Made by a program: the position numbers and the translations under genes
In this document: positions 1 through 56,142 of the stretch, piece after piece
Layout of the letters: the number at the start of each line of letters is the position of its first letter
How positions within the stretch are numbered: the first letter of the stretch is position 1
Notes under the pieces: model-generated
What the model was told of the DNA's origin: nothing
Database searches by the model: none
The model's input: the letters and a program-made list of their open reading frames with translations, nothing else
Assembly: GCA_018829985.1 (NCBI GenBank)
Contig: JAHJSU010000052.1
Location: 1-56,142, forward strand
Length of the DNA: 56,142 nt
Direction of reading: 5' to 3'
Source of the DNA: Elusimicrobiota bacterium
GTDB lineage: Bacteria > Elusimicrobiota > Elusimicrobia > Elusimicrobiales > UBA9959

Positions 1-6
1 AATAAT

Positions 7-150
7 ATGGCCGAACAATGCGCCTGCGGCGGTAAAGCGATGCTGGTATTCCCCTGCTCGGGGGCGGCGGACGTGGGAGAACTGTCCGACAGGGCGGCGC
101 GGATGCTCTCAAAAGAGACCTGCGTTAAAATGAGCTGCCTGCGTGACTGA
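7..150 (+). pseudogene. DGC-domain (Cys-rich, putative metal-binding) protein, N-terminal 47-codon stub
   Basis: ATG at 7, TGA at 148-150 (below the ORF-track cutoff). MAEQCACGGKAMLVFPCSGAADVGELSDRAARMLSKETCVKMSCLRD resembles the N-terminus of DGC-domain proteins that accompany ars operons. It stops right after the MSCL motif, whereas family members as I recall them are 2-3 times longer. It could also be a genuine mini-protein. Confidence 0.35.
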
Positions 151-176
151 GCGCAATATAAAAAAGGTATTCAAAC

Positions 177-761
177 ATGCAAAAGAACTTATCTGAAAAT
201 TCCGCACTTAAAGGTCCGGGCAAAGCGTTAAAATTCGCGCTTATGGGCTTTGTTGCCTTAAGCATCGGTGCTGTTGTGTATAAAATGGCCGCAGCTCCTG
301 ATAAAACCGCTGCGGCTCCTGCTGAAGCGGTTGCTGCCGTAGAGGAACCGGCCAAACCTCCGGTAAAGCCCGGGCCAAAAGTTCCGGCGACCCCCAAAGA
401 ACCGGTTAAGTCCGCGGCTGAAGCCAAAACAGCCTTGGTATATTATTTCCACACCAACACGCGCTGTTCTTCCTGTAAGGCGATAGAGGCCTATACGCGC
501 GAAGCGGTGGAGAAAAACTTCACTTCCGATTATAAAGGGTGGAAAGTGATTTTCAAAGGCGTAAACGTCGATGAAGGGGCTAACGCGCATTTTGTGCAGG
601 ATTACCGGCTTAATTCCAAGTCCGTTGTGGTCCAGAAGTTCTCCGGCGATAAAGCCCTTAAATGGGTAAAACTGGAAAAAGTATGGCAATTGCTCGGCGA
701 TAAAAAAGGGTTTATGAATTATGTCGCGGATGAAACACATAAATTGCTGGACGCGAAATGA
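177..761 (+). CDS. membrane-anchored thioredoxin-like CxxC protein (ArsF-like partner of the downstream permease)
   Basis: 194-aa ORF with an N-terminal TM helix (FALMGFVALSIGAVVY), an Ala/Pro-rich linker, then a YYFHTNTRCSSCKAIE CxxC motif. The stop overlaps the next start (ATGA at 758-761). The ArsF-like label is from memory of NCBI family naming. Confidence 0.6.
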   Translation: MQKNLSENSALKGPGKALKFALMGFVALSIGAVVYKMAAAPDKTAAAPAEAVAAVEEPAKPPVKPGPKVPATPKEPVKSAAEAKTALVYYFHTNTRCSSCKAIEAYTREAVEKNFTSDYKGWKVIFKGVNVDEGANAHFVQDYRLNSKSVVVQKFSGDKALKWVKLEKVWQLLGDKKGFMNYVADETHKLLDAK

Positions 762-1450
762 ACGCTGAATTCTGGGCGGCAGTTCTGACGGCCTTGTGGA
801 CAGGGGTTATCACCTCGGTAAGCCCCTGCCCGCTGGCCACCAATATAGCCGCGCTTACCTATATCTCAAAGCATTCAGGTTCTCATCGCCTGGCGGTGCT
901 GGCGCACGGCGGGCTTTACGCCCTGGGCCGGGCGCTGGCCTATATTATCATCGGCTTCCTGCTGGTAAAAAGCCTGCTTAGCGCGCCGTCATTTTCGTTC
1001 TTTATGCAGAAATACGGCAACCAGGCCCTGTCGCCCATACTGGTTCTCGCCGGCATGTATATGCTGGATATGTTCGGCCGGGGTTTTATGGGTTTTAATG
1101 TGTTTGATCTGTCGAAGTTCAAGGTCAAAGGGGGGGCCGCTCCCTCCCTGTTCATGGGCTTCATCTTTGCGCTGGCCTTCTGCCCCATCTCCGCCGCGCT
1201 TTATTTCGGCGTAATAATCCCGCTGGCTGCAAGAAACTCTGCGCCATTCTCCCTGCCTCTGCTTTACGGCATTGGCACAGCCCTGCCGGTTATCGGCCTG
1301 GCAATAATTCTGGACTTTGGGCTTAAGAAAGTTTCCGCCGTAACCGGACTGGCCGCAAAGTTTGAAAGATTCGCAAGACCAGTCACCGCATGGGTGTTCA
1401 TCGCTTGCGGCGTGTATCTGGGGCTTAAAGATATTTTCGGAATTATTTAG
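758..1450 (+). CDS. CcdA/DsbD-type integral membrane protein, ArsG-like putative organoarsenical permease
   Basis: 230 aa, about six hydrophobic segments, with an SPCPLATNIAAL motif in the first helix typical of the CcdA/DsbD family. Translationally coupled to the upstream CxxC protein and located in the ars cluster. Confidence 0.65.
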   Translation: MNAEFWAAVLTALWTGVITSVSPCPLATNIAALTYISKHSGSHRLAVLAHGGLYALGRALAYIIIGFLLVKSLLSAPSFSFFMQKYGNQALSPILVLAGMYMLDMFGRGFMGFNVFDLSKFKVKGGAAPSLFMGFIFALAFCPISAALYFGVIIPLAARNSAPFSLPLLYGIGTALPVIGLAIILDFGLKKVSAVTGLAAKFERFARPVTAWVFIACGVYLGLKDIFGII

Positions 1451-1458
1451 GAGGGTAA

Positions 1459-1944
1459 ATGAAAAAGATACTTTTTCTCTGTACCGGGAATTCCTGCCGC
1501 AGCCAGATGGCTGAGGGCTGGGCTAAGGCATTATTGGCCGGGAAAGTGGAGGCGTTCTCCGCGGGCACGAGGCCCGGAAGGGAAGTGGACCCCCGCGCGG
1601 TGAAGGCTATGGCGGAGGCCGGGTTGGATATTTCCGGCCAGCGGCCGAAGAGCCTGGAGATCTTCAAGGACAAAGATTTCGACCTGGTGGTGACGCTCTG
1701 CGACAAGGCTATGCCAGTGCCGCACAAGGGCTATGCCCATCAGGCGGCCAACGCGCACACGGCATGTCCCGCTTATTGGGGAAAAGGCCGGAAAATGCAC
1801 AACGGCTTTGACGACCCTGCGACAGTAGCGGGAAAAGGCCCCTCTGAAGAAGAGGCTATGCCGCACTACCGCCGGGTGCGCGATGAGATAAAAGAGTTTG
1901 TACTGCGGCTGCCTGAAATACTGGAACAAGGAGAATTAAAATGA
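1459..1944 (+). CDS. arsC: arsenate reductase, LMW-PTPase/thioredoxin-coupled type, with an atypical 15-aa insert between the second and third Cys
   Basis: AGGAGGG SD upstream. [19 protein letters not shown]5R P-loop, VVTLC...ACP, GFDDPA and RRVRDEI motifs align to Staphylococcus/Bacillus ArsC from memory. Confidence 0.9.
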
Positions 1945-2993
1945 GCGGTATAAGCGAAAAACTTTCATTCCTGGACCGTTACCTTACATTGTGGATCTTC
2001 CTGGCTATGGGGGCCGGGGTGGCCGCCGGCTGGCTCTGGCCCTCGGCTGTCGCGGACTTCAACGCGGCGTCCAGCGTGGGGACCACTTCCATCCCCATAG
2101 CCATAGGCCTTATACTTATGATGTATCCGCCGCTGGCCAAGGTTAAATATGAGGAGATGCACAGGGTTTTCGCCAATAAGAAGGTGCTGCTGCTTTCGCT
2201 GGCGCAGAACTGGCTGGTGGGGCCCGTCCTGATGACGGCGCTGGCCGTAATCTTCCTCAGGGACAAGCCGGAGTACATGGTGGGGCTTATCTTGATAGGC
2301 CTCGCCCGCTGCATAGCCATGGTGATAGTCTGGAACGACCTGGCCCGCGGCGACAGGGAATATTGCGCGGGGCTGGTAGCCTTTAACTCGGTGTTCCAGG
2401 TGCTGTTCTTCTCCGTTTACGCTTATTTCTTCGTCACGCTGGCGCCGCGCTGGCTGGGGCTGGAGGGCGCCGTGGTTAACATAACCATGGGGGAAATAGC
2501 AAAAAGCGTTTTCATATATCTTGGTATTCCTTTTATAGCCGGCATCCTGACCAGGTTTACGCTTATCCGGGCCAGGGGCAGGGAGTGGTACAGCGCAAAG
2601 TTTATACCGGTTATAAGCCCGCTTACCCTGGTGGCGCTGCTTTTTACGATAGTGGTGATGTTTTCTATAAAAGGGGAAAACATAGTGCAGGTGCCTTTTG
2701 ACGTGGTGCGGGTAGCCATACCCCTGCTGATCTACTTCACGCTGATGTTCTTTGCTTCTTTCTACATGAGCAAAAAGGCGGGCGCCTCCTACGAGGAATC
2801 CGCCACGCTGTCTTTTACCGCCGCCTCCAATAACTTCGAGCTGGCCATAGCGGTTGCGATAGCCACCTTCGGCATCGGCCATGGGGCCGCTTTCGCGGCG
2901 GTAATAGGGCCTTTGGTGGAGGTGCCTGTGCTGATAGCGCTGGTGAACGTGTCCCTATGGATAGGCCGGCGGTGGTTTGCCAAACCCGCCTGA
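1941..2993 (+). CDS. acr3: arsenite efflux transporter, ACR3 family
   Basis: 350 aa, polytopic. Start overlaps the arsC stop (ATGA). The N-terminus [20 protein letters not shown] and overall pattern are typical of Acr3. Confidence 0.9.
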
Positions 2994-3080
2994 GGAACCG
3001 CGCCGGCGTCCGGGGAGCGGACATTCGGGAGCTCTTAAATAGACTGGAATTAGCGTTCACACTTTTATAAAATAACTTTT

Positions 3081-3515
3081 ATGAAGCAGCCGCCCTTGAA
3101 CAAAATATTGATAGTGGACGATGAGGAAAACATTCGTTTTATCCTTAAAGAAGCGTTTGCGGGGGAATATGCCGTTTTTACCGCTTCCGAGGGGCTGAGC
3201 GCCGTTGAGATAATAAAAGAAGAACGCCCCGCCATGGTGTTTTTGGACATAAATATGCCGGGGCTGGACGGCGTGGCGGTCTTGAAACTGATAAAAGGGA
3301 CGGGGCAGTCTCCCGTCATATGGATGCTTACCGGCGTTGAGGACCTTGAAACGGTGCTTCAGACGCTTAATATGGGCGCTTCCGGCTATATTACCAAGCC
3401 TTTTGACGTGGGAAAAATAAGAGAGATAGTTTCAAGCACGATGACGGCGTCCGAGCGCAAAGAGCGGCGCAACCCCAATGACAAGCCGTGGCAAATTAAA
3501 AAAAGCAAAAAATAA
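3081..3515 (+). CDS. single-domain response regulator (CheY-like receiver)
   Basis: ILIVDDEENIRFIL, FLDINMPGLDG and TKPF receiver motifs. No output domain. Confidence 0.85.
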   Translation: MKQPPLNKILIVDDEENIRFILKEAFAGEYAVFTASEGLSAVEIIKEERPAMVFLDINMPGLDGVAVLKLIKGTGQSPVIWMLTGVEDLETVLQTLNMGASGYITKPFDVGKIREIVSSTMTASERKERRNPNDKPWQIKKSKK

Positions 3516-3550
3516 CGGTTAAAAACAGAGCCGTGTTTAAAGCTTCGGCG

Positions 3551-4444
3551 TCAGACCGCGCCGCTGTTATCCCATAGCTTTATGGTCTTGTCGCTTGAAG
3601 CGGAGGCGATCATTTTGCCGTCGGGCGAGACGGCCACGGAGCATATCTCGTTCGAATGGCCTTCAAAAGTTTCCACCGCCAGACCGCTTTCCATGTTCCA
3701 TTTCTTTATGGCCGAGCCGCCCGTAAACAGGTGTTTGCCGTCGGGCTCAAAGACCGCGCAGTTGAGCCGGTCCGGGTCTTTTAAGGCGCCTTCGAGCGCT
3801 ATTTCGCCCGCGCTTATATTCCAGAGCTCCAGCTTCTTTTCCATGCCGAGCGCGGCGGCCAGCCGCCTGCCGTCCGGCGAAAAGGCAAGGGCGCTGACGC
3901 CGTAGATATAATCGCTGTTGGCCTTTAAAAGAGTGCCGTCCCTAAAATCCAGGAATTTAAGCTCCGTGCCGCCCGCCGCGATCATGGCGCCGTTAGGGGA
4001 CAGGGCCAGCGCTTTCACGTCGCCCATAACGGGTTTCAGCGCGGTCAGGAGCAAGCCGGTTTTGTCGTTCCAGAGCTTGATGGTCTGGTCGTCCGCGGCC
4101 GAGACGAAAATGACGCCGTCGCCGGAGACCGCAACGCGGTTGACGCAGGAATCGTGAGCGTCCAGCACGCGCCGGTTCGAGCAGTCGGCTACGGTCCAGA
4201 TCTTTACGGTCTTATCCCAGCCGGCGGAAACCAGGGAGTTCCCGTCAGGGAAGAACGCGACGCAGTTCACATTCCCGTCGTGCGCCTGTATGGCCTTTGC
4301 GTTTAGTCCGTCCGGCATCTCCCAGAGCTTTATCGTATTGTCCGCGCTGCCGGACGCGAGGAATTTGCCGCACGGCGAAAAAGCGAGCGTAAGCACGCCG
4401 TCGGAATGTCCTTCGAGCGTTTTTATGAGTTTGTTCGCGTTCAT
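3551..4444 (-). CDS. WD40-repeat protein
   Basis: Seven-ish repeats ending in IKLWE / VKIWT / IKLWN / IKLWD, with GH dipeptides. The track ORF begins at GTG 4465, but ATG 4444 has AGGAG 9 nt upstream, so 4444 is preferred. Confidence 0.85.
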   Translation of the reverse strand: MNANKLIKTLEGHSDGVLTLAFSPCGKFLASGSADNTIKLWEMPDGLNAKAIQAHDGNVNCVAFFPDGNSLVSAGWDKTVKIWTVADCSNRRVLDAHDSCVNRVAVSGDGVIFVSAADDQTIKLWNDKTGLLLTALKPVMGDVKALALSPNGAMIAAGGTELKFLDFRDGTLLKANSDYIYGVSALAFSPDGRRLAAALGMEKKLELWNISAGEIALEGALKDPDRLNCAVFEPDGKHLFTGGSAIKKWNMESGLAVETFEGHSNEICSVAVSPDGKMIASASSDKTIKLWDNSGAV

Positions 4445-4834
4445 GATGCCCGACTCCTGAACCACGTTGGGTTCAGGACCATAAACCCCAGGTGGTTTAT
4501 GGCCCCGTGATAGTGGAATTTAATACCTCACTAATCTATATAATTTTACGGGAGTATGCAATATAAAGAAAACGGCCTCACGTGCCGGAGGCGGTCCGCC
4601 CGCAGAGCCCGGTCGCGCATTGCGCCGGGGCCGCAACCCACTGACGCGGGGAATCCACCGCGCCCTTTTTGATACCCTTTGGTCCCATTTCGGCCTGGGC
4701 CTATTGAATGCCGAAAACAGGGCCTAAGGTTATGGCGTTGTTAAGGTCTGTGTGGTATAACATAATGATTATGAGAAGAGAGCGGCGCGGAATTAAAACC
4801 AGGTGATTTCAGGGCTTATAGAAGGGGAAACTAT

Positions 4835-5779
4835 ATGAAGACCAGGAAAGCGATACTGCCGATAGCGGCGATGGTGGCGGCCTCATGCTGCGTTTTATTT
4901 GCCGGGGAACTTGAGCAGAAAGCGTTTGACGCTTCCGATTTCGGGCTGACGAATATGACTGCTGACATAGCCGTTCCGGTCCCGCAGCCGGAAAGCGCCG
5001 GCGGACAGCAGGATGAAACAGACCGGTTCTTTAAGTACTTCGATGATATGTTCGCCGCCCCCATAGCCAGCCCCCTCGGGCTGGCCGGGAATAAATCCGT
5101 CGCGGATGTCTCCGAATCGCGCCTCGGCGCGGTCGTATATTCCGTCAAACTTGAGCCCATAAGGAACGCTTTCCTTTATTCCGGCATGACTTTCAAGACT
5201 TCCAGGGGCGCCGCGGTGCATTTAAGCGGACATAAGGCCTCAAACTGCCCGGATGGCGGCAATTCCTGCAGCGAGAAAGACAAATTCTTCATGGTCCTGA
5301 CCACTCAGCGGGGCGAGAGTTACTTCATCAGGGGGATGGAAATAGTAAATTACGGGATTTTCATGCGCGGTTCGAAAACCGTTGTGATAGACGGTGAAAA
5401 ATTTACGGCCAAGGTCTATGCCTCACTTCGCGATCCCGCGAGCAGCAAGATAGAGATAACCTGCGGCGGCAGGAAAGCGCTGGTCGTCACGGCCCAGCAG
5501 TTAGGCGAAGCCATAGCAGAAAAAGGCGTGGATGTGAAACTTGAGCGGGGTTATAAACTGGCTTACGGCAATGAGCTGGTGCAGGGCAAAGGGTTCGCCA
5601 AATTCACCGATAAAAAGCTGGTGCTGCTGATGCCCTTCCCCTTGGCGGAAGGCGCCGTTTCCTACTTCCTGCTGGACTCCGCCGAGATCAAGCCTTCCGG
5701 CGTCAGCTACCCGGAGATGGACGCCCGTTACGGATTCCGGATAATAAACGGCACGCTTGAGATATTCGAACTTAAATAA
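4835..5779 (+). CDS. secreted hypothetical protein
   Basis: 314-aa ORF, SD GAAGGGGA, signal-peptide-like MKTRKAILPIAAMVAASCCVLFAG. No motif I recognise. Confidence 0.6.
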   Translation: MKTRKAILPIAAMVAASCCVLFAGELEQKAFDASDFGLTNMTADIAVPVPQPESAGGQQDETDRFFKYFDDMFAAPIASPLGLAGNKSVADVSESRLGAVVYSVKLEPIRNAFLYSGMTFKTSRGAAVHLSGHKASNCPDGGNSCSEKDKFFMVLTTQRGESYFIRGMEIVNYGIFMRGSKTVVIDGEKFTAKVYASLRDPASSKIEITCGGRKALVVTAQQLGEAIAEKGVDVKLERGYKLAYGNELVQGKGFAKFTDKKLVLLMPFPLAEGAVSYFLLDSAEIKPSGVSYPEMDARYGFRIINGTLEIFELK

Positions 5780-5835
5780 GTCCTGGTCAACCCGTCCGCC
5801 TCAGGCGGACAACTCATAACTCAAAACTGCATAAC

Positions 5836-6780
5836 CTATATTTTTATCTTCCTGCCCCGGAGCATGTGGGCGGCCAGTATGGCCTTCTGCACGTGCATGC
5901 GGTTCTCGGCTTCATCAAAGATTATGGAGTGCGGTCCGTCAATAACTTCCTCCGCCACCTCTTCGCCCCTGTGGGCCGGCAGGCAGTGCATGAAGAGATA
6001 ATCCTTGTCGGCGTGTTTCATCAGTCCGCCGTTTATCTGGAACCCCTTGAAATCGCGGAACTTCTTTTCCTTTTCCGCGTCCTGGCCCATGCTTGCCCAT
6101 ACGTCCGTGTAGATGACGTCGGCGCCTTTTACGGCTTCAACCGGGTCGTTGGTCAGGAGCATCTGAGTGCCTTCCTTCTTTGCCAGCTCAGCGCCGAATT
6201 TGAGCATTTCCTTGTCCGGCTCATAGCCGGGAGGGACGGCCATCCGCAGGTTCATGCCTGTGAGCGGCGCGCCTTCCATCCAGGAGTGGAGGACATTGTT
6301 GCCGTCCCCGACCCAGGCCACGGTCAGGCCTTTTACGCTTTTCCGGCGCTCCAGAACGGTGTAGATGTCCGCCATTATCTGGCAGGGGTGATGGGAATCG
6401 GTAAGGCCGTTGATGACGGGGATGGAGGCGTATTTCGCGAGCTCTTCCACTTCGTTGTGGGCGTAGGTCCTTATCATTACGGCGTCCACCATGCGGGAAA
6501 GGACCCGGGCCGTGTCGGCTATGGTCTCGCCTCTTTTAAGCTGGAGGTCGTTGGCGCTTAAAAACAGCGGGTAGCCGCCCAGTTGATACATCCCCACTTC
6601 AAAGGAGACCCGTGTTCTGGTGGAGGATTTCTGGAATATCATTCCCAGCGTTTTCCCTTCCAGCGGACGGACGGGAGCGCCCTTTTTCTGCCGGGCCTTT
6701 ATCCTGCCCGTCAGGCCGAATATCTCCTTTATCTCTTCTTTAGTGTAATCCGCCACTCTTAAAAAATCTTTTTTATTCAT
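5836..6780 (-). CDS. argF: ornithine carbamoyltransferase
   Basis: STRTRVSFE carbamoyl-phosphate motif, DSHHPCQ, and FMHCLPAHRGEE. Confidence 0.93.
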   Translation of the reverse strand: MNKKDFLRVADYTKEEIKEIFGLTGRIKARQKKGAPVRPLEGKTLGMIFQKSSTRTRVSFEVGMYQLGGYPLFLSANDLQLKRGETIADTARVLSRMVDAVMIRTYAHNEVEELAKYASIPVINGLTDSHHPCQIMADIYTVLERRKSVKGLTVAWVGDGNNVLHSWMEGAPLTGMNLRMAVPPGYEPDKEMLKFGAELAKKEGTQMLLTNDPVEAVKGADVIYTDVWASMGQDAEKEKKFRDFKGFQINGGLMKHADKDYLFMHCLPAHRGEEVAEEVIDGPHSIIFDEAENRMHVQKAILAAHMLRGRKIKI

Positions 6781-6885
6781 AAGCCGCCTCGCAAGTTTAA
6801 TTGCCGACCGTTCGTATATAAAAATTATATAATAATCCCGTGCGCTTCGTCATAAACGGAAACGAAAAAACGCGCGGAAATAAGA

Positions 6886-7047
6886 GATATCGGTGGATAT
6901 TGGTAACTACTCAGGTTCACAGTTCAGGGGTTCAACGGTTCAGAGGTTGAAAAACGTCTATGCAAAGGATAACCGTGAACCCTGAACCGTGAACCTCCGA
7001 CAACCTGAGTAGTTACGGATATTGGTGGATATTAGATATTGGCGGAT
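6886..7047. repeat. composite element: GGTGGATATT direct word repeats flanking a GTAACTACTCAGG / CCTGAGTAGTTAC-bounded hairpin (core 6903-7016) with GGTTCARGG arms
   Basis: Read directly. The 13-nt inverted termini are at 6903 and 7004-7016, and the arms are ttcacagttcaggggttcaacggttcagagg / accgtgaaccctgaaccgtgaacctcc. Lies in the argF-cysE divergent spacer. Confidence 0.85.
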
Positions 7048-7067
7048 GAGGAACAAGGATCCTTCTC

Positions 7068-7691
7068 ATGAACATCATTGAAGACATAAAAACGGTGTTT
7101 GCCAAAGACCCGGCCGCGAGGGGGATTATTGAGGTGTTATTCTGCTATCCCGGCCTGCACGCGGTGTGGCTGCACAGGCTGGCGCACGGGCTTTGGAAGC
7201 TCGGCCTTCGCCTGCCCGCCAGGCTCTTGTCCCAGCTCGGCCGCGCCATGACCGGCATAGAGATACACCCGGGCGTCACGATAGGCAGAAGGTTCTTTAT
7301 AGACCACGGCATGGGCGTGGTAATAGGCGAGACCGCTGAAATAGGCGACGATGTGCTTATGTACCAGGGCGTAGTGCTGGGCGGCACCAGCCTTGAGAAA
7401 AAGAAAAGGCATCCCACCATAGGCTCCGGCGCGGTCATAGGGGCGGGAGCCATAGTGCTGGGCGCCATCCATATCGGCGAGCGTTCGCGCATAGGCGCCG
7501 GCTCGGTGGTCTTGAAGGATGTGCCGTGCGACACCACGGTTTTCGGCGTGCCGGCCAAGCCCGGCCACGGCGGAGCCACCGCCGCGTCCCAGCTGGACCA
7601 CGATAAGGTGGACGATTTTTACGGCGAAGAATTGAAGCTGCTTTGGAAAGAGATAGAGTGCCTGAAAAAAACGGCGGGCGGAAATAAATGA
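7068..7691 (+). CDS. cysE: serine O-acetyltransferase
   Basis: N-terminal [24 protein letters not shown] and [11 protein letters not shown], plus left-handed hexapeptide repeats. Confidence 0.9.
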
Positions 7692-7852
7692 AATTCGCGC
7701 GCGACATCACGGAACTGATAGGCAATACTCCGCTGGTCAGAATCAACAGGGTGGCCGCAAGCCGGGCCCTTGTGCCGGCCAAAAAAGCCTATGGCCTAAA
7801 GCATACGGCGTATGGCAATTTTATGATTATCATTCCGGTGAATTTTCTATGA
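7688..7852 (+). pseudogene. cysK: cysteine synthase (CysK/CysM) N-terminal remnant, 54 codons
   Basis: ATG overlaps the cysE stop (ATGA). [22 protein letters not shown] matches the conserved CysK N-terminus (IGNTPLVRLNR). The sequence then diverges before the PLP-lysine region and terminates in an ATGA overlap with anmK. Confidence 0.5.
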
Positions 7853-8982
7853 AAAGGAACAAAATAATAAAAATTATAGGCCTGATGTCCGGCACTTCGG
7901 CGGACGGGTTGTCCCTCGCGCTTTGCGCGCTTCGCCCGGCGGAGCGCAGGCTGGCGGTCCTCGCCCATAAAACCTATCCCTACGGCGCGGGACTGCAAAA
8001 ACGCATCATAGGCGCCAAAAACATGCGCGCGCCGGAGCTTTCGGCGCTTGATTTTGAATTAGGCGGGCTCTGGGCGGATATGGTAAGGCGGTTTTGCCGG
8101 GAATATAAAATCGCGTATAAGAGCGTGGCCGTTATCGGCTCGCACGGCCAGACCGTTTGCCATAGACCGGGAAAAAACGGGCATACGCTCCAGCTAGGCG
8201 AAGCCGCGTTCATAGCGGAGGAAACGGGCAGGCCCGTTGTAACCGATTTCAGGCCTTCCGACATGGCCGCCGGCGGGCAGGGCGCCCCGCTTATACCTTT
8301 TATGGACGAATATCTTTTCGGCGGGGGGAAGCCGATAGCTCTTCAAAACATAGGCGGCGTGGGTAATATCGCTTTTGTGGGCCGGGGGGGTCTGACCTTT
8401 GGTTTTGACACGGGCCCGGGGAATTCCCTGATGGACACGGCCGCGGGCATGTTCTCGGACGGAAAAAAAGCTTTTGACGCGGATGGCCGCTGGGCCGCCG
8501 CCGGTAAAATAGATTATGCCGGGGTTATAGAGCTCCTTAAACATCCTTTCTTCGCTTTAAAGCCGCCCAAATCGCTGGACCGCTCGGAATTCTCGGGCCC
8601 TTTTCTTAAAAAGCATTTCGGGAACCGGTTCAATACGAATAATAAATATGATATCCTGGCCACGCTTAATTATTTCACCGCCGTAAGCGTCGCTCTTGCT
8701 TTCCAGAGGTTCGCCCCGGTCCGGACAACGGAGCTTATAGTGAGCGGCGGGGGGGCTTTGAACCCGGTCCTGATGCGCAATATCGCCGGCGTTCTTGAGG
8801 GAGCGCGCGTAAGGAGCATCGCCGAACTGGGCATCCATCCCCTGGCCAAGGAACCCGCCTGCTTCGCCCTGCTTGCCTGGCTTGCCGTGAACGGAAAAAC
8901 CAACAACTGTCCTTCCGCCACCGGCGCCCGCGGCCCCCGCGTTCTGGGAAAAATAATTTCAGCCGCCCCGCCGGAAGATTAA
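7849..8982 (+). CDS. anmK: anhydro-N-acetylmuramic acid kinase
   Basis: GLMSGTSADGL N-terminal motif and a 377-aa length typical of AnmK. Confidence 0.88.
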   Translation: MKRNKIIKIIGLMSGTSADGLSLALCALRPAERRLAVLAHKTYPYGAGLQKRIIGAKNMRAPELSALDFELGGLWADMVRRFCREYKIAYKSVAVIGSHGQTVCHRPGKNGHTLQLGEAAFIAEETGRPVVTDFRPSDMAAGGQGAPLIPFMDEYLFGGGKPIALQNIGGVGNIAFVGRGGLTFGFDTGPGNSLMDTAAGMFSDGKKAFDADGRWAAAGKIDYAGVIELLKHPFFALKPPKSLDRSEFSGPFLKKHFGNRFNTNNKYDILATLNYFTAVSVALAFQRFAPVRTTELIVSGGGALNPVLMRNIAGVLEGARVRSIAELGIHPLAKEPACFALLAWLAVNGKTNNCPSATGARGPRVLGKIISAAPPED

Positions 8983-9127
8983 CCCGGAAAGCGCTATTAC
9001 CATTTGTAGCCGGTTATATAATTGGCCGGGGCTGTAGGCGGGTTCACTTTGCGGGGGCCGGGTCGTCCAGCGCGGCCGCCCTTATTCGATACTAACCCAC
9101 TTGGCCTGCCTGCTGAATTTCCAGTGT

Positions 9128-9215
9128 TTCCCGCCAAACAGTCCGGCGGGTCCGCCGAGCAGTGTGGCGGAAAACAGCCGGCGGGGAAACGGGCAAGCGG
9201 GTCCGCCTTCGTCGG
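9128..9215. repeat. short array of CCCGCC-N9-GGCGGG / TCCGCC-N9-GGCGGA mini-hairpins
   Basis: cccgccaaacagtccggcgggtccgccgagcagtgtggcggaaaacagccggcgggg is nearly identical over ~55 nt (2-3 differences by eye) to 20246-20300. Confidence 0.8.
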
Positions 9216-9514
9216 AAAGCCGGCCCCTAAAACGTTGTTATATGAATACGCCTGCGGCCCGCCGGACGAAGACTGCCAGCTGGACCCGCGGGTAGACTTA
9301 TATGAAGTCATAGAACCCGCCCCGGCTGACTGCCCCCCCTAAGAATTATCCAACGCAAGATGAGCATGAAACCCGCTTTGGCTTGAAAAGAGCGCGTATT
9401 CCGTCCATAATCTGTAGCCATGACTCCATATTATGGCGGAGGTGCGCTGTACAGCGTTGATTCCCGCCGCGGAGCCTAGGGCCTGCCGCCGGCCTATGGC
9501 GCTGTCGGCGGCCA

Positions 9515-10405
9515 TCAGCTCTTCTCCGCGGTCAGCGCTTCGAAGCCGGAAATGACGTCGAAGAGTTCCGCGTCTATGCCGTTCTGGCGCAAACGATGGA
9601 ACGTCCCGTTAAGGCTCTCCAGCAGTTCGTCGATGTTTTTGTCGGCGCGCTGCATCGCCGCCAGGCGGCTCGCGTTCTCGCTCGCCAGGGATTCGGCGCA
9701 CGCCCGGAAGATAGAGACAAAAAGGTATTCGCGGATGAGCGCCCCCAGGACCGCGGCGCCGCCGCCCATGACCTCGGGCAGGTTTCCCTTCGGCCAGGAA
9801 AGTCCGGCCGCCTTGCTGCGCCAGGCCTCGTCCAACGGCAGCAGCCGCCGGCTGACGGGCGCATAAACCGCCCCGGGCGAGGGACGGTTGTAGAAGAGAT
9901 GGAATTCGGCGGCTTCACCCCGGCCGCGGCTCATCCCGCTCTCAACAAGGAGCTGCCCTACGAGCGGGGTAATAGCCTTGACGGAGTTCGGCACCGCGAA
10001 GAGCCCCGCCGGCGGCAGCCCCGCATCCGCCAAATGCGCATGAACGCGCTCACCGACGGCCCAGACCCGGGGGCCGGGCAGGGGCGCCAGCGCATGCGCC
10101 GCATAATCGGCCACTACATCATTAAACCGGCCCACCAGCCCCTGGTCCGAACCGAACACGACCGCGTTGATCGCGCCAGCGGCTCTTTTCCTTTTCCGCT
10201 GCGCGGTCGGGAACGCCGGCCCGCTTTCGCGCAGACATGCGCCCAACCCCAGTTCCACCGCGCGGTAGTAGCCGGCCAGCGCGCGCACCGAGTTTTCGTA
10301 TTGTACGATACTCGAAGCGGCCAGGGCTTTCATAGTGCGGACTACGGATTGAAGATCCCCGGCGCTGTTGATCTTCCGGCGCAGACCCGCCGTAGTGTCG
10401 CTCAC
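9515..10405 (-). CDS. atpG: N-type F1 ATPase gamma subunit
   Basis: 296 aa, last gene of the operon. C-terminal helix [25 protein letters not shown] is gamma-like. Confidence 0.8.
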
Positions 10406-11955
10406 GGCCTCTCCCCGGGTTCAGGCCCGGGCTGGAAGCGGGCAAGAGCTTTGCGGGCGATTCCGATAATGGTTTCACGATCCTCCTCGCTCAATTTTTC
10501 GGCGGTATCCAGCCGCTCCAGCGCCTCCGCGGGGATCTCCTCCGCCGCCGAACGCAGGGCGCTTTCGGCGTCCGTCATCCGGTCAAGCGGTACGCCGTCG
10601 AACAGTCCCGCGATTAGCGCCAGCAGCACGGCGATCTGCGCGGGCACGGACACCGGGGCGGATTCCGGCTGTTTCAGGCAGGCGCGGAGCCGCCGGCCGT
10701 GCCCGATGATCCTGCGGGTGTCTTCATCCAGGCGGGCGCCGAACCGTGAAAAGGTCTCGAGTTCCTCGAACTGCGCATAGGTGAGCTTGAGGTCGCCCGC
10801 CACCGCGCGGTAGGCCGCGCGCTGCGCCTTGCCGCCGACGCGCGAGACGGATTTTCCGACGTCGACCGCGGGCAGCACGCCCAATTCGAACAGCGTCGGC
10901 GAAAGATAGATCTGGCCATCCGTGATGGAGATCAGGTTGGTCGGAATATAGGCGGAAATATTTTGCGCTTCGGTTTCGATTATGGGCAGCGCGGTAAGGG
11001 AGCCCCCGCCGAGTTCCTTACGCAAATGCGTCGCGCGTTCGAGCAGCCGCGAGTGGATATAAAAAATATCGCCGGGAAACGCTTCGCGGCCGGGCGGCCG
11101 GCGCAGCAAGAGGGAAAGTTCGCGATAGGCGCGCGCGTGCTGGGTGAGGTCGTCGTAAACAATAAGCACGTCCCGGCCCGCTTCCATAAAATACTCCGCG
11201 ATGCTGGTGGCCGCGTAAGGAGCGATATAAGCAAGCCCCGGCGGGTCGTCGCCCTCGGTCACCACAACGACCGTGTACTCCATCGCGCCCTGTTCCCGCA
11301 GGGTCGCCGCCACCTTCGCCACGGAGGACGCGCGCTGGCCGATGGCGCAATAAACGCACAGCACATTCCGGCCGCGCTGGTTGAGGATGGCGTCGACGGC
11401 AATGGCGGTCTTGCCGGTCTGGCGGTCGCCGAGGATCAGCTCGCGCTGGCCGCGGCCGACGGGAATAAGCGCGTCGATCACTTTGAGGCCGGTCTGGAGA
11501 GGCGCCGTGACGGGCGCGCGGTCCATGATGGGCGCGGCGGGGCGTTCGATGGGCAGGCGCTGAGCGGAGACCACCGGCCCGCCGCCGTCCAGCGGCCGGC
11601 CGAGCGGGTTAATTACGCGCCCCAGCAGCCCGTCGCCCACGGCCACGTCCATAACCCTGCCCGTGCGGCGGACTTCGGCTCCCGCGCGGAGCTTCCAGTA
11701 TTCGCCGAGCAGAACCACGCCGATCTCATCGGCGTCCACGTTGAACGCAATGCCCTGCACCTCTCCGGGAAACGTCAACAATTCGTCGAAGCCCGCGCCG
11801 GGAAGCCCCGACACCTTGGCGATGCCGGTGGCGATACTGGTGATTGTGCCCACCTCCCGCGGCGTCAGTCGCGGCGTAAAGGCTTCCCGCGCCCGGGTTA
11901 CTGCGGCAAACGCGCCGTCAAAAACGTTTTGGAGGCTTTCAGGTTCCATACTCAT
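10402..11955 (-). CDS. atpA: N-type F1 ATPase alpha subunit
   Basis: GDRQTGKTA Walker A, and alpha-type signature around [33 protein letters not shown]. Confidence 0.93.
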
Positions 11956-12734
11956 CGGCTATGCGCGGCGGGTTCATCCTTCTTTTCCAGAAGTTCTTCC
12001 ACGCCCTTTTCCAGCTCCGCCAGATAATCCGCGATGCTCCACGCCAACTTTTGGCCGGTCGTGCTCAGTTCGATGCCGCCGACCAGGTCCGGCGCGGTCT
12101 CGAACCGGACGCGGATCCCGGCCGGGAAGGTTTCGTCGAGCGCGTTCTGTATCGCCGCGCGCTGCTCCGCGGGCAGGTCGAACGCGCTGCGCACGAGCGC
12201 CGGTTCGGGCGCCGTCTTCAGCGCCCCGGCGAAGCCCGTTTTCGCCCGGCCGTCCAGCTCCCGCAACCGGCGGATGAACACCCCGCCCAGGCGTTCCTCC
12301 AGACTCACCCCGGCGAGCTCCGTCAGCGCCTTTCGCGCGACGGCAAACACCTCCCGCTGTGTCAGGCGCCTGATCGCCTGATGCAGGCTGCGTTCTTCAT
12401 TTCTCAGTATTTCCCGCCGCCTGGCGCCCAGGGCATCGGCCGCCTTCCGGGCTTCGTCGAGAAGCCGCCGGCGTCCGGCTTCTGCCTCTTCCGCGGCCTT
12501 GTTCAGAAGCGCGGCGCGCTGCCGGTCAAACTCAGAATTTTTTCGCCGGAACTCGTCGCCCTCCTTTTGGGCTTCGGCCTTTTTCTCGTCGGCGCCCGCG
12601 AGTTCCGCGGCGATCCGCTTCTCCCGCGCATCTATGGCGCGCAGGACAGGCTTGTAAAGGAAGCGCTTCATCAGCCACACCAGGATGAGAAAGTTGAGCG
12701 CCTGTGCCCCGATCGTGAACCAATCTATTATCAT
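11952..12734 (-). CDS. atpF: N-type Fo ATPase b subunit (long form, no separate delta gene)
   Basis: N-terminal TM helix ([11 protein letters not shown]) followed by a long charged coiled coil. 260 aa. Confidence 0.8.
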
Positions 12735-12738
12735 AGGT

Positions 12739-13020
12739 TTATTTCCCCGCGGCCTGGGCGATGACGTGGTTCCAGAACGGGTTGGCGAAGATGAGGATCA
12801 TTGAGACCACAAAGCAGTAGATGGCCGTGGACTCGATCATCGCCAGGCCCACGAACAAGGTCCGGGTGATGGTGGCGGAGGCGTCAGGCTGCTGCGCCAG
12901 CGAACTCAGCGCCGTAGAAACCGCCTTCCCTTCCGCAAACGCGGGCCCCATAGTGCCGAAACCGGTGGTGATGCCGGCAGTAACGATTGATGCCACCGCG
13001 ATAATAGCCGTGTTATCCAT
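12739..13020 (-). CDS. atpE: N-type Fo ATPase c subunit
   Basis: 93-aa two-helix hairpin. The second helix is GLAMIESTAIYCF (E-S-T-x-x-Y). Confidence 0.88.
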   Translation of the reverse strand: MDNTAIIAVASIVTAGITTGFGTMGPAFAEGKAVSTALSSLAQQPDASATITRTLFVGLAMIESTAIYCFVVSMILIFANPFWNHVIAQAAGK

Positions 13021-13051
13021 AATATCTCCTTTTAGTGTCGTAGCTGCCGCT

Positions 13052-13747
13052 TCACTGTTTTGCAGCGGCTCCAGGCCCGGGCCTGGGAACCCGCGTGGCG
13101 GACGCGATATAAACCGCCGCCAGGATGCTGAAGATGTAGGCCTGCACCATGCCGGTGAGCAGGCCGAGCCCCGTCATGACGAGCGGGAAGATGAAGGGCG
13201 CAATAGCGAGCAGGATGCCGATGATCATCGCCCCGCTCATCATGTTGCCGAACAAACGGACCGCCAGGGCCAGCGTGCGCGAAATTTCGCTGATGAGGTT
13301 GAACGGCAGCATGATGAACGTCGGCCGCACATAGGACTCCAGGTAGCCGCCCACCCCCTGTTCCCTGATGCCGAAGAACGGAACGGCCACAAAAACGCAC
13401 AGCGCGAGCGCGGCCGTGGTAGAGAGCGAGCCGGTCGGCGGCTCGTAGCCGGGAATTACGGTGGCCAGGCTGGCCAAGGCGACGAACAGGAAAAGCGTGC
13501 CCAGAAAGCCGAGATATTTCCGCGGCTGGTTCAGGCCCACCTCTTCAAGCTGTTTCTCGATGCCGGTAACTACGATTTCCAGGAGGTTCTGCCAGCGGGA
13601 ACGTTCCAGACCCGTGGAAAGTTTACGCGTGATGAGTTTTGAACCGGCGGCCAGCACGAACATCAGTACCCATGTGAACACGATGGTGGCGTTGAGTTTG
13701 AAAACCCCGTGCTGCCAGAAAACGATCTCGTCGGGACTAAGGCGCAT
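13052..13747 (-). CDS. atpB: N-type Fo ATPase a subunit
   Basis: Polytopic, with the conserved Arg motif LAVRLFGNMMSG. Confidence 0.88.
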   Translation of the reverse strand: MRLSPDEIVFWQHGVFKLNATIVFTWVLMFVLAAGSKLITRKLSTGLERSRWQNLLEIVVTGIEKQLEEVGLNQPRKYLGFLGTLFLFVALASLATVIPGYEPPTGSLSTTAALALCVFVAVPFFGIREQGVGGYLESYVRPTFIMLPFNLISEISRTLALAVRLFGNMMSGAMIIGILLAIAPFIFPLVMTGLGLLTGMVQAYIFSILAAVYIASATRVPRPGPGAAAKQ

Positions 13748-14057
13748 GGCCGGCCTCCTGTGCCGTGCAGGCGGGCTTTTCCGCCGCCGGGATAAGCCGC
13801 GTAACGATTACACGCGCGAGGATAAAGCCGAGGAGGCATACCAGCAGCCGCTCCCAATGGCCGCGCGCGACAAAATAAAAACCGGCCAGGGTAAGGCCCG
13901 TTCGCACCAGCAGGCTGCCAAAAAACCAGAGCGCCGGCCGTCCGGACCCGACGCCCTTGCGAACCGTCCACCAAAGGCCGGCGAAGAACATCGCGCCCAG
14001 TAAAACACCCGCCAGCAGGACCGGGATCAGGCTCAGAGTTTCATTCATCGTTATCAT
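13737..14057 (-). CDS. atpR: N-ATPase accessory membrane protein AtpR
   Basis: About 100 aa, three TM segments, GLWWTVRKG motif, positioned between atpQ and atpB as in described N-ATPase operons. Confidence 0.7.
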   Translation of the reverse strand: MITMNETLSLIPVLLAGVLLGAMFFAGLWWTVRKGVGSGRPALWFFGSLLVRTGLTLAGFYFVARGHWERLLVCLLGFILARVIVTRLIPAAEKPACTAQEAGHAP

Positions 14058-14371
14058 CCTGTTCCTCCCGTATTTCCGTGTCTTCTTTGGTCACCCAGTT
14101 CCAGGCATTCAGACAGCCGACGCCCAGGCCGGTGACCAGCAGCATCAGCGTCCAGGAATGACTTCCCGGATAATGCCGGTCCAGCCAGATCCCGAGCGCC
14201 GCGCCGAGCAGGGTCGGAACCACCACCGACCAGCCGATAAGCCCCATCATGCCCAGGCCGAACCAGACACCCCGCGTGACATGGCGCTGCGCGCGGAGCT
14301 TGCGCGCGGCCTTTGCGCCGACCTCCCGGCCCAACGGGGTCCGCTCTTTCGCGCTCCTGGGCTCCGGTCTC

Positions 14372-14379
<8 letters not shown>
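14041..14379 (-). CDS. atpQ: N-ATPase accessory membrane protein AtpQ (AtpI/AtpZ-like)
   Basis: Two TM segments, with GWSVVVPTLLGAALGIWLDR. The track ORF starts at 14394. ATG 14379 gives an 8-nt overlap with the atpC stop and is preferred. Confidence 0.7.
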
Positions 14380-16188
<1,809 letters not shown>

Positions 16189-16261
16189 TCATGCCAAGGT
16201 GAAACATAGCAAGCTCATTTAACATTATCATATCAAATGTCTTCGTGACGGCGCTCTTTTA

Positions 16262-16450
16262 TTTGTAGGCAACATAAGGCGATTATCGTGAGTTGTCGTG
16301 AGTCGCCCCCTAAAATCCCATTCCGAATTTTGCCGGAACCGCGCGTTAAAGGTTATAATAACAAAAAAACGGCGGGAGAGTCAGTCTAACGGGGTCTAAC
16401 GGGGTTTTTGGCAATGCTGCCGCTGCCGGGCGGTGGGAATTGCCTGGCGG
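16262..16450 (-). promoter_or_regulatory. conserved upstream module, copy 1 (upstream of N-ATPase operon)
   Basis: The reverse complement aligns block by block with 20078-20199 and 23569-23737, including TGtTATTATAACCTTTAACGCGCGGTTCCGGCAAAA and the distal CGCCTTATGTTGCCTACA. Confidence 0.7.
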
Positions 16451-16710
16451 GATAGGCACGCCGCGCATTGCCGGGTTTGTGTCTGAATTTATCCCAGGTA
16501 TTTTAGACATAAATTCTCTTGTTCCCAAAGTTAGTCAACTAACTACGCTACGTCCCCTACCCCCCTTTGACCATGATATTTCTACTTTTCTGGATCATGA
16601 CACTTTAACTTTTTCGCGACAAGCTACTTTTTAAAAGCTACTTTTTAAAATTGCGATTCAATGCGAATTTTGATAGAATCGGGGTTAAGGATGTTTTACG
16701 GTGGGGTATT

Positions 16711-17133
16711 ATGTCATTGCTTAATATTTTCAAGCCGCGGGAACCGCTGGTGATGCTTGTGGATGATGACCCGATGCTGCTGGAAATGTATGAAGCATAT
16801 TTAGGAGCTTTGAATTGTAAGTCAATTAAGGTGTTTGACGGCAAAGACGCGCTGGCAATGGTGGAGAGACATAAACCGCAGCTTATTCTGCTGGACATCA
16901 TGATGCAGGGGATCACCGGCTTGCAGATCCTTGAAAGTCTGAAGCTCAAATCCTCCACAAAAAATATTCCCGTGCTGATGATAACAGGCGAACGGAAGAT
17001 CGGGGATCTTGAAACCGCTTTCAAACTGGGCGCGGCGGATTATATGATTAAACCGGTTGAACTTGCGCCCTTCGAACAAAAGATCAAAACGCTGCTCTCT
17101 TCAGCCGGGTATTCCTTCCCCGGCGTTAAATAG
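16711..17133 (+). CDS. single-domain response regulator (CheY-like receiver)
   Basis: VMLVDDDPMLLEMY, LLDIMMQGITG and IKPV motifs. ATG 16711 is preferred over the TTG at 16651. Confidence 0.8.
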   Translation: MSLLNIFKPREPLVMLVDDDPMLLEMYEAYLGALNCKSIKVFDGKDALAMVERHKPQLILLDIMMQGITGLQILESLKLKSSTKNIPVLMITGERKIGDLETAFKLGAADYMIKPVELAPFEQKIKTLLSSAGYSFPGVK

Positions 17134-17360
17134 TGTTGTGTCCCGTAAATCCCTTTACAATGACTGGGGTCGAAAGCGGTTTCGTTCAATGCAGATTATC
17201 GCAAGTTGAGCTGTTAAAATAGTCCGGATTTTTTGCCGGCTGCGGTCATAATGGGTATAATATCAAAAAAAGCGGCCGCCGGGCGGGAGAAAAACCCAGG
17301 TCAAGGCATGGTGGCGGAGGGAATTCAGCCGGCCGGGGCGGGCGCGTCTATGTTTCTTCT

Positions 17361-18596
17361 TTACAGCTTTGAGGGTTTGGGGGTATATGGTTTCTTGCCT
17401 TTTATATCCTTAAAAGTTATCAGGTCGTCAACCGGACAGACGAAGGAACAGATCATGCAGCTGTAACACTTTTCATCATCCGGGACGGGCCTTCTCTTTT
17501 TGGAATCCCACTCAAGCGCCTGGCCGCCGGCATCCCGGCACACTATGTAGCATTGCCCGCACCCTATACAGCGTTCAAGGTCATAGGAAGCCGCTCCCTG
17601 TTTTGACACATCAAAAGCGCTCGTCTCATGTATATTCGGCAGCGCTTTTCCCACTATATCTTTAACCTGTTTAAATCCCTTCGCGTCCATAAAATCGGAC
17701 AGCCCCTCGCACATATCCTCAACGACCCTGTGGCCATAGCGGATAACGCTTGTCGTCATCTGCAGGGTGGAAGCGCCGCACAGCAGATACTCAACGGCGT
17801 CTATCCAGGTCTCCGCTCCGCCGCAGCCGGACAGCGGCAGGCCGAGCTCTTTTTTCTTTGCCAGCTCAACAATGCACTTCAGCCCGATGGGCTTTATCGC
17901 CGGCCCGGAATATCCGCTGATCGCGCCCCGCCCGTAGACATTGAGAGACGGGATAAAATCATCCAGCCCTATGCCGGCAAGCCCCCTCACCGTGTTAATA
18001 GCGGTTATGCCGTCCGCGCCGCCCTCTTTCGCGTACAGCGCCGGCTCTGTTATATCCGTCACATTGGAGGTCAGCTTTGCCAGAATCGGCAGTTTTACGC
18101 AATCCCGCACTATACGCGTGAATTCCTTTACCAGTTCAAACGCCTGCCCCACCTTCATGCCGGTGCCTTCAACGGACATATGAGGGCAGGAAAAGTTTAA
18201 TTCCAGCATATCCACGCCCGCATCCTCCACTGTCAAAGCCAGGTCGCGCCACTCGCCTTTTGAAAAGCCCATGATGCTTCCAATGACGACATGCTTCGGG
18301 TAGCGCTTCTTCAGCCACTTTATGTCCTTGATGTTGTCCTTCAGCGGGCGGTCCGTGGTCATTTCCACATTCTGCACTCCTATGACTTTTTTGCCCCCAT
18401 AATCGTACCCGCGCATCCTGGGCGAAGGGTGTATTATCTTCGTGTGCTCGCCGCCGAGCGTTTTGTACGCCACGCCGCCAAAGCCTTTATCAAAGCCCCT
18501 TGCGATCATCTCGGCGGTGTTGCTTACCGGCGACGAAGAGAGCAAAAACGGGGTGGGGAATTTTACCCCGCAGAATTCGATGCTTAGCTCTCTCAT
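17361..18596 (-). CDS. preA: dihydropyrimidine dehydrogenase PreA-like subunit (DHOD-like TIM barrel plus 2x[4Fe-4S])
   Basis: The N-terminal region is DHOD/DHPD-like. The C-terminus carries CIGCGQCYIVC and CYSCMICSFVCP ferredoxin motifs. Confidence 0.8.
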   Translation of the reverse strand: MRELSIEFCGVKFPTPFLLSSSPVSNTAEMIARGFDKGFGGVAYKTLGGEHTKIIHPSPRMRGYDYGGKKVIGVQNVEMTTDRPLKDNIKDIKWLKKRYPKHVVIGSIMGFSKGEWRDLALTVEDAGVDMLELNFSCPHMSVEGTGMKVGQAFELVKEFTRIVRDCVKLPILAKLTSNVTDITEPALYAKEGGADGITAINTVRGLAGIGLDDFIPSLNVYGRGAISGYSGPAIKPIGLKCIVELAKKKELGLPLSGCGGAETWIDAVEYLLCGASTLQMTTSVIRYGHRVVEDMCEGLSDFMDAKGFKQVKDIVGKALPNIHETSAFDVSKQGAASYDLERCIGCGQCYIVCRDAGGQALEWDSKKRRPVPDDEKCYSCMICSFVCPVDDLITFKDIKGKKPYTPKPSKL

Positions 18597-18599
18597 AAT

Positions 18600-19958
18600 T
18601 TATTTGCCTCCCTGTAAAGATTTCATGATGGCTTTTGCGGCCTTTTTGCCGTCGGCGACCGCATCAACCGCCAAAGCAGGCCCCCTCACGATATCTCCGC
18701 CGGCATAGACGCCTTTTGCCGAAGTGGCCAGGGTGTTCTTATTAACCTGTATCAACCCGCGTTTGGTAAATTTTACTTTCGGCAATTGTTCTTTGAGCCG
18801 CGAGTCCGGCCCCGAACCTATGGCTATTATCACCGCGCCTGCATTTAATGAAAACCCGGCGCCCGGAACGTCTTCCGCGTTTGAAGGTATGAATAAGCCC
18901 GGCCCCTTCACCTTCCATTTTGTTTCGTTTCCTTTAACGCCGGCAACCGCGCCGCCTTTTCCTGTTATCTCTTTAACCCGGCACTGCGGCTTTATGATGA
19001 CGCAGTTATCCAGGGCCATCAAAAGGTCGTCCTTGTAAGCAGGCAGTTCACCCATGCCCTCCAGAGCGATGCAATAAACTTTATCCGCCTTAAGCGCCCT
19101 GCAGGTGCTGGCGACGTCCATGGCGACAGACCCTCCCCCGATAATCGCGACACACTTGTTTTTCACCAGCCTGCTTATTTTCTCATGGTTGCCGGCTTTC
19201 GCATCTTTTAAAAATTCCGTTGAAGTAGTGACATTTTTCAAATGAGCGCCGGGAATATCTATTTTATAAGGCAACGACAGGCCCGCGCAGGCGAATACCG
19301 CTTTAAACCCTTTCTTTAACAAGTTTTCAACAGCGCCTTTGCCTTTAACCGGAGAATTGCATTTGAGCTTTACGCCAAGCGCTGTAATATCTTTTATCTC
19401 CCTGTCGGCGAAATCTTCGCCCAGCCTGAAGGAAGGCACTCCATATCTTAATATGCCGCCCGGTTTTTTATTTAATTCAAACACAGTCACGTCATATCCC
19501 TCTTTCGCGAGATACGCGGCACAGGTCAGTCCCGCAGGTCCGGACCCGACCACAGCCACCTTGATATTATTAGCCGGTTTTTTTATCAAAGGGTTAAATC
19601 CGATCTGCCAGCCGTACTCAACTAAAAATCTCTGGAGTCTGCCGATATTTATGGGTTTATCTATCTCCGTCGCGGAACATTTTTCTTCGCATAAGCGCCC
19701 CGCGGGACAGACTATGCCGCAAACGCCGCCCAGTATGTTATTCTCCTTAATCGTTCTCACAGCGCCTTTCAAATTTTTCAAGCGCAGTTTTCTTATGAAC
19801 TTGCCGGGGTCGGTTTCCGCTGGGCACCCCGCGCTGCAGGGGGCATCATGGCAGAGGAGACATCTGTCCGCTTCGGCAATAGCCTGTGTCAACGAATAAC
19901 CTTCTTCAACATCAAACAGGCTTTTTAACAGGTTGGTTTTTCTTAATGATTTTTTCAT
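18600..19958 (-). CDS. preT: NAD(P)H-dependent oxidoreductase, PreT/GltD-like subunit
   Basis: CLLCHDAPCSAGCP Fe-S motif, plus VVGSGPAGL and IIGGGSVAMD dinucleotide-binding motifs. Confidence 0.8.
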   Translation of the reverse strand: MKKSLRKTNLLKSLFDVEEGYSLTQAIAEADRCLLCHDAPCSAGCPAETDPGKFIRKLRLKNLKGAVRTIKENNILGGVCGIVCPAGRLCEEKCSATEIDKPINIGRLQRFLVEYGWQIGFNPLIKKPANNIKVAVVGSGPAGLTCAAYLAKEGYDVTVFELNKKPGGILRYGVPSFRLGEDFADREIKDITALGVKLKCNSPVKGKGAVENLLKKGFKAVFACAGLSLPYKIDIPGAHLKNVTTSTEFLKDAKAGNHEKISRLVKNKCVAIIGGGSVAMDVASTCRALKADKVYCIALEGMGELPAYKDDLLMALDNCVIIKPQCRVKEITGKGGAVAGVKGNETKWKVKGPGLFIPSNAEDVPGAGFSLNAGAVIIAIGSGPDSRLKEQLPKVKFTKRGLIQVNKNTLATSAKGVYAGGDIVRGPALAVDAVADGKKAAKAIMKSLQGGK

Positions 19959-20077
19959 TTTTTTGTTTCCGCTTTAATTCCGGTTTTGAGATTTTAAGAA
20001 TGGAATTACAAAATCAATAATTTATATTTTTCTCAGATTTAACTATATAAAAAACAAAAGCAAAAAGCCAACAATTT

Positions 20078-20466
20078 TGCCCGGCTGGTTTTCCCGCCGG
20101 ACAGCGGAAGCATTGCCAAAAACCCCGCTAGACTGATAATCAGCCGCCTTTTTGGTATTATAACCTTTAACACGCGGATCCGGTAAAAATAGGAATGGGT
20201 GTTTTGAAGGATTAACTTAATTATTGCCCGCCTCCGCCCCCGCCCCCGCCAAACAGTCCGGCGGGTCCGCCGAGTAGTGTGGCGGAAAACAACCGGCGGG
20301 TCCGCCGAAGCTGTGTGGCGGAAAACAATGCGGCGGATGCGCCGGGATGTTTAGCGCAAAACAGCCCGGCGCCGCGCCCGCCGGGCAGTATTGGCGGGGG
20401 TCCGCCAGTATGTATGGCGGAAATTGTGCTTCGCACCCACGAGAATAGGCTTTATGTTTCCTACAG
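20078..20466 (+). promoter_or_regulatory. conserved upstream module, copy 2 (upstream of MFS gene), split by the 210-nt mini-hairpin array
   Basis: CGGACAGCGGAAGCATTGCCAAAAACCCCG, TTTTTGGTATTATAACCTTTAACACGCGGATCCGGTAAAAATAGGAATGGG, then the array, then GGCTTTATGTTTCCTACAG. Confidence 0.7.
20225..20435. repeat. tandem array of about 5-6 CCGCC/GGCGG mini-hairpins separated by AAAACA spacers
   Basis: Units tccgccgagtagtgtggcgga, tccgccgaagctgtgtggcgga, tgcgccgggatgtttagcgca, cccgccgggcagtattggcggg and tccgccagtatgtatggcgga. Absent from the otherwise homologous module at 23569-23737. Confidence 0.85.
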
Positions 20467-20508
20467 AGCCATACCGGATTCCAATATCATAATTCTTGCC
20501 CTGTTCAG

Positions 20509-21849
20509 ATGACGAACCCAAGCGCCCAAATCCGCCATAAGCCTTCCAAACAGGCTTTGCTCCTGCGGTCTTTTCAACACAGGAACTATCGCCTTTTTTT
20601 CGGGGGGCAGAGCATCTCGCTTATAGGCACATGGATGCAGAGCGTGGCCATGAGCTGGCTGGTTTACAGGCTTACCGGCTCGGCCCTGCTGCTGGGCGTT
20701 GTGGGTTTTGCTTCCCATATACCTATTTTCCTGCTTGCCCCGGTGACGGGTCTGGCGGCGGACCGCTATAACCGGCATAAGATACTGATAATTACCCAGA
20801 CTTTAGCCATGCTTCAGGCTTTGGTCCTGGCTTTCCTTGTTCTCTCGGGCCGGGTACAGGTATGGCACATAGTCGTTTTAAGCGCGTTCCTGGGTTTGGT
20901 GAACTCTTTTGATATCCCGGCCCGGCAGGCCTTTGTCATCGAGTTGGTGGAAAAAAAGGAGGACCTGGGCAACGCCATAGCCCTTAACTCATCCATGTTC
21001 AACGCCGCCCGGCTCGCGGGGCCGTCTATCGCGGGAGTGCTTATAAGCGCGGTGGGGGAGGGAATGTGCTTTCTTTTGAACGGCCTCAGTTATATCGCGG
21101 TGCTGGCGGCGCTGTTCTCGATGGATCTTGTGCGGAGGAAAAAAGAAAGCGTTTCCGGCGGCGTCTTTAAGCGGCTTAAAGAAGGTTTTGCCTACACTTT
21201 TGGTTTCGCGCCCATACGGTACATAATACTTTTGCTCGCTTTGACGAGCCTTACCGGCATGTCTTATATCGTTCTTATGCCTGTGTTCGTAAAGGAAGTC
21301 CTTCACGGCGGACCTGAGACCCTTGGTTTCCTGATGGGCTGCTCGGGCCTGGGCGCTTTGACCGCGGCTTTGACCCTGGCCGGCAGGAGAAGCGCCGCCG
21401 GCCTGGAGAAAAAAATACCGCTTGCGGGCTGCTTGTTCGGCGCCGGGCTTATCGCTTTGTCTTTCTCAAAATCTTTTGCGTTTTCCGCCTTTTTTATCGC
21501 CCTGGCGAGTTTCGGCATGATAAATCAGATGGCTTCCAGCAATACCGTAGTTCAGACCGTGGTCGATGACGATAAGCGGGGACGGGTCATGGCGTTCTAC
21601 GCCATGGCTTTCATGGGGATGGCGCCTTTTGGCAGTCTGCTGGCGGGTTTTACGGCGAGCAAAATAGGGGCGCCTTACACGATATTGTTAAGCGGCGTGG
21701 CGGCTATAGCGGGCGCGGCGGCTTTTTTCAGCCGCCTCGGCGAATTAAAGGAAAAAGTCCGGCCGATATATCTGAAGCTGGGCCTTATTCCCGGAGCGTC
21801 CGCCGGAAGCGGAACGACCGGAAAACTTGCCGCCCCGCCGGAAAATTAA
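20509..21849 (+). CDS. MFS transporter
   Basis: 446 aa, about 12 hydrophobic segments. The N-terminal FRHRNYRLFFGGQSISLIGTWMQ pattern is typical of the MFS_3/EntS-like family. Confidence 0.85.
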   Translation: MTNPSAQIRHKPSKQALLLRSFQHRNYRLFFGGQSISLIGTWMQSVAMSWLVYRLTGSALLLGVVGFASHIPIFLLAPVTGLAADRYNRHKILIITQTLAMLQALVLAFLVLSGRVQVWHIVVLSAFLGLVNSFDIPARQAFVIELVEKKEDLGNAIALNSSMFNAARLAGPSIAGVLISAVGEGMCFLLNGLSYIAVLAALFSMDLVRRKKESVSGGVFKRLKEGFAYTFGFAPIRYIILLLALTSLTGMSYIVLMPVFVKEVLHGGPETLGFLMGCSGLGALTAALTLAGRRSAAGLEKKIPLAGCLFGAGLIALSFSKSFAFSAFFIALASFGMINQMASSNTVVQTVVDDDKRGRVMAFYAMAFMGMAPFGSLLAGFTASKIGAPYTILLSGVAAIAGAAAFFSRLGELKEKVRPIYLKLGLIPGASAGSGTTGKLAAPPEN

Positions 21850-22072
21850 CCCGAAAATTGCGGTTGGCTGTCTGCAACCGCGATTCAATTCGCGGTAGCT
21901 ATCTTTATGGCTATGGCGGTGTCGTCGAAGCTGAACCCGGTCAGGTGGATGCCGCCCACAAGGCCCTGCGGCAGGAACCGCTTAACGAAATCGGCGGAGA
22001 TCGCTGCATGCTCGGTCCACGCAGCCTTGTCGTACTTAAGGGAAAGGTATTTTTTATATAAGGTTTTCCTGA

Positions 22073-23338
22073 TTAAAATTCAAATCCGAGGCACAACAGG
22101 CCCTGAGCCAGACGCAGGCCGGTTATATTCACGCCCTGGGCAAAAGAGGGCAGGAACGCCGTGTTTTCCATCTTGAGCTCGATGGTTCTGTCGTCAAGCT
22201 TCCTGGCTTTCATCACCTTGGCCAGGGCCTTGTTGCCGGAGACGCCTTCCACCACCGAGGTTATAATCTTGTTCTGCAGCCAGTTGTTGATGAAGCCGGG
22301 CAGGCCTATGCCGTAGGCCTTGTCAATCTCTATCCTTTCGAAATATATTTTAAGGGTGTTGGGCCCGGTCAGGGCGGGCAGTACCGTGACCGTGAAATAA
22401 ACGTCGGGCTTAAGGAATATGTCGCGGGCGTAAATCTTGCCGGCCAGCTCAAGGCGGCCGTCGGCGCGGAACTTGACGCCGCCGTCAGAGCCCCGGGGCT
22501 TAAGGTCGAAGTCGGTGTCTTTGGTGTATCTGAGCAGGAAATTCGTCAACAGGCCGTCGGAAAGGGCCAGGTTGCAGCCGCTCAGCTGCGCTATGTCGGC
22601 GCCGGAGCCCGATTTAACGCTCAGGGTAAAACCCTTGTCGTCAAAGCTGAAGGCCGTAAGATTTATATCAGTTAAAAGACCGGGCAGCAGGGGAGCGGCT
22701 ATCTTGGGGGAAATCGCCGCGCGCAGGGTCCAGGATACCTTGTCGTAATTGAAGGAGAGGACGTCCTTCGCTTTCATAGGGACATTATTCTTCGCGAAAG
22801 CGGTGTTCATGGTTGCCAAGATGCCGGCGGTCATCTTTTCCACCACGAACGCCATCACCTCGTTTTTGTCTAACCGGGGCAGGCCGGCGGCTTTGGGCCC
22901 GAAAGCTATATTGACTTCCACTTTCAGGAACTTTATTGCGAGGCTGTTCTTTCCCTCGAACCAGGGTTTGAACAGAATGACCGGCTCCGCCTCTATTCCG
23001 TTGATGTTGACGCTTATGTTCCGTAAAGCTAGATAGTCGCCCTCGCGGCTGAGTACGGGCGCGGCCGGGTCAAGCGCCTGCACCTGATCGGATATCTCCG
23101 CCAGCCGCTTGTTGAGCTCCGCAAAAGGGAGCGTTATACTCATGTCCAGGGCCGGGGCGGGCATATTGGGGGCCTTGGTCGGGGCCTGGACCGGCTCGGC
23201 CGGAACGGGAACGGCGGCGGCATTATCCGCGCCGTTCAGGTCCGCCAGGGAGATGGAATTAAGGTCAAAGCCTTCGCCGGCGTAACCGGCGGCGGCCAGG
23301 TAAATAGTTGCGACTGCTGCGAGCATGATTTTTTTCAT
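22073..23338 (-). CDS. secreted hypothetical protein
   Basis: Start MKKIMLAAVATIYLAAAGYA (signal peptide) with GAGAGGA SD; the track ORF begins 7 codons earlier. No catalytic motif recognised. Confidence 0.6.
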   Translation of the reverse strand: MKKIMLAAVATIYLAAAGYAGEGFDLNSISLADLNGADNAAAVPVPAEPVQAPTKAPNMPAPALDMSITLPFAELNKRLAEISDQVQALDPAAPVLSREGDYLALRNISVNINGIEAEPVILFKPWFEGKNSLAIKFLKVEVNIAFGPKAAGLPRLDKNEVMAFVVEKMTAGILATMNTAFAKNNVPMKAKDVLSFNYDKVSWTLRAAISPKIAAPLLPGLLTDINLTAFSFDDKGFTLSVKSGSGADIAQLSGCNLALSDGLLTNFLLRYTKDTDFDLKPRGSDGGVKFRADGRLELAGKIYARDIFLKPDVYFTVTVLPALTGPNTLKIYFERIEIDKAYGIGLPGFINNWLQNKIITSVVEGVSGNKALAKVMKARKLDDRTIELKMENTAFLPSFAQGVNITGLRLAQGLLCLGFEF

Positions 23339-23568
23339 ATTGGTTTTTCCTCTCTTCATAATAACAGGTTACCATCAGGCCGGCGCGCCGGCCAGTGTTA
23401 AAAGGCCCGATTTCTTTGGGCCAGGAGGTTCAATGACGCATAGGCCTTTTTTTATTTTTATGTGGGTATTCCGCCCCGTGTAATTGACGACCCCGCCCCG
23501 CACTTTGGCCTTTCAGAAAAAGTGCGGCGCCCGCGCCGGCTGACTGATTCTCTTATTAACACGAAATT

Positions 23569-23737
23569 CTGCCCGGGCATTTTTCCGGCCGGACAGCGGA
23601 CGCGTTGTCAAAAACCGCGATACATTACTCTCCAGCGGCTTTTTTTTTGTATTATAGCCTTTAACGCGGATCCGGCAAAGATAGGAAGGGGCTCCAGAGG
23701 CGTTAACTCGCGATAATTGGCTTTATGTTTCCTGCAG
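23569..23737 (+). promoter_or_regulatory. conserved upstream module, copy 3 (upstream of secreted-protein gene at 24097)
   Basis: CGGACAGCGGACGCGTTGTCAAAAACCGCG, TTTTTTTTTGTATTATAGCCTTTAACGCGGATCCGGCAAAGATAGGAAGGGG, AACTCGCGATAATTGGCTTTATGTTTCCTGCAG. Confidence 0.7.
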
Positions 23738-23779
23738 ATAACTCGATGCTATAGGAATTTCCTTTTTGGGCGGCGCAGG

Positions 23780-23840
23780 ATTAGCCGCAAAAGGCGCAGA
23801 AAGCGTATAATTAGCCGCAAAAAAGCGCAAAAAGCGTAAA
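23780..23840. repeat. 30-nt tandem direct repeat x2 (ATTAGCCGCAAAAGGCGCAGAAAGCGTATA)
   Basis: The second unit is attagccgcaaaaaagcgcaaaaagcgtaaa, and a third begins attaggg. Confidence 0.8.
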
Positions 23841-24096
23841 TTAGGGAAACTGTAATAAACCACCAAGGACACAATACCTGCGTAGGTGCCGTATCAGGGC
23901 CTATGGCCAACAAACGGCCAAAGTATAGAACGGAAAGGAAAGACAATATCAACTTTGTGGCCTTTGTGGTTAAATTGAAAAAAGTCCCTGCCTGCCGGCA
24001 GGCAGGCGCCCGAAGGGCGTTGATTTATAAATAGCCGCAGCCCCTTGGGCTGCCCGGTAAAGAGAATTAGGAGACAAATTAAAGGGGTTGAAAAAT

Positions 24097-24978
24097 ATGA
24101 AATTTATAAAACTGTTTTTTCAAACGATTTTGCCGGTGTTTTTTTGTTTTTCTATTGCCTGGCCGGGAGTGGTGATTAACATGGAAATGGAATCGGTAAA
24201 AGGGGTCAATTATCAAAAAACCAAAGCCTGGTATTCTATTGTGCCTCTCGCTTCGCGGTTGGATATGAATATATCCATTCCTCAAAAGCCTGATCCTTCC
24301 GAAGAGTCGGAGGAAGCCGAACCTCGCACGCAGCGCGCTACGGTAATATTGCGTTTGGATAAAAAGGTTTTTTGGATGATTATGCCGGAGAATAAAGCTT
24401 ATTGCGAATTTACTTTTGAAGATTTTAAGAAAATGCAGGAGGAAGGAAAAACGCCGTTAACTGAGGGGAACCCGCAAAGTATTTCAGGGTCTTTTGGATA
24501 TAAACGGGTTAAGGGCGCGAAGAAAATTATCGGATATACTGCGAAAAAGTATAATATTTGGGACGATAAATATACAGGGGTGTCATGGGCGGCTGATATC
24601 AAAAAATTCGGAACCATTGAAAAATTCGGCAAAAATCAAGCCGAGGCGTTTAAAGAATACGGTATTTTGGGTGTAGGCGAAAAACATAATGTCCCCGGCA
24701 TCGTGCTTGAGCAAAAGACAAAAACCGAAGATGGTGTGAGCTCCGAGGTAAAAGTTAAATCAATACGGATCAAAAAATTTTCCGGGGATACATTTAGTTT
24801 ACCGGAGGACTTTACTGAAATCGATCTTCAAGCGTGGATGAAATTTAAAGATAGTTTTAATCCCGGAAAGATCTGGTCAAAAATGAAAGAAGAAGTAAAA
24901 GAGCAGGCGAAGGAAGAAATAAAAAGCCAGGGGAGAAAAGCGGCGACGAGCGCCGTCAAAGGTTTATTGGGGTGGTAA
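24097..24978 (+). CDS. secreted hypothetical protein, Lys/Glu-rich C-terminus
   Basis: ATG 24097 with AAAGGGG SD; the track uses the TTG at 24088. Signal-like MKFIKLFFQTILPVFFCFSIAWPG. Confidence 0.6.
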   Translation: MKFIKLFFQTILPVFFCFSIAWPGVVINMEMESVKGVNYQKTKAWYSIVPLASRLDMNISIPQKPDPSEESEEAEPRTQRATVILRLDKKVFWMIMPENKAYCEFTFEDFKKMQEEGKTPLTEGNPQSISGSFGYKRVKGAKKIIGYTAKKYNIWDDKYTGVSWAADIKKFGTIEKFGKNQAEAFKEYGILGVGEKHNVPGIVLEQKTKTEDGVSSEVKVKSIRIKKFSGDTFSLPEDFTEIDLQAWMKFKDSFNPGKIWSKMKEEVKEQAKEEIKSQGRKAATSAVKGLLGW

Positions 24979-25072
24979 AATATATAGAATAGCGTTTTCC
25001 CGCAGTTTTAGACGAGCCCGGCGCCTGTGCAAGTATCCTGAATTTTGTAAAATTCAGCCCAGGAACTTCCTT

Positions 25073-26206
25073 ATGACAACCCCGGTTTTTTCCGGCGACC
25101 TGAAGAATATCCTCAAAGCCGTCTCCAGGACGCTTTACCTCAGCATAAATGTACTGCCCCATCCGCTGAAAACCTCCATGGCCATGGGCTATCTCCTGGC
25201 CAGGACCATGGACACCATTGTGGATTGCCCTAAAGTTCCGCCGGGCGAAAAACTTGAGATGCTCCGGCTTTTCAGGGGGCTTAATAACAGGTCTAATTCC
25301 TGGGCGCTGGCCGCCAGAATAAAGCCGGCGGCTTCAAAACCCGCCGATATTAAAGAAAAGGAATTATTGTTTAAATTTGAAAAGATACTGGCGGTTTACT
25401 CCGCTTTCCCGGAACAGGAAAGGGCGCTTCTGGATTCCCTGATAAACGGCGTGGCCAAAGGCATGGAGATGGACGTGGCGCTTTTTGAAACGGCTCCCGG
25501 CGTGCCCCGCACTTTGGGCATAGAAACAGACAATAGGGGAGCAGGACATAAGCTTGAGCCCGTACCCGGTGAACCCAAAGTGCGGGGCGTGAGCGCCCTT
25601 AAAACCGAGGAGGAACTGAAAACTTATTGCGCCCTTATAGGCGGGGAGCCCGGGATTTTCTGGGCCCGGCTTTACCGGGAGGCCATCCGGCGCAATAACA
25701 TCAACATCGCGCAATTTCCGTCCGAAACGGCAGCCTGCCTTATAGGTTCGGCGCTGCAAATGACCAATATATTAAAGGATCTGGCCGCCGACCTGCGTAT
25801 AGGGCGCTGCTACCTGCCTGCCTGCGACCTGGCCCGGAAAAACCTTCGCCCCGCGGATCTGTTAAAAGCGGAAAACATGGAAAGGCTGCGTCCCCTGGTC
25901 TATCAGTGGATAGTCTGGGCCGTGGACTGCCTTGACCTGAGCGAGGAGTTCGTGGCTTCCATTCCCAAAACCGAACTCGCTTTGCGCGCCGCCGTCATCT
26001 GGCCGGTCTACTGGGCCATGGATACCCTTTTGGAGGCGGCAAAAGCGAATCTCCTTGACCCTTTGGCCAGGCCCAGGATAAAAAGGAACAAGATCTATTC
26101 CACCATCCTCTCCACGCCGCCTTTGCTGCTCAGCAACACCGCTTTTGCCAGGGGTTATCGTTTTAAACGTGAAATTCTGATACTGGTGCTGTCGGGAGGC
26201 AGTTAG
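25073..26206 (+). CDS. squalene/phytoene synthase family protein (squalene-synthase-like), with hairpin-encoded insert
   Basis: Asp-rich motifs ARTMDTIVD and NILKDLAAD, plus YCALIGGEPG. 377 aa, longer than usual for the family as I recall it. Confidence 0.75.
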   Translation: MTTPVFSGDLKNILKAVSRTLYLSINVLPHPLKTSMAMGYLLARTMDTIVDCPKVPPGEKLEMLRLFRGLNNRSNSWALAARIKPAASKPADIKEKELLFKFEKILAVYSAFPEQERALLDSLINGVAKGMEMDVALFETAPGVPRTLGIETDNRGAGHKLEPVPGEPKVRGVSALKTEEELKTYCALIGGEPGIFWARLYREAIRRNNINIAQFPSETAACLIGSALQMTNILKDLAADLRIGRCYLPACDLARKNLRPADLLKAENMERLRPLVYQWIVWAVDCLDLSEEFVASIPKTELALRAAVIWPVYWAMDTLLEAAKANLLDPLARPRIKRNKIYSTILSTPPLLLSNTAFARGYRFKREILILVLSGGS

Positions 26207-26311
26207 GTAACAGTTTAGTCAAACCGAAGGTAGTTGCAGAGCTTGCTCTGCGAGCAATAGGCAAAGCAAGCTTTGCCACTACATATTTTTTTAGGAAAGC
26301 TAAACTATTAC
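26207..26311. repeat. GTAACAGTTTAG / CTAAACTATTAC-bounded element with internal mini-hairpins
   Basis: Starts at the nucleotide after the stop at 26206. Internal gcagagcttgctctgc and ggcaaagcaagctttgcc hairpins, and a further hairpin at approx 26313-26348. Confidence 0.75.
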
Positions 26312-26412
26312 GCAGTTAGTTGCTCCTGAAAAAGTCGCAACTAATGTATCGCTGTCATCGGTTTTGAAAATCACCGTAATCATAGTTAGCCCTTAAGAAA
26401 GTAAGGAAACAA

Positions 26413-26919
26413 ATGGCAAAAATAATACTAACAGCGGTTTTCACGCTTATAACGGTGTCGTTCATGTGCGCCTGTTCCTCCTCGCGCAAGCGCGACCCGG
26501 TGGATCTGGAGGAAACGCGCCGCGCCTCGCTTGAAATGCAGTCCCTGATGGACATGGCGTCTTCGCGCGCTATTCCGCCCGTGGATTTTGAGACCGGCTC
26601 GGCGGTATTGGCTCCAAGTTCATACGCCATGCTTGACCGGGTGGCCGGGCTGCTGCTGCGCCATCCCCTGCTTAAGCTTATAGTGGAAGGTCATACCGAC
26701 GACGTGGGGGGGGACGAGCGCAATGAGACGCTTTCGCTTGAAAGGGCCGGGTCTGTGAAGCAGTACCTGGCTTCCAAAGGCATCCACCCGGACTCCATCA
26801 GGATCTACGGCTTCGGGGCTAAGCGCCCGGTTTCGGAGGATCTTTCGGACAGAGGCCGGGCTTTGAACAGAAGGGTGGAATTTAAGATAACGACCAGGGA
26901 TTGGGAATCGGTGTTCTAG
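26413..26919 (+). CDS. OmpA-family lipoprotein
   Basis: Lipobox-like LITVSFMCAC, and a C-terminal OmpA-like domain (GHTDDVGGDERNETLSLERA, NRRVEF). Confidence 0.85.
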   Translation: MAKIILTAVFTLITVSFMCACSSSRKRDPVDLEETRRASLEMQSLMDMASSRAIPPVDFETGSAVLAPSSYAMLDRVAGLLLRHPLLKLIVEGHTDDVGGDERNETLSLERAGSVKQYLASKGIHPDSIRIYGFGAKRPVSEDLSDRGRALNRRVEFKITTRDWESVF

Positions 26920-27010
26920 CCCGAAAGGATAAAGGATTAAGGCTAAGGGGCGGAAAAATCTGATTATAGCGGGTGCGTTTTTCCTTCAGCCTTTATCCTT
27001 TAGCCTTCGG
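26920..27010. repeat. GGATAAAGG-word hairpin bounded by CCCGAA / TTCGG
   Basis: Fills the entire spacer between the convergent stops at 26919 and 27012. Confidence 0.85.
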
Positions 27011-27011
27011 T

Positions 27012-28379
27012 TTATTTGCGTCTTCTCGCCGCCTGGACAGCCTTGTATTTGTAGGCGAACTTGGACTTCTTGTGAGGCTGCCGGGTCTCCTCGTCGGACC
27101 ATTCAAAAACCTTGCCGGATACGGTTACCGTGTCGCCCGCGGTTACTCCGGCTTTTTTAAGGGCCTTATCCAGCCCGATAAGCCGGAAGATACTTTTGAG
27201 ACGGTGCAGGGAGTCGGGTTGCGCGAGATTGGTCATGGCGATGATCTTGTGCAGCGCAACGCCTGCGACCCCGTAATTTCTGTCATCTATCTTTGTGATA
27301 TCAAATCCTTGCCGTACCGGTTTGTGGAGCGCCTCCGGGTCGAGCCCGTCATCCGTCTTGTAGACTTCCGGTTCCTTAAGCCCGGGCAGGAGGGCGATTA
27401 TTTTGTCCAGCAGGGGGCCGATACCGGCCCCGGTAACGGCTGAGATCAGAAATATTTCATATTTTTTATATTTCTTTTTAAGCTGTACGTATACTTTTTT
27501 CGCCGGGGGCAGGTCGGCTTTGGTTACGGCTATTATGCGGCGTTTCCTGGCAAGTTCCGGATGGAAATTCTTAAGTTCCCCCGCTATGACCGGCACCGAA
27601 TTCACGGGTTTGGACTTGCCGAAACCCAGCGGGTCCACAAGATGCAGTATAAGTTTGGTCCGCAGGATGTGCTTTAAGAACACGCACCCCAGGCCTTTTC
27701 CCTTGTGCGCGCCTTCTATAAGGCCGGGGATATCGGCCACGGCGAAACTTTTACCCTTGTGGCGCGTTATGCCCAGATTCGGGTTTAAAGTGGTGAAAGG
27801 GTAGGCGGCGATCTTCGGGCGGGCGGCCGAGATCCGGGACAGCAGGGTGGATTTCCCGGCATTCGGGAAGCCCACCAGCCCCACGTCCGCCAGGACGCTC
27901 AGCTCGAGGTCGGCGCACAGCTCTTCCCCGGGTTCGCCTTTTTCCGAGATCTTGGGCGCGGTATTGAACTTGGTCTTAAAAGCGATATTTCCCCTGCCCC
28001 CGCGTCCGCCTTTGGCCGCCAGAACGCTGTCTCCCGTCTTTTTAAGGTCCGCCGTTATACGGCCGTTGATCTTTATCAGCGTGCCGCACGGGACGAGCAG
28101 GCGGATATCTTCGGTCCCGCGTCCGCTCATCCTTTTACCTTTGCCGGGCCCGCCGTCCCCGGCCGTTATATGGGGATGGGCCGCAAGCTCGGTGAGGGTG
28201 TTGATGTTTTCGGTGGCCTCAAAATAGATGCTTCCGCCCCTGCCGCCGTGCCCGCCGTCGGGCCCGCCGTATGGCACGAATTTTTCGCGCCGGAAGGACG
28301 CGGAACCATTCCCGCCGCTGCCGGCTTTAAGACAGACCCTGGCGGCGTCTATAAATACCGTTTTATCCTGTTTCGACAT
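27012..28379 (-). CDS. obg: GTPase Obg/CgtA
   Basis: Gly-rich Obg fold (GGNGSASFRREKFVPYGGPDGGHGGRGGSIYF), G1 GFPNAGKST, G3 DIPGLIEGA, and a C-terminal extension with a basic tail. Confidence 0.93.
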   Translation of the reverse strand: MSKQDKTVFIDAARVCLKAGSGGNGSASFRREKFVPYGGPDGGHGGRGGSIYFEATENINTLTELAAHPHITAGDGGPGKGKRMSGRGTEDIRLLVPCGTLIKINGRITADLKKTGDSVLAAKGGRGGRGNIAFKTKFNTAPKISEKGEPGEELCADLELSVLADVGLVGFPNAGKSTLLSRISAARPKIAAYPFTTLNPNLGITRHKGKSFAVADIPGLIEGAHKGKGLGCVFLKHILRTKLILHLVDPLGFGKSKPVNSVPVIAGELKNFHPELARKRRIIAVTKADLPPAKKVYVQLKKKYKKYEIFLISAVTGAGIGPLLDKIIALLPGLKEPEVYKTDDGLDPEALHKPVRQGFDITKIDDRNYGVAGVALHKIIAMTNLAQPDSLHRLKSIFRLIGLDKALKKAGVTAGDTVTVSGKVFEWSDEETRQPHKKSKFAYKYKAVQAARRRK

Positions 28380-28397
28380 GATAATCGATCCTTAAAT

Positions 28398-28545
28398 GTA
28401 ACTGCTCACCTATTAAAATGCAGAACGCTGATAACGCTGATTTTTTATGATTAAACATGATTCTTTTCGTTATGTTTGTAGTTATCTGTGTTCATCATAT
28501 TCATCCGCGTCATCTGCGTTCTATGTATTATTGCTGAGTAATTAC
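28398..28545. repeat. GTAACTGCTCA / TGAGTAATTAC-bounded element, GCAGATGA-type words; paralogue of 55981-56065 in opposite orientation
   Basis: ttttatgattaaacatgat and catcatattcatccgcgtcatctgcgttc blocks match the reverse complement of 55981-56065. Confidence 0.8.
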
Positions 28546-28645
28546 CCTTAATCCTTTAAATAAAAAACCCCCTAATATTCTTATCAGGAGGTTTTAGCCC
28601 GTTTCGGATATTATTTCCAGCCTAGGGCTATGCCCATCAGACGGC

Positions 28646-28903
28646 CTAAACCTGGGGATAGACGCTGATCTGTTTTTTTCCGCGTTTTATCCACTCAAAT
28701 TTCACCATGCCCGTCACTTTTGAGAATAGGGTGTCATCGGAGCCTCTGCCCACGTTGATGCCCGGCAGGAATTTGGTGCCTCTCTGCCTGACCAGAATTT
28801 CGCCCGCGTTAACGCTCTGGCTGCCGTAGCGTTTTACGCCGAGGCGCTGGCCCTGGCTGTCTCTTCCGTTAGTTGATGAACCTTGTGATTTTGATCCTGC
28901 CAT
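28646..28903 (-). CDS. rpmA: 50S ribosomal protein L27
   Basis: [35 protein letters not shown]. Confidence 0.93.
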
Positions 28904-28921
28904 AGTTTTAAAACCTCTAAA

Positions 28922-29007
28922 AACAGTAATTTAGTGATTGAGTGATTTAGTTTAAAAATTTTCTTATCTGTTAACTTAATCTCTTAATTACTGAATCACT
29001 CTAATCA
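28922..29007. repeat. AGTGATT/AGTAATT-word hairpin between rplU and rpmA
   Basis: The 5' arm is agtaatttagtgattgagtgatttag and the 3' arm is ttaattactgaatcactctaatcact. Confidence 0.75.
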
Positions 29008-29319
29008 CTAGGATAACTGGATCTCTTTAACTTCCAATTCGGTCAGTTCCTGGCGGTGCCCCGAACTCTTTTCATAAGCTTTTTTGGGGCGCTTTCTGAA
29101 AATGATGAGCTTGGGGCCTCTGAGATGTCTTATAACCCGGATTGTCACCGTGGCGGAAGGCGAACTCTTGGCGGCCGCGCCGGATTCCTCTTTTGACGCG
29201 GACCACAAAGCTTTAAAAGTCACCTCTTCGCCTTCTTTCGCGGTGAGTTTTTCAACCTGTAAAATTTCGCCCGGGACGACCCAATACTGCTTCCCGCCTG
29301 TTTCAATTATAGCGTACAT
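29008..29319 (-). CDS. rplU: 50S ribosomal protein L21
   Basis: MYAIIETGGKQYWV start; the track ORF begins 3 codons earlier. Confidence 0.9.
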   Translation of the reverse strand: MYAIIETGGKQYWVVPGEILQVEKLTAKEGEEVTFKALWSASKEESGAAAKSSPSATVTIRVIRHLRGPKLIIFRKRPKKAYEKSSGHRQELTELEVKEIQLS

Positions 29320-29454
29320 GATAAACATATCTTACCAAAAACGGCGCCTTTAAGCAAACGTGCCGAAATTTTACCGGCAATTCCGCCGCTGTTTGCGGAA
29401 TTGCTTTTGGCAATCGCCGGGAGCTTTTTGTTATAATTTCCAGGAGGTGAAATT

Positions 29455-30147
29455 ATGAACAGTATCAGCGACATAGTTTATTTGTTTCTTACGCCGGTTT
29501 TGCGCATAAGGAAAGAGTTCTTCAATTGCGTTCACAATATCGCCGCCGCGCTTATATTTGTGATCTTCGGGCTTTTCATGGCCCGGGTTTTAAGTTCTTT
29601 CGTGGAACGGTTTTTGAGTAAAATAAAACTTGACCACTATACCAGCCGCATAGGAATAAACGAAATTCTGGTCAGATTCGGTTTCGGCAAATCGCCTTCC
29701 TATATTGTGGGTTTTATCGTTTACTGGACGCTTCTGGCGGTTTTTTTTGTGGAAGCCGCCAGGATGCTTAATTTCGACATTCTCTCCGTCATTCTTCAGC
29801 GTTTTCTCGTCGAATTCGTGCCCAAAATAGTGGCGGCGGTGTTCATAGCGTTCGGCGGCCTGCTTTTCGCGAGATTTATGCTGGGTATCGTGCAGAACTC
29901 GGCGGCCGCCAATAATCTGAAAGGCGGCCAGGCGCTTTCAAAAATAGTTCATTTTGTAATTCTTATCTTTACGACCATAGTGGCGGTGGAACAGATGGGC
30001 ATAGAGATGAAGATAATCCGCTCAAGCTTCAATATCCTTTTCGCTTCGCTGGGCCTGGCGTTCGCCATAGCGGTGGGGCTGGGCACCAAAGACATCGCCC
30101 GTGACATCATAAAAGGCATGTTCACCGAAAACAAGGAAGAAAAGTAA
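29455..30147 (+). CDS. polytopic membrane protein with repeated TM-helix modules
   Basis: 230 aa, four or more hydrophobic helices with internal similarity. No catalytic motif. Confidence 0.6.
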   Translation: MNSISDIVYLFLTPVLRIRKEFFNCVHNIAAALIFVIFGLFMARVLSSFVERFLSKIKLDHYTSRIGINEILVRFGFGKSPSYIVGFIVYWTLLAVFFVEAARMLNFDILSVILQRFLVEFVPKIVAAVFIAFGGLLFARFMLGIVQNSAAANNLKGGQALSKIVHFVILIFTTIVAVEQMGIEMKIIRSSFNILFASLGLAFAIAVGLGTKDIARDIIKGMFTENKEEK

Positions 30148-30149
30148 AA

Positions 30150-30203
30150 AAGCAAGAAAGCGAGAAAGCCGGATCTTACTCTCTTACTCTCTTGCTGTCC
30201 GGC
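30150..30203. repeat. short GCAAGARAG / CTTACTCT-word hairpin between convergent stops
   Basis: agcaagaaagcgagaaag .. cttactctcttactctcttgct. An alternative agccgga..tccggct stem overlaps it. Confidence 0.7.
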
Positions 30204-31912
30204 TATTCGCTGTAATCCCTTAACATCTTGCTGCGCGAGGGGTGCCTGAGCTTCCTTATGGCCTTTGCCTCTATCTGGCGCACGCGCTCTCTGGTCACCC
30301 GGAAGATCTTTCCAACTTCCTCAAGGGTCCTGGGATAGCCGGATTCTATGCCGAAGCGCAGTTTTATTATCTTGGCTTCCCTGTCGGTAAGGGTGTCCAG
30401 TATCTTTGTGACCTCGCGCCTTCTTAAAAGCTCCACGGCCGAGTGGGACGGCGGCAGGCCGCCCTTATCCTCGATAAAGTCCTCAAGGTGCGAATCCTCG
30501 TCCTCGCCTATGGGGGTGGACAGGGAGATCGGGTCCTGCATTATTTTAAGCGCGTTCTTCACCTTGTCCATGGAAATATGCATATGTTTTGAGTATTCTT
30601 CGATAGCGGGATCCCTGCCGAATTCCTGGCGGTATCTTCTGGTGACCTTCATCAGCTTGGAGACCAGTTCTTTCATGTGGACGGGGATCCTTATGGTGCG
30701 GGCCTGGTCGGCTATGGCGCGGTTGATGGACTGTCGTATCCACCAGGTGGCGTAAGTCGAAAATTTAAATCCTCTTTTATACTCGAACTTTTCCACCGCT
30801 TTCATCAGGCCGAGCCCCCCTTCCTGTATCAGGTCTGAGAGCTCCAGATTTGAGTTCACGTGCTTTTTGGCGATAGAGACGACCAGCCTCAGGTTCGCTT
30901 TGATGAGCTTAAGCTTGTCCTGGAGTATCTGGTCTTCCAGGAACGTTATCTTGTCGTTCAGGGACATGAAATCGTCCGGGCTTATGGGCAGCGTCCTTAT
31001 CAGATGCTTCTCCCGCTCTTTTATGGCCTGGATGTTCTCAAGCGCGGCCGCCACTTCGGTGGGATTGTAGCCCCATTTGGACTTGAAGGCGCCGGGCGCA
31101 AGGCGGTTTTTCTGCACCAGGTCGTAATCGTTCCTGAGCTTGTTGAGGTCGCCGTATTGTTTCTGGTATTTTTCCAGCTCGGTCCGGTATTCCTTTATCT
31201 TATGCGCCAGGTTCTTTATCTTGTTGGTGAGGCGTTTAATCTTTTCGGTGTTGAGGTTCAGGTTGATGATGGTGCGCACGATGTTCTTCTTCTTGGAGTC
31301 TATGATCGCGGCGAGTCTCTTTTTTTCCTCGTTGGGCATCTTGGGACGGCGCAGGCGCTCGGCGAGCTTTTCTATCTCTTTTTCCGTTTTGTTTATGAGT
31401 TTGGCCACGTTTTTCATCTTGCGCTTCATGGCGGAGAGCTCCTGCACCGACTTCCTGCCGCGGGGCATCAGCTCCTTGGTGGTCATTTCTTCCTGCTCTA
31501 TCAGGGTCTCCCAGTTGCGGATCTCGCGCATCGTGATGGGGGATTCCAGCACCAGCATGCGGAGCTCCTTCTCCCTTTCCCGGGAGTTGCGGGCAAGGGT
31601 TATTTCCTCGTCCCGGGTCAAAAGCGGGACCTTGCCCATTTCCGAGAGATACATCCGTATGGAATTTGAAACATCCGGCGCGGAATCCCATTCTTCGGTA
31701 TAAGCCTCGCGTTCCGCGGCGGCCACCATCTTGAATTTCTTCCTGTCCACCACGTCTATGCCCAGGTCCTCAAGGGTGCCCATCAGGCTGTCTATTTCCT
31801 CGCTGGACATGGAAGCGTTGGTGAGCGAACGGTTTATTTCCTCTAAAGTTATGTAGCCGTGCTCCTTGCCGAGTTCCACAAGGTCTTTTAAAGCTTTTCT
31901 TGCCTGCTCCAT
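30203..31912 (-). CDS. rpoD: RNA polymerase sigma factor RpoD
   Basis: Region 2 [19 protein letters not shown] and region 4.2 [29 protein letters not shown]. Confidence 0.95.
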
Positions 31913-31935
31913 GGTCGGGTTCTCCTTGGTAAACG

Positions 31936-32020
31936 ACAGTTGATAAGTTGATAGAGTTGACTGAGTAGGAACCGCGGTCGGAAGTTAACTTCTCTTACTT
32001 TATCAACTTGTCAACTTGAT
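31936..32020. repeat. AGTTGATA-word hairpin between dnaG stop and rpoD start
   Basis: cagttgataagttgatagagttgactgagtagg .. cttctcttactttatcaacttgtcaacttg. Confidence 0.75.
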
Positions 32021-32032
32021 TTTGCCGCACCG

Positions 32033-33799
32033 CTATAAATTCGGTTCCGACTTTGCCGCGGATTTCAGGACCCCTGTGAGGCGTCTGAATTCCTCTATCT
32101 CCGCCGGTTCAAGCGCGGACAGCCTGCTCTTGAGCGATTTCCATTTCCGTTCAAGGGAAAGCTTCCTGATCATGGCCGCCGCTTTGGCCGCGTTCTGCTC
32201 GGGGTTCATGTCGCTGATTTCCTCTACGGAGAGCTTCATAATAAGCCCGGCCGATTCCGGGAATAACTCCAGAAGCCCCGGGATCGCCTTCGCCGGCTCC
32301 CCGCCGGCCATGTCCTTTACGGCCGAAAATATCTTTTTTGAGAAAGGGCTCTGGAAATCTTCCTCCGTCAATTCTCCGACGCAGGCTGTCAGGCCCGGGT
32401 CCTTCAGAATGAGGTGTATGAACCCCAGTTCTATGGCGGGAACGTCCGGGAGCGCGGAGGCCGCCGGCGGCTCGCTGCCCGCGGCCCGGGACTCGTTCCT
32501 GGCGGCGCCGGATTTCTTGTTCAGCTGGCGCAGGACGGATTCCTGGGTGACGTCAAAGCGCGCCGACAGGGTCTTTATCCATTCGCTTTTGAGTATCTCG
32601 TCCGTCTGCCTGGCCACCGTGTCCAGAAGCAGCTCTATAAGTCTGGCCTTGTCCTGCGAGGACATGGGGCCGGGGCGCTTTTTTAAGAGCGCGGAGATCC
32701 TGAACTCGAGCGGGTCCGCCGCCGCAAGCAGTTTTTTTTCAAAAGCCTCAACGCCGTGCTCGTTCAGGTATTCGTCGGGGTCGAGCTCCTCGCCCAAATC
32801 GGCCACTTTGACGTACATGCCGGCTTCCATGAAAATGTCGGAGGCCCTTATCGAGGCGTTGATGCCGGCTTCGTCGGCGTCAAACATCAGAATGGTGTCT
32901 TTGGAGTAACGTTTTATGAAGGCGGCGTGATCGGTAGAAAGCGCCGTGCCAAGCCCCGCCACCGCGAAAGTTATCCCGTGCTGGTGCGCGGAGATGACGT
33001 CCATGTAGCCTTCAAGTATCAGCAGCCGCCCGGTCTTCCTTATCTGGGGCAGGGCTTCGTATATGCCGTAGAGCGTGCGTCTTTTCGCGAATAAAGGGGT
33101 CTCAGGGGAATTGAGATATTTGGGCTGCTGGCTGTCGTCAAGGGCCCTGCCGCCGAACGCCGTAATCTCGCCGGCCGCGTTCTTTATCGGGAACATCACG
33201 CGGTTTCTGAAATAATCGGTTACCTGTCCGGAATCCCTGAGGGCCGCCAGCCCCGCCTTGACCGCGAGCTCTGTTGAGAAACCTTTCCGTTCCAGTTCCT
33301 GGAGCAAAGCCGGTTCGCCGGGGGGGGCGAAGCCCATGGCGAACCTCTCCACCGTGGCCTTGCTTATTTTCCTGGCGCCCAGATAAAGCCTGGCTTTTTC
33401 CCCGTTCGACGAAAAGAGGAGCTTTTTGTAAAACTCCTCCGCCGCGGCAAGAACTTTTTTTATGGCCAGGCGTTCCTTTTCCTTTTCGCTGAGCTGATGG
33501 TATTCGGCCTCCTGCCATTCGAGGCCGGCTTTCAGGGAAAGCTTCTTGAGCGTCTCCACGAAAGTAAGGCCTTCCATCTTCATCACGAACGTGAACATAT
33601 CGCCGCCCTCATTGCAGCCGAAGCAATAGAATATCTGCTTGTCCGGGCTGACGGTGAAAGAGGGGGTCTTTTCATTATGGAAAGGACAGCAGGCCTTGTG
33701 ATTACGGCCGGCCTGCCGCAAGTCGGGGATATAATCCTTTACCACGTCCACAATGTTCAGTTTTTCTCTTATGGAGTCGGTGATGCCGCGAGAACTCAT
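32033..33799 (-). CDS. dnaG: DNA primase
   Basis: Zinc finger CCPFHNEKTPSFTVSP..CFGC, and TOPRIM LILEGYMDV. Confidence 0.93.
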   Translation of the reverse strand: MSSRGITDSIREKLNIVDVVKDYIPDLRQAGRNHKACCPFHNEKTPSFTVSPDKQIFYCFGCNEGGDMFTFVMKMEGLTFVETLKKLSLKAGLEWQEAEYHQLSEKEKERLAIKKVLAAAEEFYKKLLFSSNGEKARLYLGARKISKATVERFAMGFAPPGEPALLQELERKGFSTELAVKAGLAALRDSGQVTDYFRNRVMFPIKNAAGEITAFGGRALDDSQQPKYLNSPETPLFAKRRTLYGIYEALPQIRKTGRLLILEGYMDVISAHQHGITFAVAGLGTALSTDHAAFIKRYSKDTILMFDADEAGINASIRASDIFMEAGMYVKVADLGEELDPDEYLNEHGVEAFEKKLLAAADPLEFRISALLKKRPGPMSSQDKARLIELLLDTVARQTDEILKSEWIKTLSARFDVTQESVLRQLNKKSGAARNESRAAGSEPPAASALPDVPAIELGFIHLILKDPGLTACVGELTEEDFQSPFSKKIFSAVKDMAGGEPAKAIPGLLELFPESAGLIMKLSVEEISDMNPEQNAAKAAAMIRKLSLERKWKSLKSRLSALEPAEIEEFRRLTGVLKSAAKSEPNL

Positions 33800-33879
33800 T
33801 ACTTGTCCCCTGCTTTGCCGGATTGTGCCGCGCGCTCCCGCCCGGATCGAACGCGATTACATATAAAGTCCATATTACA

Positions 33880-34125
33880 CGAATTACAGGGCTATGCCGG
33901 CGCCGTATCATATCAGAGGCAGGTAGAGGTGAAGGTTCAGGTAGAGAAGGTCGGCGTAACCGCTTCCCCCGTGCTTTACCTGTGCCTATGCCTTTACCTG
34001 CTTTATAGCCTATGGCCATCAAACGGCCATCAGACGGCCCGCGCCGGCAAAATCGGCGTAATCCTTCAAGGCTATGCCAGTGCCGCATCAAGAGCTATGC
34101 TCTTCAAGCGGCCAAAAATAGCTGT
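33880..34125. repeat. mosaic element: GGCTATGCC..ATCA direct flanks, AGGTAGAG-word hairpin (33918-34001), CCTATGGCCATCAAACGGCCATCAGACGGCC block
   Basis: Read directly in the rpsU-dnaG spacer. The flank at 34067-34087 is identical to arsC nt 1704-1724. Confidence 0.8.
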
Positions 34126-34146
34126 AATCTGGGGGAAACCTGGGCG

Positions 34147-34338
34147 TTAAAAGTGCCTTCTGTTTTTACGAAGCTTGCGCCGCATTTCCTCGGATTTAAG
34201 TTTTCTCTTGAGGCTGGGGGCAAGGTAGTACTCCCGGCGTTTAATTTCTTTTAAAATACCGTTTTTCTCGCATTCATGCTTAAAGCGCCGGAGAGCTTCC
34301 TCAATAGACTCTTCGTCTCTCAGTTTGATGAAAACCAC
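34147..34338 (-). CDS. rpsU: 30S ribosomal protein S21
   Basis: GTG start with GGTGGTGA SD. EEALRRFKHECEKNGILKEIKRREYY. Confidence 0.9.
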   Translation of the reverse strand: MVFIKLRDEESIEEALRRFKHECEKNGILKEIKRREYYLAPSLKRKLKSEEMRRKLRKNRRHF

Positions 34339-34357
34339 AGTATCACCACCTTTAAGT

Positions 34358-34438
34358 TAGGGTATAGGGTAGAGGGGAGAGGGTAGAGTTATAAGGAACT
34401 CCTTAACCCTATACCCTAACCCCTCTACCCTATACCCT
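34358..34438. repeat. GGGTAGAGG/GGGTATAGG-word hairpin, near-perfect ~38-bp stem, loop GTTATAAGGAACTCCTTAAC
   Basis: Lies between the HIT stop (34446) and the rpsU start (34338). Confidence 0.9.
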
Positions 34439-34445
34439 GCTGTTA

Positions 34446-34787
34446 TCAGCCCGGAGGCCAGTTCATCTTGCGGCCGCCCAGCAGATGATAATGCAGATGG
34501 TCAACCGATTGCCCGGCTTTCCTGCCGTTGTTGGTTACCAGCCTGAAACCTTCCGCGATACCCGCCTTGTCGGCTATTTCCTTGGCCGCGTACTGTATTT
34601 TGCCGAGGAGCGGCGCGTCTTCCTGGGAACAGTCTGAAAGCCTGGTTATATGCTTCTTCGTGATTATGAGGATATGCGTGGGGGCCTGGGGATTTAGATC
34701 CTGAAAGGCCGCCAGCTCATCCGTTTCATACACAAATTTGGCGTTTATCTCGCGCCCGGCGATTTTGCAGAAGATGCAATCTGGCAT
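34446..34787 (-). CDS. HIT-family (histidine triad) protein
   Basis: CIFCKI N-terminus and the HLHYHLLGG triad. Confidence 0.9.
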   Translation of the reverse strand: MPDCIFCKIAGREINAKFVYETDELAAFQDLNPQAPTHILIITKKHITRLSDCSQEDAPLLGKIQYAAKEIADKAGIAEGFRLVTNNGRKAGQSVDHLHYHLLGGRKMNWPPG

Positions 34788-34833
34788 TATTTAATATAGT
34801 TTATTACTTTTTGGGGAATTAATCAACAGGCTA

Positions 34834-35023
34834 CCCGAAAAAATTCGCCCGCCAGTACGGCGGGCGCCCGCTGAAATAGCGGGCGAATTTTTCGGAGGCA
34901 ACTAGGCAACTTGGGAATTAGGCGAATAGTTTTTCCCAATCGCCCAGTCGCCTAATAGCCTGATCGCCTCCCGAAAATTGCCTGGATAGCCGCTTGGGGG
35001 GGTGATTCTACTGCAATTTTCGG
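34834..35023. repeat. three-module composite: CCGAAAAAATTCGCC..GGCGAATTTTTCGG stem-loop, AGGCAACT/AGGCGAAT-word hairpin, CCGAAAATTGC..GCAATTTTCGG stem-loop
   Basis: Modules at approx 34834-34895, 34896-34969 and 34970-35023. Confidence 0.8.
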
Positions 35024-35031
35024 TTTAGGGG

Positions 35032-35619
35032 TCAGAATTCAGACAGAGGTAAAACAGGCTCTTTGAACTTGCGGGGGTTGTATTCGTAAGGAAGGACCGA
35101 TTTTTGGCTTTTCTGTATCCTGACAGCCGCCACCCCGGCCTTCCTGGCCTGGATGATGCCGCCGTCCGAACTGGCGAAATACAGGACAAAACGCTTCTTT
35201 TCAAGCAACTGGTATTTCTGGTCCTCATCCGGCGTGAAATAAAAATTGCCGGCCAGGGGCTTCCAGCTCCGGACCAAAGCGTCCGAGCCCGCGGGGGCCC
35301 TCTGGCAGAATATGTTTACCCTGAATCCGAGAGCCTTGAAAAACCAGGCGGAGAGCCATACCACCGGTTTTGTGCGCTCAAGGTTACAGGCCCGGTTGAC
35401 CAAACTCCAATAGTCCTTTGAAAAGGGCTCGGCTGGTTCCTTTTGGGCGCTTTGGAACGCCGGAGTTGAAAATGCCAAACCATCGTCATATTCAAAGCCG
35501 ACCTCAAGGCCCAACAAGGTGAAGACGCTGAAAAATACCGCCCAGGTGGCGGCCAGAAAAGAAAGTATCTTCAGCCGGACGAACCATTTCTTGAGAAAAG
35601 CGTCAATAGACTGAAGCAT
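35032..35619 (-). CDS. class-B acid phosphatase (AphA)-like HAD protein with altered catalytic motifs
   Basis: N-terminal TM/signal. GFEYDDGLAFSTPAF aligns to AphA GFDIDDTVLFSSPGF, and YFASSDGGIIQARKAGVAAVRI aligns to [21 protein letters not shown] (alignment from memory). Confidence 0.6.
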   Translation of the reverse strand: MLQSIDAFLKKWFVRLKILSFLAATWAVFFSVFTLLGLEVGFEYDDGLAFSTPAFQSAQKEPAEPFSKDYWSLVNRACNLERTKPVVWLSAWFFKALGFRVNIFCQRAPAGSDALVRSWKPLAGNFYFTPDEDQKYQLLEKKRFVLYFASSDGGIIQARKAGVAAVRIQKSQKSVLPYEYNPRKFKEPVLPLSEF

Positions 35620-35625
35620 ACCTTG

Positions 35626-37101
35626 TTATTGTTCCCTGATTATGCGGGCGCCGCCGGGCTTGGGCACGGTCTTCTGTCTTGAAAAACACCAGCCGAGCAC
35701 TTCCCTTAAAGATCTGCGGGAGTTGGCGAATTCCGTGGCGCTTGAAAGCAGCGTGTATTCTTTGTCGTTAACCATGGAATCCGGCACGGCCAGCCGATAG
35801 ATGCGGTTCGGGAATAAAGGCCTTCCGTTTATAAGAAGACGGTCCACGGTCCGGCCTCTCATATGCGCCTCGATCCCGGAGACGCTGATGTCTTTTGAAA
35901 TCGTTTCCTCCACCGCGCGTTTTAAGTCTTCGCCGCGGATCTTGACGAAGACCACGCTGGTGTCGTGGGGGAGCACGCGGTACAGGTCGCCCAAGGTCAC
36001 GGCTCCTTTGGCTATGTCGCCTGCCAGGATGGCGTTGTTTATAATGGCGCCGTTCGACCGGGCCCAGCGCTTTATGCAGTCGGCCGTGAAGTTGCCAAGC
36101 GGGGAATCAAGGCCTTTTTCGGATCTTTTTATGTCGCCCAGGGCGGTCCCTATGCGCTTCAAAAAATGTTTTGAGACAAATCCCCTGTGCCGCATGACCG
36201 TCTCAAGCGTCGCCGGGTCCTGGCCGTATTTTTCCTTGTCAAGGAGCATGAGTTTATGGTTCGCCTTGAGTAGGCGCCCGCTGCGCGGGTCCACCGATAA
36301 CTCTATCCTGGCGGCCGAGCTCATTTTTGACGGAGCGGGGATGATCCACGAGTTGTTTATCCGCAAAGGCTTTTTAACGGCCGGATCGTCGGTGATAATC
36401 AGGTCTATGGGCGGCAGCCTGCTGAAAAAAGCCGCGTAATACCCCTTGCCGGTCTTTTTTTTGGCGTTTATGTCCAGCAGCAGGACCATGATATCCGCCC
36501 CCGCGTCTTTGAGGGCCTTGATCGACCGCTCTATTTCGTAACTTTCCTTTTCAAACTTGTAATTCGTCAGGTATTTCGGCGTGTTGGGACGATCCGGGTC
36601 CATTACGGTGACGGCGAAAAAACCTATTTTTGTTTTTCCCGAAACCAGTATCTGCCGGCTTTTTATGAACCCCGGCTTTTTGTTGGTTTTAAGGTAAAGA
36701 TTGGAGGCGATCACCGGGAAAGTGGCGATCCTTACGAGTTTTTCGAGGTCTTTCGGCGCCAGCGCCAGGTCCTCGGGTCCCAGGCTCGATACGGCGTATG
36801 GGATGGCGTTCATGCAGTCCAGCGCGGCCCGGCCTTTGGTAAGATAACCTTCCGGCGTCTCATTGAACCAGTTGCCCAGATCCACCGCCAGTTTCGGTTT
36901 TTTTTCAAGGTCGTAGATTTTCTTAAAGACGGCGTAGCCGCCCATTTCGCCTTTTTTAGAATCCGGGTCCGGGCGGGCCCATAGCCAGCCTCCGGACCGG
37001 GCGGTGGCATAGATGATCACTTTGTCGGTTTTTGCGCAGGCTGTAAGGGACAGCAGCAGTCCCATTATTGTTATCCGGGCCGGAAACTTTATGAGGTGCA
37101 T
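35626..37101 (-). CDS. 5'-nucleotidase/metallophosphoesterase-like lipoprotein, metal-ligand motifs not recognisable
   Basis: Lipobox LLLSLTAC. The C-terminal half is 5'-nucleotidase_C-like. In the N-terminal half the expected DxH, GD and GNHE motifs appear as ATARSGG, DLGN and LGPE. Confidence 0.65.
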   Translation of the reverse strand: MHLIKFPARITIMGLLLSLTACAKTDKVIIYATARSGGWLWARPDPDSKKGEMGGYAVFKKIYDLEKKPKLAVDLGNWFNETPEGYLTKGRAALDCMNAIPYAVSSLGPEDLALAPKDLEKLVRIATFPVIASNLYLKTNKKPGFIKSRQILVSGKTKIGFFAVTVMDPDRPNTPKYLTNYKFEKESYEIERSIKALKDAGADIMVLLLDINAKKKTGKGYYAAFFSRLPPIDLIITDDPAVKKPLRINNSWIIPAPSKMSSAARIELSVDPRSGRLLKANHKLMLLDKEKYGQDPATLETVMRHRGFVSKHFLKRIGTALGDIKRSEKGLDSPLGNFTADCIKRWARSNGAIINNAILAGDIAKGAVTLGDLYRVLPHDTSVVFVKIRGEDLKRAVEETISKDISVSGIEAHMRGRTVDRLLINGRPLFPNRIYRLAVPDSMVNDKEYTLLSSATEFANSRRSLREVLGWCFSRQKTVPKPGGARIIREQ

Positions 37102-37112
37102 AAGCAGTGGAT

Positions 37113-37196
37113 AGTCTAGAGTCTAAAGTCGAAAGTGTAGAGTGTGAAGCAGATTCCCTTTTAATCTTTAGACTCTCCACTTTAGACTTCTCTCAC
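37113..37196. repeat. GTCTAAAG/GTCGAAAG-word hairpin (copy 1)
   Basis: agtctagagtctaaagtcgaaagtgtagagtgtgaag .. ctttagactctccactttagacttctctcac. Lies 12 nt upstream of the start at 37101. Confidence 0.85.
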
Positions 37197-37362
37197 GATA
37201 CTGTTATTCCAGCTTTATAAATCCGCCCCCGGCCGGCATTTTGACCGGTGAGTTCTCCTTAAAGTCTTTTATCAGCAGGTCCCTGATGGGCGGCAGGGTG
37301 TCCTGCAAATCTTTTTTTATTTTTCGGGTCCTTTGCTCTGATGCCTTGAAAAAACCGTAAGA

Positions 37363-37911
37363 TCAGCTGCGTATGTCTGCCAGTTCGTCGAAATATTTTT
37401 CCAGGCAGTCGAAACATTTATCGAGGCTGTTACATATACTACCAAATTTGAGATTTCCGATGAAGTTGGCGTCGTCCAGCGCGGCCTGCCTTTTTGCGAG
37501 CTGGAGGTTCTTCCTGGCGTGGGCCGCGATCAGTTTTATCTCGGGAGACGCCGGCTGTTTCCTCAGCGAGATAAGATCTTTATAGATCAGTCCAAGCGCT
37601 TCGCGCAAAAGAAAAAAAGAATACCTTATGTATTCATCGTTTTGCGCGGAGCGGCTGCGCATGTCAAAATGTATTTTTTCCAGGTAAGCGGCGAGATTCT
37701 CTATTTGCTGTATGGCCCGTGAATAGGCGGGATTGGCGTACGTGAAATGGTCTTTCGCCACGGCGAGGTGTTTCTGGAGGTCGTAATGCGTATGCTTCTT
37801 TTTGTGTTTGGCGGGGTGCAGGGAATGTTCTATATCGGAGAGTATGGCGCGTGTCAGTTTTGCCGCGCAATATAGCGGCTTATTCTTAAGTTTCAGCAGG
37901 TATAGGCGCAT
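37363..37911 (-). CDS. hypothetical helical protein
   Basis: 182-aa ORF in the same orientation as its neighbours. No recognisable motif. Confidence 0.5.
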   Translation of the reverse strand: MRLYLLKLKNKPLYCAAKLTRAILSDIEHSLHPAKHKKKHTHYDLQKHLAVAKDHFTYANPAYSRAIQQIENLAAYLEKIHFDMRSRSAQNDEYIRYSFFLLREALGLIYKDLISLRKQPASPEIKLIAAHARKNLQLAKRQAALDDANFIGNLKFGSICNSLDKCFDCLEKYFDELADIRS

Positions 37912-37920
37912 AGTTATTTA

Positions 37921-38027
37921 GAAGTCAGGGGTCAGAGGTCAGAAGTCAGAGGTCAGAAGTCGGAAATAAAATACCTTAAAATCTGACTTCTTGCTTCTGA
38001 CCTCTTACTTCCGGCTTCTTACTTCTG
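37921..38027. repeat. GGTCAGAG/GTCAGAAG-word hairpin
   Basis: gaagtcaggggtcagaggtcagaagtcagaggtcagaagtcgg .. ctgacttcttgcttctgacctcttacttccggcttcttacttctg. Confidence 0.85.
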
Positions 38028-38076
38028 AAAATGCCGCAGGCAGTATCGGCAAAACAGTTTATAGAATGATGCAGAA

Positions 38077-38133
38077 AACGCGGGAAGGTTTTCCGCCTGA
38101 GGCGGATCCGCCGGATTTTGGCGGAAATCTTCC
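38077..38133 (-). terminator. branched GC-rich structure downstream of rpsI: outer AAAACGCGGGAAG/CTTCCCGCGTTTT stem enclosing two TCCGCC..GGCGGA mini-hairpins
   Basis: On the minus strand the outer stem is followed by TTTTC. Located about 70 nt after the rpsI stop. Confidence 0.45.
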
Positions 38134-38200
38134 CGCGTTTTGAGCGCTCCAAAGACGGTAATCCTTCGACTTCGCTCAGGATGGTGAGCCTGTCGAACCA

Positions 38201-38596
38201 TTATCTCTTGGAGAACTGGAATCTCTTTCTGGCTTTCGGCTGGCCGGATTTCTTTCTTTCCACCATTCTGGAGTCCCTGGTGAGGAAGCCCGCTTTTTTC
38301 ATGGAAGCGTGGAAGCTGTCTCCGAGGCTGGCTATCGCGCGGGCAATGCCGTGGCGTATGGCGCCGGCCTGGCTTGAGACTCCGCCGCCGTTAACTTTGA
38401 CGACGCAGTCGAATTTCTGGTCTTTAGTGAGGTCAAAGGGGGAGACCATGACGTAATTCAGGCGGGGGGTATTGCCGAAATACGCTTCCGGGGTCTTGTT
38501 GTTGATAGTTATTTTGCCTGTTCCGCCCTGCACCAGTCTTACCTGGGCTACGGAGGTCTTCCTTCTGCCTGTCGCCATTATGATGTTGTTGTCCAT
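38201..38596 (-). CDS. rpsI: 30S ribosomal protein S9
   Basis: [47 protein letters not shown]. Confidence 0.93.
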
Positions 38597-38611
38597 AAAA
38601 TTTCCTTTTAC

Positions 38612-39058
38612 TTATGCTTTTTTTTCCGTCTGGGGCTTTCCGTACTGCTGCTGTCCGCCGGTGAACAGTTTCAGTCTCTTAAGGCGGCCGTGTCTCAGTT
38701 TGTTGTGGTTAAGCATCCTTTTGACGGCCAGTTCCAGGACCCTTGTCGGGTCTTTTTCCATCTGCCGTTTATAGGGGATGGTTTTGGCGCCGCCGGCGTA
38801 GCCGGAGTGGCGGAAGTAGAATTTATCCTCCACCTTGTTGCCGGTGACCTTTATTTTGGCGACGTTCGTGACGACTACAAAATCTCCGCCGTCCATATTG
38901 GGGGTGTAGGTCCTTTTATGTTTGCCGATCAGCAGGATGGCTATTTTGGAGGCGAGTCTGCCGAGGATCTGGCCGGCGGCGTCGAAATAATGCCATTTTC
39001 TGGTGGTTTCCACTTCTTTAGCGGCGGGCAAAGTCGTTTTCTGTATCATGGTAGTCAT
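38612..39058 (-). CDS. rplM: 50S ribosomal protein L13
   Basis: RKWHYFDAAGQILGRLAS.IA.LL.GKHK..YTP, and its position upstream of rpsI. Confidence 0.93.
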   Translation of the reverse strand: MTTMIQKTTLPAAKEVETTRKWHYFDAAGQILGRLASKIAILLIGKHKRTYTPNMDGGDFVVVTNVAKIKVTGNKVEDKFYFRHSGYAGGAKTIPYKRQMEKDPTRVLELAVKRMLNHNKLRHGRLKRLKLFTGGQQQYGKPQTEKKA

Positions 39059-39067
39059 AGTAAACCA

Positions 39068-39097
39068 ATCATATCAAATTTCGCCCCCCAATGTAAA
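39068..39097 (-). promoter_or_regulatory. sigma-70-like promoter for rplM-rpsI (TTTACA-18-TATGAT) ending 9 nt before the ATG
   Basis: The minus strand reads gtgTTTACAttggggggcgaaatttgaTATGATtggtttactATG. No SD lies between the -10 and the ATG. Confidence 0.4.
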
Positions 39098-39492
39098 CAC
39101 GAAATCCGCCCTGCCGGTTTAACCGCGATAAGCTGACGCCAATCATGCAATTGGCCGGGGAGGCGACAGGGTTTTGCCGCTCGCGCTCCCGGCCGGCTTT
39201 ATGGGGAAGCGGCCAATCCGTTTCCGCCGGCGAAGAACTCGCCACGCACACAGTGCGTGGCTCAGACATTCTTCGCCGCCGCTTAATGATAGCGGTACGC
39301 TCCAACGGCTTGGCCGAAAGCCTGAAGGTCGCGCGCCGTCAAAACCCCGCCGCCCCCCGGCTGGCTTTTAGCCTGCCCTTTTTTAAATATCCCCGCCCCG
39401 TAGATACGTCCAACCCCGCCCCCAAGGTCGCAGCCAAGCTTATAACGCAAAAACATTCCTAAACTGACTCCTTAACTGCCTTTTTGGGCCGT

Positions 39493-39522
39493 TTGATGAC
39501 ACAATCCCTGACCGATTATAGT
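39493..39522 (+). promoter_or_regulatory. sigma-70-like promoter (TTGATG-18-TATAGT)
   Basis: Read directly, about 150 nt upstream of the glycosylase ATG. Confidence 0.4.
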
Positions 39523-39596
39523 ACAATGTGCTGGTAGAAGTGTTTATGCTTCGGCAGTATTTTGACAGGGTTCAGCGGGAAGGAAACAAGTTAAGG

Positions 39597-39624
39597 GTAA
39601 AAGGTGCCAGCAGGCACCTTTTAC
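39597..39624. terminator. perfect 12-bp hairpin GTAAAAGGTGCC-agca-GGCACCTTTTAC
   Basis: Symmetric A/T-flanked stem between the promoter-like site and the glycosylase start. It could terminate in either direction. Confidence 0.4.
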
Positions 39625-39667
39625 AAAATCTCCCTGGCCCCTCTTTCTAAAAGAGGGGATTTCAGAT

Positions 39668-40252
39668 ATGAAAGCCATGAAAATCGGATTTCCGGCTGTG
39701 GCGGGGAAGGGCGCGACGGTACTTATACTGGGGACCATGCCGGGGGCGGAGTCTTTGCGGAAGGGGGAATATTACGGGCATTCCCGCAACGCGTTCTGGT
39801 TCATCATGGGGCGCGTATTAAATAAGGAAACGGCGGGGCTGAGCTATACCGCAAAAAAAGAGATGCTGAAGGCGGACAAGATCGCTTTATGGGACGTCAT
39901 AAAAGCCTGCGAAAGGAAAGGCAGTCTCGATACATCCATAATCGCCGAATCAATAGTGATAAATGATTTCGCGGCCTTTTATTCCGCGCATCGGAGCATC
40001 AGGCGGGTTTTCTTTAACGGGGCACATGCCGAAACAGAATATAGAAAGCGCGTTCTGCCGCTGTTGCCGGACAGCTTTAAAGGAATGAAATATACAAGAC
40101 TTCCCTCAACAAGCCCGGCCATGGCAACACTGACGCGGGAATGCAAGCTGGCGGCCTGGTCGGCGATAATAAACCCGAAAATTGCAGTTAAAGTCGGTCC
40201 CCTTAGGCGGATATCCACAGCAATTTTCGGAAGGCTAAAGGATAAAGGCTGA
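39668..40252 (+). CDS. UDG-superfamily DNA glycosylase (DNA-deoxyinosine/hypoxanthine glycosylase-like) with repeat-encoded C-terminal tail
   Basis: ILGTMPGAESLRKGEYYGHSRNAFWFIMG and LPSTSPA motifs. The last ~26 codons are encoded by the repeat composite at 40174-40329. Confidence 0.75.
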   Translation: MKAMKIGFPAVAGKGATVLILGTMPGAESLRKGEYYGHSRNAFWFIMGRVLNKETAGLSYTAKKEMLKADKIALWDVIKACERKGSLDTSIIAESIVINDFAAFYSAHRSIRRVFFNGAHAETEYRKRVLPLLPDSFKGMKYTRLPSTSPAMATLTRECKLAAWSAIINPKIAVKVGPLRRISTAIFGRLKDKG

Positions 40253-40402
40253 AGGATGAAGGAAAAGATACAGCGGATCAAAGGGATTTTTCCGACCTTT
40301 AGCCTTTATCCCTAATCCTTTATCCTTCCTGAAAAATTCAATACATGCGTAGGTGTCCGCCTTAGGCGGATGTGCTTCAGACGGCCAACTGAATTTTTCG
40401 GG
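40174..40402. repeat. three-module composite: CCGAAAATTGCAG..CAGCAATTTTCGG, GGATAAAGG-word hairpin (40231-40329), TGAAAAATTCA..TGAATTTTTC
   Basis: Spans from inside the glycosylase CDS to the nucleotide before the TPR stop at 40403. The flanking loops carry TCCGCC-TTA-GGCGGA mini-hairpins. Confidence 0.85.
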
Positions 40403-42646
40403 TCAGTCTCCCATCCAGATCTTGCCGTTATGGCAAAAGCGCCGGCCCTGACTGACTTTGGCGCCGAAGAAGGCTGTGGCCTTGGTTTCCGGGATATGGG
40501 TGTCGCCGCGGCGGTAATTTTCTATGTAGGTCGCGAGTTTATTCGTGCCTTTCATGGCGCAGATCGCGCCCTGCATGTAGCAGAGAAAGTAACGCTGCCG
40601 TTTTGGGGCTTTTATCAGTTTTAGTATCTCGCCGGGTTTCTCGGTAAGCGTTTCCACCGGACATTCCGTGGCGCTTAGCAGCCATGAAAATTCGGGTTCG
40701 GAGATCTCTCTGTAGCCGTCTTTCAGCGCCTGCTCCGTTTCAGGATTTTCCTTCACGGGAGCGGAAGCGGCCGCAGAAACGGACGCGGGGGCCTCATAAG
40801 GCATAAGCCAGCTCTTGGTCCCGGCCTGGGCCTGCCAGTAGGCGGCCATCCCGTCCCCGGTCAGGTTGCCGGCGGGGTCGAATATCGGTTTGCCTTTAAG
40901 GTCTTTTAAGACGAACACCTCACTCAGGGTAATGCCTTTTTTTTCAAAAAACCCCACCGCGTCGCGGGTGAGATAGCTCTGGTAGGCTTTAAAACCGGCC
41001 ATGGTCAGCATCAGTTTTACCCCGCCCCGGACCTGCCTGACCACTATTAACCCGTTCATTAACGGCGCCCTGCCTTTCAGAAAATCTATAGCCCCGCGCT
41101 TTTCAGCCTGGCGCATGGTTTTCACGGTATTGAGGTCTTCCTCGGAGAGCTCGGTTTTAGCGGCGTCCACGGCTTTACGCTCTTTAAGTTCCGAAAGTAT
41201 CCCGGCATTTGAGAGCAGGCTGAAATTGATATCGTCCAGGCGTTCTTTGGCTTTTGCGTTGGACGGTTCGACTTTCAATACCCTCTCGTATAAGGCGGCC
41301 GCGGCGGCGAGGTCCGCTTTGGCCTCATAAGCGCCGGCCAGTCCGAGCAGCGCGTTCAGCTCGTTTTTGTTTATTTCAAGGGCTTTCTGATAATAGAGCG
41401 CGGTTTTTGCCTGGTCGCCCAGTTTTGACCAGGTCTGGGCCGTTTTTATATGGCAGAAAGCCGCCATTGCCTGGTTGCTGTCGCCGGGCGCGGCCTGCCC
41501 CGCACTTTGGCCCTTTTGGAAAAAGTGCGGGGCCGGAGGGTCTTTTTTGCCGAACAGCGCGGCCGCCCGCTGATATTCTTCGCCGGCCGGCTCATATTTG
41601 CCGAGCCGCGCCAGGAGGTTCGCGCGCTCCAGCCGCACCTGGGCGTTTTGAGGCATCAGGCCGGCGCAGGCGGAAAGTTTTTTTTCCGCAGCGGCGAGGT
41701 CGTTTTTCCTCTCTGACTCCTGCGCGTCCGAAACGCACGCGTCAAATGTCATGCGCGGCCGGGCAGCGGCTTTTTTTGAGGCCTGACGGGGCCGTTTCAT
41801 TCCTTTTTTGACTGAAAGCCGCTTTATTTTCCCTCTTATTATTCCGGAGTATGACCGGGCGTCAAAATCCGCGGCTTTTTTTACGAGAGCCAGCGCTTTG
41901 AGGTAATTTTTTAAAGCCCGGGGCCGATCGGAAGTCTTTTCATACTCGGCGGCCAGATAGTAATAGGCCTTGTAATTATCAGAGGAAAGTTCAACGCCCT
42001 GGGAGAGCGTCTCCACGGCTTTTTTGTGTTTTCCGTTTTTTGAATAGGTAAGGCCAAGTTCCCGGTAGACCGGCCAGGCCGTGGGTTCACGCTCCATGGC
42101 TCTTTTGCAGTTCGAGAGCGCCTCCGGGGCCTGGCCGGAATTCCTGTATATCTTGCACAGCCCAAAGTGGTAAATATAGTCGTCGTCGGCGGCCGGCGCC
42201 CCGGCGGTTATGGCATGGAGGGACGCCGCGCGCTTTGAATGTCCCTCAGGCAGTATCTCAACGGCGTAGAGATAAAGTTCCCTGTCGGCGGGGTTCTTGT
42301 TAAGGCCTTCCAGGCATATATCAAGCGCCTTCCCGGTCTGTCCCTGCTCGTAGGCTTTCACGGCGTTGTCCAGGGGACCGGCCGCTTTTCCCGCGTCAGC
42401 GGGCCCGGCCGAAACGTTCACGGCGAACGCCAGGGCGCAGAGGAAAGGCACAAAGGCACAAAGGCACAGAGGCACAGAGGCACGGAGGAACAAAGGCACA
42501 GAGGCACAGAGGAACAAAGGGAAGGAGCTCCTTATAACTTTGTGCCTTTGAAACTTTGCCACTTTGTGCCTCTCCCTATAACTTTGAACCTCTGTCACTT
42601 CCCCTTTGACCTTTTGCCACTTCCCCTTTGCCGCTTTGTCCCTCAT
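40403..42646 (-). CDS. TPR-repeat protein with hairpin-encoded N-terminal signal anchor
   Basis: Long ORF with several TPR-like units (e.g. [28 protein letters not shown]). ATG 42646 overlaps the dcd stop as ATGA and is preferred over 42727, but a GTG inside the hydrophobic stretch is also possible. Confidence 0.7.
42438..42642. repeat. CACAGAGG/CACAAAGG-word hairpin (~90-nt arms), loop GGAGCTCCTTATAAC, lying inside the 5' end of the TPR ORF
   Basis: Read directly. It ends at the nucleotide before the dcd stop codon. Confidence 0.9.
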
Positions 42647-43206
42647 TTGGTTTTCAGTATTCTGGGCAGAGTGACGCCGCGCTGCGACTGATATTTGCCC
42701 TTTCTGTCTTTGTAAGAGATCTCGCATATCCGGTCGGATTCCAGGAATATCAGCTGGGCTATGCCTTCGTTGGAGTAGATCTTGGCCGGTATGGGCGTGG
42801 TGTTGGATATCTCAAGGGTCAGATGGCCTTCCCATTCCGGCTCAAGGGGGGTGATGTTGACCACTATGCCGCATCTGGCATAGGTGCTCTTGCCGATGCA
42901 GAGCCCTATAACGTTCCTTGGTATTTTGAAATATTCCACCGAGCGCGCGAGCGCGAAAGAGCGCGCCGGCACTATGCAGAAGGGTTCTTTTATGTCCACG
43001 AAGGATTTGGAATTGAAGACTTTGGGATCCACCACGCAATTATGAACATCGGTGAAGACTTTGTATTCATCGGCCACCCTGATGTCGTAACCGTAGGAAG
43101 AAAGCCCATAGGAGATCCTGTTTCTGGCTATAAGTTTATCAACGAAAGGCGAGATCATTCTCGAATCCAGGCACATCTTCCTTATCCATGAATCAGATTT
43201 CAGCAT
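42643..43206 (-). CDS. dcd: dCTP deaminase
   Basis: [21 protein letters not shown], and a C-terminal KYQ motif region. Confidence 0.92.
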
Positions 43207-43228
43207 GTTCTACTCCTTATAATAGACA

Positions 43229-43336
43229 GGGGGGAAGGGTTTTAGGTGTTAAGGGTTTTAAGGGAACGGCGACAACCCTGTACGGATTCAAACACAACAC
43301 CCTTAAACCCTAATGCCCTTAAACCCTCAAACCCTT
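43229..43336. repeat. GTTAAGGG/TTTAAGGG-word hairpin; 3' arm overlaps last codons of the HpnD-like gene
   Basis: ggggggaagggttttaggtgttaagggttttaaggg .. cacccttaaaccctaatgcccttaaaccctcaaaccctt. Confidence 0.8.
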
Positions 43337-44169
43337 ATGTTAATGAACCGCCAGGCTTTATAGACCGCTTTTATTTTTTTAAATCCGCCGAGACGGATCC
43401 GCTCGCCCGCAATTTTGAATCCGCGGGCTTCGAGCTTGTCCAGAAGCTCCGAATAAACTTCAGCCATGATAAACGCGCTTAAAAGCTTCTTCTTTTCCGG
43501 GCCGGCGGCCAGTTCCCGCGCTGCGGCGTAAAAACCGCGGGCTCTTTTGGCCTCGAACCTCATTAATTCTATAAAATTATCGGGGTAAATAGAATTTTTG
43601 AAGGCCCGATGATCGCAGCGGAACATCTCAAGGTCCCCCAGCGGCAGATAGAGCCTGCCGCAGGCCGCGTCCTCAAAGACGTCCCTGATTATATTGGTGA
43701 GCTGTACGGCGTAGCCCAGGTTCTCGGCGAGGGCCTGGCCCCGCGCCCCGCGGTATCCGAAAATCTCAAGGCAGGCAAGCCCGACAGCCCCGGCCACTCT
43801 GTACATGTAATATTTAAGTTCGTCAAAAGTGGCGTATTCGTGCTTATATATATCCATGCTTAACCCGTCAAGCACCAGCAGGAAGTTGGCTTTGCGCATG
43901 GAAAAAGTTCTGATTGCAAAGGCAAGGTCCGCTTCAAGCGGGTTTTTGGCCGCCGAGCCGCTGAAAAGCGCTTCTATCCTGGTCCGCCAGGTCAGAAGCC
44001 GGGCCTCTTTGTGTTCCGGAGCGCCGGCCGGGTCATCGGCGATATCATCCACTGTCCGCGCGTAACCGTAAAACGCCGACAAGGCTCGGCGCTGGTCCGG
44101 GGCCAGAAAGAAAAAAGCGGGCCGAAAACTTGAGCCCGCTTCATAAGACCGCGAGGGACTGCTGGGCAT
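43327..44169 (-). CDS. squalene/phytoene synthase family protein (HpnD/CrtB-like)
   Basis: FYGYARTVDDIADD and TNIIRDVFEDAACGRLYLP Asp-rich motifs. Confidence 0.8.
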   Translation of the reverse strand: MPSSPSRSYEAGSSFRPAFFFLAPDQRRALSAFYGYARTVDDIADDPAGAPEHKEARLLTWRTRIEALFSGSAAKNPLEADLAFAIRTFSMRKANFLLVLDGLSMDIYKHEYATFDELKYYMYRVAGAVGLACLEIFGYRGARGQALAENLGYAVQLTNIIRDVFEDAACGRLYLPLGDLEMFRCDHRAFKNSIYPDNFIELMRFEAKRARGFYAAARELAAGPEKKKLLSAFIMAEVYSELLDKLEARGFKIAGERIRLGGFKKIKAVYKAWRFINIRV

Positions 44170-44174
44170 AAAAA

Positions 44175-44243
44175 ATCAGAGGTCAGAGGTAAGAGGTCAG
44201 AAAACAGCTTAAATTTTACATCTTACATCTTACATCTACCCTG
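44175..44243. repeat. CAGAGGTMAGAGG 5' arm / CATCTTA 3' arm, poorly pairing word element
   Basis: About 2 mismatches per 12 nt. Fills the spacer between 44169 and 44246. Confidence 0.6.
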
Positions 44244-44245
44244 TT

Positions 44246-45640
44246 TTAGTTTATCCTTTCCAGGTATTTTCTAAACTTCCGCCAGTTGGACGCTTTTTCG
44301 AACGCCAACTCGCCGTAAGTGTCGTTGTATTCTATAAGCGTTCCGGGTTTTCCGGGGATGTCTATGGCAATACCATGGGTGTTGGAATATTCCTTGCCCG
44401 TGCGGTCTTTGCCCTGATAGACGTTTTTTATTACAAGCTCTTCGGCTATAAACTTCTGAAGATCTTCGCCGGCCGTCCTGAATTTATCGGCGCCGGGCAG
44501 GGCGGGGTTCAGGCCGGCGTTTACGAGCGCTATGAAATGATAGAGGTCGCCGTAAAAAGAGAGCTGCTTGTCCGGGTCCGTCACTTCGTCGCCCACCTCG
44601 AAGCGCAGCACGCCCTCTTTCGCTTTTTTGCAGGCCGCTGTGTCGTCGACCGCCATGGCAACCCCGGCCCAATCCTTTACGAGCTTCGCGAAAGCGGGAA
44701 GCTTAGCGGACCTGATGGCCGAGAGCTGCGTGCCGTATTTGGATTTTTCCAGCATGTCGGAATATTCGGGCCTTGAATACATCTCCTTAAAAGTGTCGAC
44801 CAGGTAAAGTCCGGCTTTATCCGGAGGGGCCTGGGGATTCTTAAGCATCAGCGCGAAAAAGTCTTCAAAATTGAAACTGGGCAACTGGATGATCTCTTCA
44901 GATCCGACTATCACGTCCGCGCCGTCCTTGAGTTCATAAGCCACTTCCGCCATCTGCATGAAGCAGGCCATCGAAGCGTAAAGATCGACTTTGCCCGCTT
45001 CCCTGAATATCCCGCCCAATTCCGTCGTCTTTATGTAGCTGCCGGTGACGAAATCGTGGGAAATGGATTTTGAAGGAGCCGTCGGATCGTCCACGTGGTT
45101 TTCGTCCGGCTTTTTGGGATCCAGCCAGCCCCAGCCGTGGTCCCAGATTATGAGCATATAGCGGTCGGCCGGGTAATTGGCCCTGGCCCATTTTACGAAC
45201 GAGACCGCCTCTCTGTAATCGCCCATATCCGCCTTGCCCAGATCCATCAGCACGGGCGAGGTTATGCGGTCCTTGTCGGCGTCCCTGACGACGAGATATC
45301 TCCTGACGCCTTCCCAGTCGCCGTCGGCCTGAGTGTCGTTGTCCAGCCCTTTTGAGCGGCCGAGTTCAACGACAATGTTGACCTTTTCGCTTGAACCGAC
45401 GGTTTCAAAACGGTTCATGTCGTTCAAGGCGAACGGCTCGATGTTGCTCTTGCCGTTCATGAACACCATTATGGTCCAGTCAGCAGAAGGCTGAAGGCTT
45501 AAGGCTGAAGGCTGAGGGAACGGTGCGGACTGCAGGGCGTTTTTTATGTCGTTGGGCGTGACGGAATTAAGATTGAAATCGGCGTGAAGGGGAGTATTGG
45601 CGCAAAGCAGCGAGGCGAAGAGCAATGCGGTTTTTTTCAT
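44246..45640 (-). CDS. secreted clostripain-like (C11 family) cysteine peptidase
   Basis: Start MKKTALLFASLLCANTPLHA with GAGGAGG SD. WTIMVFMNGKSN, LIIWDHGWGW (His) and ASMACFMQMAEVAYEL (Cys) match C11 hallmarks from memory. Confidence 0.78.
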   Translation of the reverse strand: MKKTALLFASLLCANTPLHADFNLNSVTPNDIKNALQSAPFPQPSALSLQPSADWTIMVFMNGKSNIEPFALNDMNRFETVGSSEKVNIVVELGRSKGLDNDTQADGDWEGVRRYLVVRDADKDRITSPVLMDLGKADMGDYREAVSFVKWARANYPADRYMLIIWDHGWGWLDPKKPDENHVDDPTAPSKSISHDFVTGSYIKTTELGGIFREAGKVDLYASMACFMQMAEVAYELKDGADVIVGSEEIIQLPSFNFEDFFALMLKNPQAPPDKAGLYLVDTFKEMYSRPEYSDMLEKSKYGTQLSAIRSAKLPAFAKLVKDWAGVAMAVDDTAACKKAKEGVLRFEVGDEVTDPDKQLSFYGDLYHFIALVNAGLNPALPGADKFRTAGEDLQKFIAEELVIKNVYQGKDRTGKEYSNTHGIAIDIPGKPGTLIEYNDTYGELAFEKASNWRKFRKYLERIN

Positions 45641-45654
45641 GGCAGCCTCCTCTG

Positions 45655-45900
45655 GCGAAAAGTCTAAAGTGGAGAGTAAATAGAACAAAAGTCTAAAGTA
45701 AATAAAACGGAAGTCTAAAGTAATAACGCAAGTCGAGGGTGGAGCGAAGCGACACAATTCAACTGTATCCAACAGGTGGAGAGTCTAAAGTCTAAAGATT
45801 ATAAGGAAATCCGCATCATACTCTACACTTTAGACTCTAGACTTTCGACTATCGACCCTGGACTCTACACTTTCGACTCCCGGCTTTAGACTCCGGACTT
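45655..45900. repeat. GTCTAAAG-word element (copy 2, extended, opposite orientation of loop)
   Basis: The purine arm (45661-45800) is interrupted by about 50 nt, the loop is GATTATAAGGAAATCCGCATCAT, and the pyrimidine arm spans 45815-45900. Confidence 0.85.
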
Positions 45901-45977
45901 AGGTATTCGTAAAACCGTGAACGCGAATCTATCCAAAGTCTATAACTAATTGTTGATGGAAATCAACACAAATTCCG

Positions 45978-48488
45978 TCACAGTCCGGAATACCGCAGTT
46001 TATTCTCAAGCAGCGCGTCGTAATAGGCGGTCAGGCTGTCGCGGTGGGAGGCGGTCCTGTATATCTTGCCCAGCGGGAAGATGAAGGTCTTCCAGGGGAG
46101 CTGCATGGACCAGAAGCCGTCGTTGCCGTCCACATTGTACCAGGAAGCTTGAAGATCCTTCATTATTATCTCCGCAAGTATGTGCCCGTAACAGCGTAAA
46201 AGCTTCCAGCCGTCGGTGGTGGGGGGAATGTCCGGCCTGAAATTATTTTTCAGGACGGTTTCCAGCCTTACGAGGCCCGACCGCCCCAGTTCAATATTGT
46301 TCGTTTCCGCCAGGGTTGAGACAAGAAGCATTATCCGCTTATGTTCGGTTTGCGCGTCCGTGAGCCGTTCGGGGTGGCTGGAGCTTTTGCTCTGCACCGC
46401 CGCGACCCCCTGGGGTTTCAGGTTCTGCGCGTCCAGCTCATCCTGCACGTACTGGAGGTATTTTGTAAGCCAGCCCGGCTCCGGCAGACTTTCCTGCCAC
46501 AGCAGCTTCCAGACGCGCTCTATAGGATAGGTGACGACGCGTTTCGGGGCCGCGATTATCAGGGGCCAGCCCCAGGGGTCGAAATCCAGGAACTTTATCA
46601 GCCGGCCTTTCAGCCTTTCCTGCATCACGTAGCATAAGAAGGCCGAACAGTCTTTGACTATTTCAATAGCGTCCTGCGGATTCTGTCTGGCCTGTATGAA
46701 GGTCAGCCTGAGTTTCTTTTCCACCTCGGCCAGGCCGTCCGCGTTAAAGTAGACCTTTTTATTGAACCCGTCCTCAAGCGCCGAGGCCAGTTTAAAAGCT
46801 CTGCCCAGAAAATCGTCTTTTTTGCTTTCTTCGATCGTTGGCGGGAGTGTGGATTCGATGGCGCCCTCGAACGTTTCAGTGTCTGATTCGCGGGCGGGCT
46901 GTTTGGCCGCCGGCATATCAGGCGCAGGCTGTTTCACTTCCGGCTTATCCGCGGCCGGCGGCCTTGTGGTGCGGTTGCTTATTTTCGGCATGGCCGCTTC
47001 AAGCGAAGCCGCCGTCTTTTCCCGGGCGGGCGAAAGCGCCGGCGCGGCCTGTCCGCCGGGGACGGCGGGCGAAGGCGGGGGCGCGGCCTGTCCGCCGGGG
47101 CTTGCGGATGAAGATTCGGCCTTCCGGGATTTGAAAATATCGGCGGTCTTATGCTGCTCCGTCACCGGAGCTGCCGCCGGCTCGGGAGGAGCTGAGGGCT
47201 GAGGGCGGTGAACCGCGTTGGGTTCACCGTTCTGTTTTATTGAGGACTGGATGGCCGGCGGACCGGATGGCTGGGGCGGGGAAAGCGGTTCCCGGACGGA
47301 GGTCTCGATCTCGCGTGAATTTTTAATCAGGGCGGGACCCTGGATCGGGGGCAGTTCCGCGGCCAGCCGCGAACCTGAATTCAGATCGGTCAGCGCTATC
47401 TCGTTTATGAGGGCCGCCGCTTCCCGGAGGTTGCCGGTTTTAATGAGGGCCAGGCAAAGATTAGCTTTTGATTGTATGGCGGGCCATAAACCCGCGGAAG
47501 AGCGATAGCAGGTCTCGGCGTCGCCGTAATTGCCCGTGCGAAAATGAATGTTGCCTAAATGGAAAAATATCTTTGAGCTGAGCGGGGAAGGGCTTTTGAG
47601 CGCGGCGTTGAAAATGTTTACGGCCTCGCTTAATTCCTTCCGGTTTTTATTCTTTAAAGCGTTTGTCGACAGCGTTACGCCCAGACCGAAAAGTCCCTCC
47701 GTTTTTAGAAACGAATTTTCCGAAAGTTTTTTAAAAATATCCCTGGCGGCGGGGAATCCGCCTTCTTCAAAGGAGAGCCAGGCCAGTTCCAGTTCTTTTC
47801 TTTCGCTGAAAGGCGAGCCGGCGGGGATTTTTTCCAGCAGCCGGCGGGGTGTGTCCAGATCGCCGGTTTTTCTGTGGATCTCCGCCAGACAGCAGTAGAA
47901 TTCCGGATCCGCGACGTTTCTGGCGTACTCATAGGCTTCCTGAAAAAGCCCCAGATTTATCAGAATGTCCGCATAAAACCCAATTGGCGCGTGACCGGGG
48001 TTTTGAGCCGTTAAAACTTCCGTAAAATAGTTGGCGCGATGCAGATTTCCCAGGTCCGCTTCGTTTTTCGCCGCGCTTTCAAAATCCGTATCCGTCGGAA
48101 ACGCGGGCGGAGTCTGGAGAAATCCAATGACCGCTGAGAGCTGTTTTTTGTCAAGGCGTATTTCAGCCGGGGCGAATTTGGCCTGTGGCAAAGGAGGATT
48201 AAAAGCGAAAATGTCGGCGGCCGGCGCGTGGAACAAAATATGCAGAAAAGAAAGACTCGGTTTGGCATAAACCGGGGGGGCCGGCAATCTTATATCCGTA
48301 AATGCCGGAAGGAGCACGGACTCCTTGTCTTTATACCCGGTTAGGGCGTAGAAACCGGGCGGCGGGGTTTCGTAAAGGGTGACCGGGGCGGCAAGCTCCG
48401 GGAACTCCCTGAAGTTGCTGATTATTTCCGCAAGCGCCGGGGCGGAAGAAAGCCTGAAAAGGTTGAACTTGGAAAGATTATCCGTCAT
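45978..48488 (-). CDS. large TPR-containing protein with Pro/Ala-rich linker
   Basis: 836-aa ORF with TPR-like units in the N-terminal half, a low-complexity PxAP region containing a 39-nt tandem duplication (approx 47042-47100), and an uncharacterised C-terminal domain. Confidence 0.7.
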   Translation of the reverse strand: MTDNLSKFNLFRLSSAPALAEIISNFREFPELAAPVTLYETPPPGFYALTGYKDKESVLLPAFTDIRLPAPPVYAKPSLSFLHILFHAPAADIFAFNPPLPQAKFAPAEIRLDKKQLSAVIGFLQTPPAFPTDTDFESAAKNEADLGNLHRANYFTEVLTAQNPGHAPIGFYADILINLGLFQEAYEYARNVADPEFYCCLAEIHRKTGDLDTPRRLLEKIPAGSPFSERKELELAWLSFEEGGFPAARDIFKKLSENSFLKTEGLFGLGVTLSTNALKNKNRKELSEAVNIFNAALKSPSPLSSKIFFHLGNIHFRTGNYGDAETCYRSSAGLWPAIQSKANLCLALIKTGNLREAAALINEIALTDLNSGSRLAAELPPIQGPALIKNSREIETSVREPLSPPQPSGPPAIQSSIKQNGEPNAVHRPQPSAPPEPAAAPVTEQHKTADIFKSRKAESSSASPGGQAAPPPSPAVPGGQAAPALSPAREKTAASLEAAMPKISNRTTRPPAADKPEVKQPAPDMPAAKQPARESDTETFEGAIESTLPPTIEESKKDDFLGRAFKLASALEDGFNKKVYFNADGLAEVEKKLRLTFIQARQNPQDAIEIVKDCSAFLCYVMQERLKGRLIKFLDFDPWGWPLIIAAPKRVVTYPIERVWKLLWQESLPEPGWLTKYLQYVQDELDAQNLKPQGVAAVQSKSSSHPERLTDAQTEHKRIMLLVSTLAETNNIELGRSGLVRLETVLKNNFRPDIPPTTDGWKLLRCYGHILAEIIMKDLQASWYNVDGNDGFWSMQLPWKTFIFPLGKIYRTASHRDSLTAYYDALLENKLRYSGL

Positions 48489-48494
48489 AAATTG

Positions 48495-48607
48495 CTGCTC
48501 AAGTTATTAGGTTCAGGGTTCAAGGTTATTTTTTCCCACGCTCTTCTTGTGTCCTCTGGTTTTCAACCGTTGAACCGCTGAACCGTGAACCCGGAACCAG
48601 TAGTTAC
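48495..48607. repeat. GGTTCARGG-word hairpin with degenerate GTAAC-type termini
   Basis: The loop ttttcccacgctcttcttgtgtcctctggttttcaac is homologous to the loop at 50036-50078. The right terminus is ccagtagttac. Confidence 0.8.
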
Positions 48608-48701
48608 CTTTCAACACTACAGCATAGCATTTGATTTGAAGCTATAGGTTATTGTATATTTTTAGTTTATCTTTCTGTCAAGAGGTATTACCAGGCCGCT
48701 T

Positions 48702-49337
48702 ATGAAACCCATAGTGGTGCTCGCTACGCGCAATAAGAATAAAGTAAGAGAGATATTGGCTATACTGGCGGAGAGCGCCATAGATTTTAAAACTTTGGAC
48801 GATTTTCCGGGAGCCCCGGAAGTGATAGAAGGCGCGGACACACTTGAAGAGAACGCCGCTAAAAAAGCAAAAAGCGCGGCGCTTTACTGCGGGCGCTGGG
48901 CGCTGGCCGACGATACGGGGCTGGAGGTGGATTCTTTGGGCGGAAAGCCGGGGGTGTTGTCGGCCAGATATGCGGGACCGGGCAGTTCCTACGCCGATAA
49001 TAACCGAAAACTTCTTGCCGCGCTGGACGGAGTGCCGCATGAAAAAAGGACCGCGCGTTTCCGCTGCGCCGTGGCGCTTGCCTCCGCCGGCGGTTCCACC
49101 GTCATCATGGAGGGGTGCCTTGAAGGGTTTATAACCCGGGAACCGTCAGGCTCCCGGGGCTTCGGCTATGACCCTGTTTTTGCCGTGGCGGCCTCCAGCG
49201 CGGACGCGGGGCGCGGGCAGGGCCCGGTGCGCACGCTGGCGGAACTTTCCCCCCTGGAAAAGAATGCCGTGAGCCATCGCGCGGCGGCGCTCAAAAAGAT
49301 TATCCCGTATTTACGGCGGCTTAAGGCCGAAGTCTAA
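48702..49337 (+). CDS. rdgB: non-canonical purine NTP pyrophosphatase (RdgB/HAM1)
   Basis: VLATRNKNKVREI, DDTGLEVD, ARYAG and GFGYDPVF motifs. Confidence 0.9.
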   Translation: MKPIVVLATRNKNKVREILAILAESAIDFKTLDDFPGAPEVIEGADTLEENAAKKAKSAALYCGRWALADDTGLEVDSLGGKPGVLSARYAGPGSSYADNNRKLLAALDGVPHEKRTARFRCAVALASAGGSTVIMEGCLEGFITREPSGSRGFGYDPVFAVAASSADAGRGQGPVRTLAELSPLEKNAVSHRAAALKKIIPYLRRLKAEV

Positions 49338-49447
49338 AGTCGAAAGTCGAAAGTCGAGAGTCTAGAGTCTAAAGTGCAGGGTGGAATCAGATTTCCTTAA
49401 TCTTTAGCCTTTAGACTTCCGTTCTGTTTACTTTAGACTTCCTTACT
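49330..49447. repeat. GTCTAAAG/GTCGAAAG-word hairpin (copy 3)
   Basis: Supplies the rdgB stop codon (gtcTAA) and ends 4 nt before the ATG at 49451. Confidence 0.85.
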
Positions 49448-49450
49448 CTT

Positions 49451-49990
49451 ATGATCACGGTTTTAAAGTCTTTGTGGAATAATTTTTCATATTTCCTGGC
49501 CGCGCTGGCAGTGGCGCTGGCGGTTTATTTTTTTTCATACGAACGACCCAGGGCCCTTCCCCCGGTTTTAAACCGGCCCGTCCTCGAAGACTTCGCTCCC
49601 GGCGGCTATACCGTAAGGTCCGGCCTCATGGCGGCGTCGGCAAATCTAGCCGTCTATAAAAGCAAGATCGAAAAAAAGCTGGAATCCAGGTTCATGAAGT
49701 CCTCTTTTCCGGCGTCGGACGCGGGCGCCATAGGGAAGCTGGCCCGAGACCTTGAACCGCTCCTGTTGAAGATGCGCCGTAATGTCTCCGCCGCCGATCA
49801 CATTTCCCGGCTTGAGGCCGCCGAGGCCGAGCGCAGGGCGCTTGTGCTTGAAAACGCCAAACTGAAATCGCTGATTAAAAACGCCGGGCCTTCGTCGGGC
49901 CGTGTCCTGAGACAGTTGGCGGCCGTGGAAGAAAGCCTCTACAAGCTCCAGCTCCAGCTTGAAGGCCTGGCCGCGCTGGAAGCGCAATAA
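49451..49990 (+). CDS. membrane-anchored coiled-coil hypothetical protein
   Basis: 179-aa ORF with an N-terminal TM helix (FSYFLAALAVALAVYFF) and a C-terminal heptad-like region. No SD seen. Confidence 0.5.
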   Translation: MITVLKSLWNNFSYFLAALAVALAVYFFSYERPRALPPVLNRPVLEDFAPGGYTVRSGLMAASANLAVYKSKIEKKLESRFMKSSFPASDAGAIGKLARDLEPLLLKMRRNVSAADHISRLEAAEAERRALVLENAKLKSLIKNAGPSSGRVLRQLAAVEESLYKLQLQLEGLAALEAQ

Positions 49991-49992
49991 GC

Positions 49993-50174
49993 GTAACTGC
50001 TCAGGTTATCAGGTTCAAGGTTCGCGGTTCAAGGTTATCTTTTCCACGATCTTCTTGTGTCCCCGGATTCCCAACTGTTGAACCACTTCCGCCGGAGGCG
50101 GATCCCCGCCAATACAGCCCGGCGGGCGCGGCGCCGGGCTGTTTGGCGGAAAACCGCTGAACCTGAGTAGTTAC
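49993..50174. repeat. GTAACTGCTCAGG / CCTGAGTAGTTAC-bounded GGTTCARGG hairpin carrying a ~71-nt nested insertion of CCGCC mini-hairpins (50085-50155)
   Basis: Alignment by eye with 48495-48607 places the insertion between gttgaacc and gctgaacc. Confidence 0.85.
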
Positions 50175-50197
50175 AATAAGTTATAATGTAAATTCTT

Positions 50198-52333
50198 ATG
50201 CGGATAAGGCTTTTTCCGAAACTTGTCGCGGTCATGCTTGCGGTGTCCGTTGTGCCGATAGCGCTGTTGGGCTACCGGCTGATCAGCATCGGCCAGCTGG
50301 GCGCGACTACCGCCCGCCTTGAACTGCATATCGGCATGGCCGATGCGATAGCCCGCGAATTTGAAACCTACATGGTCGGCGTAAACGACAGGGCCGCTTT
50401 TGTCATGGGCGCCATTTCCAAGATGGACTGGGAAAACAAACAGACGCTTTTGACTTCTTTCATGGACGCGAACGGCGATATTAATGAAATTTCCATGATT
50501 TCCAACTCCGGCAAGGAACTGGTGAAAGTTTTTAATCCGTCGGTTAAGGCGGATCTTTCGTTCAGGGATTACATCAAGGACCGGAAATTCCTGGGCGCCA
50601 GGGACGAAAAAACAAGGACTTTGGAATTTCAGACGGTTAACGGCAAAAACAACGCGGTCCTTTACTATCCGTTCGGCAGGAATTTCGTCTTTAAACTTGC
50701 CGTGGGCCTTGATAAATTCCTGAGCACGCTGAACTTGAAAAAAATCGGGGATACCGGCTATTCGCTGATAGTGGATAAGAACGGGGAGCCCATCGCTTAT
50801 ACCCGGGATATCGGCCGCGGGGAGCTCGGCGGCGTGAAAAAATGGCCGATCGTGGAGGAGGCGCTCAAGGCGCTTTCCGCCGGCGCCAGCGAATCTTTTT
50901 ATTTCGGCGGTGTTGAACAGATAGGCGCGTACGCTCCCATCCCGGCGATTGCGGGGGCGGCGATAATCAAACAGTCAAAGGAAGAGGCTTACCGCTCGGC
51001 GGCTTTTATGCGCCGCGATGCCGTCAAGATCATGCTGCTGTTCGTGGCGGTCGTCTTCGCGGCCGCCTTTTTCCTCTCCAGGCAGCTGTCCAGGCCCATT
51101 ATTGAGATAACCCGGGTCGCCGAAAAGGTGGCGGAAGGGGATTTTTCAAGAACGGTGGACGTCAGGTCCCGGGACGAACTGAAAGATCTGGGCGAAACTT
51201 TCAATAAAATGGTGCGCCAGTTAAAGACCTATTCGGATATGCAGGTGGACCGTATAATCAGGGAGCAGAAGAACACCGAGGCCATACTTTTTTCCACCGA
51301 GGACGGCTTTGTCATGATAGACGGTTCGGGGTGCGTTCAGCTGGCGAACAGGAAAGCCCGCTCGGTGCTGGGCCTGGCGCCGGAGGCGGCCATAGAGGGG
51401 AAAGATCTTCTTGAGCTTATCGGCGAGCCCGGTATGCGGAACATAGTGGCCGAGGTGCTGAGCTCCCGGAAGGAGGATTTTTTCAGGGATATAGAAGTGG
51501 CGCTTGAACATTCAAAAAGGTTCTTTAAATGCTTCTCGGCTCCCATAATCGCGCCGGAACAAGACGTCCGCCTGGGCACTTTGGTGGCTTTTTACGATAT
51601 CACGCTGGCTAAGGAGCTGGAGCGCATTAAGGACGAATTTCTCCATTCCATAACCCATGACCTCAGGAATCCGATGGGCGCCATAAAAGGTTTTGTGGAA
51701 TTCATGATCAAGGAAGTCCCGGGTCCGGTCAACGAGGCCCAGAAAAAGATGCTTGTCTCCATAGACCGCGCGGCTTTCAGGCTCCTGGGGATGATAAATA
51801 ATATCCTTGATATAGCCAAGATGGAAGCGGGCAAGATGGAGATAAAACTGGCCCCGGTAAATGCCGCTGAAGCGGCCAAAAGGGTTGTGGAACTGCTTGA
51901 GTCGCTGGGGCAGAGAAAGCGGATAAAATTCGTCCTTGACGCTCCGGTTCCGGTCACACTGGAAGCCGACGCCGGACTTATAGAGCGGATGTTCACCAAC
52001 CTCATAGGGAACGCCGTCAAATTCGCGCCCGAAAACGGCGTCATAACCGTCGGCATCGGAGAAGACGGGGAAAATCTGATAGCTTTCGTCGCCGACAACG
52101 GGGACGGCATCCCGCTGGAGTATATGAACAAGGTATTTGAAAAATTCGAGCAGGTCAAAGGGCAGAAGGCCGGCGGAACGGGTCTGGGCCTCACCATCTG
52201 CAAGCATATCGCCGCCGCGCACCTCGGCAGAATATGGGCGGAGTCCGAGCCGGGTAAGGGCGCGAAATTTATTTTTACGGTGCCCAAAAAACTTAAGAAA
52301 GACGAGGCCGGCAAACTGTTCGTGGCGGTTTGA
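50198..52333 (+). CDS. sensor histidine kinase (periplasmic Cache-like, HAMP, PAS, HisKA, HATPase_c)
   Basis: Two TM helices bracket a roughly 250-aa extracytoplasmic domain. HAMP RPIIEITRVAEKVAEGDF, H-box FLHSITHDLRNPM, N-box NLIGNAVKF, and G-box GTGLGLTICKHI. Confidence 0.88.
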   Translation: MRIRLFPKLVAVMLAVSVVPIALLGYRLISIGQLGATTARLELHIGMADAIAREFETYMVGVNDRAAFVMGAISKMDWENKQTLLTSFMDANGDINEISMISNSGKELVKVFNPSVKADLSFRDYIKDRKFLGARDEKTRTLEFQTVNGKNNAVLYYPFGRNFVFKLAVGLDKFLSTLNLKKIGDTGYSLIVDKNGEPIAYTRDIGRGELGGVKKWPIVEEALKALSAGASESFYFGGVEQIGAYAPIPAIAGAAIIKQSKEEAYRSAAFMRRDAVKIMLLFVAVVFAAAFFLSRQLSRPIIEITRVAEKVAEGDFSRTVDVRSRDELKDLGETFNKMVRQLKTYSDMQVDRIIREQKNTEAILFSTEDGFVMIDGSGCVQLANRKARSVLGLAPEAAIEGKDLLELIGEPGMRNIVAEVLSSRKEDFFRDIEVALEHSKRFFKCFSAPIIAPEQDVRLGTLVAFYDITLAKELERIKDEFLHSITHDLRNPMGAIKGFVEFMIKEVPGPVNEAQKKMLVSIDRAAFRLLGMINNILDIAKMEAGKMEIKLAPVNAAEAAKRVVELLESLGQRKRIKFVLDAPVPVTLEADAGLIERMFTNLIGNAVKFAPENGVITVGIGEDGENLIAFVADNGDGIPLEYMNKVFEKFEQVKGQKAGGTGLGLTICKHIAAAHLGRIWAESEPGKGAKFIFTVPKKLKKDEAGKLFVAV

Positions 52334-52351
52334 CGGGCATAGCCCTGTTGA

Positions 52352-52433
52352 AAGGGTAGAGGGGCTAGGGTAGAGGGGCTAGGGTAGAGGGGAGAGGTGC
52401 GGAAACAAGAAACTCCTTACCCTACACCCTGCT
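52352..52433. repeat. GGGTAGAGGGGCTA-word element, asymmetric (long 5' arm, short 3' arm)
   Basis: The 5' arm is three units of gggtagaggggcta(g). The loop contains aaactcctta, and the right end ccctgctgttat is shared with 34431-34445. Confidence 0.8.
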
Positions 52434-52466
52434 GTTATGGCGCCGACATAGTAAGGGAGGACGGTA

Positions 52467-53630
52467 ATGAGACTTAAATTAATGTTCTTATGCGCGGCAG
52501 CTTTTTTTCTGACCTGGCGGGCGCGGGCCGAAGGAGCGGGAAAAGCCGAGGAAATGCAGAATATCGTGGTGAAACCGGGCGACACGCTCTGGAGCATCGC
52601 CAACACGTATCTTAAAAACCCCAAACGGTGGAACGAACTCCTGAAATACAACACTCTGCCGGCGGCGGATCCGTCCATAGCTTTACCCGGCATGGCGCTT
52701 AAGGTGCCGGCAAAACTTATAAAAGAGCAGTACCGCGCGGCCAAGCTGGTTTCTTTCGTGAACGAAGTCCTTTTAAGGAAAAGCGGCGCGGCCGACTGGA
52801 AAAATGTAGCCGCGCAGATGGATCTTTTTAAAAACGATACGCTGCGCACCAGGACGGACGCCCGGGCCGAAGTCAGGTTTTACACCAAAGAGATATTGAA
52901 TCTCTATCCCAACTCCGTGGTTATATTGCGGCCGCCCGATAAAAACGCGGACGTGGAGCTTATGGCCGGCGGAATGCGCGGATTGCGCGCCAAAGTGATA
53001 ACCGCTACCAACGTAAGGATCACGCCCAAAACCAGGGATACCGAGTTCGACGCCAGAATGAAAGCGGATATGACCACCCAGGTGCAGGTCCACAAGGGCC
53101 GCGTAGGCGTGGAAGCCCAGGGCAAAACGGTGGAGGTGCTTGAAGGTTTCGCTTCAGTGATTAAGCTGGATATGACGCCTTCCCAGCCCATACCGCTCCC
53201 GCCCATGGCTGATTTTGAAAAAGGGAGCGGCCCCGCGCTTGCCAAGGCCAGCGGTCCGCGGATGAAGCTGGACGATAATATCATTTCGCTTAAGCAGACA
53301 ATTCCCAAGGCCGCCGTTAGGGCCCCCGCTGCGCCGGCCCTTAATAAAAATATCAAGACCGGCGACATGAACGACCAGAGTATAGATGCCGGCAAGATAA
53401 TGATAACGGTGGCGAATCCCGTGCAGTCTTATCATCTCCAGCTGGCGCGGAACCAGAATTTTGCCGATCTGGTCCTGGATAAGACTTATGACGCTTTTGA
53501 TACCATAAATTTAAACGAACTGCTTCCCCCGGGCGCCTACTGGCTGCGGGTCTCATATGTGGACCTGCTTGGTTTTGAGGGGAAGTTTAACGCCCCAAGG
53601 CAGATCACCATCGGCCGCGGCAGACAGTAG
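52467..53630 (+). CDS. secreted LysM-domain protein
   Basis: AAGGGAGG SD, signal peptide, LysM VVKPGDTLWSIANTYLKNPKRWNELLKYN, followed by a beta-rich FecR-like region. Confidence 0.75.
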   Translation: MRLKLMFLCAAAFFLTWRARAEGAGKAEEMQNIVVKPGDTLWSIANTYLKNPKRWNELLKYNTLPAADPSIALPGMALKVPAKLIKEQYRAAKLVSFVNEVLLRKSGAADWKNVAAQMDLFKNDTLRTRTDARAEVRFYTKEILNLYPNSVVILRPPDKNADVELMAGGMRGLRAKVITATNVRITPKTRDTEFDARMKADMTTQVQVHKGRVGVEAQGKTVEVLEGFASVIKLDMTPSQPIPLPPMADFEKGSGPALAKASGPRMKLDDNIISLKQTIPKAAVRAPAAPALNKNIKTGDMNDQSIDAGKIMITVANPVQSYHLQLARNQNFADLVLDKTYDAFDTINLNELLPPGAYWLRVSYVDLLGFEGKFNAPRQITIGRGRQ

Positions 53631-53768
53631 GTAGTAGGTGGTAATGGGAGAGTAGATGGTAGGTAGTAGGTGGTAGGTGGGGAAGGAAATACAGATCTCA
53701 TTAACCTACCTCCTACCTACTACCTACTACCTACTACCTACTACCTACTACCTACTACCTACTACCCC
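53626..53768. repeat. GTAGGTAGTAGG 5' arm / (CCTACTA)n 3' arm hairpin
   Basis: The 5' arm starts in the LysM stop codon. The 3' arm contains 7 perfect CCTACTA units at 53716-53764, plus one imperfect unit. Confidence 0.9.
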
Positions 53769-53785
53769 CACCCCTGCCCCTGCTA

Positions 53786-53814
53786 TTGACAAGTCAAGTT
53801 TTATCTGCTAATAT
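53786..53814 (+). promoter_or_regulatory. near-consensus sigma-70-type promoter (TTGACA-17-TAATAT)
   Basis: ttgacaagtcaagttttatctgctaatat read directly. No CDS start with an SD lies within the next ~430 nt. Confidence 0.6.
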
Positions 53815-53820
53815 ATAGTG

Positions 53821-53954
53821 CAGGAGTAGTATTCATGAGGGAGGCTTAGTTCGCTTCTGTCAGTTGTTTGTTGCTGTTCGGCTGTGCGGTGTTCGGAGGG
53901 AGCACGAAAAGGCAGTAGGAGAGGCGCAATCTTTTCGTGCTCTCTTTTGCTTTT
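53821..53954 (+). ncRNA. candidate small RNA or terminated leader (~135 nt), family unknown
   Basis: Bounded by the promoter above and an intrinsic-terminator-like hairpin. No match to any RNA family I can recognise by eye. Confidence 0.3.
53900..53954 (+). terminator. intrinsic terminator-like hairpin
   Basis: A 12-bp stem gagcacgaaaag / cttttcgtgctc, a 19-nt loop, then tcttttgctttt. Confidence 0.55.
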
Positions 53955-53967
53955 GGCCGTCCGCTAA

Positions 53968-54210
53968 CCCGAAAAATTCAGGAGAATTTTCCGGGAAGGA
54001 TAAAGGATTAGGGATAAAGGCTAAAGGACGGAATATTTTTTTGTTTTGCAGTGTTTTTCCTTTATCCTTCAGCCTTTATCCTTCAGCCTTCCGAAAATTG
54101 CCGTGGATTTTCTACAGGTTTCTTAATGCGATACGACTTCAACTGCCTGCCCGCCAAATTGCAAAACAAACTGAAGACATGTAATGCTTGGCAGGCGGGC
54201 AATTTTCGGG
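53968..54210. repeat. three-module composite: CCCGAAAAATTC-AGGA-GAATTTTCCGGG, GGATAAAGG-word hairpin (53996-54090), CCGAAAATTGCC..GGGCAATTTTCGG
   Basis: Read directly. Same architecture as 34834-35023 and 40174-40402. Confidence 0.8.
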
Positions 54211-54248
54211 TTTAATCCCGCCCGTATTTAAAATATAATCTACTTACT

Positions 54249-55910
54249 ATGTCCAAAAGGGTTTCCCTCGCGGCCCTGTGCCTTTGCCTGCTTTCGGCGC
54301 CCTGCTTTGCCACCTCCGGCCTCCCGCCAGGTTCGGTCACCGTCTGGGACAGGATAATGAAGGAACAGAGCTTTATCAACCTGCGCAAAGGCTATATGCT
54401 GATGGGGTCCGAGAAATACGCCGAAGCCGCCAACGAATTTTTAAAAGCCATCTCGGAAAATCCCAAAGAGCCCTACGCGCATATTCTCTACGGCTCCAGC
54501 CTGTACTGGCTGGGCGAGCCGGACCGGGCCATGGATGAGTTCAACGCCGCGGCCGGCCTTGATCCCCAAAACGCGGTCGCTTATCAGCTGATGGGCATAG
54601 TCCACGCCTGGAAGGGGGAACTTCCGGCGGCGCTTGAAAAATTTAAAAAGGCCGAAGAACTGGCAAACTTTAAAAGCGACGTCAAGATGAATATCGGTTC
54701 CATCTATAATTCGCTGGGCGATAGGGGCAGAGCTTTATCCTATTTCAGGGAGGCGGTCCGGCTTGAACCTGAAAACCCTCTTTACCGTTTCCAATTGGGC
54801 CTTCTTTATTCAAGGCTCGGGCGCTGCGCGGAGGCGAAAAATTCTTTTAAAAAAGCGATTTCTAAGTTCAGGGATTACGAGGACGCGATGCTTGAACTGG
54901 CGGTCCTGGAGGAAAAAGACGGCAAGGTGAAAGAAGCCTTAAGCCTTTACAAAAAAGCCCTGGAGCTCAAACCGGGCGACAACGTGGCGCGCTTCAGGCT
55001 GGCCTGCCTCTTTTATAAGACCGGCAATAACGACGGGCTTAAAAAACTTTTGAACGAGGCTTTTTTGCTTACACCTTCCAACGACAGGGGCGGCATCTCC
55101 ATAAGTCTTTCCTACGCCGGGGCGCCGGACAGCGGGAAGACGCCCGACGGCCGGCGCTCGGATAAGCCCGCATCTCTGGAGAACGCCATAAAGAAGATCC
55201 CGGCGGATGAGGACATAAATATCCAGGCGGAGATAATTTCGGTTCCGAAGACCCCTGTGGTCATGCCTTCGGGCGAAGGGCCGGCGGGCTTGAGGTCCGG
55301 CCTTGAAAGAATTTTCAGCCGGCGCCAGGTCTCTTATTTAAAACGCGAATACTCATTGCCCGCCTCGGATTTCAGGAACAGGGCGGACCGGGCCGCCCGG
55401 ATAGCCGCGGAGATAGACGCCGCCGTCAAAGCCGCGGGCAAAGAGAACGATACGCGCATGTCTTTGAGCATCGAAACTAAAAAAGCTTCCGGAACTTCCG
55501 CCGCCTCCGTCTCCGGCCGGAACGCCAAGGTGGTCTTCAAGCCCCGGGATGTCGGAAACGACATGGGGCTTTGGGTGATGGGGGACAACTGGCTTGAAAA
55601 CGTGGAAGAGGCGCTTGATGAGCTTTCGTTGAGCCGGGCAGCCGGCCCCCGGAGTTCCGGCGGGTTTTCCGCGTTGACGGGGTTAGGCAGGCTTATCCTC
55701 GGCGAACCGGACGCCGCCCTTGAAGAGTTTCAAAAGACCGGACCCGAACTGGGCGCGGCCGGCGAACTGGGGAGCTGCGCTGCCTGGGTTGAGAAAGGTT
55801 CCGAGGAAAAAGCTCTGGCCGCGTGCCTTGAAGCGCTTAAAAAAGAGCCGTCGAACAAGACCGCTTTGGCCAATAAGAAGTGGCTGGAACGCGCAGCAGA
55901 CGCAGATTAA
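54249..55910 (+). CDS. secreted TPR-repeat protein
   Basis: Signal peptide LCLCLLSAPCFA, and multiple TPR units (AYQLMGIVHAWKGELPAALEKFKKA and others). Confidence 0.75.
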   Translation: MSKRVSLAALCLCLLSAPCFATSGLPPGSVTVWDRIMKEQSFINLRKGYMLMGSEKYAEAANEFLKAISENPKEPYAHILYGSSLYWLGEPDRAMDEFNAAAGLDPQNAVAYQLMGIVHAWKGELPAALEKFKKAEELANFKSDVKMNIGSIYNSLGDRGRALSYFREAVRLEPENPLYRFQLGLLYSRLGRCAEAKNSFKKAISKFRDYEDAMLELAVLEEKDGKVKEALSLYKKALELKPGDNVARFRLACLFYKTGNNDGLKKLLNEAFLLTPSNDRGGISISLSYAGAPDSGKTPDGRRSDKPASLENAIKKIPADEDINIQAEIISVPKTPVVMPSGEGPAGLRSGLERIFSRRQVSYLKREYSLPASDFRNRADRAARIAAEIDAAVKAAGKENDTRMSLSIETKKASGTSAASVSGRNAKVVFKPRDVGNDMGLWVMGDNWLENVEEALDELSLSRAAGPRSSGGFSALTGLGRLILGEPDAALEEFQKTGPELGAAGELGSCAAWVEKGSEEKALAACLEALKKEPSNKTALANKKWLERAADAD

Positions 55911-56142
55911 CACAGATACAAAAGCAGACGAACACTGATAAAATATGCGATAATTCGGCCTGTTTAATCTGTGTTTTATGGTAACTACTCAGCAGCAACA
56001 TTGAACGCAGATGACGCAGATGAATATGATGGACGCAGATCATGTTTAATCATAAAAATCGTTACTACTCAGCCACAAAGTCACAAAGACACGAAAGAAA
56101 TCAGACAACAAACCGTTTGATCCATAAACTTTCTTTGTGCCT
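55895..56142. repeat. string of elements running to the window edge: CAGATTAACACAG hairpin overlapping the TPR stop, GTAACTACTCAG-led GCAGATGA element, GTTACTACTCAG-led CACAAAG element (truncated)
   Basis: 55981-56065 is the reverse-complement paralogue of 28440-28545. The last element is cut by the window end. Confidence 0.7.

What the first reader, a model, noticed from the sequence alone, without database searches (positions are those of the whole stretch)
1704..1752. Intergenic repeat sequence inserted in frame into the redox loop of ArsC
Thioredoxin-coupled ArsC normally has about 6 residues between the second and third catalytic Cys (TLCGDAADKCP in Bacillus, from memory). Here there are 21 ([26 protein letters not shown]). 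The extra DNA is not unique. Nt 1704-1724 (caaggctatgccagtgccgca) is identical to intergenic 34067-34087. The next part, gggctatgcccatcag.cggcc (about 1727-1748), matches 28624-28645 next to the rpmA stop. Related GGCTATGCC..ATCAGACGGCC blocks occur at 33888-33912, 34000-34040 and 23896-23920. A roughly 45-nt piece of the mosaic repeat has therefore colonised the coding sequence without breaking the frame, in the loop that must move for the Cys82-Cys89 disulfide cascade. This parallels the Rickettsia palindromic elements, which are known to insert in frame into genes.
Basis: partly seen in the sequence, partly recalled or inferred. Interest (0 to 1): 0.65.

Follow-up and report, generated by a model that had tools for sequence, protein, structure and literature searches.

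The report
Hairpin repeat inserted in-frame in ArsC
A 48-base copy of a small hairpin-forming repeat that litters this Elusimicrobia genome has landed in frame in the moving cysteine loop of its only arsenate reductase. The same spot was hit separately in other lineages, so selfish DNA is adding loops to working enzymes here much as it does in Rickettsia.

Summary
Window 1704-1751 is one complete unit of a dispersed, structured repeat: about 60 full and 120 partial copies in this genome, and copies in 14 of 41 related genomes. It lies inside arsC (1459-1944) between Cys81 and Cys103, the equivalents of Cys82 and Cys89.

- **Empty sites.** Relatives read tgcga-CAA-ygc there. The window has gained exactly 45 nt, with CAA at both ends.
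- **Unit size.** The canonical unit is 49 nt, a net gain of 46. An intergenic filled/empty pair (window 34067-34115 against a same-genus genome) shows this.
- **Frame repair.** Copies in genes are restored to a multiple of three in three different ways. A 48-nt form lacking one T occurs in this arsC and another arsC, in ribosomal proteins L4 and L29, and elsewhere; it was never found intergenic. A third arsC has +2 nt. A NuoI-like gene has a 1-nt flank deletion.
- **Recurrence.** Three arsC lineages carry the insert at the same nucleotide, and the gene tree needs three separate events.
- **State of arsC.** The catalytic residues are intact, dN/dS is 0.12-0.18, and the AlphaFold2 core is confident while the insert is a low-confidence loop.

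The enzyme that moves the repeat was not found. This is a new variant of the Rickettsia-palindromic-element phenomenon.

The parts
1459..1944 (+). arsC, thioredoxin-type (LMW-phosphatase fold) arsenate reductase, 161 aa. It is the only recognisable arsenate reductase in the genome.
   Evidence: ORF. Pfam LMWPc 9e-23. TIGR02691 110 bits, below its 174 cut-off. Best solved relative is 1JL3. Foldseek top hits are ArsC structures, TM up to 0.89. No PF03960 protein, and the only other LMWPc protein is YwlE-like.
1480..1503 (+). P-loop C8-T-G-N-S-C-R14-S15 with the nucleophilic Cys8 (Cys10 of B. subtilis and pI258 ArsC)
   Evidence: Read from the sequence. Invariant columns in 116 homologues. Alignment to 1JL3.
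1699..1701 (+). Codon of Cys81 (equivalent of Cys82)
   Evidence: Alignments
1704..1751 (+). One complete repeat unit in its 48-nt form (T22 missing), CAA at both ends. The net gain over the empty site is 45 nt, giving 15 residues ([15 protein letters not shown]).
   Evidence: nhmmer hit covering model positions 1-49, E 3.6e-13. Empty sites in relatives. Unit alignment.
1707..1715 (+). Small hairpin 1 of the unit (GGC-TAT-GCC)
   Evidence: Fold. The middle pair covaries GC/CG across copies.
1719..1748 (+). Two-tier hairpin 2 of the unit: outer stem GCCGC/GCGGC (1719-1723 with 1744-1748), inner stem GGGC/GCCC (1728-1731 with 1735-1738), loop TAT
   Evidence: Fold. 97.8% of cells paired and 5 of 12 pairs with compensatory changes, against about 30% paired when the partner is slid.
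1765..1767 (+). Codon of Cys103 (equivalent of the resolving Cys89)
   Evidence: Alignments
1941..2993 (+). acr3 arsenite efflux gene; its start overlaps the arsC stop (ATGA)
   Evidence: TIGR00832 5e-135; ORF list
177..1450 (+). Upstream ars genes: ArsF-like (177-761) and ArsG-like permease (758-1450)
   Evidence: NCBIfam NF040494 and NF040495
34067..34115 (+). Canonical 49-nt intergenic copy. The orthologous spacer of a same-genus genome has the empty site (..aatccttCAAaaat..), so the net gain here is 46 nt.
   Evidence: filled/empty alignment
23872..23921 (+). Sister 'type B' unit (CAATACCTGCGTAGGT + the same long hairpin + CAA), 50 nt
28623..28648 (+). Partial copy (second half of the unit) abutting the stop of the L27 gene (28646-28903, minus strand)
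33887..34029 (+). Partial and degenerate copies in the same mosaic spacer (33887-33910 and 33986-34029)

Best explanation
Window 1704-1751 is a copy of a small, non-coding, hairpin-forming dispersed repeat. It was inserted at a CAA spanning the Asp-Asn codons of arsC.

**The element (shown).**
- The canonical unit is 49 nt: CAA, a 3-bp hairpin, a two-tier hairpin, CAA.
- It has no terminal inverted repeats.
- It adds 46 nt at a CAA target, so on its own it breaks a reading frame.

**In genes (shown, cause inferred).**
- Copies inside genes are only seen when the gain is a multiple of three.
- Here and at six other coding sites this is a 48-nt form lacking one T. Elsewhere it is +2 nt, or a 1-nt deletion in the flank.
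- I infer that the inserts are translated and that selection keeps only frame-preserving versions at tolerant surface sites.

**In arsC (shown, consequence inferred).**
- The result is 15 extra residues, [15 protein letters not shown], in the Cys82-Cys89 redox segment.
- The same nucleotide position was filled separately in at least two, probably three, ArsC lineages.
- I infer that the enzyme still works. The insert would be a flexible surface loop that lengthens the tether between the two cysteines without touching the P-loop, either cysteine or the fold.

**How the unit moves (not shown).** The layout is a short fixed target that is repeated at the element's far end, subterminal hairpins and no inverted ends. 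It works most like single-strand HUH-type elements (IS200/IS605, IS91, REP/RAYT). No cognate enzyme was found.

**Confidence.** The figure of 0.8 is for the insertion and the in-frame sieve. Retained enzyme function I put at about 0.55, and HUH-type mobilisation at about 0.25.
For: **Family membership.**
- Exact and near-exact matches to other window copies.
- 41 simple full units in the genome, 37 of 49 nt and 2 of 48 nt. nhmmer gives 183 hits, 60 of them full length.
- The family is present in 14 of 41 related genomes, with 56, 25, 34, 22 and 13 copies in the richest.

**Structure.** 97.8% of cells are paired and 5 of 12 pairs carry compensatory changes, against about 30% paired when the partner is slid.

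**Insertion shown at three loci.**
- arsC: net +45.
- Intergenic 34067: net +46, with CAA once in the empty site of a same-genus genome.
- NuoI-like gene: +46 with 1 nt lost in the flank.
- Tandem arrays have periods of 46-47 nt.

**Sieve for multiples of three.**
- The 48-nt form was found only in ORFs, at 7 sites, all in one frame. None was intergenic in the scans of GTDB representative genomes and JGI metagenomes.
- The arsC of P0039 has a 49-nt unit plus an AC duplication, net 48.

**Recurrence.** Three ArsC proteins carry the insert. The tree needs 3 changes and starred branches force 3. The nearest insert-free relatives are 86% and 91% identical.

**Not an artefact.** Contigs from three groundwater runs of two studies carry the allele with 0 differences.

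**Gene looks alive.**
- Cys8, Arg14, Cys81, Cys103 and Asp119 are kept.
- The stop overlaps the acr3 start.
- dN/dS is 0.12-0.18, the same as between two insert-free genes.
- It is the only arsenate reductase in a 96%-complete genome.
- AlphaFold2 gives a core pLDDT above 90 and below 50 for residues 84-102. Foldseek top hits are ArsC structures.
- The P0041 allele is identical on 17 contigs.
Against: - No activity, transcript or peptide data exist for this gene. A frame-preserving insert can still kill an enzyme, and the Cys82-Cys89 segment is a helix-to-loop switch. Cys89 must travel about 10 Å, and Lys88/Cys89 sit at the centre of the thioredoxin contact (PMC6193951).
- Pairwise dN/dS averages over both lineages and cannot detect recent relaxation.
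- The recurrent loss of the very same T is not explained by selection on length alone.
- In the RIFOXYA12 genome (genome of P0041) the arsC copy is the only one of its subtype. Transfer between arsC genes is therefore not excluded for that pair.
- No transposase could be linked. No unit lies within 1.5 kb of 37 Y1 transposase loci or beside the GIY-YIG genes. The ends of the resident IS91-like element match the unit only weakly.
- CAA at both ends fits a 3-bp target duplication as well as insertion next to CAA.
Confidence: 0.8

Rival explanations
1. The insert is real but has inactivated the enzyme. The frame is kept by chance or by polarity constraints on the overlapping acr3, and the cell lives without arsenate reduction or with only the first reaction steps.
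For: - The insert lies in the segment that must switch from helix to loop and present Cys89 to thioredoxin (PMC6193951).
- AlphaFold2 cannot place residues 84-102.
- The protein falls below the NCBIfam equivalog cut-off, 110 against 174 bits.
Against: - Three lineages keep intact insert-bearing genes with all catalytic residues.
- There are three different frame repairs in the family.
- dN/dS is 0.12-0.18, no higher than between insert-free genes.
- There is no second arsenate reductase in the genome.
- The same repeat is tolerated in the essential ribosomal proteins L4 and L29 and in HemA.
Confidence: 0.2
2. There was one origin, not three. Either the insert entered arsC once, anciently, and was precisely lost many times, or it was passed between arsC genes by recombination or horizontal transfer.
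For: - The window and RIFOXYA12 inserts share the same rare 48-nt form and the same inner hairpin, with 46 of 48 nt identical.
- In RIFOXYA12 the arsC copy is the only one of its subtype among 20 copies.
- ars operons are often transferred (general knowledge).
Against: - The tree needs 3 changes, and starred branches force 3.
- The insert of P0039 is a different variant (49 nt + AC, GGCC inner hairpin) whose 91%-identical sisters lack it.
- An ancient insert should have diverged like the rest of the gene, where dS is 0.6-1.2.
- The flanks differ right up to the insert, leaving no visible conversion tract.
Confidence: 0.12
3. The unit is copied without any dedicated transposase. Replication template switching or slippage would be primed by the 3-nt CAA microhomology and by polymerase stalling at the hairpins.
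For: - No enzyme was found.
- Tandem arrays share CAA and have periods of 46-47 nt.
- Length variants of -1 and +2 nt occur.
Against: - The boundaries are identical in about 60 copies, and the sequence is conserved across at least 8 genera.
- Stems covary, which implies recognition of a structure.
- Three nucleotides of homology are very little for a templated event.
Confidence: 0.15
4. Assembly artefact: a repeat copy was wrongly joined into arsC by the assembler.
For: The genome is a fragmented metagenome bin of 362 contigs, rich in repeats.
Against: - The unit is far shorter than a read.
- Independent assemblies of three runs from two studies span it with 0 differences.
- Two other public arsC genes have the same site filled.
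Confidence: 0.02

Closest known systems
Rickettsia palindromic elements (RPEs; Ogata et al. 2000, 2002, as summarised in PMC10969869)
   Same: - A dispersed palindromic repeat is found both between genes and in frame inside unrelated housekeeping genes.
- It is always read in one frame.
- It adds a peptide at sites compatible with the fold.
   Different: - RPEs are about 100-150 bp, restricted to Rickettsia and unrelated in sequence. This unit is 46-49 nt and occurs in free-living groundwater Elusimicrobia.
- This unit uses a CAA target.
- Its common form would break the frame, so genic copies carry a repair (-1, +2, or a flank deletion).
- The same codon of one enzyme was hit repeatedly.
REP / REPIN sequences with RAYT transposases (PMC2817692)
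   Same: - Short GC-rich imperfect palindromes with compensatory stem changes.
- Tens to hundreds of copies, often clustered or in tandem.
- The sister type-B unit has GTAG just 5' of the long hairpin.
- The genome has several Y1 (RAYT/IS200-like) genes.
   Different: - None of 37 Y1 loci in 17 genomes has a unit within 1.5 kb.
- The RAYT-like genes of this genome have their own, different GTAG-REPs.
- REPs are by definition extragenic.
HUH single-strand elements: IS200/IS605 with their small derivatives, and the IS91 family (PMC13181058)
   Same: - No terminal inverted repeats.
- Subterminal hairpins.
- Insertion beside a short fixed sequence, which is repeated at the element's far end. IS801 and IS1294 have GTTC at terIS and GTTC as target.
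- An IS91-family transposase gene is present in this genome.
   Different: - The unit is only 46 nt and carries no gene.
- Absence of a target duplication is not shown.
- The end palindrome of the resident IS91-like element resembles the unit only weakly and inconsistently.
Intragenic ERIC elements and MITEs with open frames (Delihas 2007; QMITE1 of Coxiella, PMC5896051; Anabaena MITEs)
   Same: Small non-autonomous repeats that occasionally make in-frame fusions with host genes.
   Different: Those elements have terminal inverted repeats and are 100-300 bp. Here there are no inverted ends and the element is several times smaller.
Translational-bypass inserts (phage T4 gene 60; 'byp' elements of Magnusiomyces mitochondria; from memory)
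   Same: Short hairpin-forming mobile inserts inside coding sequence.
   Different: Bypassed inserts need not be a multiple of three and usually contain stops. Here every genic copy is brought to a multiple of three and is stop-free, which argues for ordinary translation.

Membership tests
Thioredoxin-coupled ArsC (pI258 / B. subtilis type, LMW-phosphatase fold) | P-loop CX5R(S/T) with the nucleophilic Cys10 | tested here: met
   C8-TGNSC-R14-S15; these columns are invariant in 116 homologues
Thioredoxin-coupled ArsC (pI258 / B. subtilis type, LMW-phosphatase fold) | Cys82 and Cys89 equivalents and Asp105 | tested here: met
   Cys81, Cys103 and Asp119 align to them
Thioredoxin-coupled ArsC (pI258 / B. 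subtilis type, LMW-phosphatase fold) | Six residues between the second and third cysteine (the short redox helix) | tested here: not met
   21 residues here; 113 of 116 aligned homologues have 6
Thioredoxin-coupled ArsC (pI258 / B. subtilis type, LMW-phosphatase fold) | Curated family score (NCBIfam TIGR02691) | tested here: not met
   110.4 bits against a cut-off of 174.3
Thioredoxin-coupled ArsC (pI258 / B. subtilis type, LMW-phosphatase fold) | Fold | tested here: met
   AlphaFold2 pTM 0.81. Foldseek top hits are pI258, B. subtilis and D. indicus ArsC, target TM 0.76-0.89.
Thioredoxin-coupled ArsC (pI258 / B. subtilis type, LMW-phosphatase fold) | Arsenate reduction coupled to thioredoxin | not testable with these tools
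   Needs an enzyme assay or complementation
Rickettsia palindromic elements | Dispersed palindromic repeat found in frame in protein-coding genes, read in one frame | tested here: met
   ArsC (three lineages), NuoI-like, HemA, NadD, L4, L29; all copies of the 48-nt form are read in frame KAMPVP
Rickettsia palindromic elements | Membership of one of the RPE sequence families (about 100-150 bp, Rickettsia) | tested here: not met
   The unit is 46-49 nt and the hosts are Elusimicrobia. Length and host fail. Sequence was not compared with RPE consensi directly.
REP / RAYT system | Short imperfect palindrome kept by compensatory changes, in many copies | tested here: met
REP / RAYT system | Conserved GTAG-type tetranucleotide at the 5' foot of the hairpin | tested here: inconclusive
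   Present in the type-B sister unit (GCGTAGGT|GCCGTA), replaced by CCAG or GCAG in the type-A unit found in arsC
REP / RAYT system | A RAYT gene flanked by its own REPs | tested here: not met
   0 units within 1.5 kb of 37 Y1_Tnp loci from 17 genomes
MITE derived from a DDE transposon | Terminal inverted repeats | tested here: not met
   The ends GGCTATG... and ...ACGGC (or CAAGGC... and ...GGCCAA) are not inverted copies of each other (read)
MITE derived from a DDE transposon | Target-site duplication | tested here: inconclusive
   CAA occurs once in three empty sites and at both ends of the filled sites. This fits a 3-bp duplication or insertion beside CAA equally well.
Non-autonomous derivative of an HUH element (IS200/IS605, IS91) | Subterminal hairpins, no inverted ends, fixed short target | tested here: met
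Non-autonomous derivative of an HUH element (IS200/IS605, IS91) | An autonomous partner with matching ends in the same genomes | tested here: not met
   Y1 loci: none. For the IS91-like element on contig C3, the best local match has p about 0.002-0.009 before 12 tests and is absent from a second copy of that end.
Ssn nuclease with its hairpin motifs (GIY-YIG; PMC11893778) | Motif copies flank the nuclease gene | tested here: not met
   The three stand-alone GIY-YIG genes of the genome have no unit nearby. They are flanked by a different GC hairpin family.
Translational-bypass inserts | Insert skipped by the ribosome, so its length is free and stops are allowed | tested here: not met
   All genic copies have a net length that is a multiple of three and are stop-free, reached by three different repairs

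The most novel reading that the evidence does not exclude
This reading has two parts.

- **A coding-adapted sub-lineage.** The 48-nt, T-less form would be a distinct sub-lineage of a 46-nt hairpin element. It persists, and perhaps spreads, only inside open reading frames. It would also be mobilised by a so far unlinked single-strand nuclease, or by none.
- **A longer but working redox loop.** The element's repeated landing in the Cys82-Cys89 segment would have produced a working ArsC variant with a 21-residue spacer. That would show that the length of this redox switch is not critical for the disulfide cascade.
Probability: 0.3. Interest if true: 0.75.

Novelty: new variant of a known kind. 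Interest (0 to 1): 0.6.

Why it matters
- **A natural test of the ArsC mechanism.** Three lineages more than triple the tether between the second and third catalytic cysteines. That segment is thought to act as a tuned helix-to-loop switch and thioredoxin docking site. A simple assay with and without the 15 residues would say how much its length matters.
- **Reach of the phenomenon.** In-frame colonisation of genes by selfish palindromes, known mainly from obligate intracellular Rickettsia, also operates in free-living, uncultured groundwater bacteria. The element here is about a third of the size.
- **Evidence for translation.** Three different frame repairs, and a form found only in reading frames, give unusually direct sequence evidence that such inserts are translated and sieved by selection.
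- **Annotation.** The insert pushes ArsC below a curated family cut-off. It also inflates domains in HemA, NadD, a NuoI-like protein, and ribosomal proteins L4 and L29.

Tried and rejected
- **Rfam.** No family matches the window at gathering scores, and nothing credible matches the repeat-rich spacer.
- **RAYT/IS200 link.** Nine Y1 genes in the genome and 28 more in relatives were fetched with flanks. nhmmer and a core-pattern scan found no unit in any of them.
- **GIY-YIG/Ssn link** (a lead from earlier notes). The nuclease genes are flanked by a different GC hairpin family that merely nests inside some units.
- **IS91 link.** A Y2 transposase gene exists on contig C3. Its end palindrome matches the unit only at p about 0.002-0.009 before correction for 12 tests, and not in a second copy of that end.
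- **Genes bracketed by pairs of units.** Only ordinary housekeeping genes lie between them.
- **'The unit is built to be coding-neutral'.** The consensus is open in all three forward frames and closed in all three reverse frames (0.5% of shuffles). Only 26 of 41 copies keep this, so it is not a conserved property.
- **Region-limited protein search.** A search for other proteins with the KAMPVPHK peptide returned only 2 candidates; the index is too coarse.
- **The epimerase-like host of a second 48-nt copy (contig C153).** It is a truncated, internally deleted paralogue of a full-length gene on contig C357, so it is not counted as a sound functional example.
- **attC, dif and CRISPR-like readings.** Considered and dropped on sequence grounds: no GTT/AAC core sites and no spacers.
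Full report
**1. The observation**

The ORF at 1459-1944 (+) encodes a 161-aa protein of the low-molecular-weight phosphatase fold (Pfam LMWPc, 9e-23). Its best named matches are thioredoxin-type arsenate reductases (TIGR02691), and its best solved relative is B. subtilis ArsC, 1JL3.

It sits in an ars operon. An ArsF-like gene and an ArsG-like gene lie upstream, and acr3 overlaps its stop codon.

The alignment to 1JL3 has a single large gap, exactly between Cys82 and Cys89. The window reads [26 protein letters not shown], which is 21 residues instead of 6.

- 1704-1724 equals 34067-34087 (0 expected by chance).
- 1728-1749 matches 28625-28646 with one mismatch.
- GGCTATGCC occurs 8 times against 0.55 expected.

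**2. What the inserted DNA is**

The two matched pieces are the halves of one unit. In the whole genome the 21-mer with up to 2 mismatches is followed, in most copies, by the same second half. The genome is 3.53 Mb in 362 contigs, an uncultured Elusimicrobia bin from groundwater.

Copy numbers:
- Forty-one simple copies align without trouble. Thirty-seven are 49 nt, two are 48 nt, one is 46 nt and one is 51 nt.
- A profile finds 183 hits, 60 of them full length.

The consensus is CAAGGCTATGCCAGTGCCGTATCAGGnGCTATGCnCATCAAACGGCCAA.

It folds into a 3-bp hairpin (GGC-TAT-GCC) followed by a two-tier hairpin (outer stem GCCGY/RCGGC, inner stem NNGC-TAT-GCNN). The structure is supported by variation between copies:
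- 97.8% of cells are paired.
- 5 of 12 pairs have compensatory changes, for example GCCGT..ACGGC against GCCGC..GCGGC.
- About 30% are paired when the partner column is slid.

The unit has no terminal inverted repeats. Rfam has nothing like it.

A sister unit has another 5' mini-hairpin (CAATACCTGCGTAGGT...) and the same long hairpin. One copy is at window 23872-23921.

The family is present in 14 of 41 related genomes (8 of 17 genera) with almost unchanged sequence.

**3. It is an insertion, and how large**

Three filled/empty pairs were recovered.

- **arsC.** Every relative examined reads tgcga-CAA-ygc. This includes a same-genus genome and an 86%-identical metagenomic gene. The window has CAA + 45 nt, with CAA again at the end.
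- **The intergenic copy at 34067-34115.** The orthologous spacer of the same-genus genome reads ..aatccttCAAaaat.., and the window has gained exactly 46 nt.
- **A NuoI-like ferredoxin gene on another contig.** The same-genus genome reads gcCAAcgccgtaagc. This genome has the 49-nt unit and has lost one G just after it, a net gain of 45.

Tandem arrays have periods of 46 and 47 nt; that is, neighbouring units share their CAA.

So the primary event adds 46 nt at a CAA, which shifts the frame.

**4. Only multiples of three survive in genes**

The arsC copy is the 48-nt form, with one T missing (..GCCGCA-CAAG..). In this genome the only other 48-nt copy is also inside an ORF.

I scanned one genome per GTDB species and the JGI metagenomes for the T-less form. 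Every real hit lies in an ORF and is read in the same frame, KAMPVP(H/Y)K.(Y/N)AHQ(A/T)A. The sites are:
- this arsC;
- the arsC of Elusimicrobia bacterium RIFOXYA12_FULL_51_18;
- the C-terminal tails of ribosomal proteins L29 and L4 (Pfam confirms both);
- the N-terminal tail of a 600-aa protein;
- two sites of an epimerase-like fragment.

None is intergenic.

A third arsC (P0039) has the 49-nt unit plus an AC duplication, a net gain of 48.

The -1 T form, the +2 duplication and the NuoI flank deletion make three different repairs of the same frameshift. This is what translation plus selection predicts. It is not what a skipped or excised insert predicts.

The reverse strand of the unit has stops in all three frames. 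All genic copies are in the forward orientation.

Pfam domain envelopes also run across family inserts in HemA, NadD and the NuoI-like protein of this genome.

**5. The same codon, three times**

Among the 120 best ArsC homologues, three carry the insert, all at the same nucleotide.

A maximum-likelihood tree of 77 sequences, built without the insert columns, needs three changes, and well-supported branches force three. The nearest insert-free relatives are 86% identical to the window's protein. They are 91% identical to P0039.

The unit in P0039 is a different variant, so at least two events are independent. The window and RIFOXYA12 inserts are nearly identical (46 of 48 nt), although the genes are only about 64% identical.

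In RIFOXYA12 the 19 other copies are all of another subtype (GCC-TAT-GGC, 49 nt). For that pair, transfer between arsC genes cannot be excluded.

The gene offers only 3-9 CAA sites in the right phase. The site context CGN|CAA is shared by 6 of 9 coding targets. A selection sieve (the one tolerant loop) and a target preference both remain possible.

**6. State of the gene**

- All catalytic residues are in place.
- dN/dS against three insert-free relatives is 0.12-0.18, the same as between two insert-free genes.
- There is no glutaredoxin-type ArsC in the genome, and the only other LMW phosphatase is YwlE-like.
- AlphaFold2, run with 116 homologues, gives pTM 0.81 and a core pLDDT above 90, but below 50 for residues 84-102.
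- The model's best structural matches are ArsC crystal structures.
- Independent assemblies of three groundwater runs from two studies carry the allele without a single difference.

Published work describes residues 82-89 as a redox segment that goes from helix to loop. Cys89 leaves a hydrophobic pocket and moves about 10 Å, and Lys88/Cys89 lie at the centre of the thioredoxin interface (PMC6193951).

My inference is that the native residues next to Cys103 (NAHTA) are kept and that the insert adds a flexible tether. A simple chain-entropy estimate, (22/7)^1.5, suggests the local concentration of the two thiols would drop about 5- to 6-fold. That would slow the enzyme but not abolish activity. 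This is untested.

**7. How the unit moves**

This was not resolved.
- No unit lies near any of 37 Y1 (RAYT/IS200-type) genes.
- No unit lies near the GIY-YIG genes. Those are flanked by another hairpin family that sometimes nests inside the unit.
- The genome has an IS91-family transposase gene. IS91-type elements share the logic seen here: no duplication, a fixed short target, subterminal palindromes, and in IS801/IS1294 the same tetranucleotide at the far end (PMC13181058). Its ends resemble the unit only weakly.
- About ten copies travel as the loop of a larger palindromic element with heptamer arms.

**8. Comparison and verdict**

In behaviour this is the Rickettsia-palindromic-element phenomenon (PMC10969869), seen in a free-living phylum with a much smaller, unrelated element. 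It has two new features:
- a frame-breaking master form with several repairs, including a form seen only in reading frames;
- recurrent capture by the redox loop of one enzyme.

An earlier follow-up in this scan reported a different hairpin array in frame in a phosphoesterase gene of the same genome. The phenomenon is therefore general in this lineage.

I rate it a new variant of a known kind, of moderate to good interest.

Noticed in passing
G000 contig C348 (reverse strand, about 136-681): A RAYT-like Y1 transposase gene carries its own classic GTAG-REP (GGCAAAGCAAGCTTTGCGACTAC) three times in frame inside its coding sequence (KAKQALRLQILA repeats). The same REPs flank the gene.
   Followed up: no
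G000 contigs C110, C189, C190, C191, C222, C258, C279, C301, C330, C351: About ten copies of the unit sit in the loop of a larger palindromic element. That element has GGTTCAC/GGTTCAG heptamer arms and inverted ends (GTAACTACTCAGGTT...). Part of the family therefore spreads as a passenger.
   Followed up: partly
G000 contigs C48, C78, C213, C223; cassette at C320:41745-41951: A different GC-rich hairpin family (TCCGCCTGAGGCGGACCCGCCGGACTGTTTGGCGGG) flanks the GIY-YIG gene at tRNA-Ser. It is also found nested inside the unit, between CAT and CAG of the long hairpin's internal loop.
   Followed up: partly
G000 C91:5638-7782 (HemA) and C166:5734-7017 (NadD-HD fusion): Both essential genes carry about 45-49 extra residues of composite repeat sequence inside their Pfam domains. 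The extra sequence includes parts of this unit and is in frame.
   Followed up: partly
G015:C13:18746-19294 (locus L050): The NuoI-like gene of another genus has a decayed 42-nt insert (KAAPVPAPAPVEGRPAAP) at the same CAA site that is filled in this genome. It is either an old copy or another independent hit.
   Followed up: no
G000 C153:1638-2096; loci L039-L043, L046, L054-L072: An epimerase-like ORF bearing the 48-nt unit is an internally deleted, truncated paralogue of a full-length gene on contig C357. In another bin and in metagenomes it occurs as several rearranged copies on short contigs, with joints at the unit, as if units mediate recombination.
   Followed up: partly
window 34354-34439: An 86-nt palindromic element (gttagggtatagggtagagg...ccctctaccctataccct) is present here but absent from the orthologous site of the same-genus genome. 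That genome holds dozens of copies elsewhere, so this is a second mobile family with a clean filled/empty pair.
   Followed up: no
G000 C3:4371-5624: An intact IS91-family (Y2, rolling-circle) transposase gene lies behind a tyrosine-recombinase fragment. The family is absent from all 14 control genomes of the tool. Solo copies of its end palindrome occur on contigs C46, C84 and C310.
   Followed up: partly
window 1739-1749 and family consensus: The reverse complement of the unit's 3' part in its commonest variant, GGCCGTCTGA, equals ten bases of a Neisseria DNA-uptake-sequence dialect (from memory). The arsC copy itself reads GGCCGCCTGA. Other variants break the match too, so it is probably a coincidence.
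   Followed up: no

Follow-up and report, generated by a model that had tools for sequence, protein, structure and literature searches.

The intergenic spacers of the window (the whole stretch of Elusimicrobiota DNA analysed here, 56,142 nt) have probably been colonised by dispersed non-coding palindromic repeats, whose arms are short tandem arrays of a 7-8-nt word and which are partly transposon-derived and grow by slippage. Between 26 and 56 kb, imperfect hairpins with such arms occupy 22 of the roughly 25 spacers. A single-stem alignment scan returned 27 hairpins scoring at least 28, nearly all of them intergenic, compared with 0-2 in each of five dinucleotide shuffles. An earlier note on this DNA had listed 24 hairpin loci. 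When folded against shuffles, 20 of them reached z scores of -2.3 or below, down to -9.1; the locus 6886-7047, which was tested both whole and as its core 6903-7016, is counted apart from these. The loci 30150-30203 (z -1.1), 43229-43336 (z -1.6) and 52352-52433 (z -0.1) fold no better than shuffles, and 55895-56142 is a composite of three hairpins, not one. Both arms carry period-7 or period-8 arrays at most of the listed loci; the element at 26207-26311 has no word arrays. The statement that almost every spacer is occupied holds for 26-56 kb but not beyond it: a single element lies between 1 and 26 kb, the 9-25 kb insertion has no word hairpins, and the 9 kb to the left of the window contain no elements. 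The hairpin-bearing region of the window shows no enrichment of classic terminator-like sites.

The elements fall into two classes. Class A comprises MITEs of the IS66 family (ISBst12 group) with the TIR GTAACTRCTCAG, an 8-bp target duplication and word arrays within the arms. This TIR was found 9 times (1.2 expected) and equals the published TIR of ISDge4, GTAACTGCTCAGCA; ISDge4 likewise makes an 8-bp direct repeat. A subset of the elements thus matches a described repeat family. The MITE at 6903-7016 (z -8.7) has inner GGTTCAG word arms, the TIR GTAACTACTCAG, which matches ISDge4, and the 8-bp duplication GGATATTG at 6895-6902 and 7017-7024. Around this MITE, words resembling GGTGGATATT form a direct array (6886-7047). 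GGTTCAG words are also found in the IS66/ISBst12-type MITE at 49993-50174 (z -8.5), together with the TIRs GTAACTGCTCAG and GTAACTACTCAG, the duplication AATAAG and a nested GC-rich palindrome (50098-50157). Its loop is common to a GGTTCAG-family MITE with a degenerate left TIR in the divergent spacer at 48495-48607 (z -2.4). A further IS66/ISBst12-type MITE (28398-28545; z -4.6) has the TIRs GTAACTGCTCA and GTAATTACTCAG, the inner words AACGCTGAT and TCATCYGCG, and an imperfect 8-bp duplication (CCTTAAAT and CCTTAATC), and adjoins a retained classic hairpin at 28564-28595. The element at 26207-26311 (z -6.1) is a plain MITE showing no polarity, with the TIR GTAACAGTTTAG and a perfect 8-bp duplication, GCAGTTAG, that takes in the upstream gene's stop codon. 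The composite at 55895-56142, cut by the window end, contains a CAGACGCAGAT-word hairpin, two GTAACTACTCAG-type TIRs, and CGCAGATGA and CACAAAG words; its closing TIR lies just past the window in an ENA contig.

Class B is the majority, with families including AGGGTAG, AAGGATA, AGTCTAA, GGTCAGA and AAAGGCAC, and neither a TIR nor a target duplication was found in its elements. Several class B families have in common an apex that includes the SD/anti-SD palindrome AAGGAGCTCCTT, for which the earlier remark on Shine-Dalgarno-like and anti-Shine-Dalgarno strings was accurate as to sequence. An AGGGTAG hairpin with the apex GTTATAAGGAACTCCTTA (34358-34438; z -7.7) begins 7 nt past the HIT gene stop and ends 19 nt ahead of the rpsU start. 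AAGGATA/AAGGCTA words form the hairpin that fills the convergent ompA|obg spacer (26920-27010; z -3.9) and another at 40222-40338 (z -2.7), which is flanked by REP-like AACCCGAAAATTGCAG units and is 87% identical over 127 nt to a copy at 53984-54108. That copy belongs to an AAGGATA/AAGGCTG hairpin (53966-54120; core 53996-54090, z -4.8), preceded by the REP-like unit AACCCGAAAAATTC and placed in a 618-nt spacer that is not a real gene. The AGTCTAA family is represented by a hairpin with AGCAGATTCCC within its apex (37113-37196; z -3.0), a composite element with the apex GATTATAAGGAAATCC (45655-45900; z -3.8), in which a 22-nt repeat that includes the word makes up the 5' side and the 3' arm has 8.6 heptamers, and an AGTCTAA/AGTCGAA hairpin (49330-49447; z -2.8), whose first word gives the Ham1 stop codon and whose 3' arm stops 3 nt short of the next start codon. 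A GGTCAGA/AAGTCAG hairpin is located at 37920-38028 (z -8.0). The long AAAGGCAC-family hairpin with the apex GGAGCTCCTTATAAC (42438-42642; z -4.5) touches the dcd stop codon, and gene callers extend a TPR ORF through it.

Other word hairpins are found in the rplU-rpmA spacer (AGTGATT; 28922-29007; z -4.8), between dnaG and rpoD (AGTTGATA family; 31936-32020; z -5.5) and between rpsU and dnaG (GGTAGAG/GGTGAAG; 33918-34001; z -6.9). A hairpin of AGGCAACT and AATCGCCT arrays (34896-34969; z -2.9) adjoins a classic double terminator at 34835-34895. The GTAGGTA hairpin at 53626-53768 (z -8.8), whose first word gives the upstream stop codon, has an 8.7-copy, 98% perfect array as its 3' arm and a degenerate 5' arm. 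The arms of the hairpin at 44175-44243 (z -2.9), which occupies the entire c11|sqs2 spacer, have diverged (TCAGAGG vs ACATCTT), and the orthologous site in L156 has a related one-armed G-rich array. As for the three weak loci, the convergent msc|rpoD spacer holds a hairpin of AAAGCAAG and TCTTACTC arrays (30141-30203) that is orthologous to L001 11717-11795, a AAGGGTTTT-family hairpin (43229-43337) overlaps the sqs2 stop codon, and 52352-52433 is a mostly one-armed AGGGTAGAGGGGCT array of 2.9 perfect copies, whose complementary 3' side is short. As claimed before, elements lie directly against stop and start codons or overlap them. They do not occur alike in convergent, tandem and divergent spacers: TIR-less elements are confined to tandem or convergent spacers, and both divergent spacers are occupied by TIR-bearing MITEs.

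The arms sort into about 12 word families, which recur within the window, in other Elusimicrobia genomes and in metagenomes. The same words and apexes were found again inside the window as well as in L030, L003, L037 and L001, and metagenome contigs match the elements at 80-91% identity over 65-107 nt with flanks lacking homology. The element at 43229-43337, for example, shares 87% identity over 107 nt with L119 5353-5459 between unrelated flanks, and L030, at other positions, and metagenome contigs contain near-identical copies of that at 34358-34438. The apex TTATAAGGARCTCC is common to three word families, and TTATAAGGA occurs exactly four times in the window, three times at apexes. Different families have 8-mers in common in 28 pairs (13 expected), consistent with the earlier observation that loop cores are related across loci. 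Among 86 exact apex matches, 12 lie inside word hairpins (two in one contig) of three word families, and in metagenomes the apex accompanies three word families. The common apex could also reflect function instead of shared descent. Whole units, arms and apex together, are shown to have spread between loci and genomes. Arms are therefore not locus-specific, and the premise fails from which selection on structure or arm-to-arm templating had been deduced. Because whole elements recur elsewhere with unrelated flanks, complementarity was probably inherited with the palindromic unit and not kept by selection. No enzyme or target rule accounts for the spread of class B.

Orthologous spacers are empty or short in 59 of 63, 45 of 46 and 50 of 54 relatives. 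Of 46 relatives, 45 lack a hairpin between rplU and rpmA, the dnaG-rpoD spacer of relatives is about 30 nt long and hairpin-free, and the L001 site corresponding to 34358-34438 is empty. These comparisons show that this lineage acquired the elements; DNA that entered it recently has none of them. The arms have continued to change. The sole difference between two assemblies over 20.5 kb is a 14-nt indel in one arm; an independent assembly has two more heptamers (14 nt) in the 5' arm of the element at 49330-49447. One orthologous locus has 4, 3 or 5 heptamers, varying in the 3' arm only, and consensus words differ between the two arms of one element. These comparisons show each arm gaining and losing heptamers independently after insertion, which is most simply read as replication slippage.

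The polarity reported earlier was confirmed. Among the G:C pairs of strictly periodic hairpins, 152 have their G on the 5' arm and 28 have it on the 3' arm, and the G/A-rich arm is the 5' arm, opposite a C/T-rich 3' arm, in 15 of 15 elements. By the G>C measure it was replicated in 17 of 19 elements of independent metagenome contigs, the other two being A-rich. Polarity is better captured by G>C than by purine content, since R is about 0.5 in the GGTTCAG family. In relatives, one family of TIR-bearing MITEs is polarised the other way. An A-5'/T-3' bias is also seen in the classic hairpins of relatives, but the GC stem of classic terminators has no G/C polarity, so the strong G-5'/C-3' bias of the word hairpins is not simply inherited from terminators. 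The fixed polarity may represent the A-tract/T-tract polarity of the clade's bidirectional terminators, extended along the stem; the 3' arm at the end of transcripts from either side would then be rich in pyrimidines and hybridise weakly.

An A-tract/GC-stem/T-tract hairpin stands where the window has a word hairpin in 47 of 55 relatives at msc|rpoD and in 27 of 38 at ompA|obg, and the rpsU-dnaG spacer of relatives has a short GC-rich hairpin. An element in L030 is flanked by AAAAGC and GCTTTT. From their position, the elements may have terminator or stabiliser activity. They would be tolerated, and in convergent spacers would have replaced the classic terminator, by acting as long bidirectional transcript-end hairpins. 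Some elements reach the next start codon (c11|sqs2, ham1|hyp179) or sit within conserved operons (dnaG-rpoD, rplU-rpmA), where efficient termination is impossible, and that at 37920-38028 lies downstream of a separate intact classic hairpin (38075-38141) and is not needed as a terminator.

Stability, terminator positions, conserved apexes and tight placement on stop and start codons would also be expected if the hairpins were functional RNAs (terminators, processing sites or translational regulators) kept at each locus by selection on pairing, with compensatory change in the arms. We consider this unlikely, as the orthologous spacers of close relatives are empty, whole elements recur between unrelated flanks, the two arms vary separately in copy number and differ in consensus word, and at three listed loci the fold is not better than that of shuffles. 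A hand tally of about 14 G-U vs 19 A-C mismatches, the strand check proposed earlier, does not favour the transcribed strand, and an Rfam search gave no matching family. A low probability is likewise assigned to class B being REPIN-like, i.e., palindromic doublets moved in trans by a RAYT, an IS200/IS605-type HUH or an IS110-type enzyme, with the recognition site setting the polarity. Such enzymes leave no duplication, and class B has neither TIR nor duplication; the elements are palindromic, intergenic and in discrete families, GTAG occurs inside some words (AGGGTAG, GTAGGTA), and the copies flanked by AACCCGAAAATTGCAG units resemble a BIME-like mosaic. However, no such transposase is encoded within the approximately 65 kb of this genome examined, most words lack GTAG, and tandem-heptamer arms are not a REP feature.

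It is very unlikely that the hairpins were made de novo at each locus, by adding G-rich repeats to both 3' break ends and joining them or by fold-back (template-switch) copying of an arm. Either route would automatically yield the strand-symmetric, invariant polarity observed, and would suit the missing target duplication, the unequal arm lengths and the one-armed arrays (52352; L139, L156). Independent local synthesis would not, however, give apexes and arms conserved jointly across loci and genomes; arm change by slippage after insertion and the TIR-bearing family of opposite polarity also argue against it. The hairpins are almost certainly not artefacts of short-read metagenome assembly. 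Logan contigs and an ENA contig do end at elements, where assemblers struggle, but independent assemblies from different samples are 100% identical over contigs spanning or entering elements, and related elements occur in many unrelated MAGs and metagenomes.

Among known systems, the earlier view that the elements are not CRISPR, ERIC or RPE repeats was upheld. STRR-like repeats had been dismissed too quickly, given the paired heptamer precedent in Xanthomonas. The closest published analogue of the whole architecture is found in Xanthomonas, where a GGGAATC heptamer array is convergently paired and the pairs were reported as 'always convergent'.

The window carries ordinary core genes: obg, rplU-rpmA, rpsU-dnaG-rpoD, rplM-rpsI, dcd and genes for a histidine kinase, TPR proteins and two squalene/phytoene synthases. 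Its RpoD (30203-31912, minus strand) shares 97% identity with that of a groundwater Elusimicrobia MAG and 60-96% identity with those of 75 other Elusimicrobiales loci. The same DNA was independently assembled in the 78-kb ENA contig k141_468844 and in several Logan contigs. After correction of the gene calls, about 25 spacers in 26-56 kb are 40 nt or longer, and 22 of them hold at least one word hairpin, that is, an intergenic imperfect hairpin in which each arm is a tandem array of a 7-8-nt word. The earlier note had placed such hairpins in almost every spacer, which holds for 26-56 kb but not for 1-26 kb, where 6886-7047 is the single element. None was found in the 9.2 kb left of the window. 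Four related Elusimicrobia stretches (L003, L005, L034 and L057) lack the stretch 9000-25000, which in the window separates anmK (7849-8982) from the first squalene/phytoene synthase (25073). Its ATP-synthase operon (high-GC part 9515-16167) has a G+C content of 60-66%, compared with about 53% elsewhere. This stretch is probably a horizontally acquired N-ATPase-like island. No word hairpins were found within it, so the elements are missing from recently acquired DNA. Two tandem repeats inside the island, a 31-nt unit ATTAGCCGCAAAAAAGCGCAAAAAGCGTAA (23780-23844, 2.2 copies) and a 14-nt unit AAGCTACTTTTTAA (16621-16650, 2.1 copies), form no hairpin.

The word hairpins are a real feature of this DNA. 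A single-stem alignment scan identified 27 hairpins scoring at least 28 in the window, nearly all of them intergenic, compared with 0-2 per dinucleotide shuffle (n = 5). Tandem Repeats Finder and an inverted-repeat tool independently recovered period-7 or -8 arrays in both arms. Tandem units of 7 (or 8) nt are present in both arms at most loci, and the elements adjoin stop or start codons. Twenty of the 24 loci previously listed as hairpin spacers with tandem-word arms fold better than their shuffles (z from -2.3 to -9.1), in agreement with that description; 6886-7047 was fold-tested twice, as a whole and as the core 6903-7016. Folds are weak at 30150 (z -1.1), 43229 (z -1.6) and 52352 (z -0.1, essentially one-armed), and the composite 55895-56142 is truncated by the end of the window. 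Because everything folds at 53% G+C, local RNA folding (RNALfold-type, 260-nt window) had no discriminating power and was replaced by the single-stem scan with shuffles. Rfam covariance models at gathering score gave no match in the whole window, and tRNA scans found nothing. CRISPR arrays consist of direct repeats of 23-50 nt with unique spacers of similar length. A CRISPR array was ruled out for the word hairpins, whose units are 7-8 nt long, contiguous and arranged in inverted arrays.

Part of the elements, here termed class A, is already explained. The sequence GTAACTACTCAG occurs nine times in the window at up to two mismatches (1.2 expected) and forms inverted pairs at 6903/7016, 28398/28545 and 49993/50174, each flanked by an 8-bp target duplication. 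Perfect duplications (GGATATTG and GCAGTTAG) and imperfect ones (CCTTAAAT/CCTTAATC and AATAAGC/AATAAGT) were found, and 26207-26311 has a related terminal inverted repeat (TIR) with the perfect duplication GCAGTTAG. The class A TIR, GTAACTRCTCAG(C/G), is essentially identical to the TIRs GTAACTGCTCAGCA and GTGACTACTCAGCA of ISDge4 from Deinococcus geothermalis, a member of the IS66 family (ISBst12 group) that likewise yields an 8-bp direct repeat (PMC12898284). IS66 elements generally have GTAA-led inverted repeats (starting GTAAGCG) and 8-bp repeats. Unlike IS66 insertion sequences, class A copies are 105-182 nt long, carry no transposase and hold tandem word arrays in their inner arms. No transposase gene is encoded in about 65 kb of this genome (window and left flank). 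The GTAACTACTCAG pairs, the duplications and the match to ISDge4 therefore identify class A as ordinary MITEs that belong to a known family and have arms containing word arrays. This assignment is limited to 6903-7016, 28398-28545, 49993-50174, 48495-48607 and the pieces from 55981 onwards, with 26207-26311 joining more loosely. The MITE at 49993-50174 also contains one nested copy of a separate GC-rich repeat family with units of about 36 nt (CCGCCAAACAGTCCGGCGGGTCCGCC...), which forms stable palindromes at 20227-20406, 9131-9170 and 50098-50157.

The majority of the elements belong to class B, in which TIRs and target-site duplications were searched for and none was found. Every element without TIRs is located in a tandem or convergent spacer. 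The arms had been regarded as locus-specific, but the words recur within the window and at other sites in other genomes. In the window, AAGGATA/AAGGCTA is found at 26920, 40231 and 53996, AGTCTAA at 37113, 45655 and 49330, GGTCAGA at 37921 and 44175, AGGGTAG at 34358 and 52352, GGTTCAG at 6886, 48495 and 49993, CGCAGATGA at 28398 and 55981, and CACAAAG/AAAGGCAC at 42438 and 56074. The copies at 40213-40339 and 53984-54108 share 87% identity over 127 nt. Nearly the same element as 34358-34438, with 25 identical apex (hairpin loop core) bases, is present at 15194-15286 of L030, a stretch from another Elusimicrobia genome whose genes are merely about 70-75% identical to those of the window. Elements in metagenome contigs are 80-91% identical to window elements across 65-107 nt and share no homology in the flanks, for example L119 5353-5459 and 43230-43336. 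The occurrence of the same element between unrelated flanks, at other loci and in other genomes, indicates that whole palindromic units are copied between loci and genomes.

Apexes are also shared between families with unlike arms, as the earlier note had proposed. The window contains exactly four copies of TTATAAGGA; three copies are at the apexes of three word families (34389, 42529 and 45799), and the remaining copy serves dcd as its real ribosome-binding site. Apexes of different families have 28 pairs of common 8-mers, compared with 13 in shuffles (none of 300 reaching 28) and 15 expected from random windows (2 of 300 reaching it). The apex core AAGGAGCTCCTT reads as a perfect Shine-Dalgarno (SD)/anti-SD palindrome. 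A scan of metagenome contigs for the apex 17-mer GTTATAAGGARCTCCTT retrieved 86 stretches, mostly chance matches in coding DNA. Twelve matches (two in one contig) lie within word hairpins that have AGGGTAG-type arms, AAAGGCAC arms or, once, a one-armed GTTATGA array, and G-rich words are located 5' of GTTATAAGGARCTCCTT in all twelve. Among the apex-bearing contigs, only L156 was shown to be syntenic with the window, and L144 and L150 share flanks with L156.

The polarity of the arms is uniform. Among hairpins with strict periodicity in both arms, 152 G:C pairs have their G on the 5' arm and 28 have it on the 3' arm, and all 15 strict elements agree, five of them from other genomes. This strict set was used since a looser periodicity threshold (0.5) admitted GC-rich coding sequence of high-GC relatives as false word hairpins. 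Metagenome contigs fetched via the apex motif yielded 19 more word hairpins, of which 17 have more G than C on the 5' arm; the 5' arm of the remaining two is A-rich. The reported invariance is thus real. Its wording in terms of purines is less suitable, as the GGTTCAG family is only 57% purine, and the rule is better put as G>C, usually plus purine richness. A TIR-bearing MITE family in relatives (AGGGGACGCTGATTCCTAAATTCC..., with AGGGGACGCTGATT plus TTCCTAAA words) shows the opposite polarity, its 5' arm words being pyrimidine-rich (L031 7399-7491, L032 3103-3195, L053 2490-2587 and L075 1932-2027). The polarity rule is therefore no physical necessity.

Comparison with other assemblies reveals change in single arms. 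Over 20.5 kb, the window and the ENA assembly of the same population are identical except for an indel of two heptamers (14 nt) in the 5' arm of 49330-49447; across about 44 kb altogether, three or four SNPs and a 176-nt in-gene deletion also separate them. The 176 nt are missing from the window at 141/142 relative to the ENA assembly (L081 9209-9384) and lie inside a DGC-domain gene, and the truncated form of this gene is also present in another sample (L083). Three related metagenome contigs differ at an orthologous locus in the number of RAACCCT units in the 3' arm (4, 3 or 5), and their 5' arm is constant in length. Consensus words often differ between the two arms (AAAGGAT versus AAGGCTA; TCAGAGG versus the complement of ACATCTT), although identity to the own-arm versus the other-arm consensus is a measure with a built-in bias and serves as description only. 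At 53626 and 52352, one arm is a near-perfect array and the other is degenerate. The indel and the differences in copy number and consensus indicate that the arms evolve independently by slippage. The complementarity appears to stem from the origin of the unit and to decay afterwards. Selection at the RNA level on the transcribed strand was also considered; hand-tallied mismatches (about 14 G-U versus 19 A-C) show no bias, so this check, suggested in the earlier note, does not favour the transcribed strand.

Comparison of orthologous spacers showed that in most relatives the sites are empty or short, or hold classic terminators. The rpoD-dnaG, rplU-rpmA and rpsU-HIT spacers are short and hairpin-free in 59 of 63, 45 of 46 and 50 of 54 relatives, respectively. 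L001, a relative with about 90% nucleotide identity, has an empty site opposite 34358-34438. A classic bidirectional terminator (A-tract, GC stem, T-tract) occupies the convergent msc-rpoD spacer in 47 of 55 relatives and the convergent ompA-obg spacer in 27 of 38. Word hairpins are found there instead in the window and, with other words, in a few other genomes. The L030 element sits between AAAAGC and GCTTTT, as though within an old terminator. The AAGCAAG element (30141-30203), common to the window and L001, looks like an in-place expansion of a terminator flank. A terminator consensus scan (compact GC stem plus T-run) identified classic sites at 34846-34885 and 28564-28595 and picked up none of the word hairpins. 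The number of classic terminator-like sites in 40-56 kb is not above that in shuffles. Word hairpins thus resemble bidirectional intrinsic terminators in occupying the same spacers, in their purine-5'/pyrimidine-3' polarity and in the orthologous positions in relatives. They differ in their stems, which are long (20-60 pairs) and AU/GU-rich; a compact GC stem is missing, and usually a T-run is as well. In relatives, the rpoD-dnaG or rpsU-HIT spacer also contains a structured element of about 250 nt starting TTGTCGCACCCCGCGC... (L004 1785-2610, in three tandem copies; L003 8580-8800; L006 9805-10000; L030 7645-7900).

Taken together, the elements are most likely dispersed palindromic repeats with slippage-prone heptamer-array arms, of which some are IS66/ISBst12 MITEs and others are probably moved by another route. 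They accumulate in old core spacers and, judging from the spacer comparison, may be tolerated there as long bidirectional transcript-end hairpins. We infer that their polarity may carry the A-tract/T-tract logic of terminators on along the stem. The purine-rich flanks of the relatives' terminators (AAAAGAAGAG ... CTCTTCTTTT) match the word arms in polarity. The G/C polarity, however, has no counterpart in classic terminator stems, which counts against this reading, and the classic terminator-like hairpins in the window (34835, 38075 and 50098) show no G/C bias. Several elements reach the next start codon or lie inside operons, and therefore many cannot terminate efficiently. Alternatively, the polarity may avoid early exposure of C-rich RNA open to Rho loading, or may keep SD-like words distant from start codons. 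A translational explanation, in which C-poor arms after stops would be stop-rich and G-poor arms before starts would be start-poor, gains weak support from stop triplets (0.058 versus 0.039 per nt). It was rejected, as start triplets go in the wrong direction (0.023 versus 0.032) and stops are absent from the 5' arm of the GGTTCAG family. Two genes, sqs2 (start codon at 44169) and the 179-aa gene hyp179 (start codon at 49451), begin directly after the pyrimidine-rich 3' arm of a hairpin (44167-44175 and 49441-49453); neither gene has a visible SD sequence, and in the 179-aa gene TAAGG lies just 5' of the hairpin base.

A more specific reading, which we consider rather unlikely, is that class B elements are mobile palindromes of a kind not described before, combining a conserved SD:anti-SD apex (TTATAAGGAGCTCCTT) with interchangeable heptamer arms, in which one arm would be templated from the other by fold-back during copying and which would act as U-tract-independent bidirectional terminators or attenuators. 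If true, classic terminators would have been displaced across the core genome in one Elusimicrobia lineage, and G-first polarity would be a functional requirement, possibly for a weak pyrimidine-rich RNA:DNA hybrid or for hiding C-rich Rho-loading sites.

Outside class A, the elements represent a new form of the paired heptamer-array phenomenon that comprises many word families. Among published systems, they come closest to the heptamer simple-sequence repeat (SSR) arrays of Xanthomonas (GGGAATC) and Nostoc (GGGGAYT), whose function is unknown (Rehm et al., 2015; PMC4692102). The Xanthomonas GGGAATC pairs (70 in Xcc and 75 in Xac) are 'always' convergent with one array per strand, and copy number differs between close relatives (PMC4692102). 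Both systems have tandem 7-nt G-rich words in intergenic regions near ORF ends, with a G-rich 5' arm, a C-rich 3' arm and identical polarity. However, each Xanthomonas genome has one dominant word, whereas the window has at least 12 word families. Most window words lack the G-quadruplex potential (at least four G3 tracts) of the Xanthomonas arrays, G3 runs being limited to the AGGGTAG and AAGGGTT types. The window further differs in its conserved apex modules, whole-unit dispersal between genomes, near-saturated spacers and replacement of classic terminators. Cyanobacterial STRRs, other long-unit (heptanucleotide) SSRs and the TAACTGA repeats of Beggiatoaceae share the heptamer unit, the intergenic location near start or stop codons, the lineage-specific abundance and slippage as the proposed cause. 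Unlike word hairpins, these repeats use a small number of fixed words, mostly in direct orientation; Nostoc rarely shows inverted pairing, and so does Beggiatoa, with one case (PMC4679880).

Similarities to REP/BIME/REPIN elements were also observed. Both are intergenic imperfect palindromes in discrete families without target duplication, form mosaics with other small palindromes and lie between convergent or co-directional genes. REP/BIME/REPIN elements act as transcript-end hairpins. Word hairpins differ in lacking the conserved 20-40-nt palindrome led by GTAG/GTGG; their arms are tandem heptamers, and most words have no GTAG. No RAYT (Y1 HUH) gene was seen in the window and left flank, and nothing specific was found in the literature on Elusimicrobia repeats. 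A separate REP-like unit, AACCCGAAAATTGCAG, flanks some word hairpins. The REP-like palindromic unit AACC(C/T)GAAAA(A)TT(G/C)CAG is located at or just after gene ends and forms a BIME-like mosaic with some word hairpins (window 21848, 34832, 35026, 40172, 40404, 53966 and 54212; L001 14885/14959; L006 7220/7251; L004 4363/4398).

In many bacteria, heptamers exceed all other long simple-sequence repeats in over-representation. To our knowledge, their origin and role have been unexplained since the 1990s (STRR), and the 2015 work on Xanthomonas did not change this. The Elusimicrobia lineage described here is extreme in that many word families coexist, slippage is visible between near-identical populations, units move between genomes and word hairpins take the place of classic terminators at defined orthologous sites. 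The existence of one spacer in filled, empty and terminator-bearing forms opens three questions to testing, namely what causes the polarity, how elements without TIRs and target duplications are mobilised, and whether long AU/GU-rich hairpins can substitute for canonical terminators.

The elements also have practical consequences, as they break short-read assemblies, mislead gene callers and supply some stop codons. Independent short-read contigs of the window's own population (L078, L080, L082 and k141_468844) begin or end inside hairpins at 42454, 45702, 54078, 56010 and 6931, indicating that the elements fragment assemblies. The mechanical ORFs 40403-42727 and 53864-54184, and one deposited gene call, cross the hairpins 42438-42642 and 53966-54120. 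The TPR gene probably starts near 42435 in reality, and the 106-aa ORF (53864-54184) is probably no gene. A GAAGGCT heptamer array (4.3 copies, 45486-45515) lies within a clostripain-like gene, and its in-frame translation on the minus strand is PQPSALSLQPSA, just past the N-terminus, so word arrays can enter coding sequence too.
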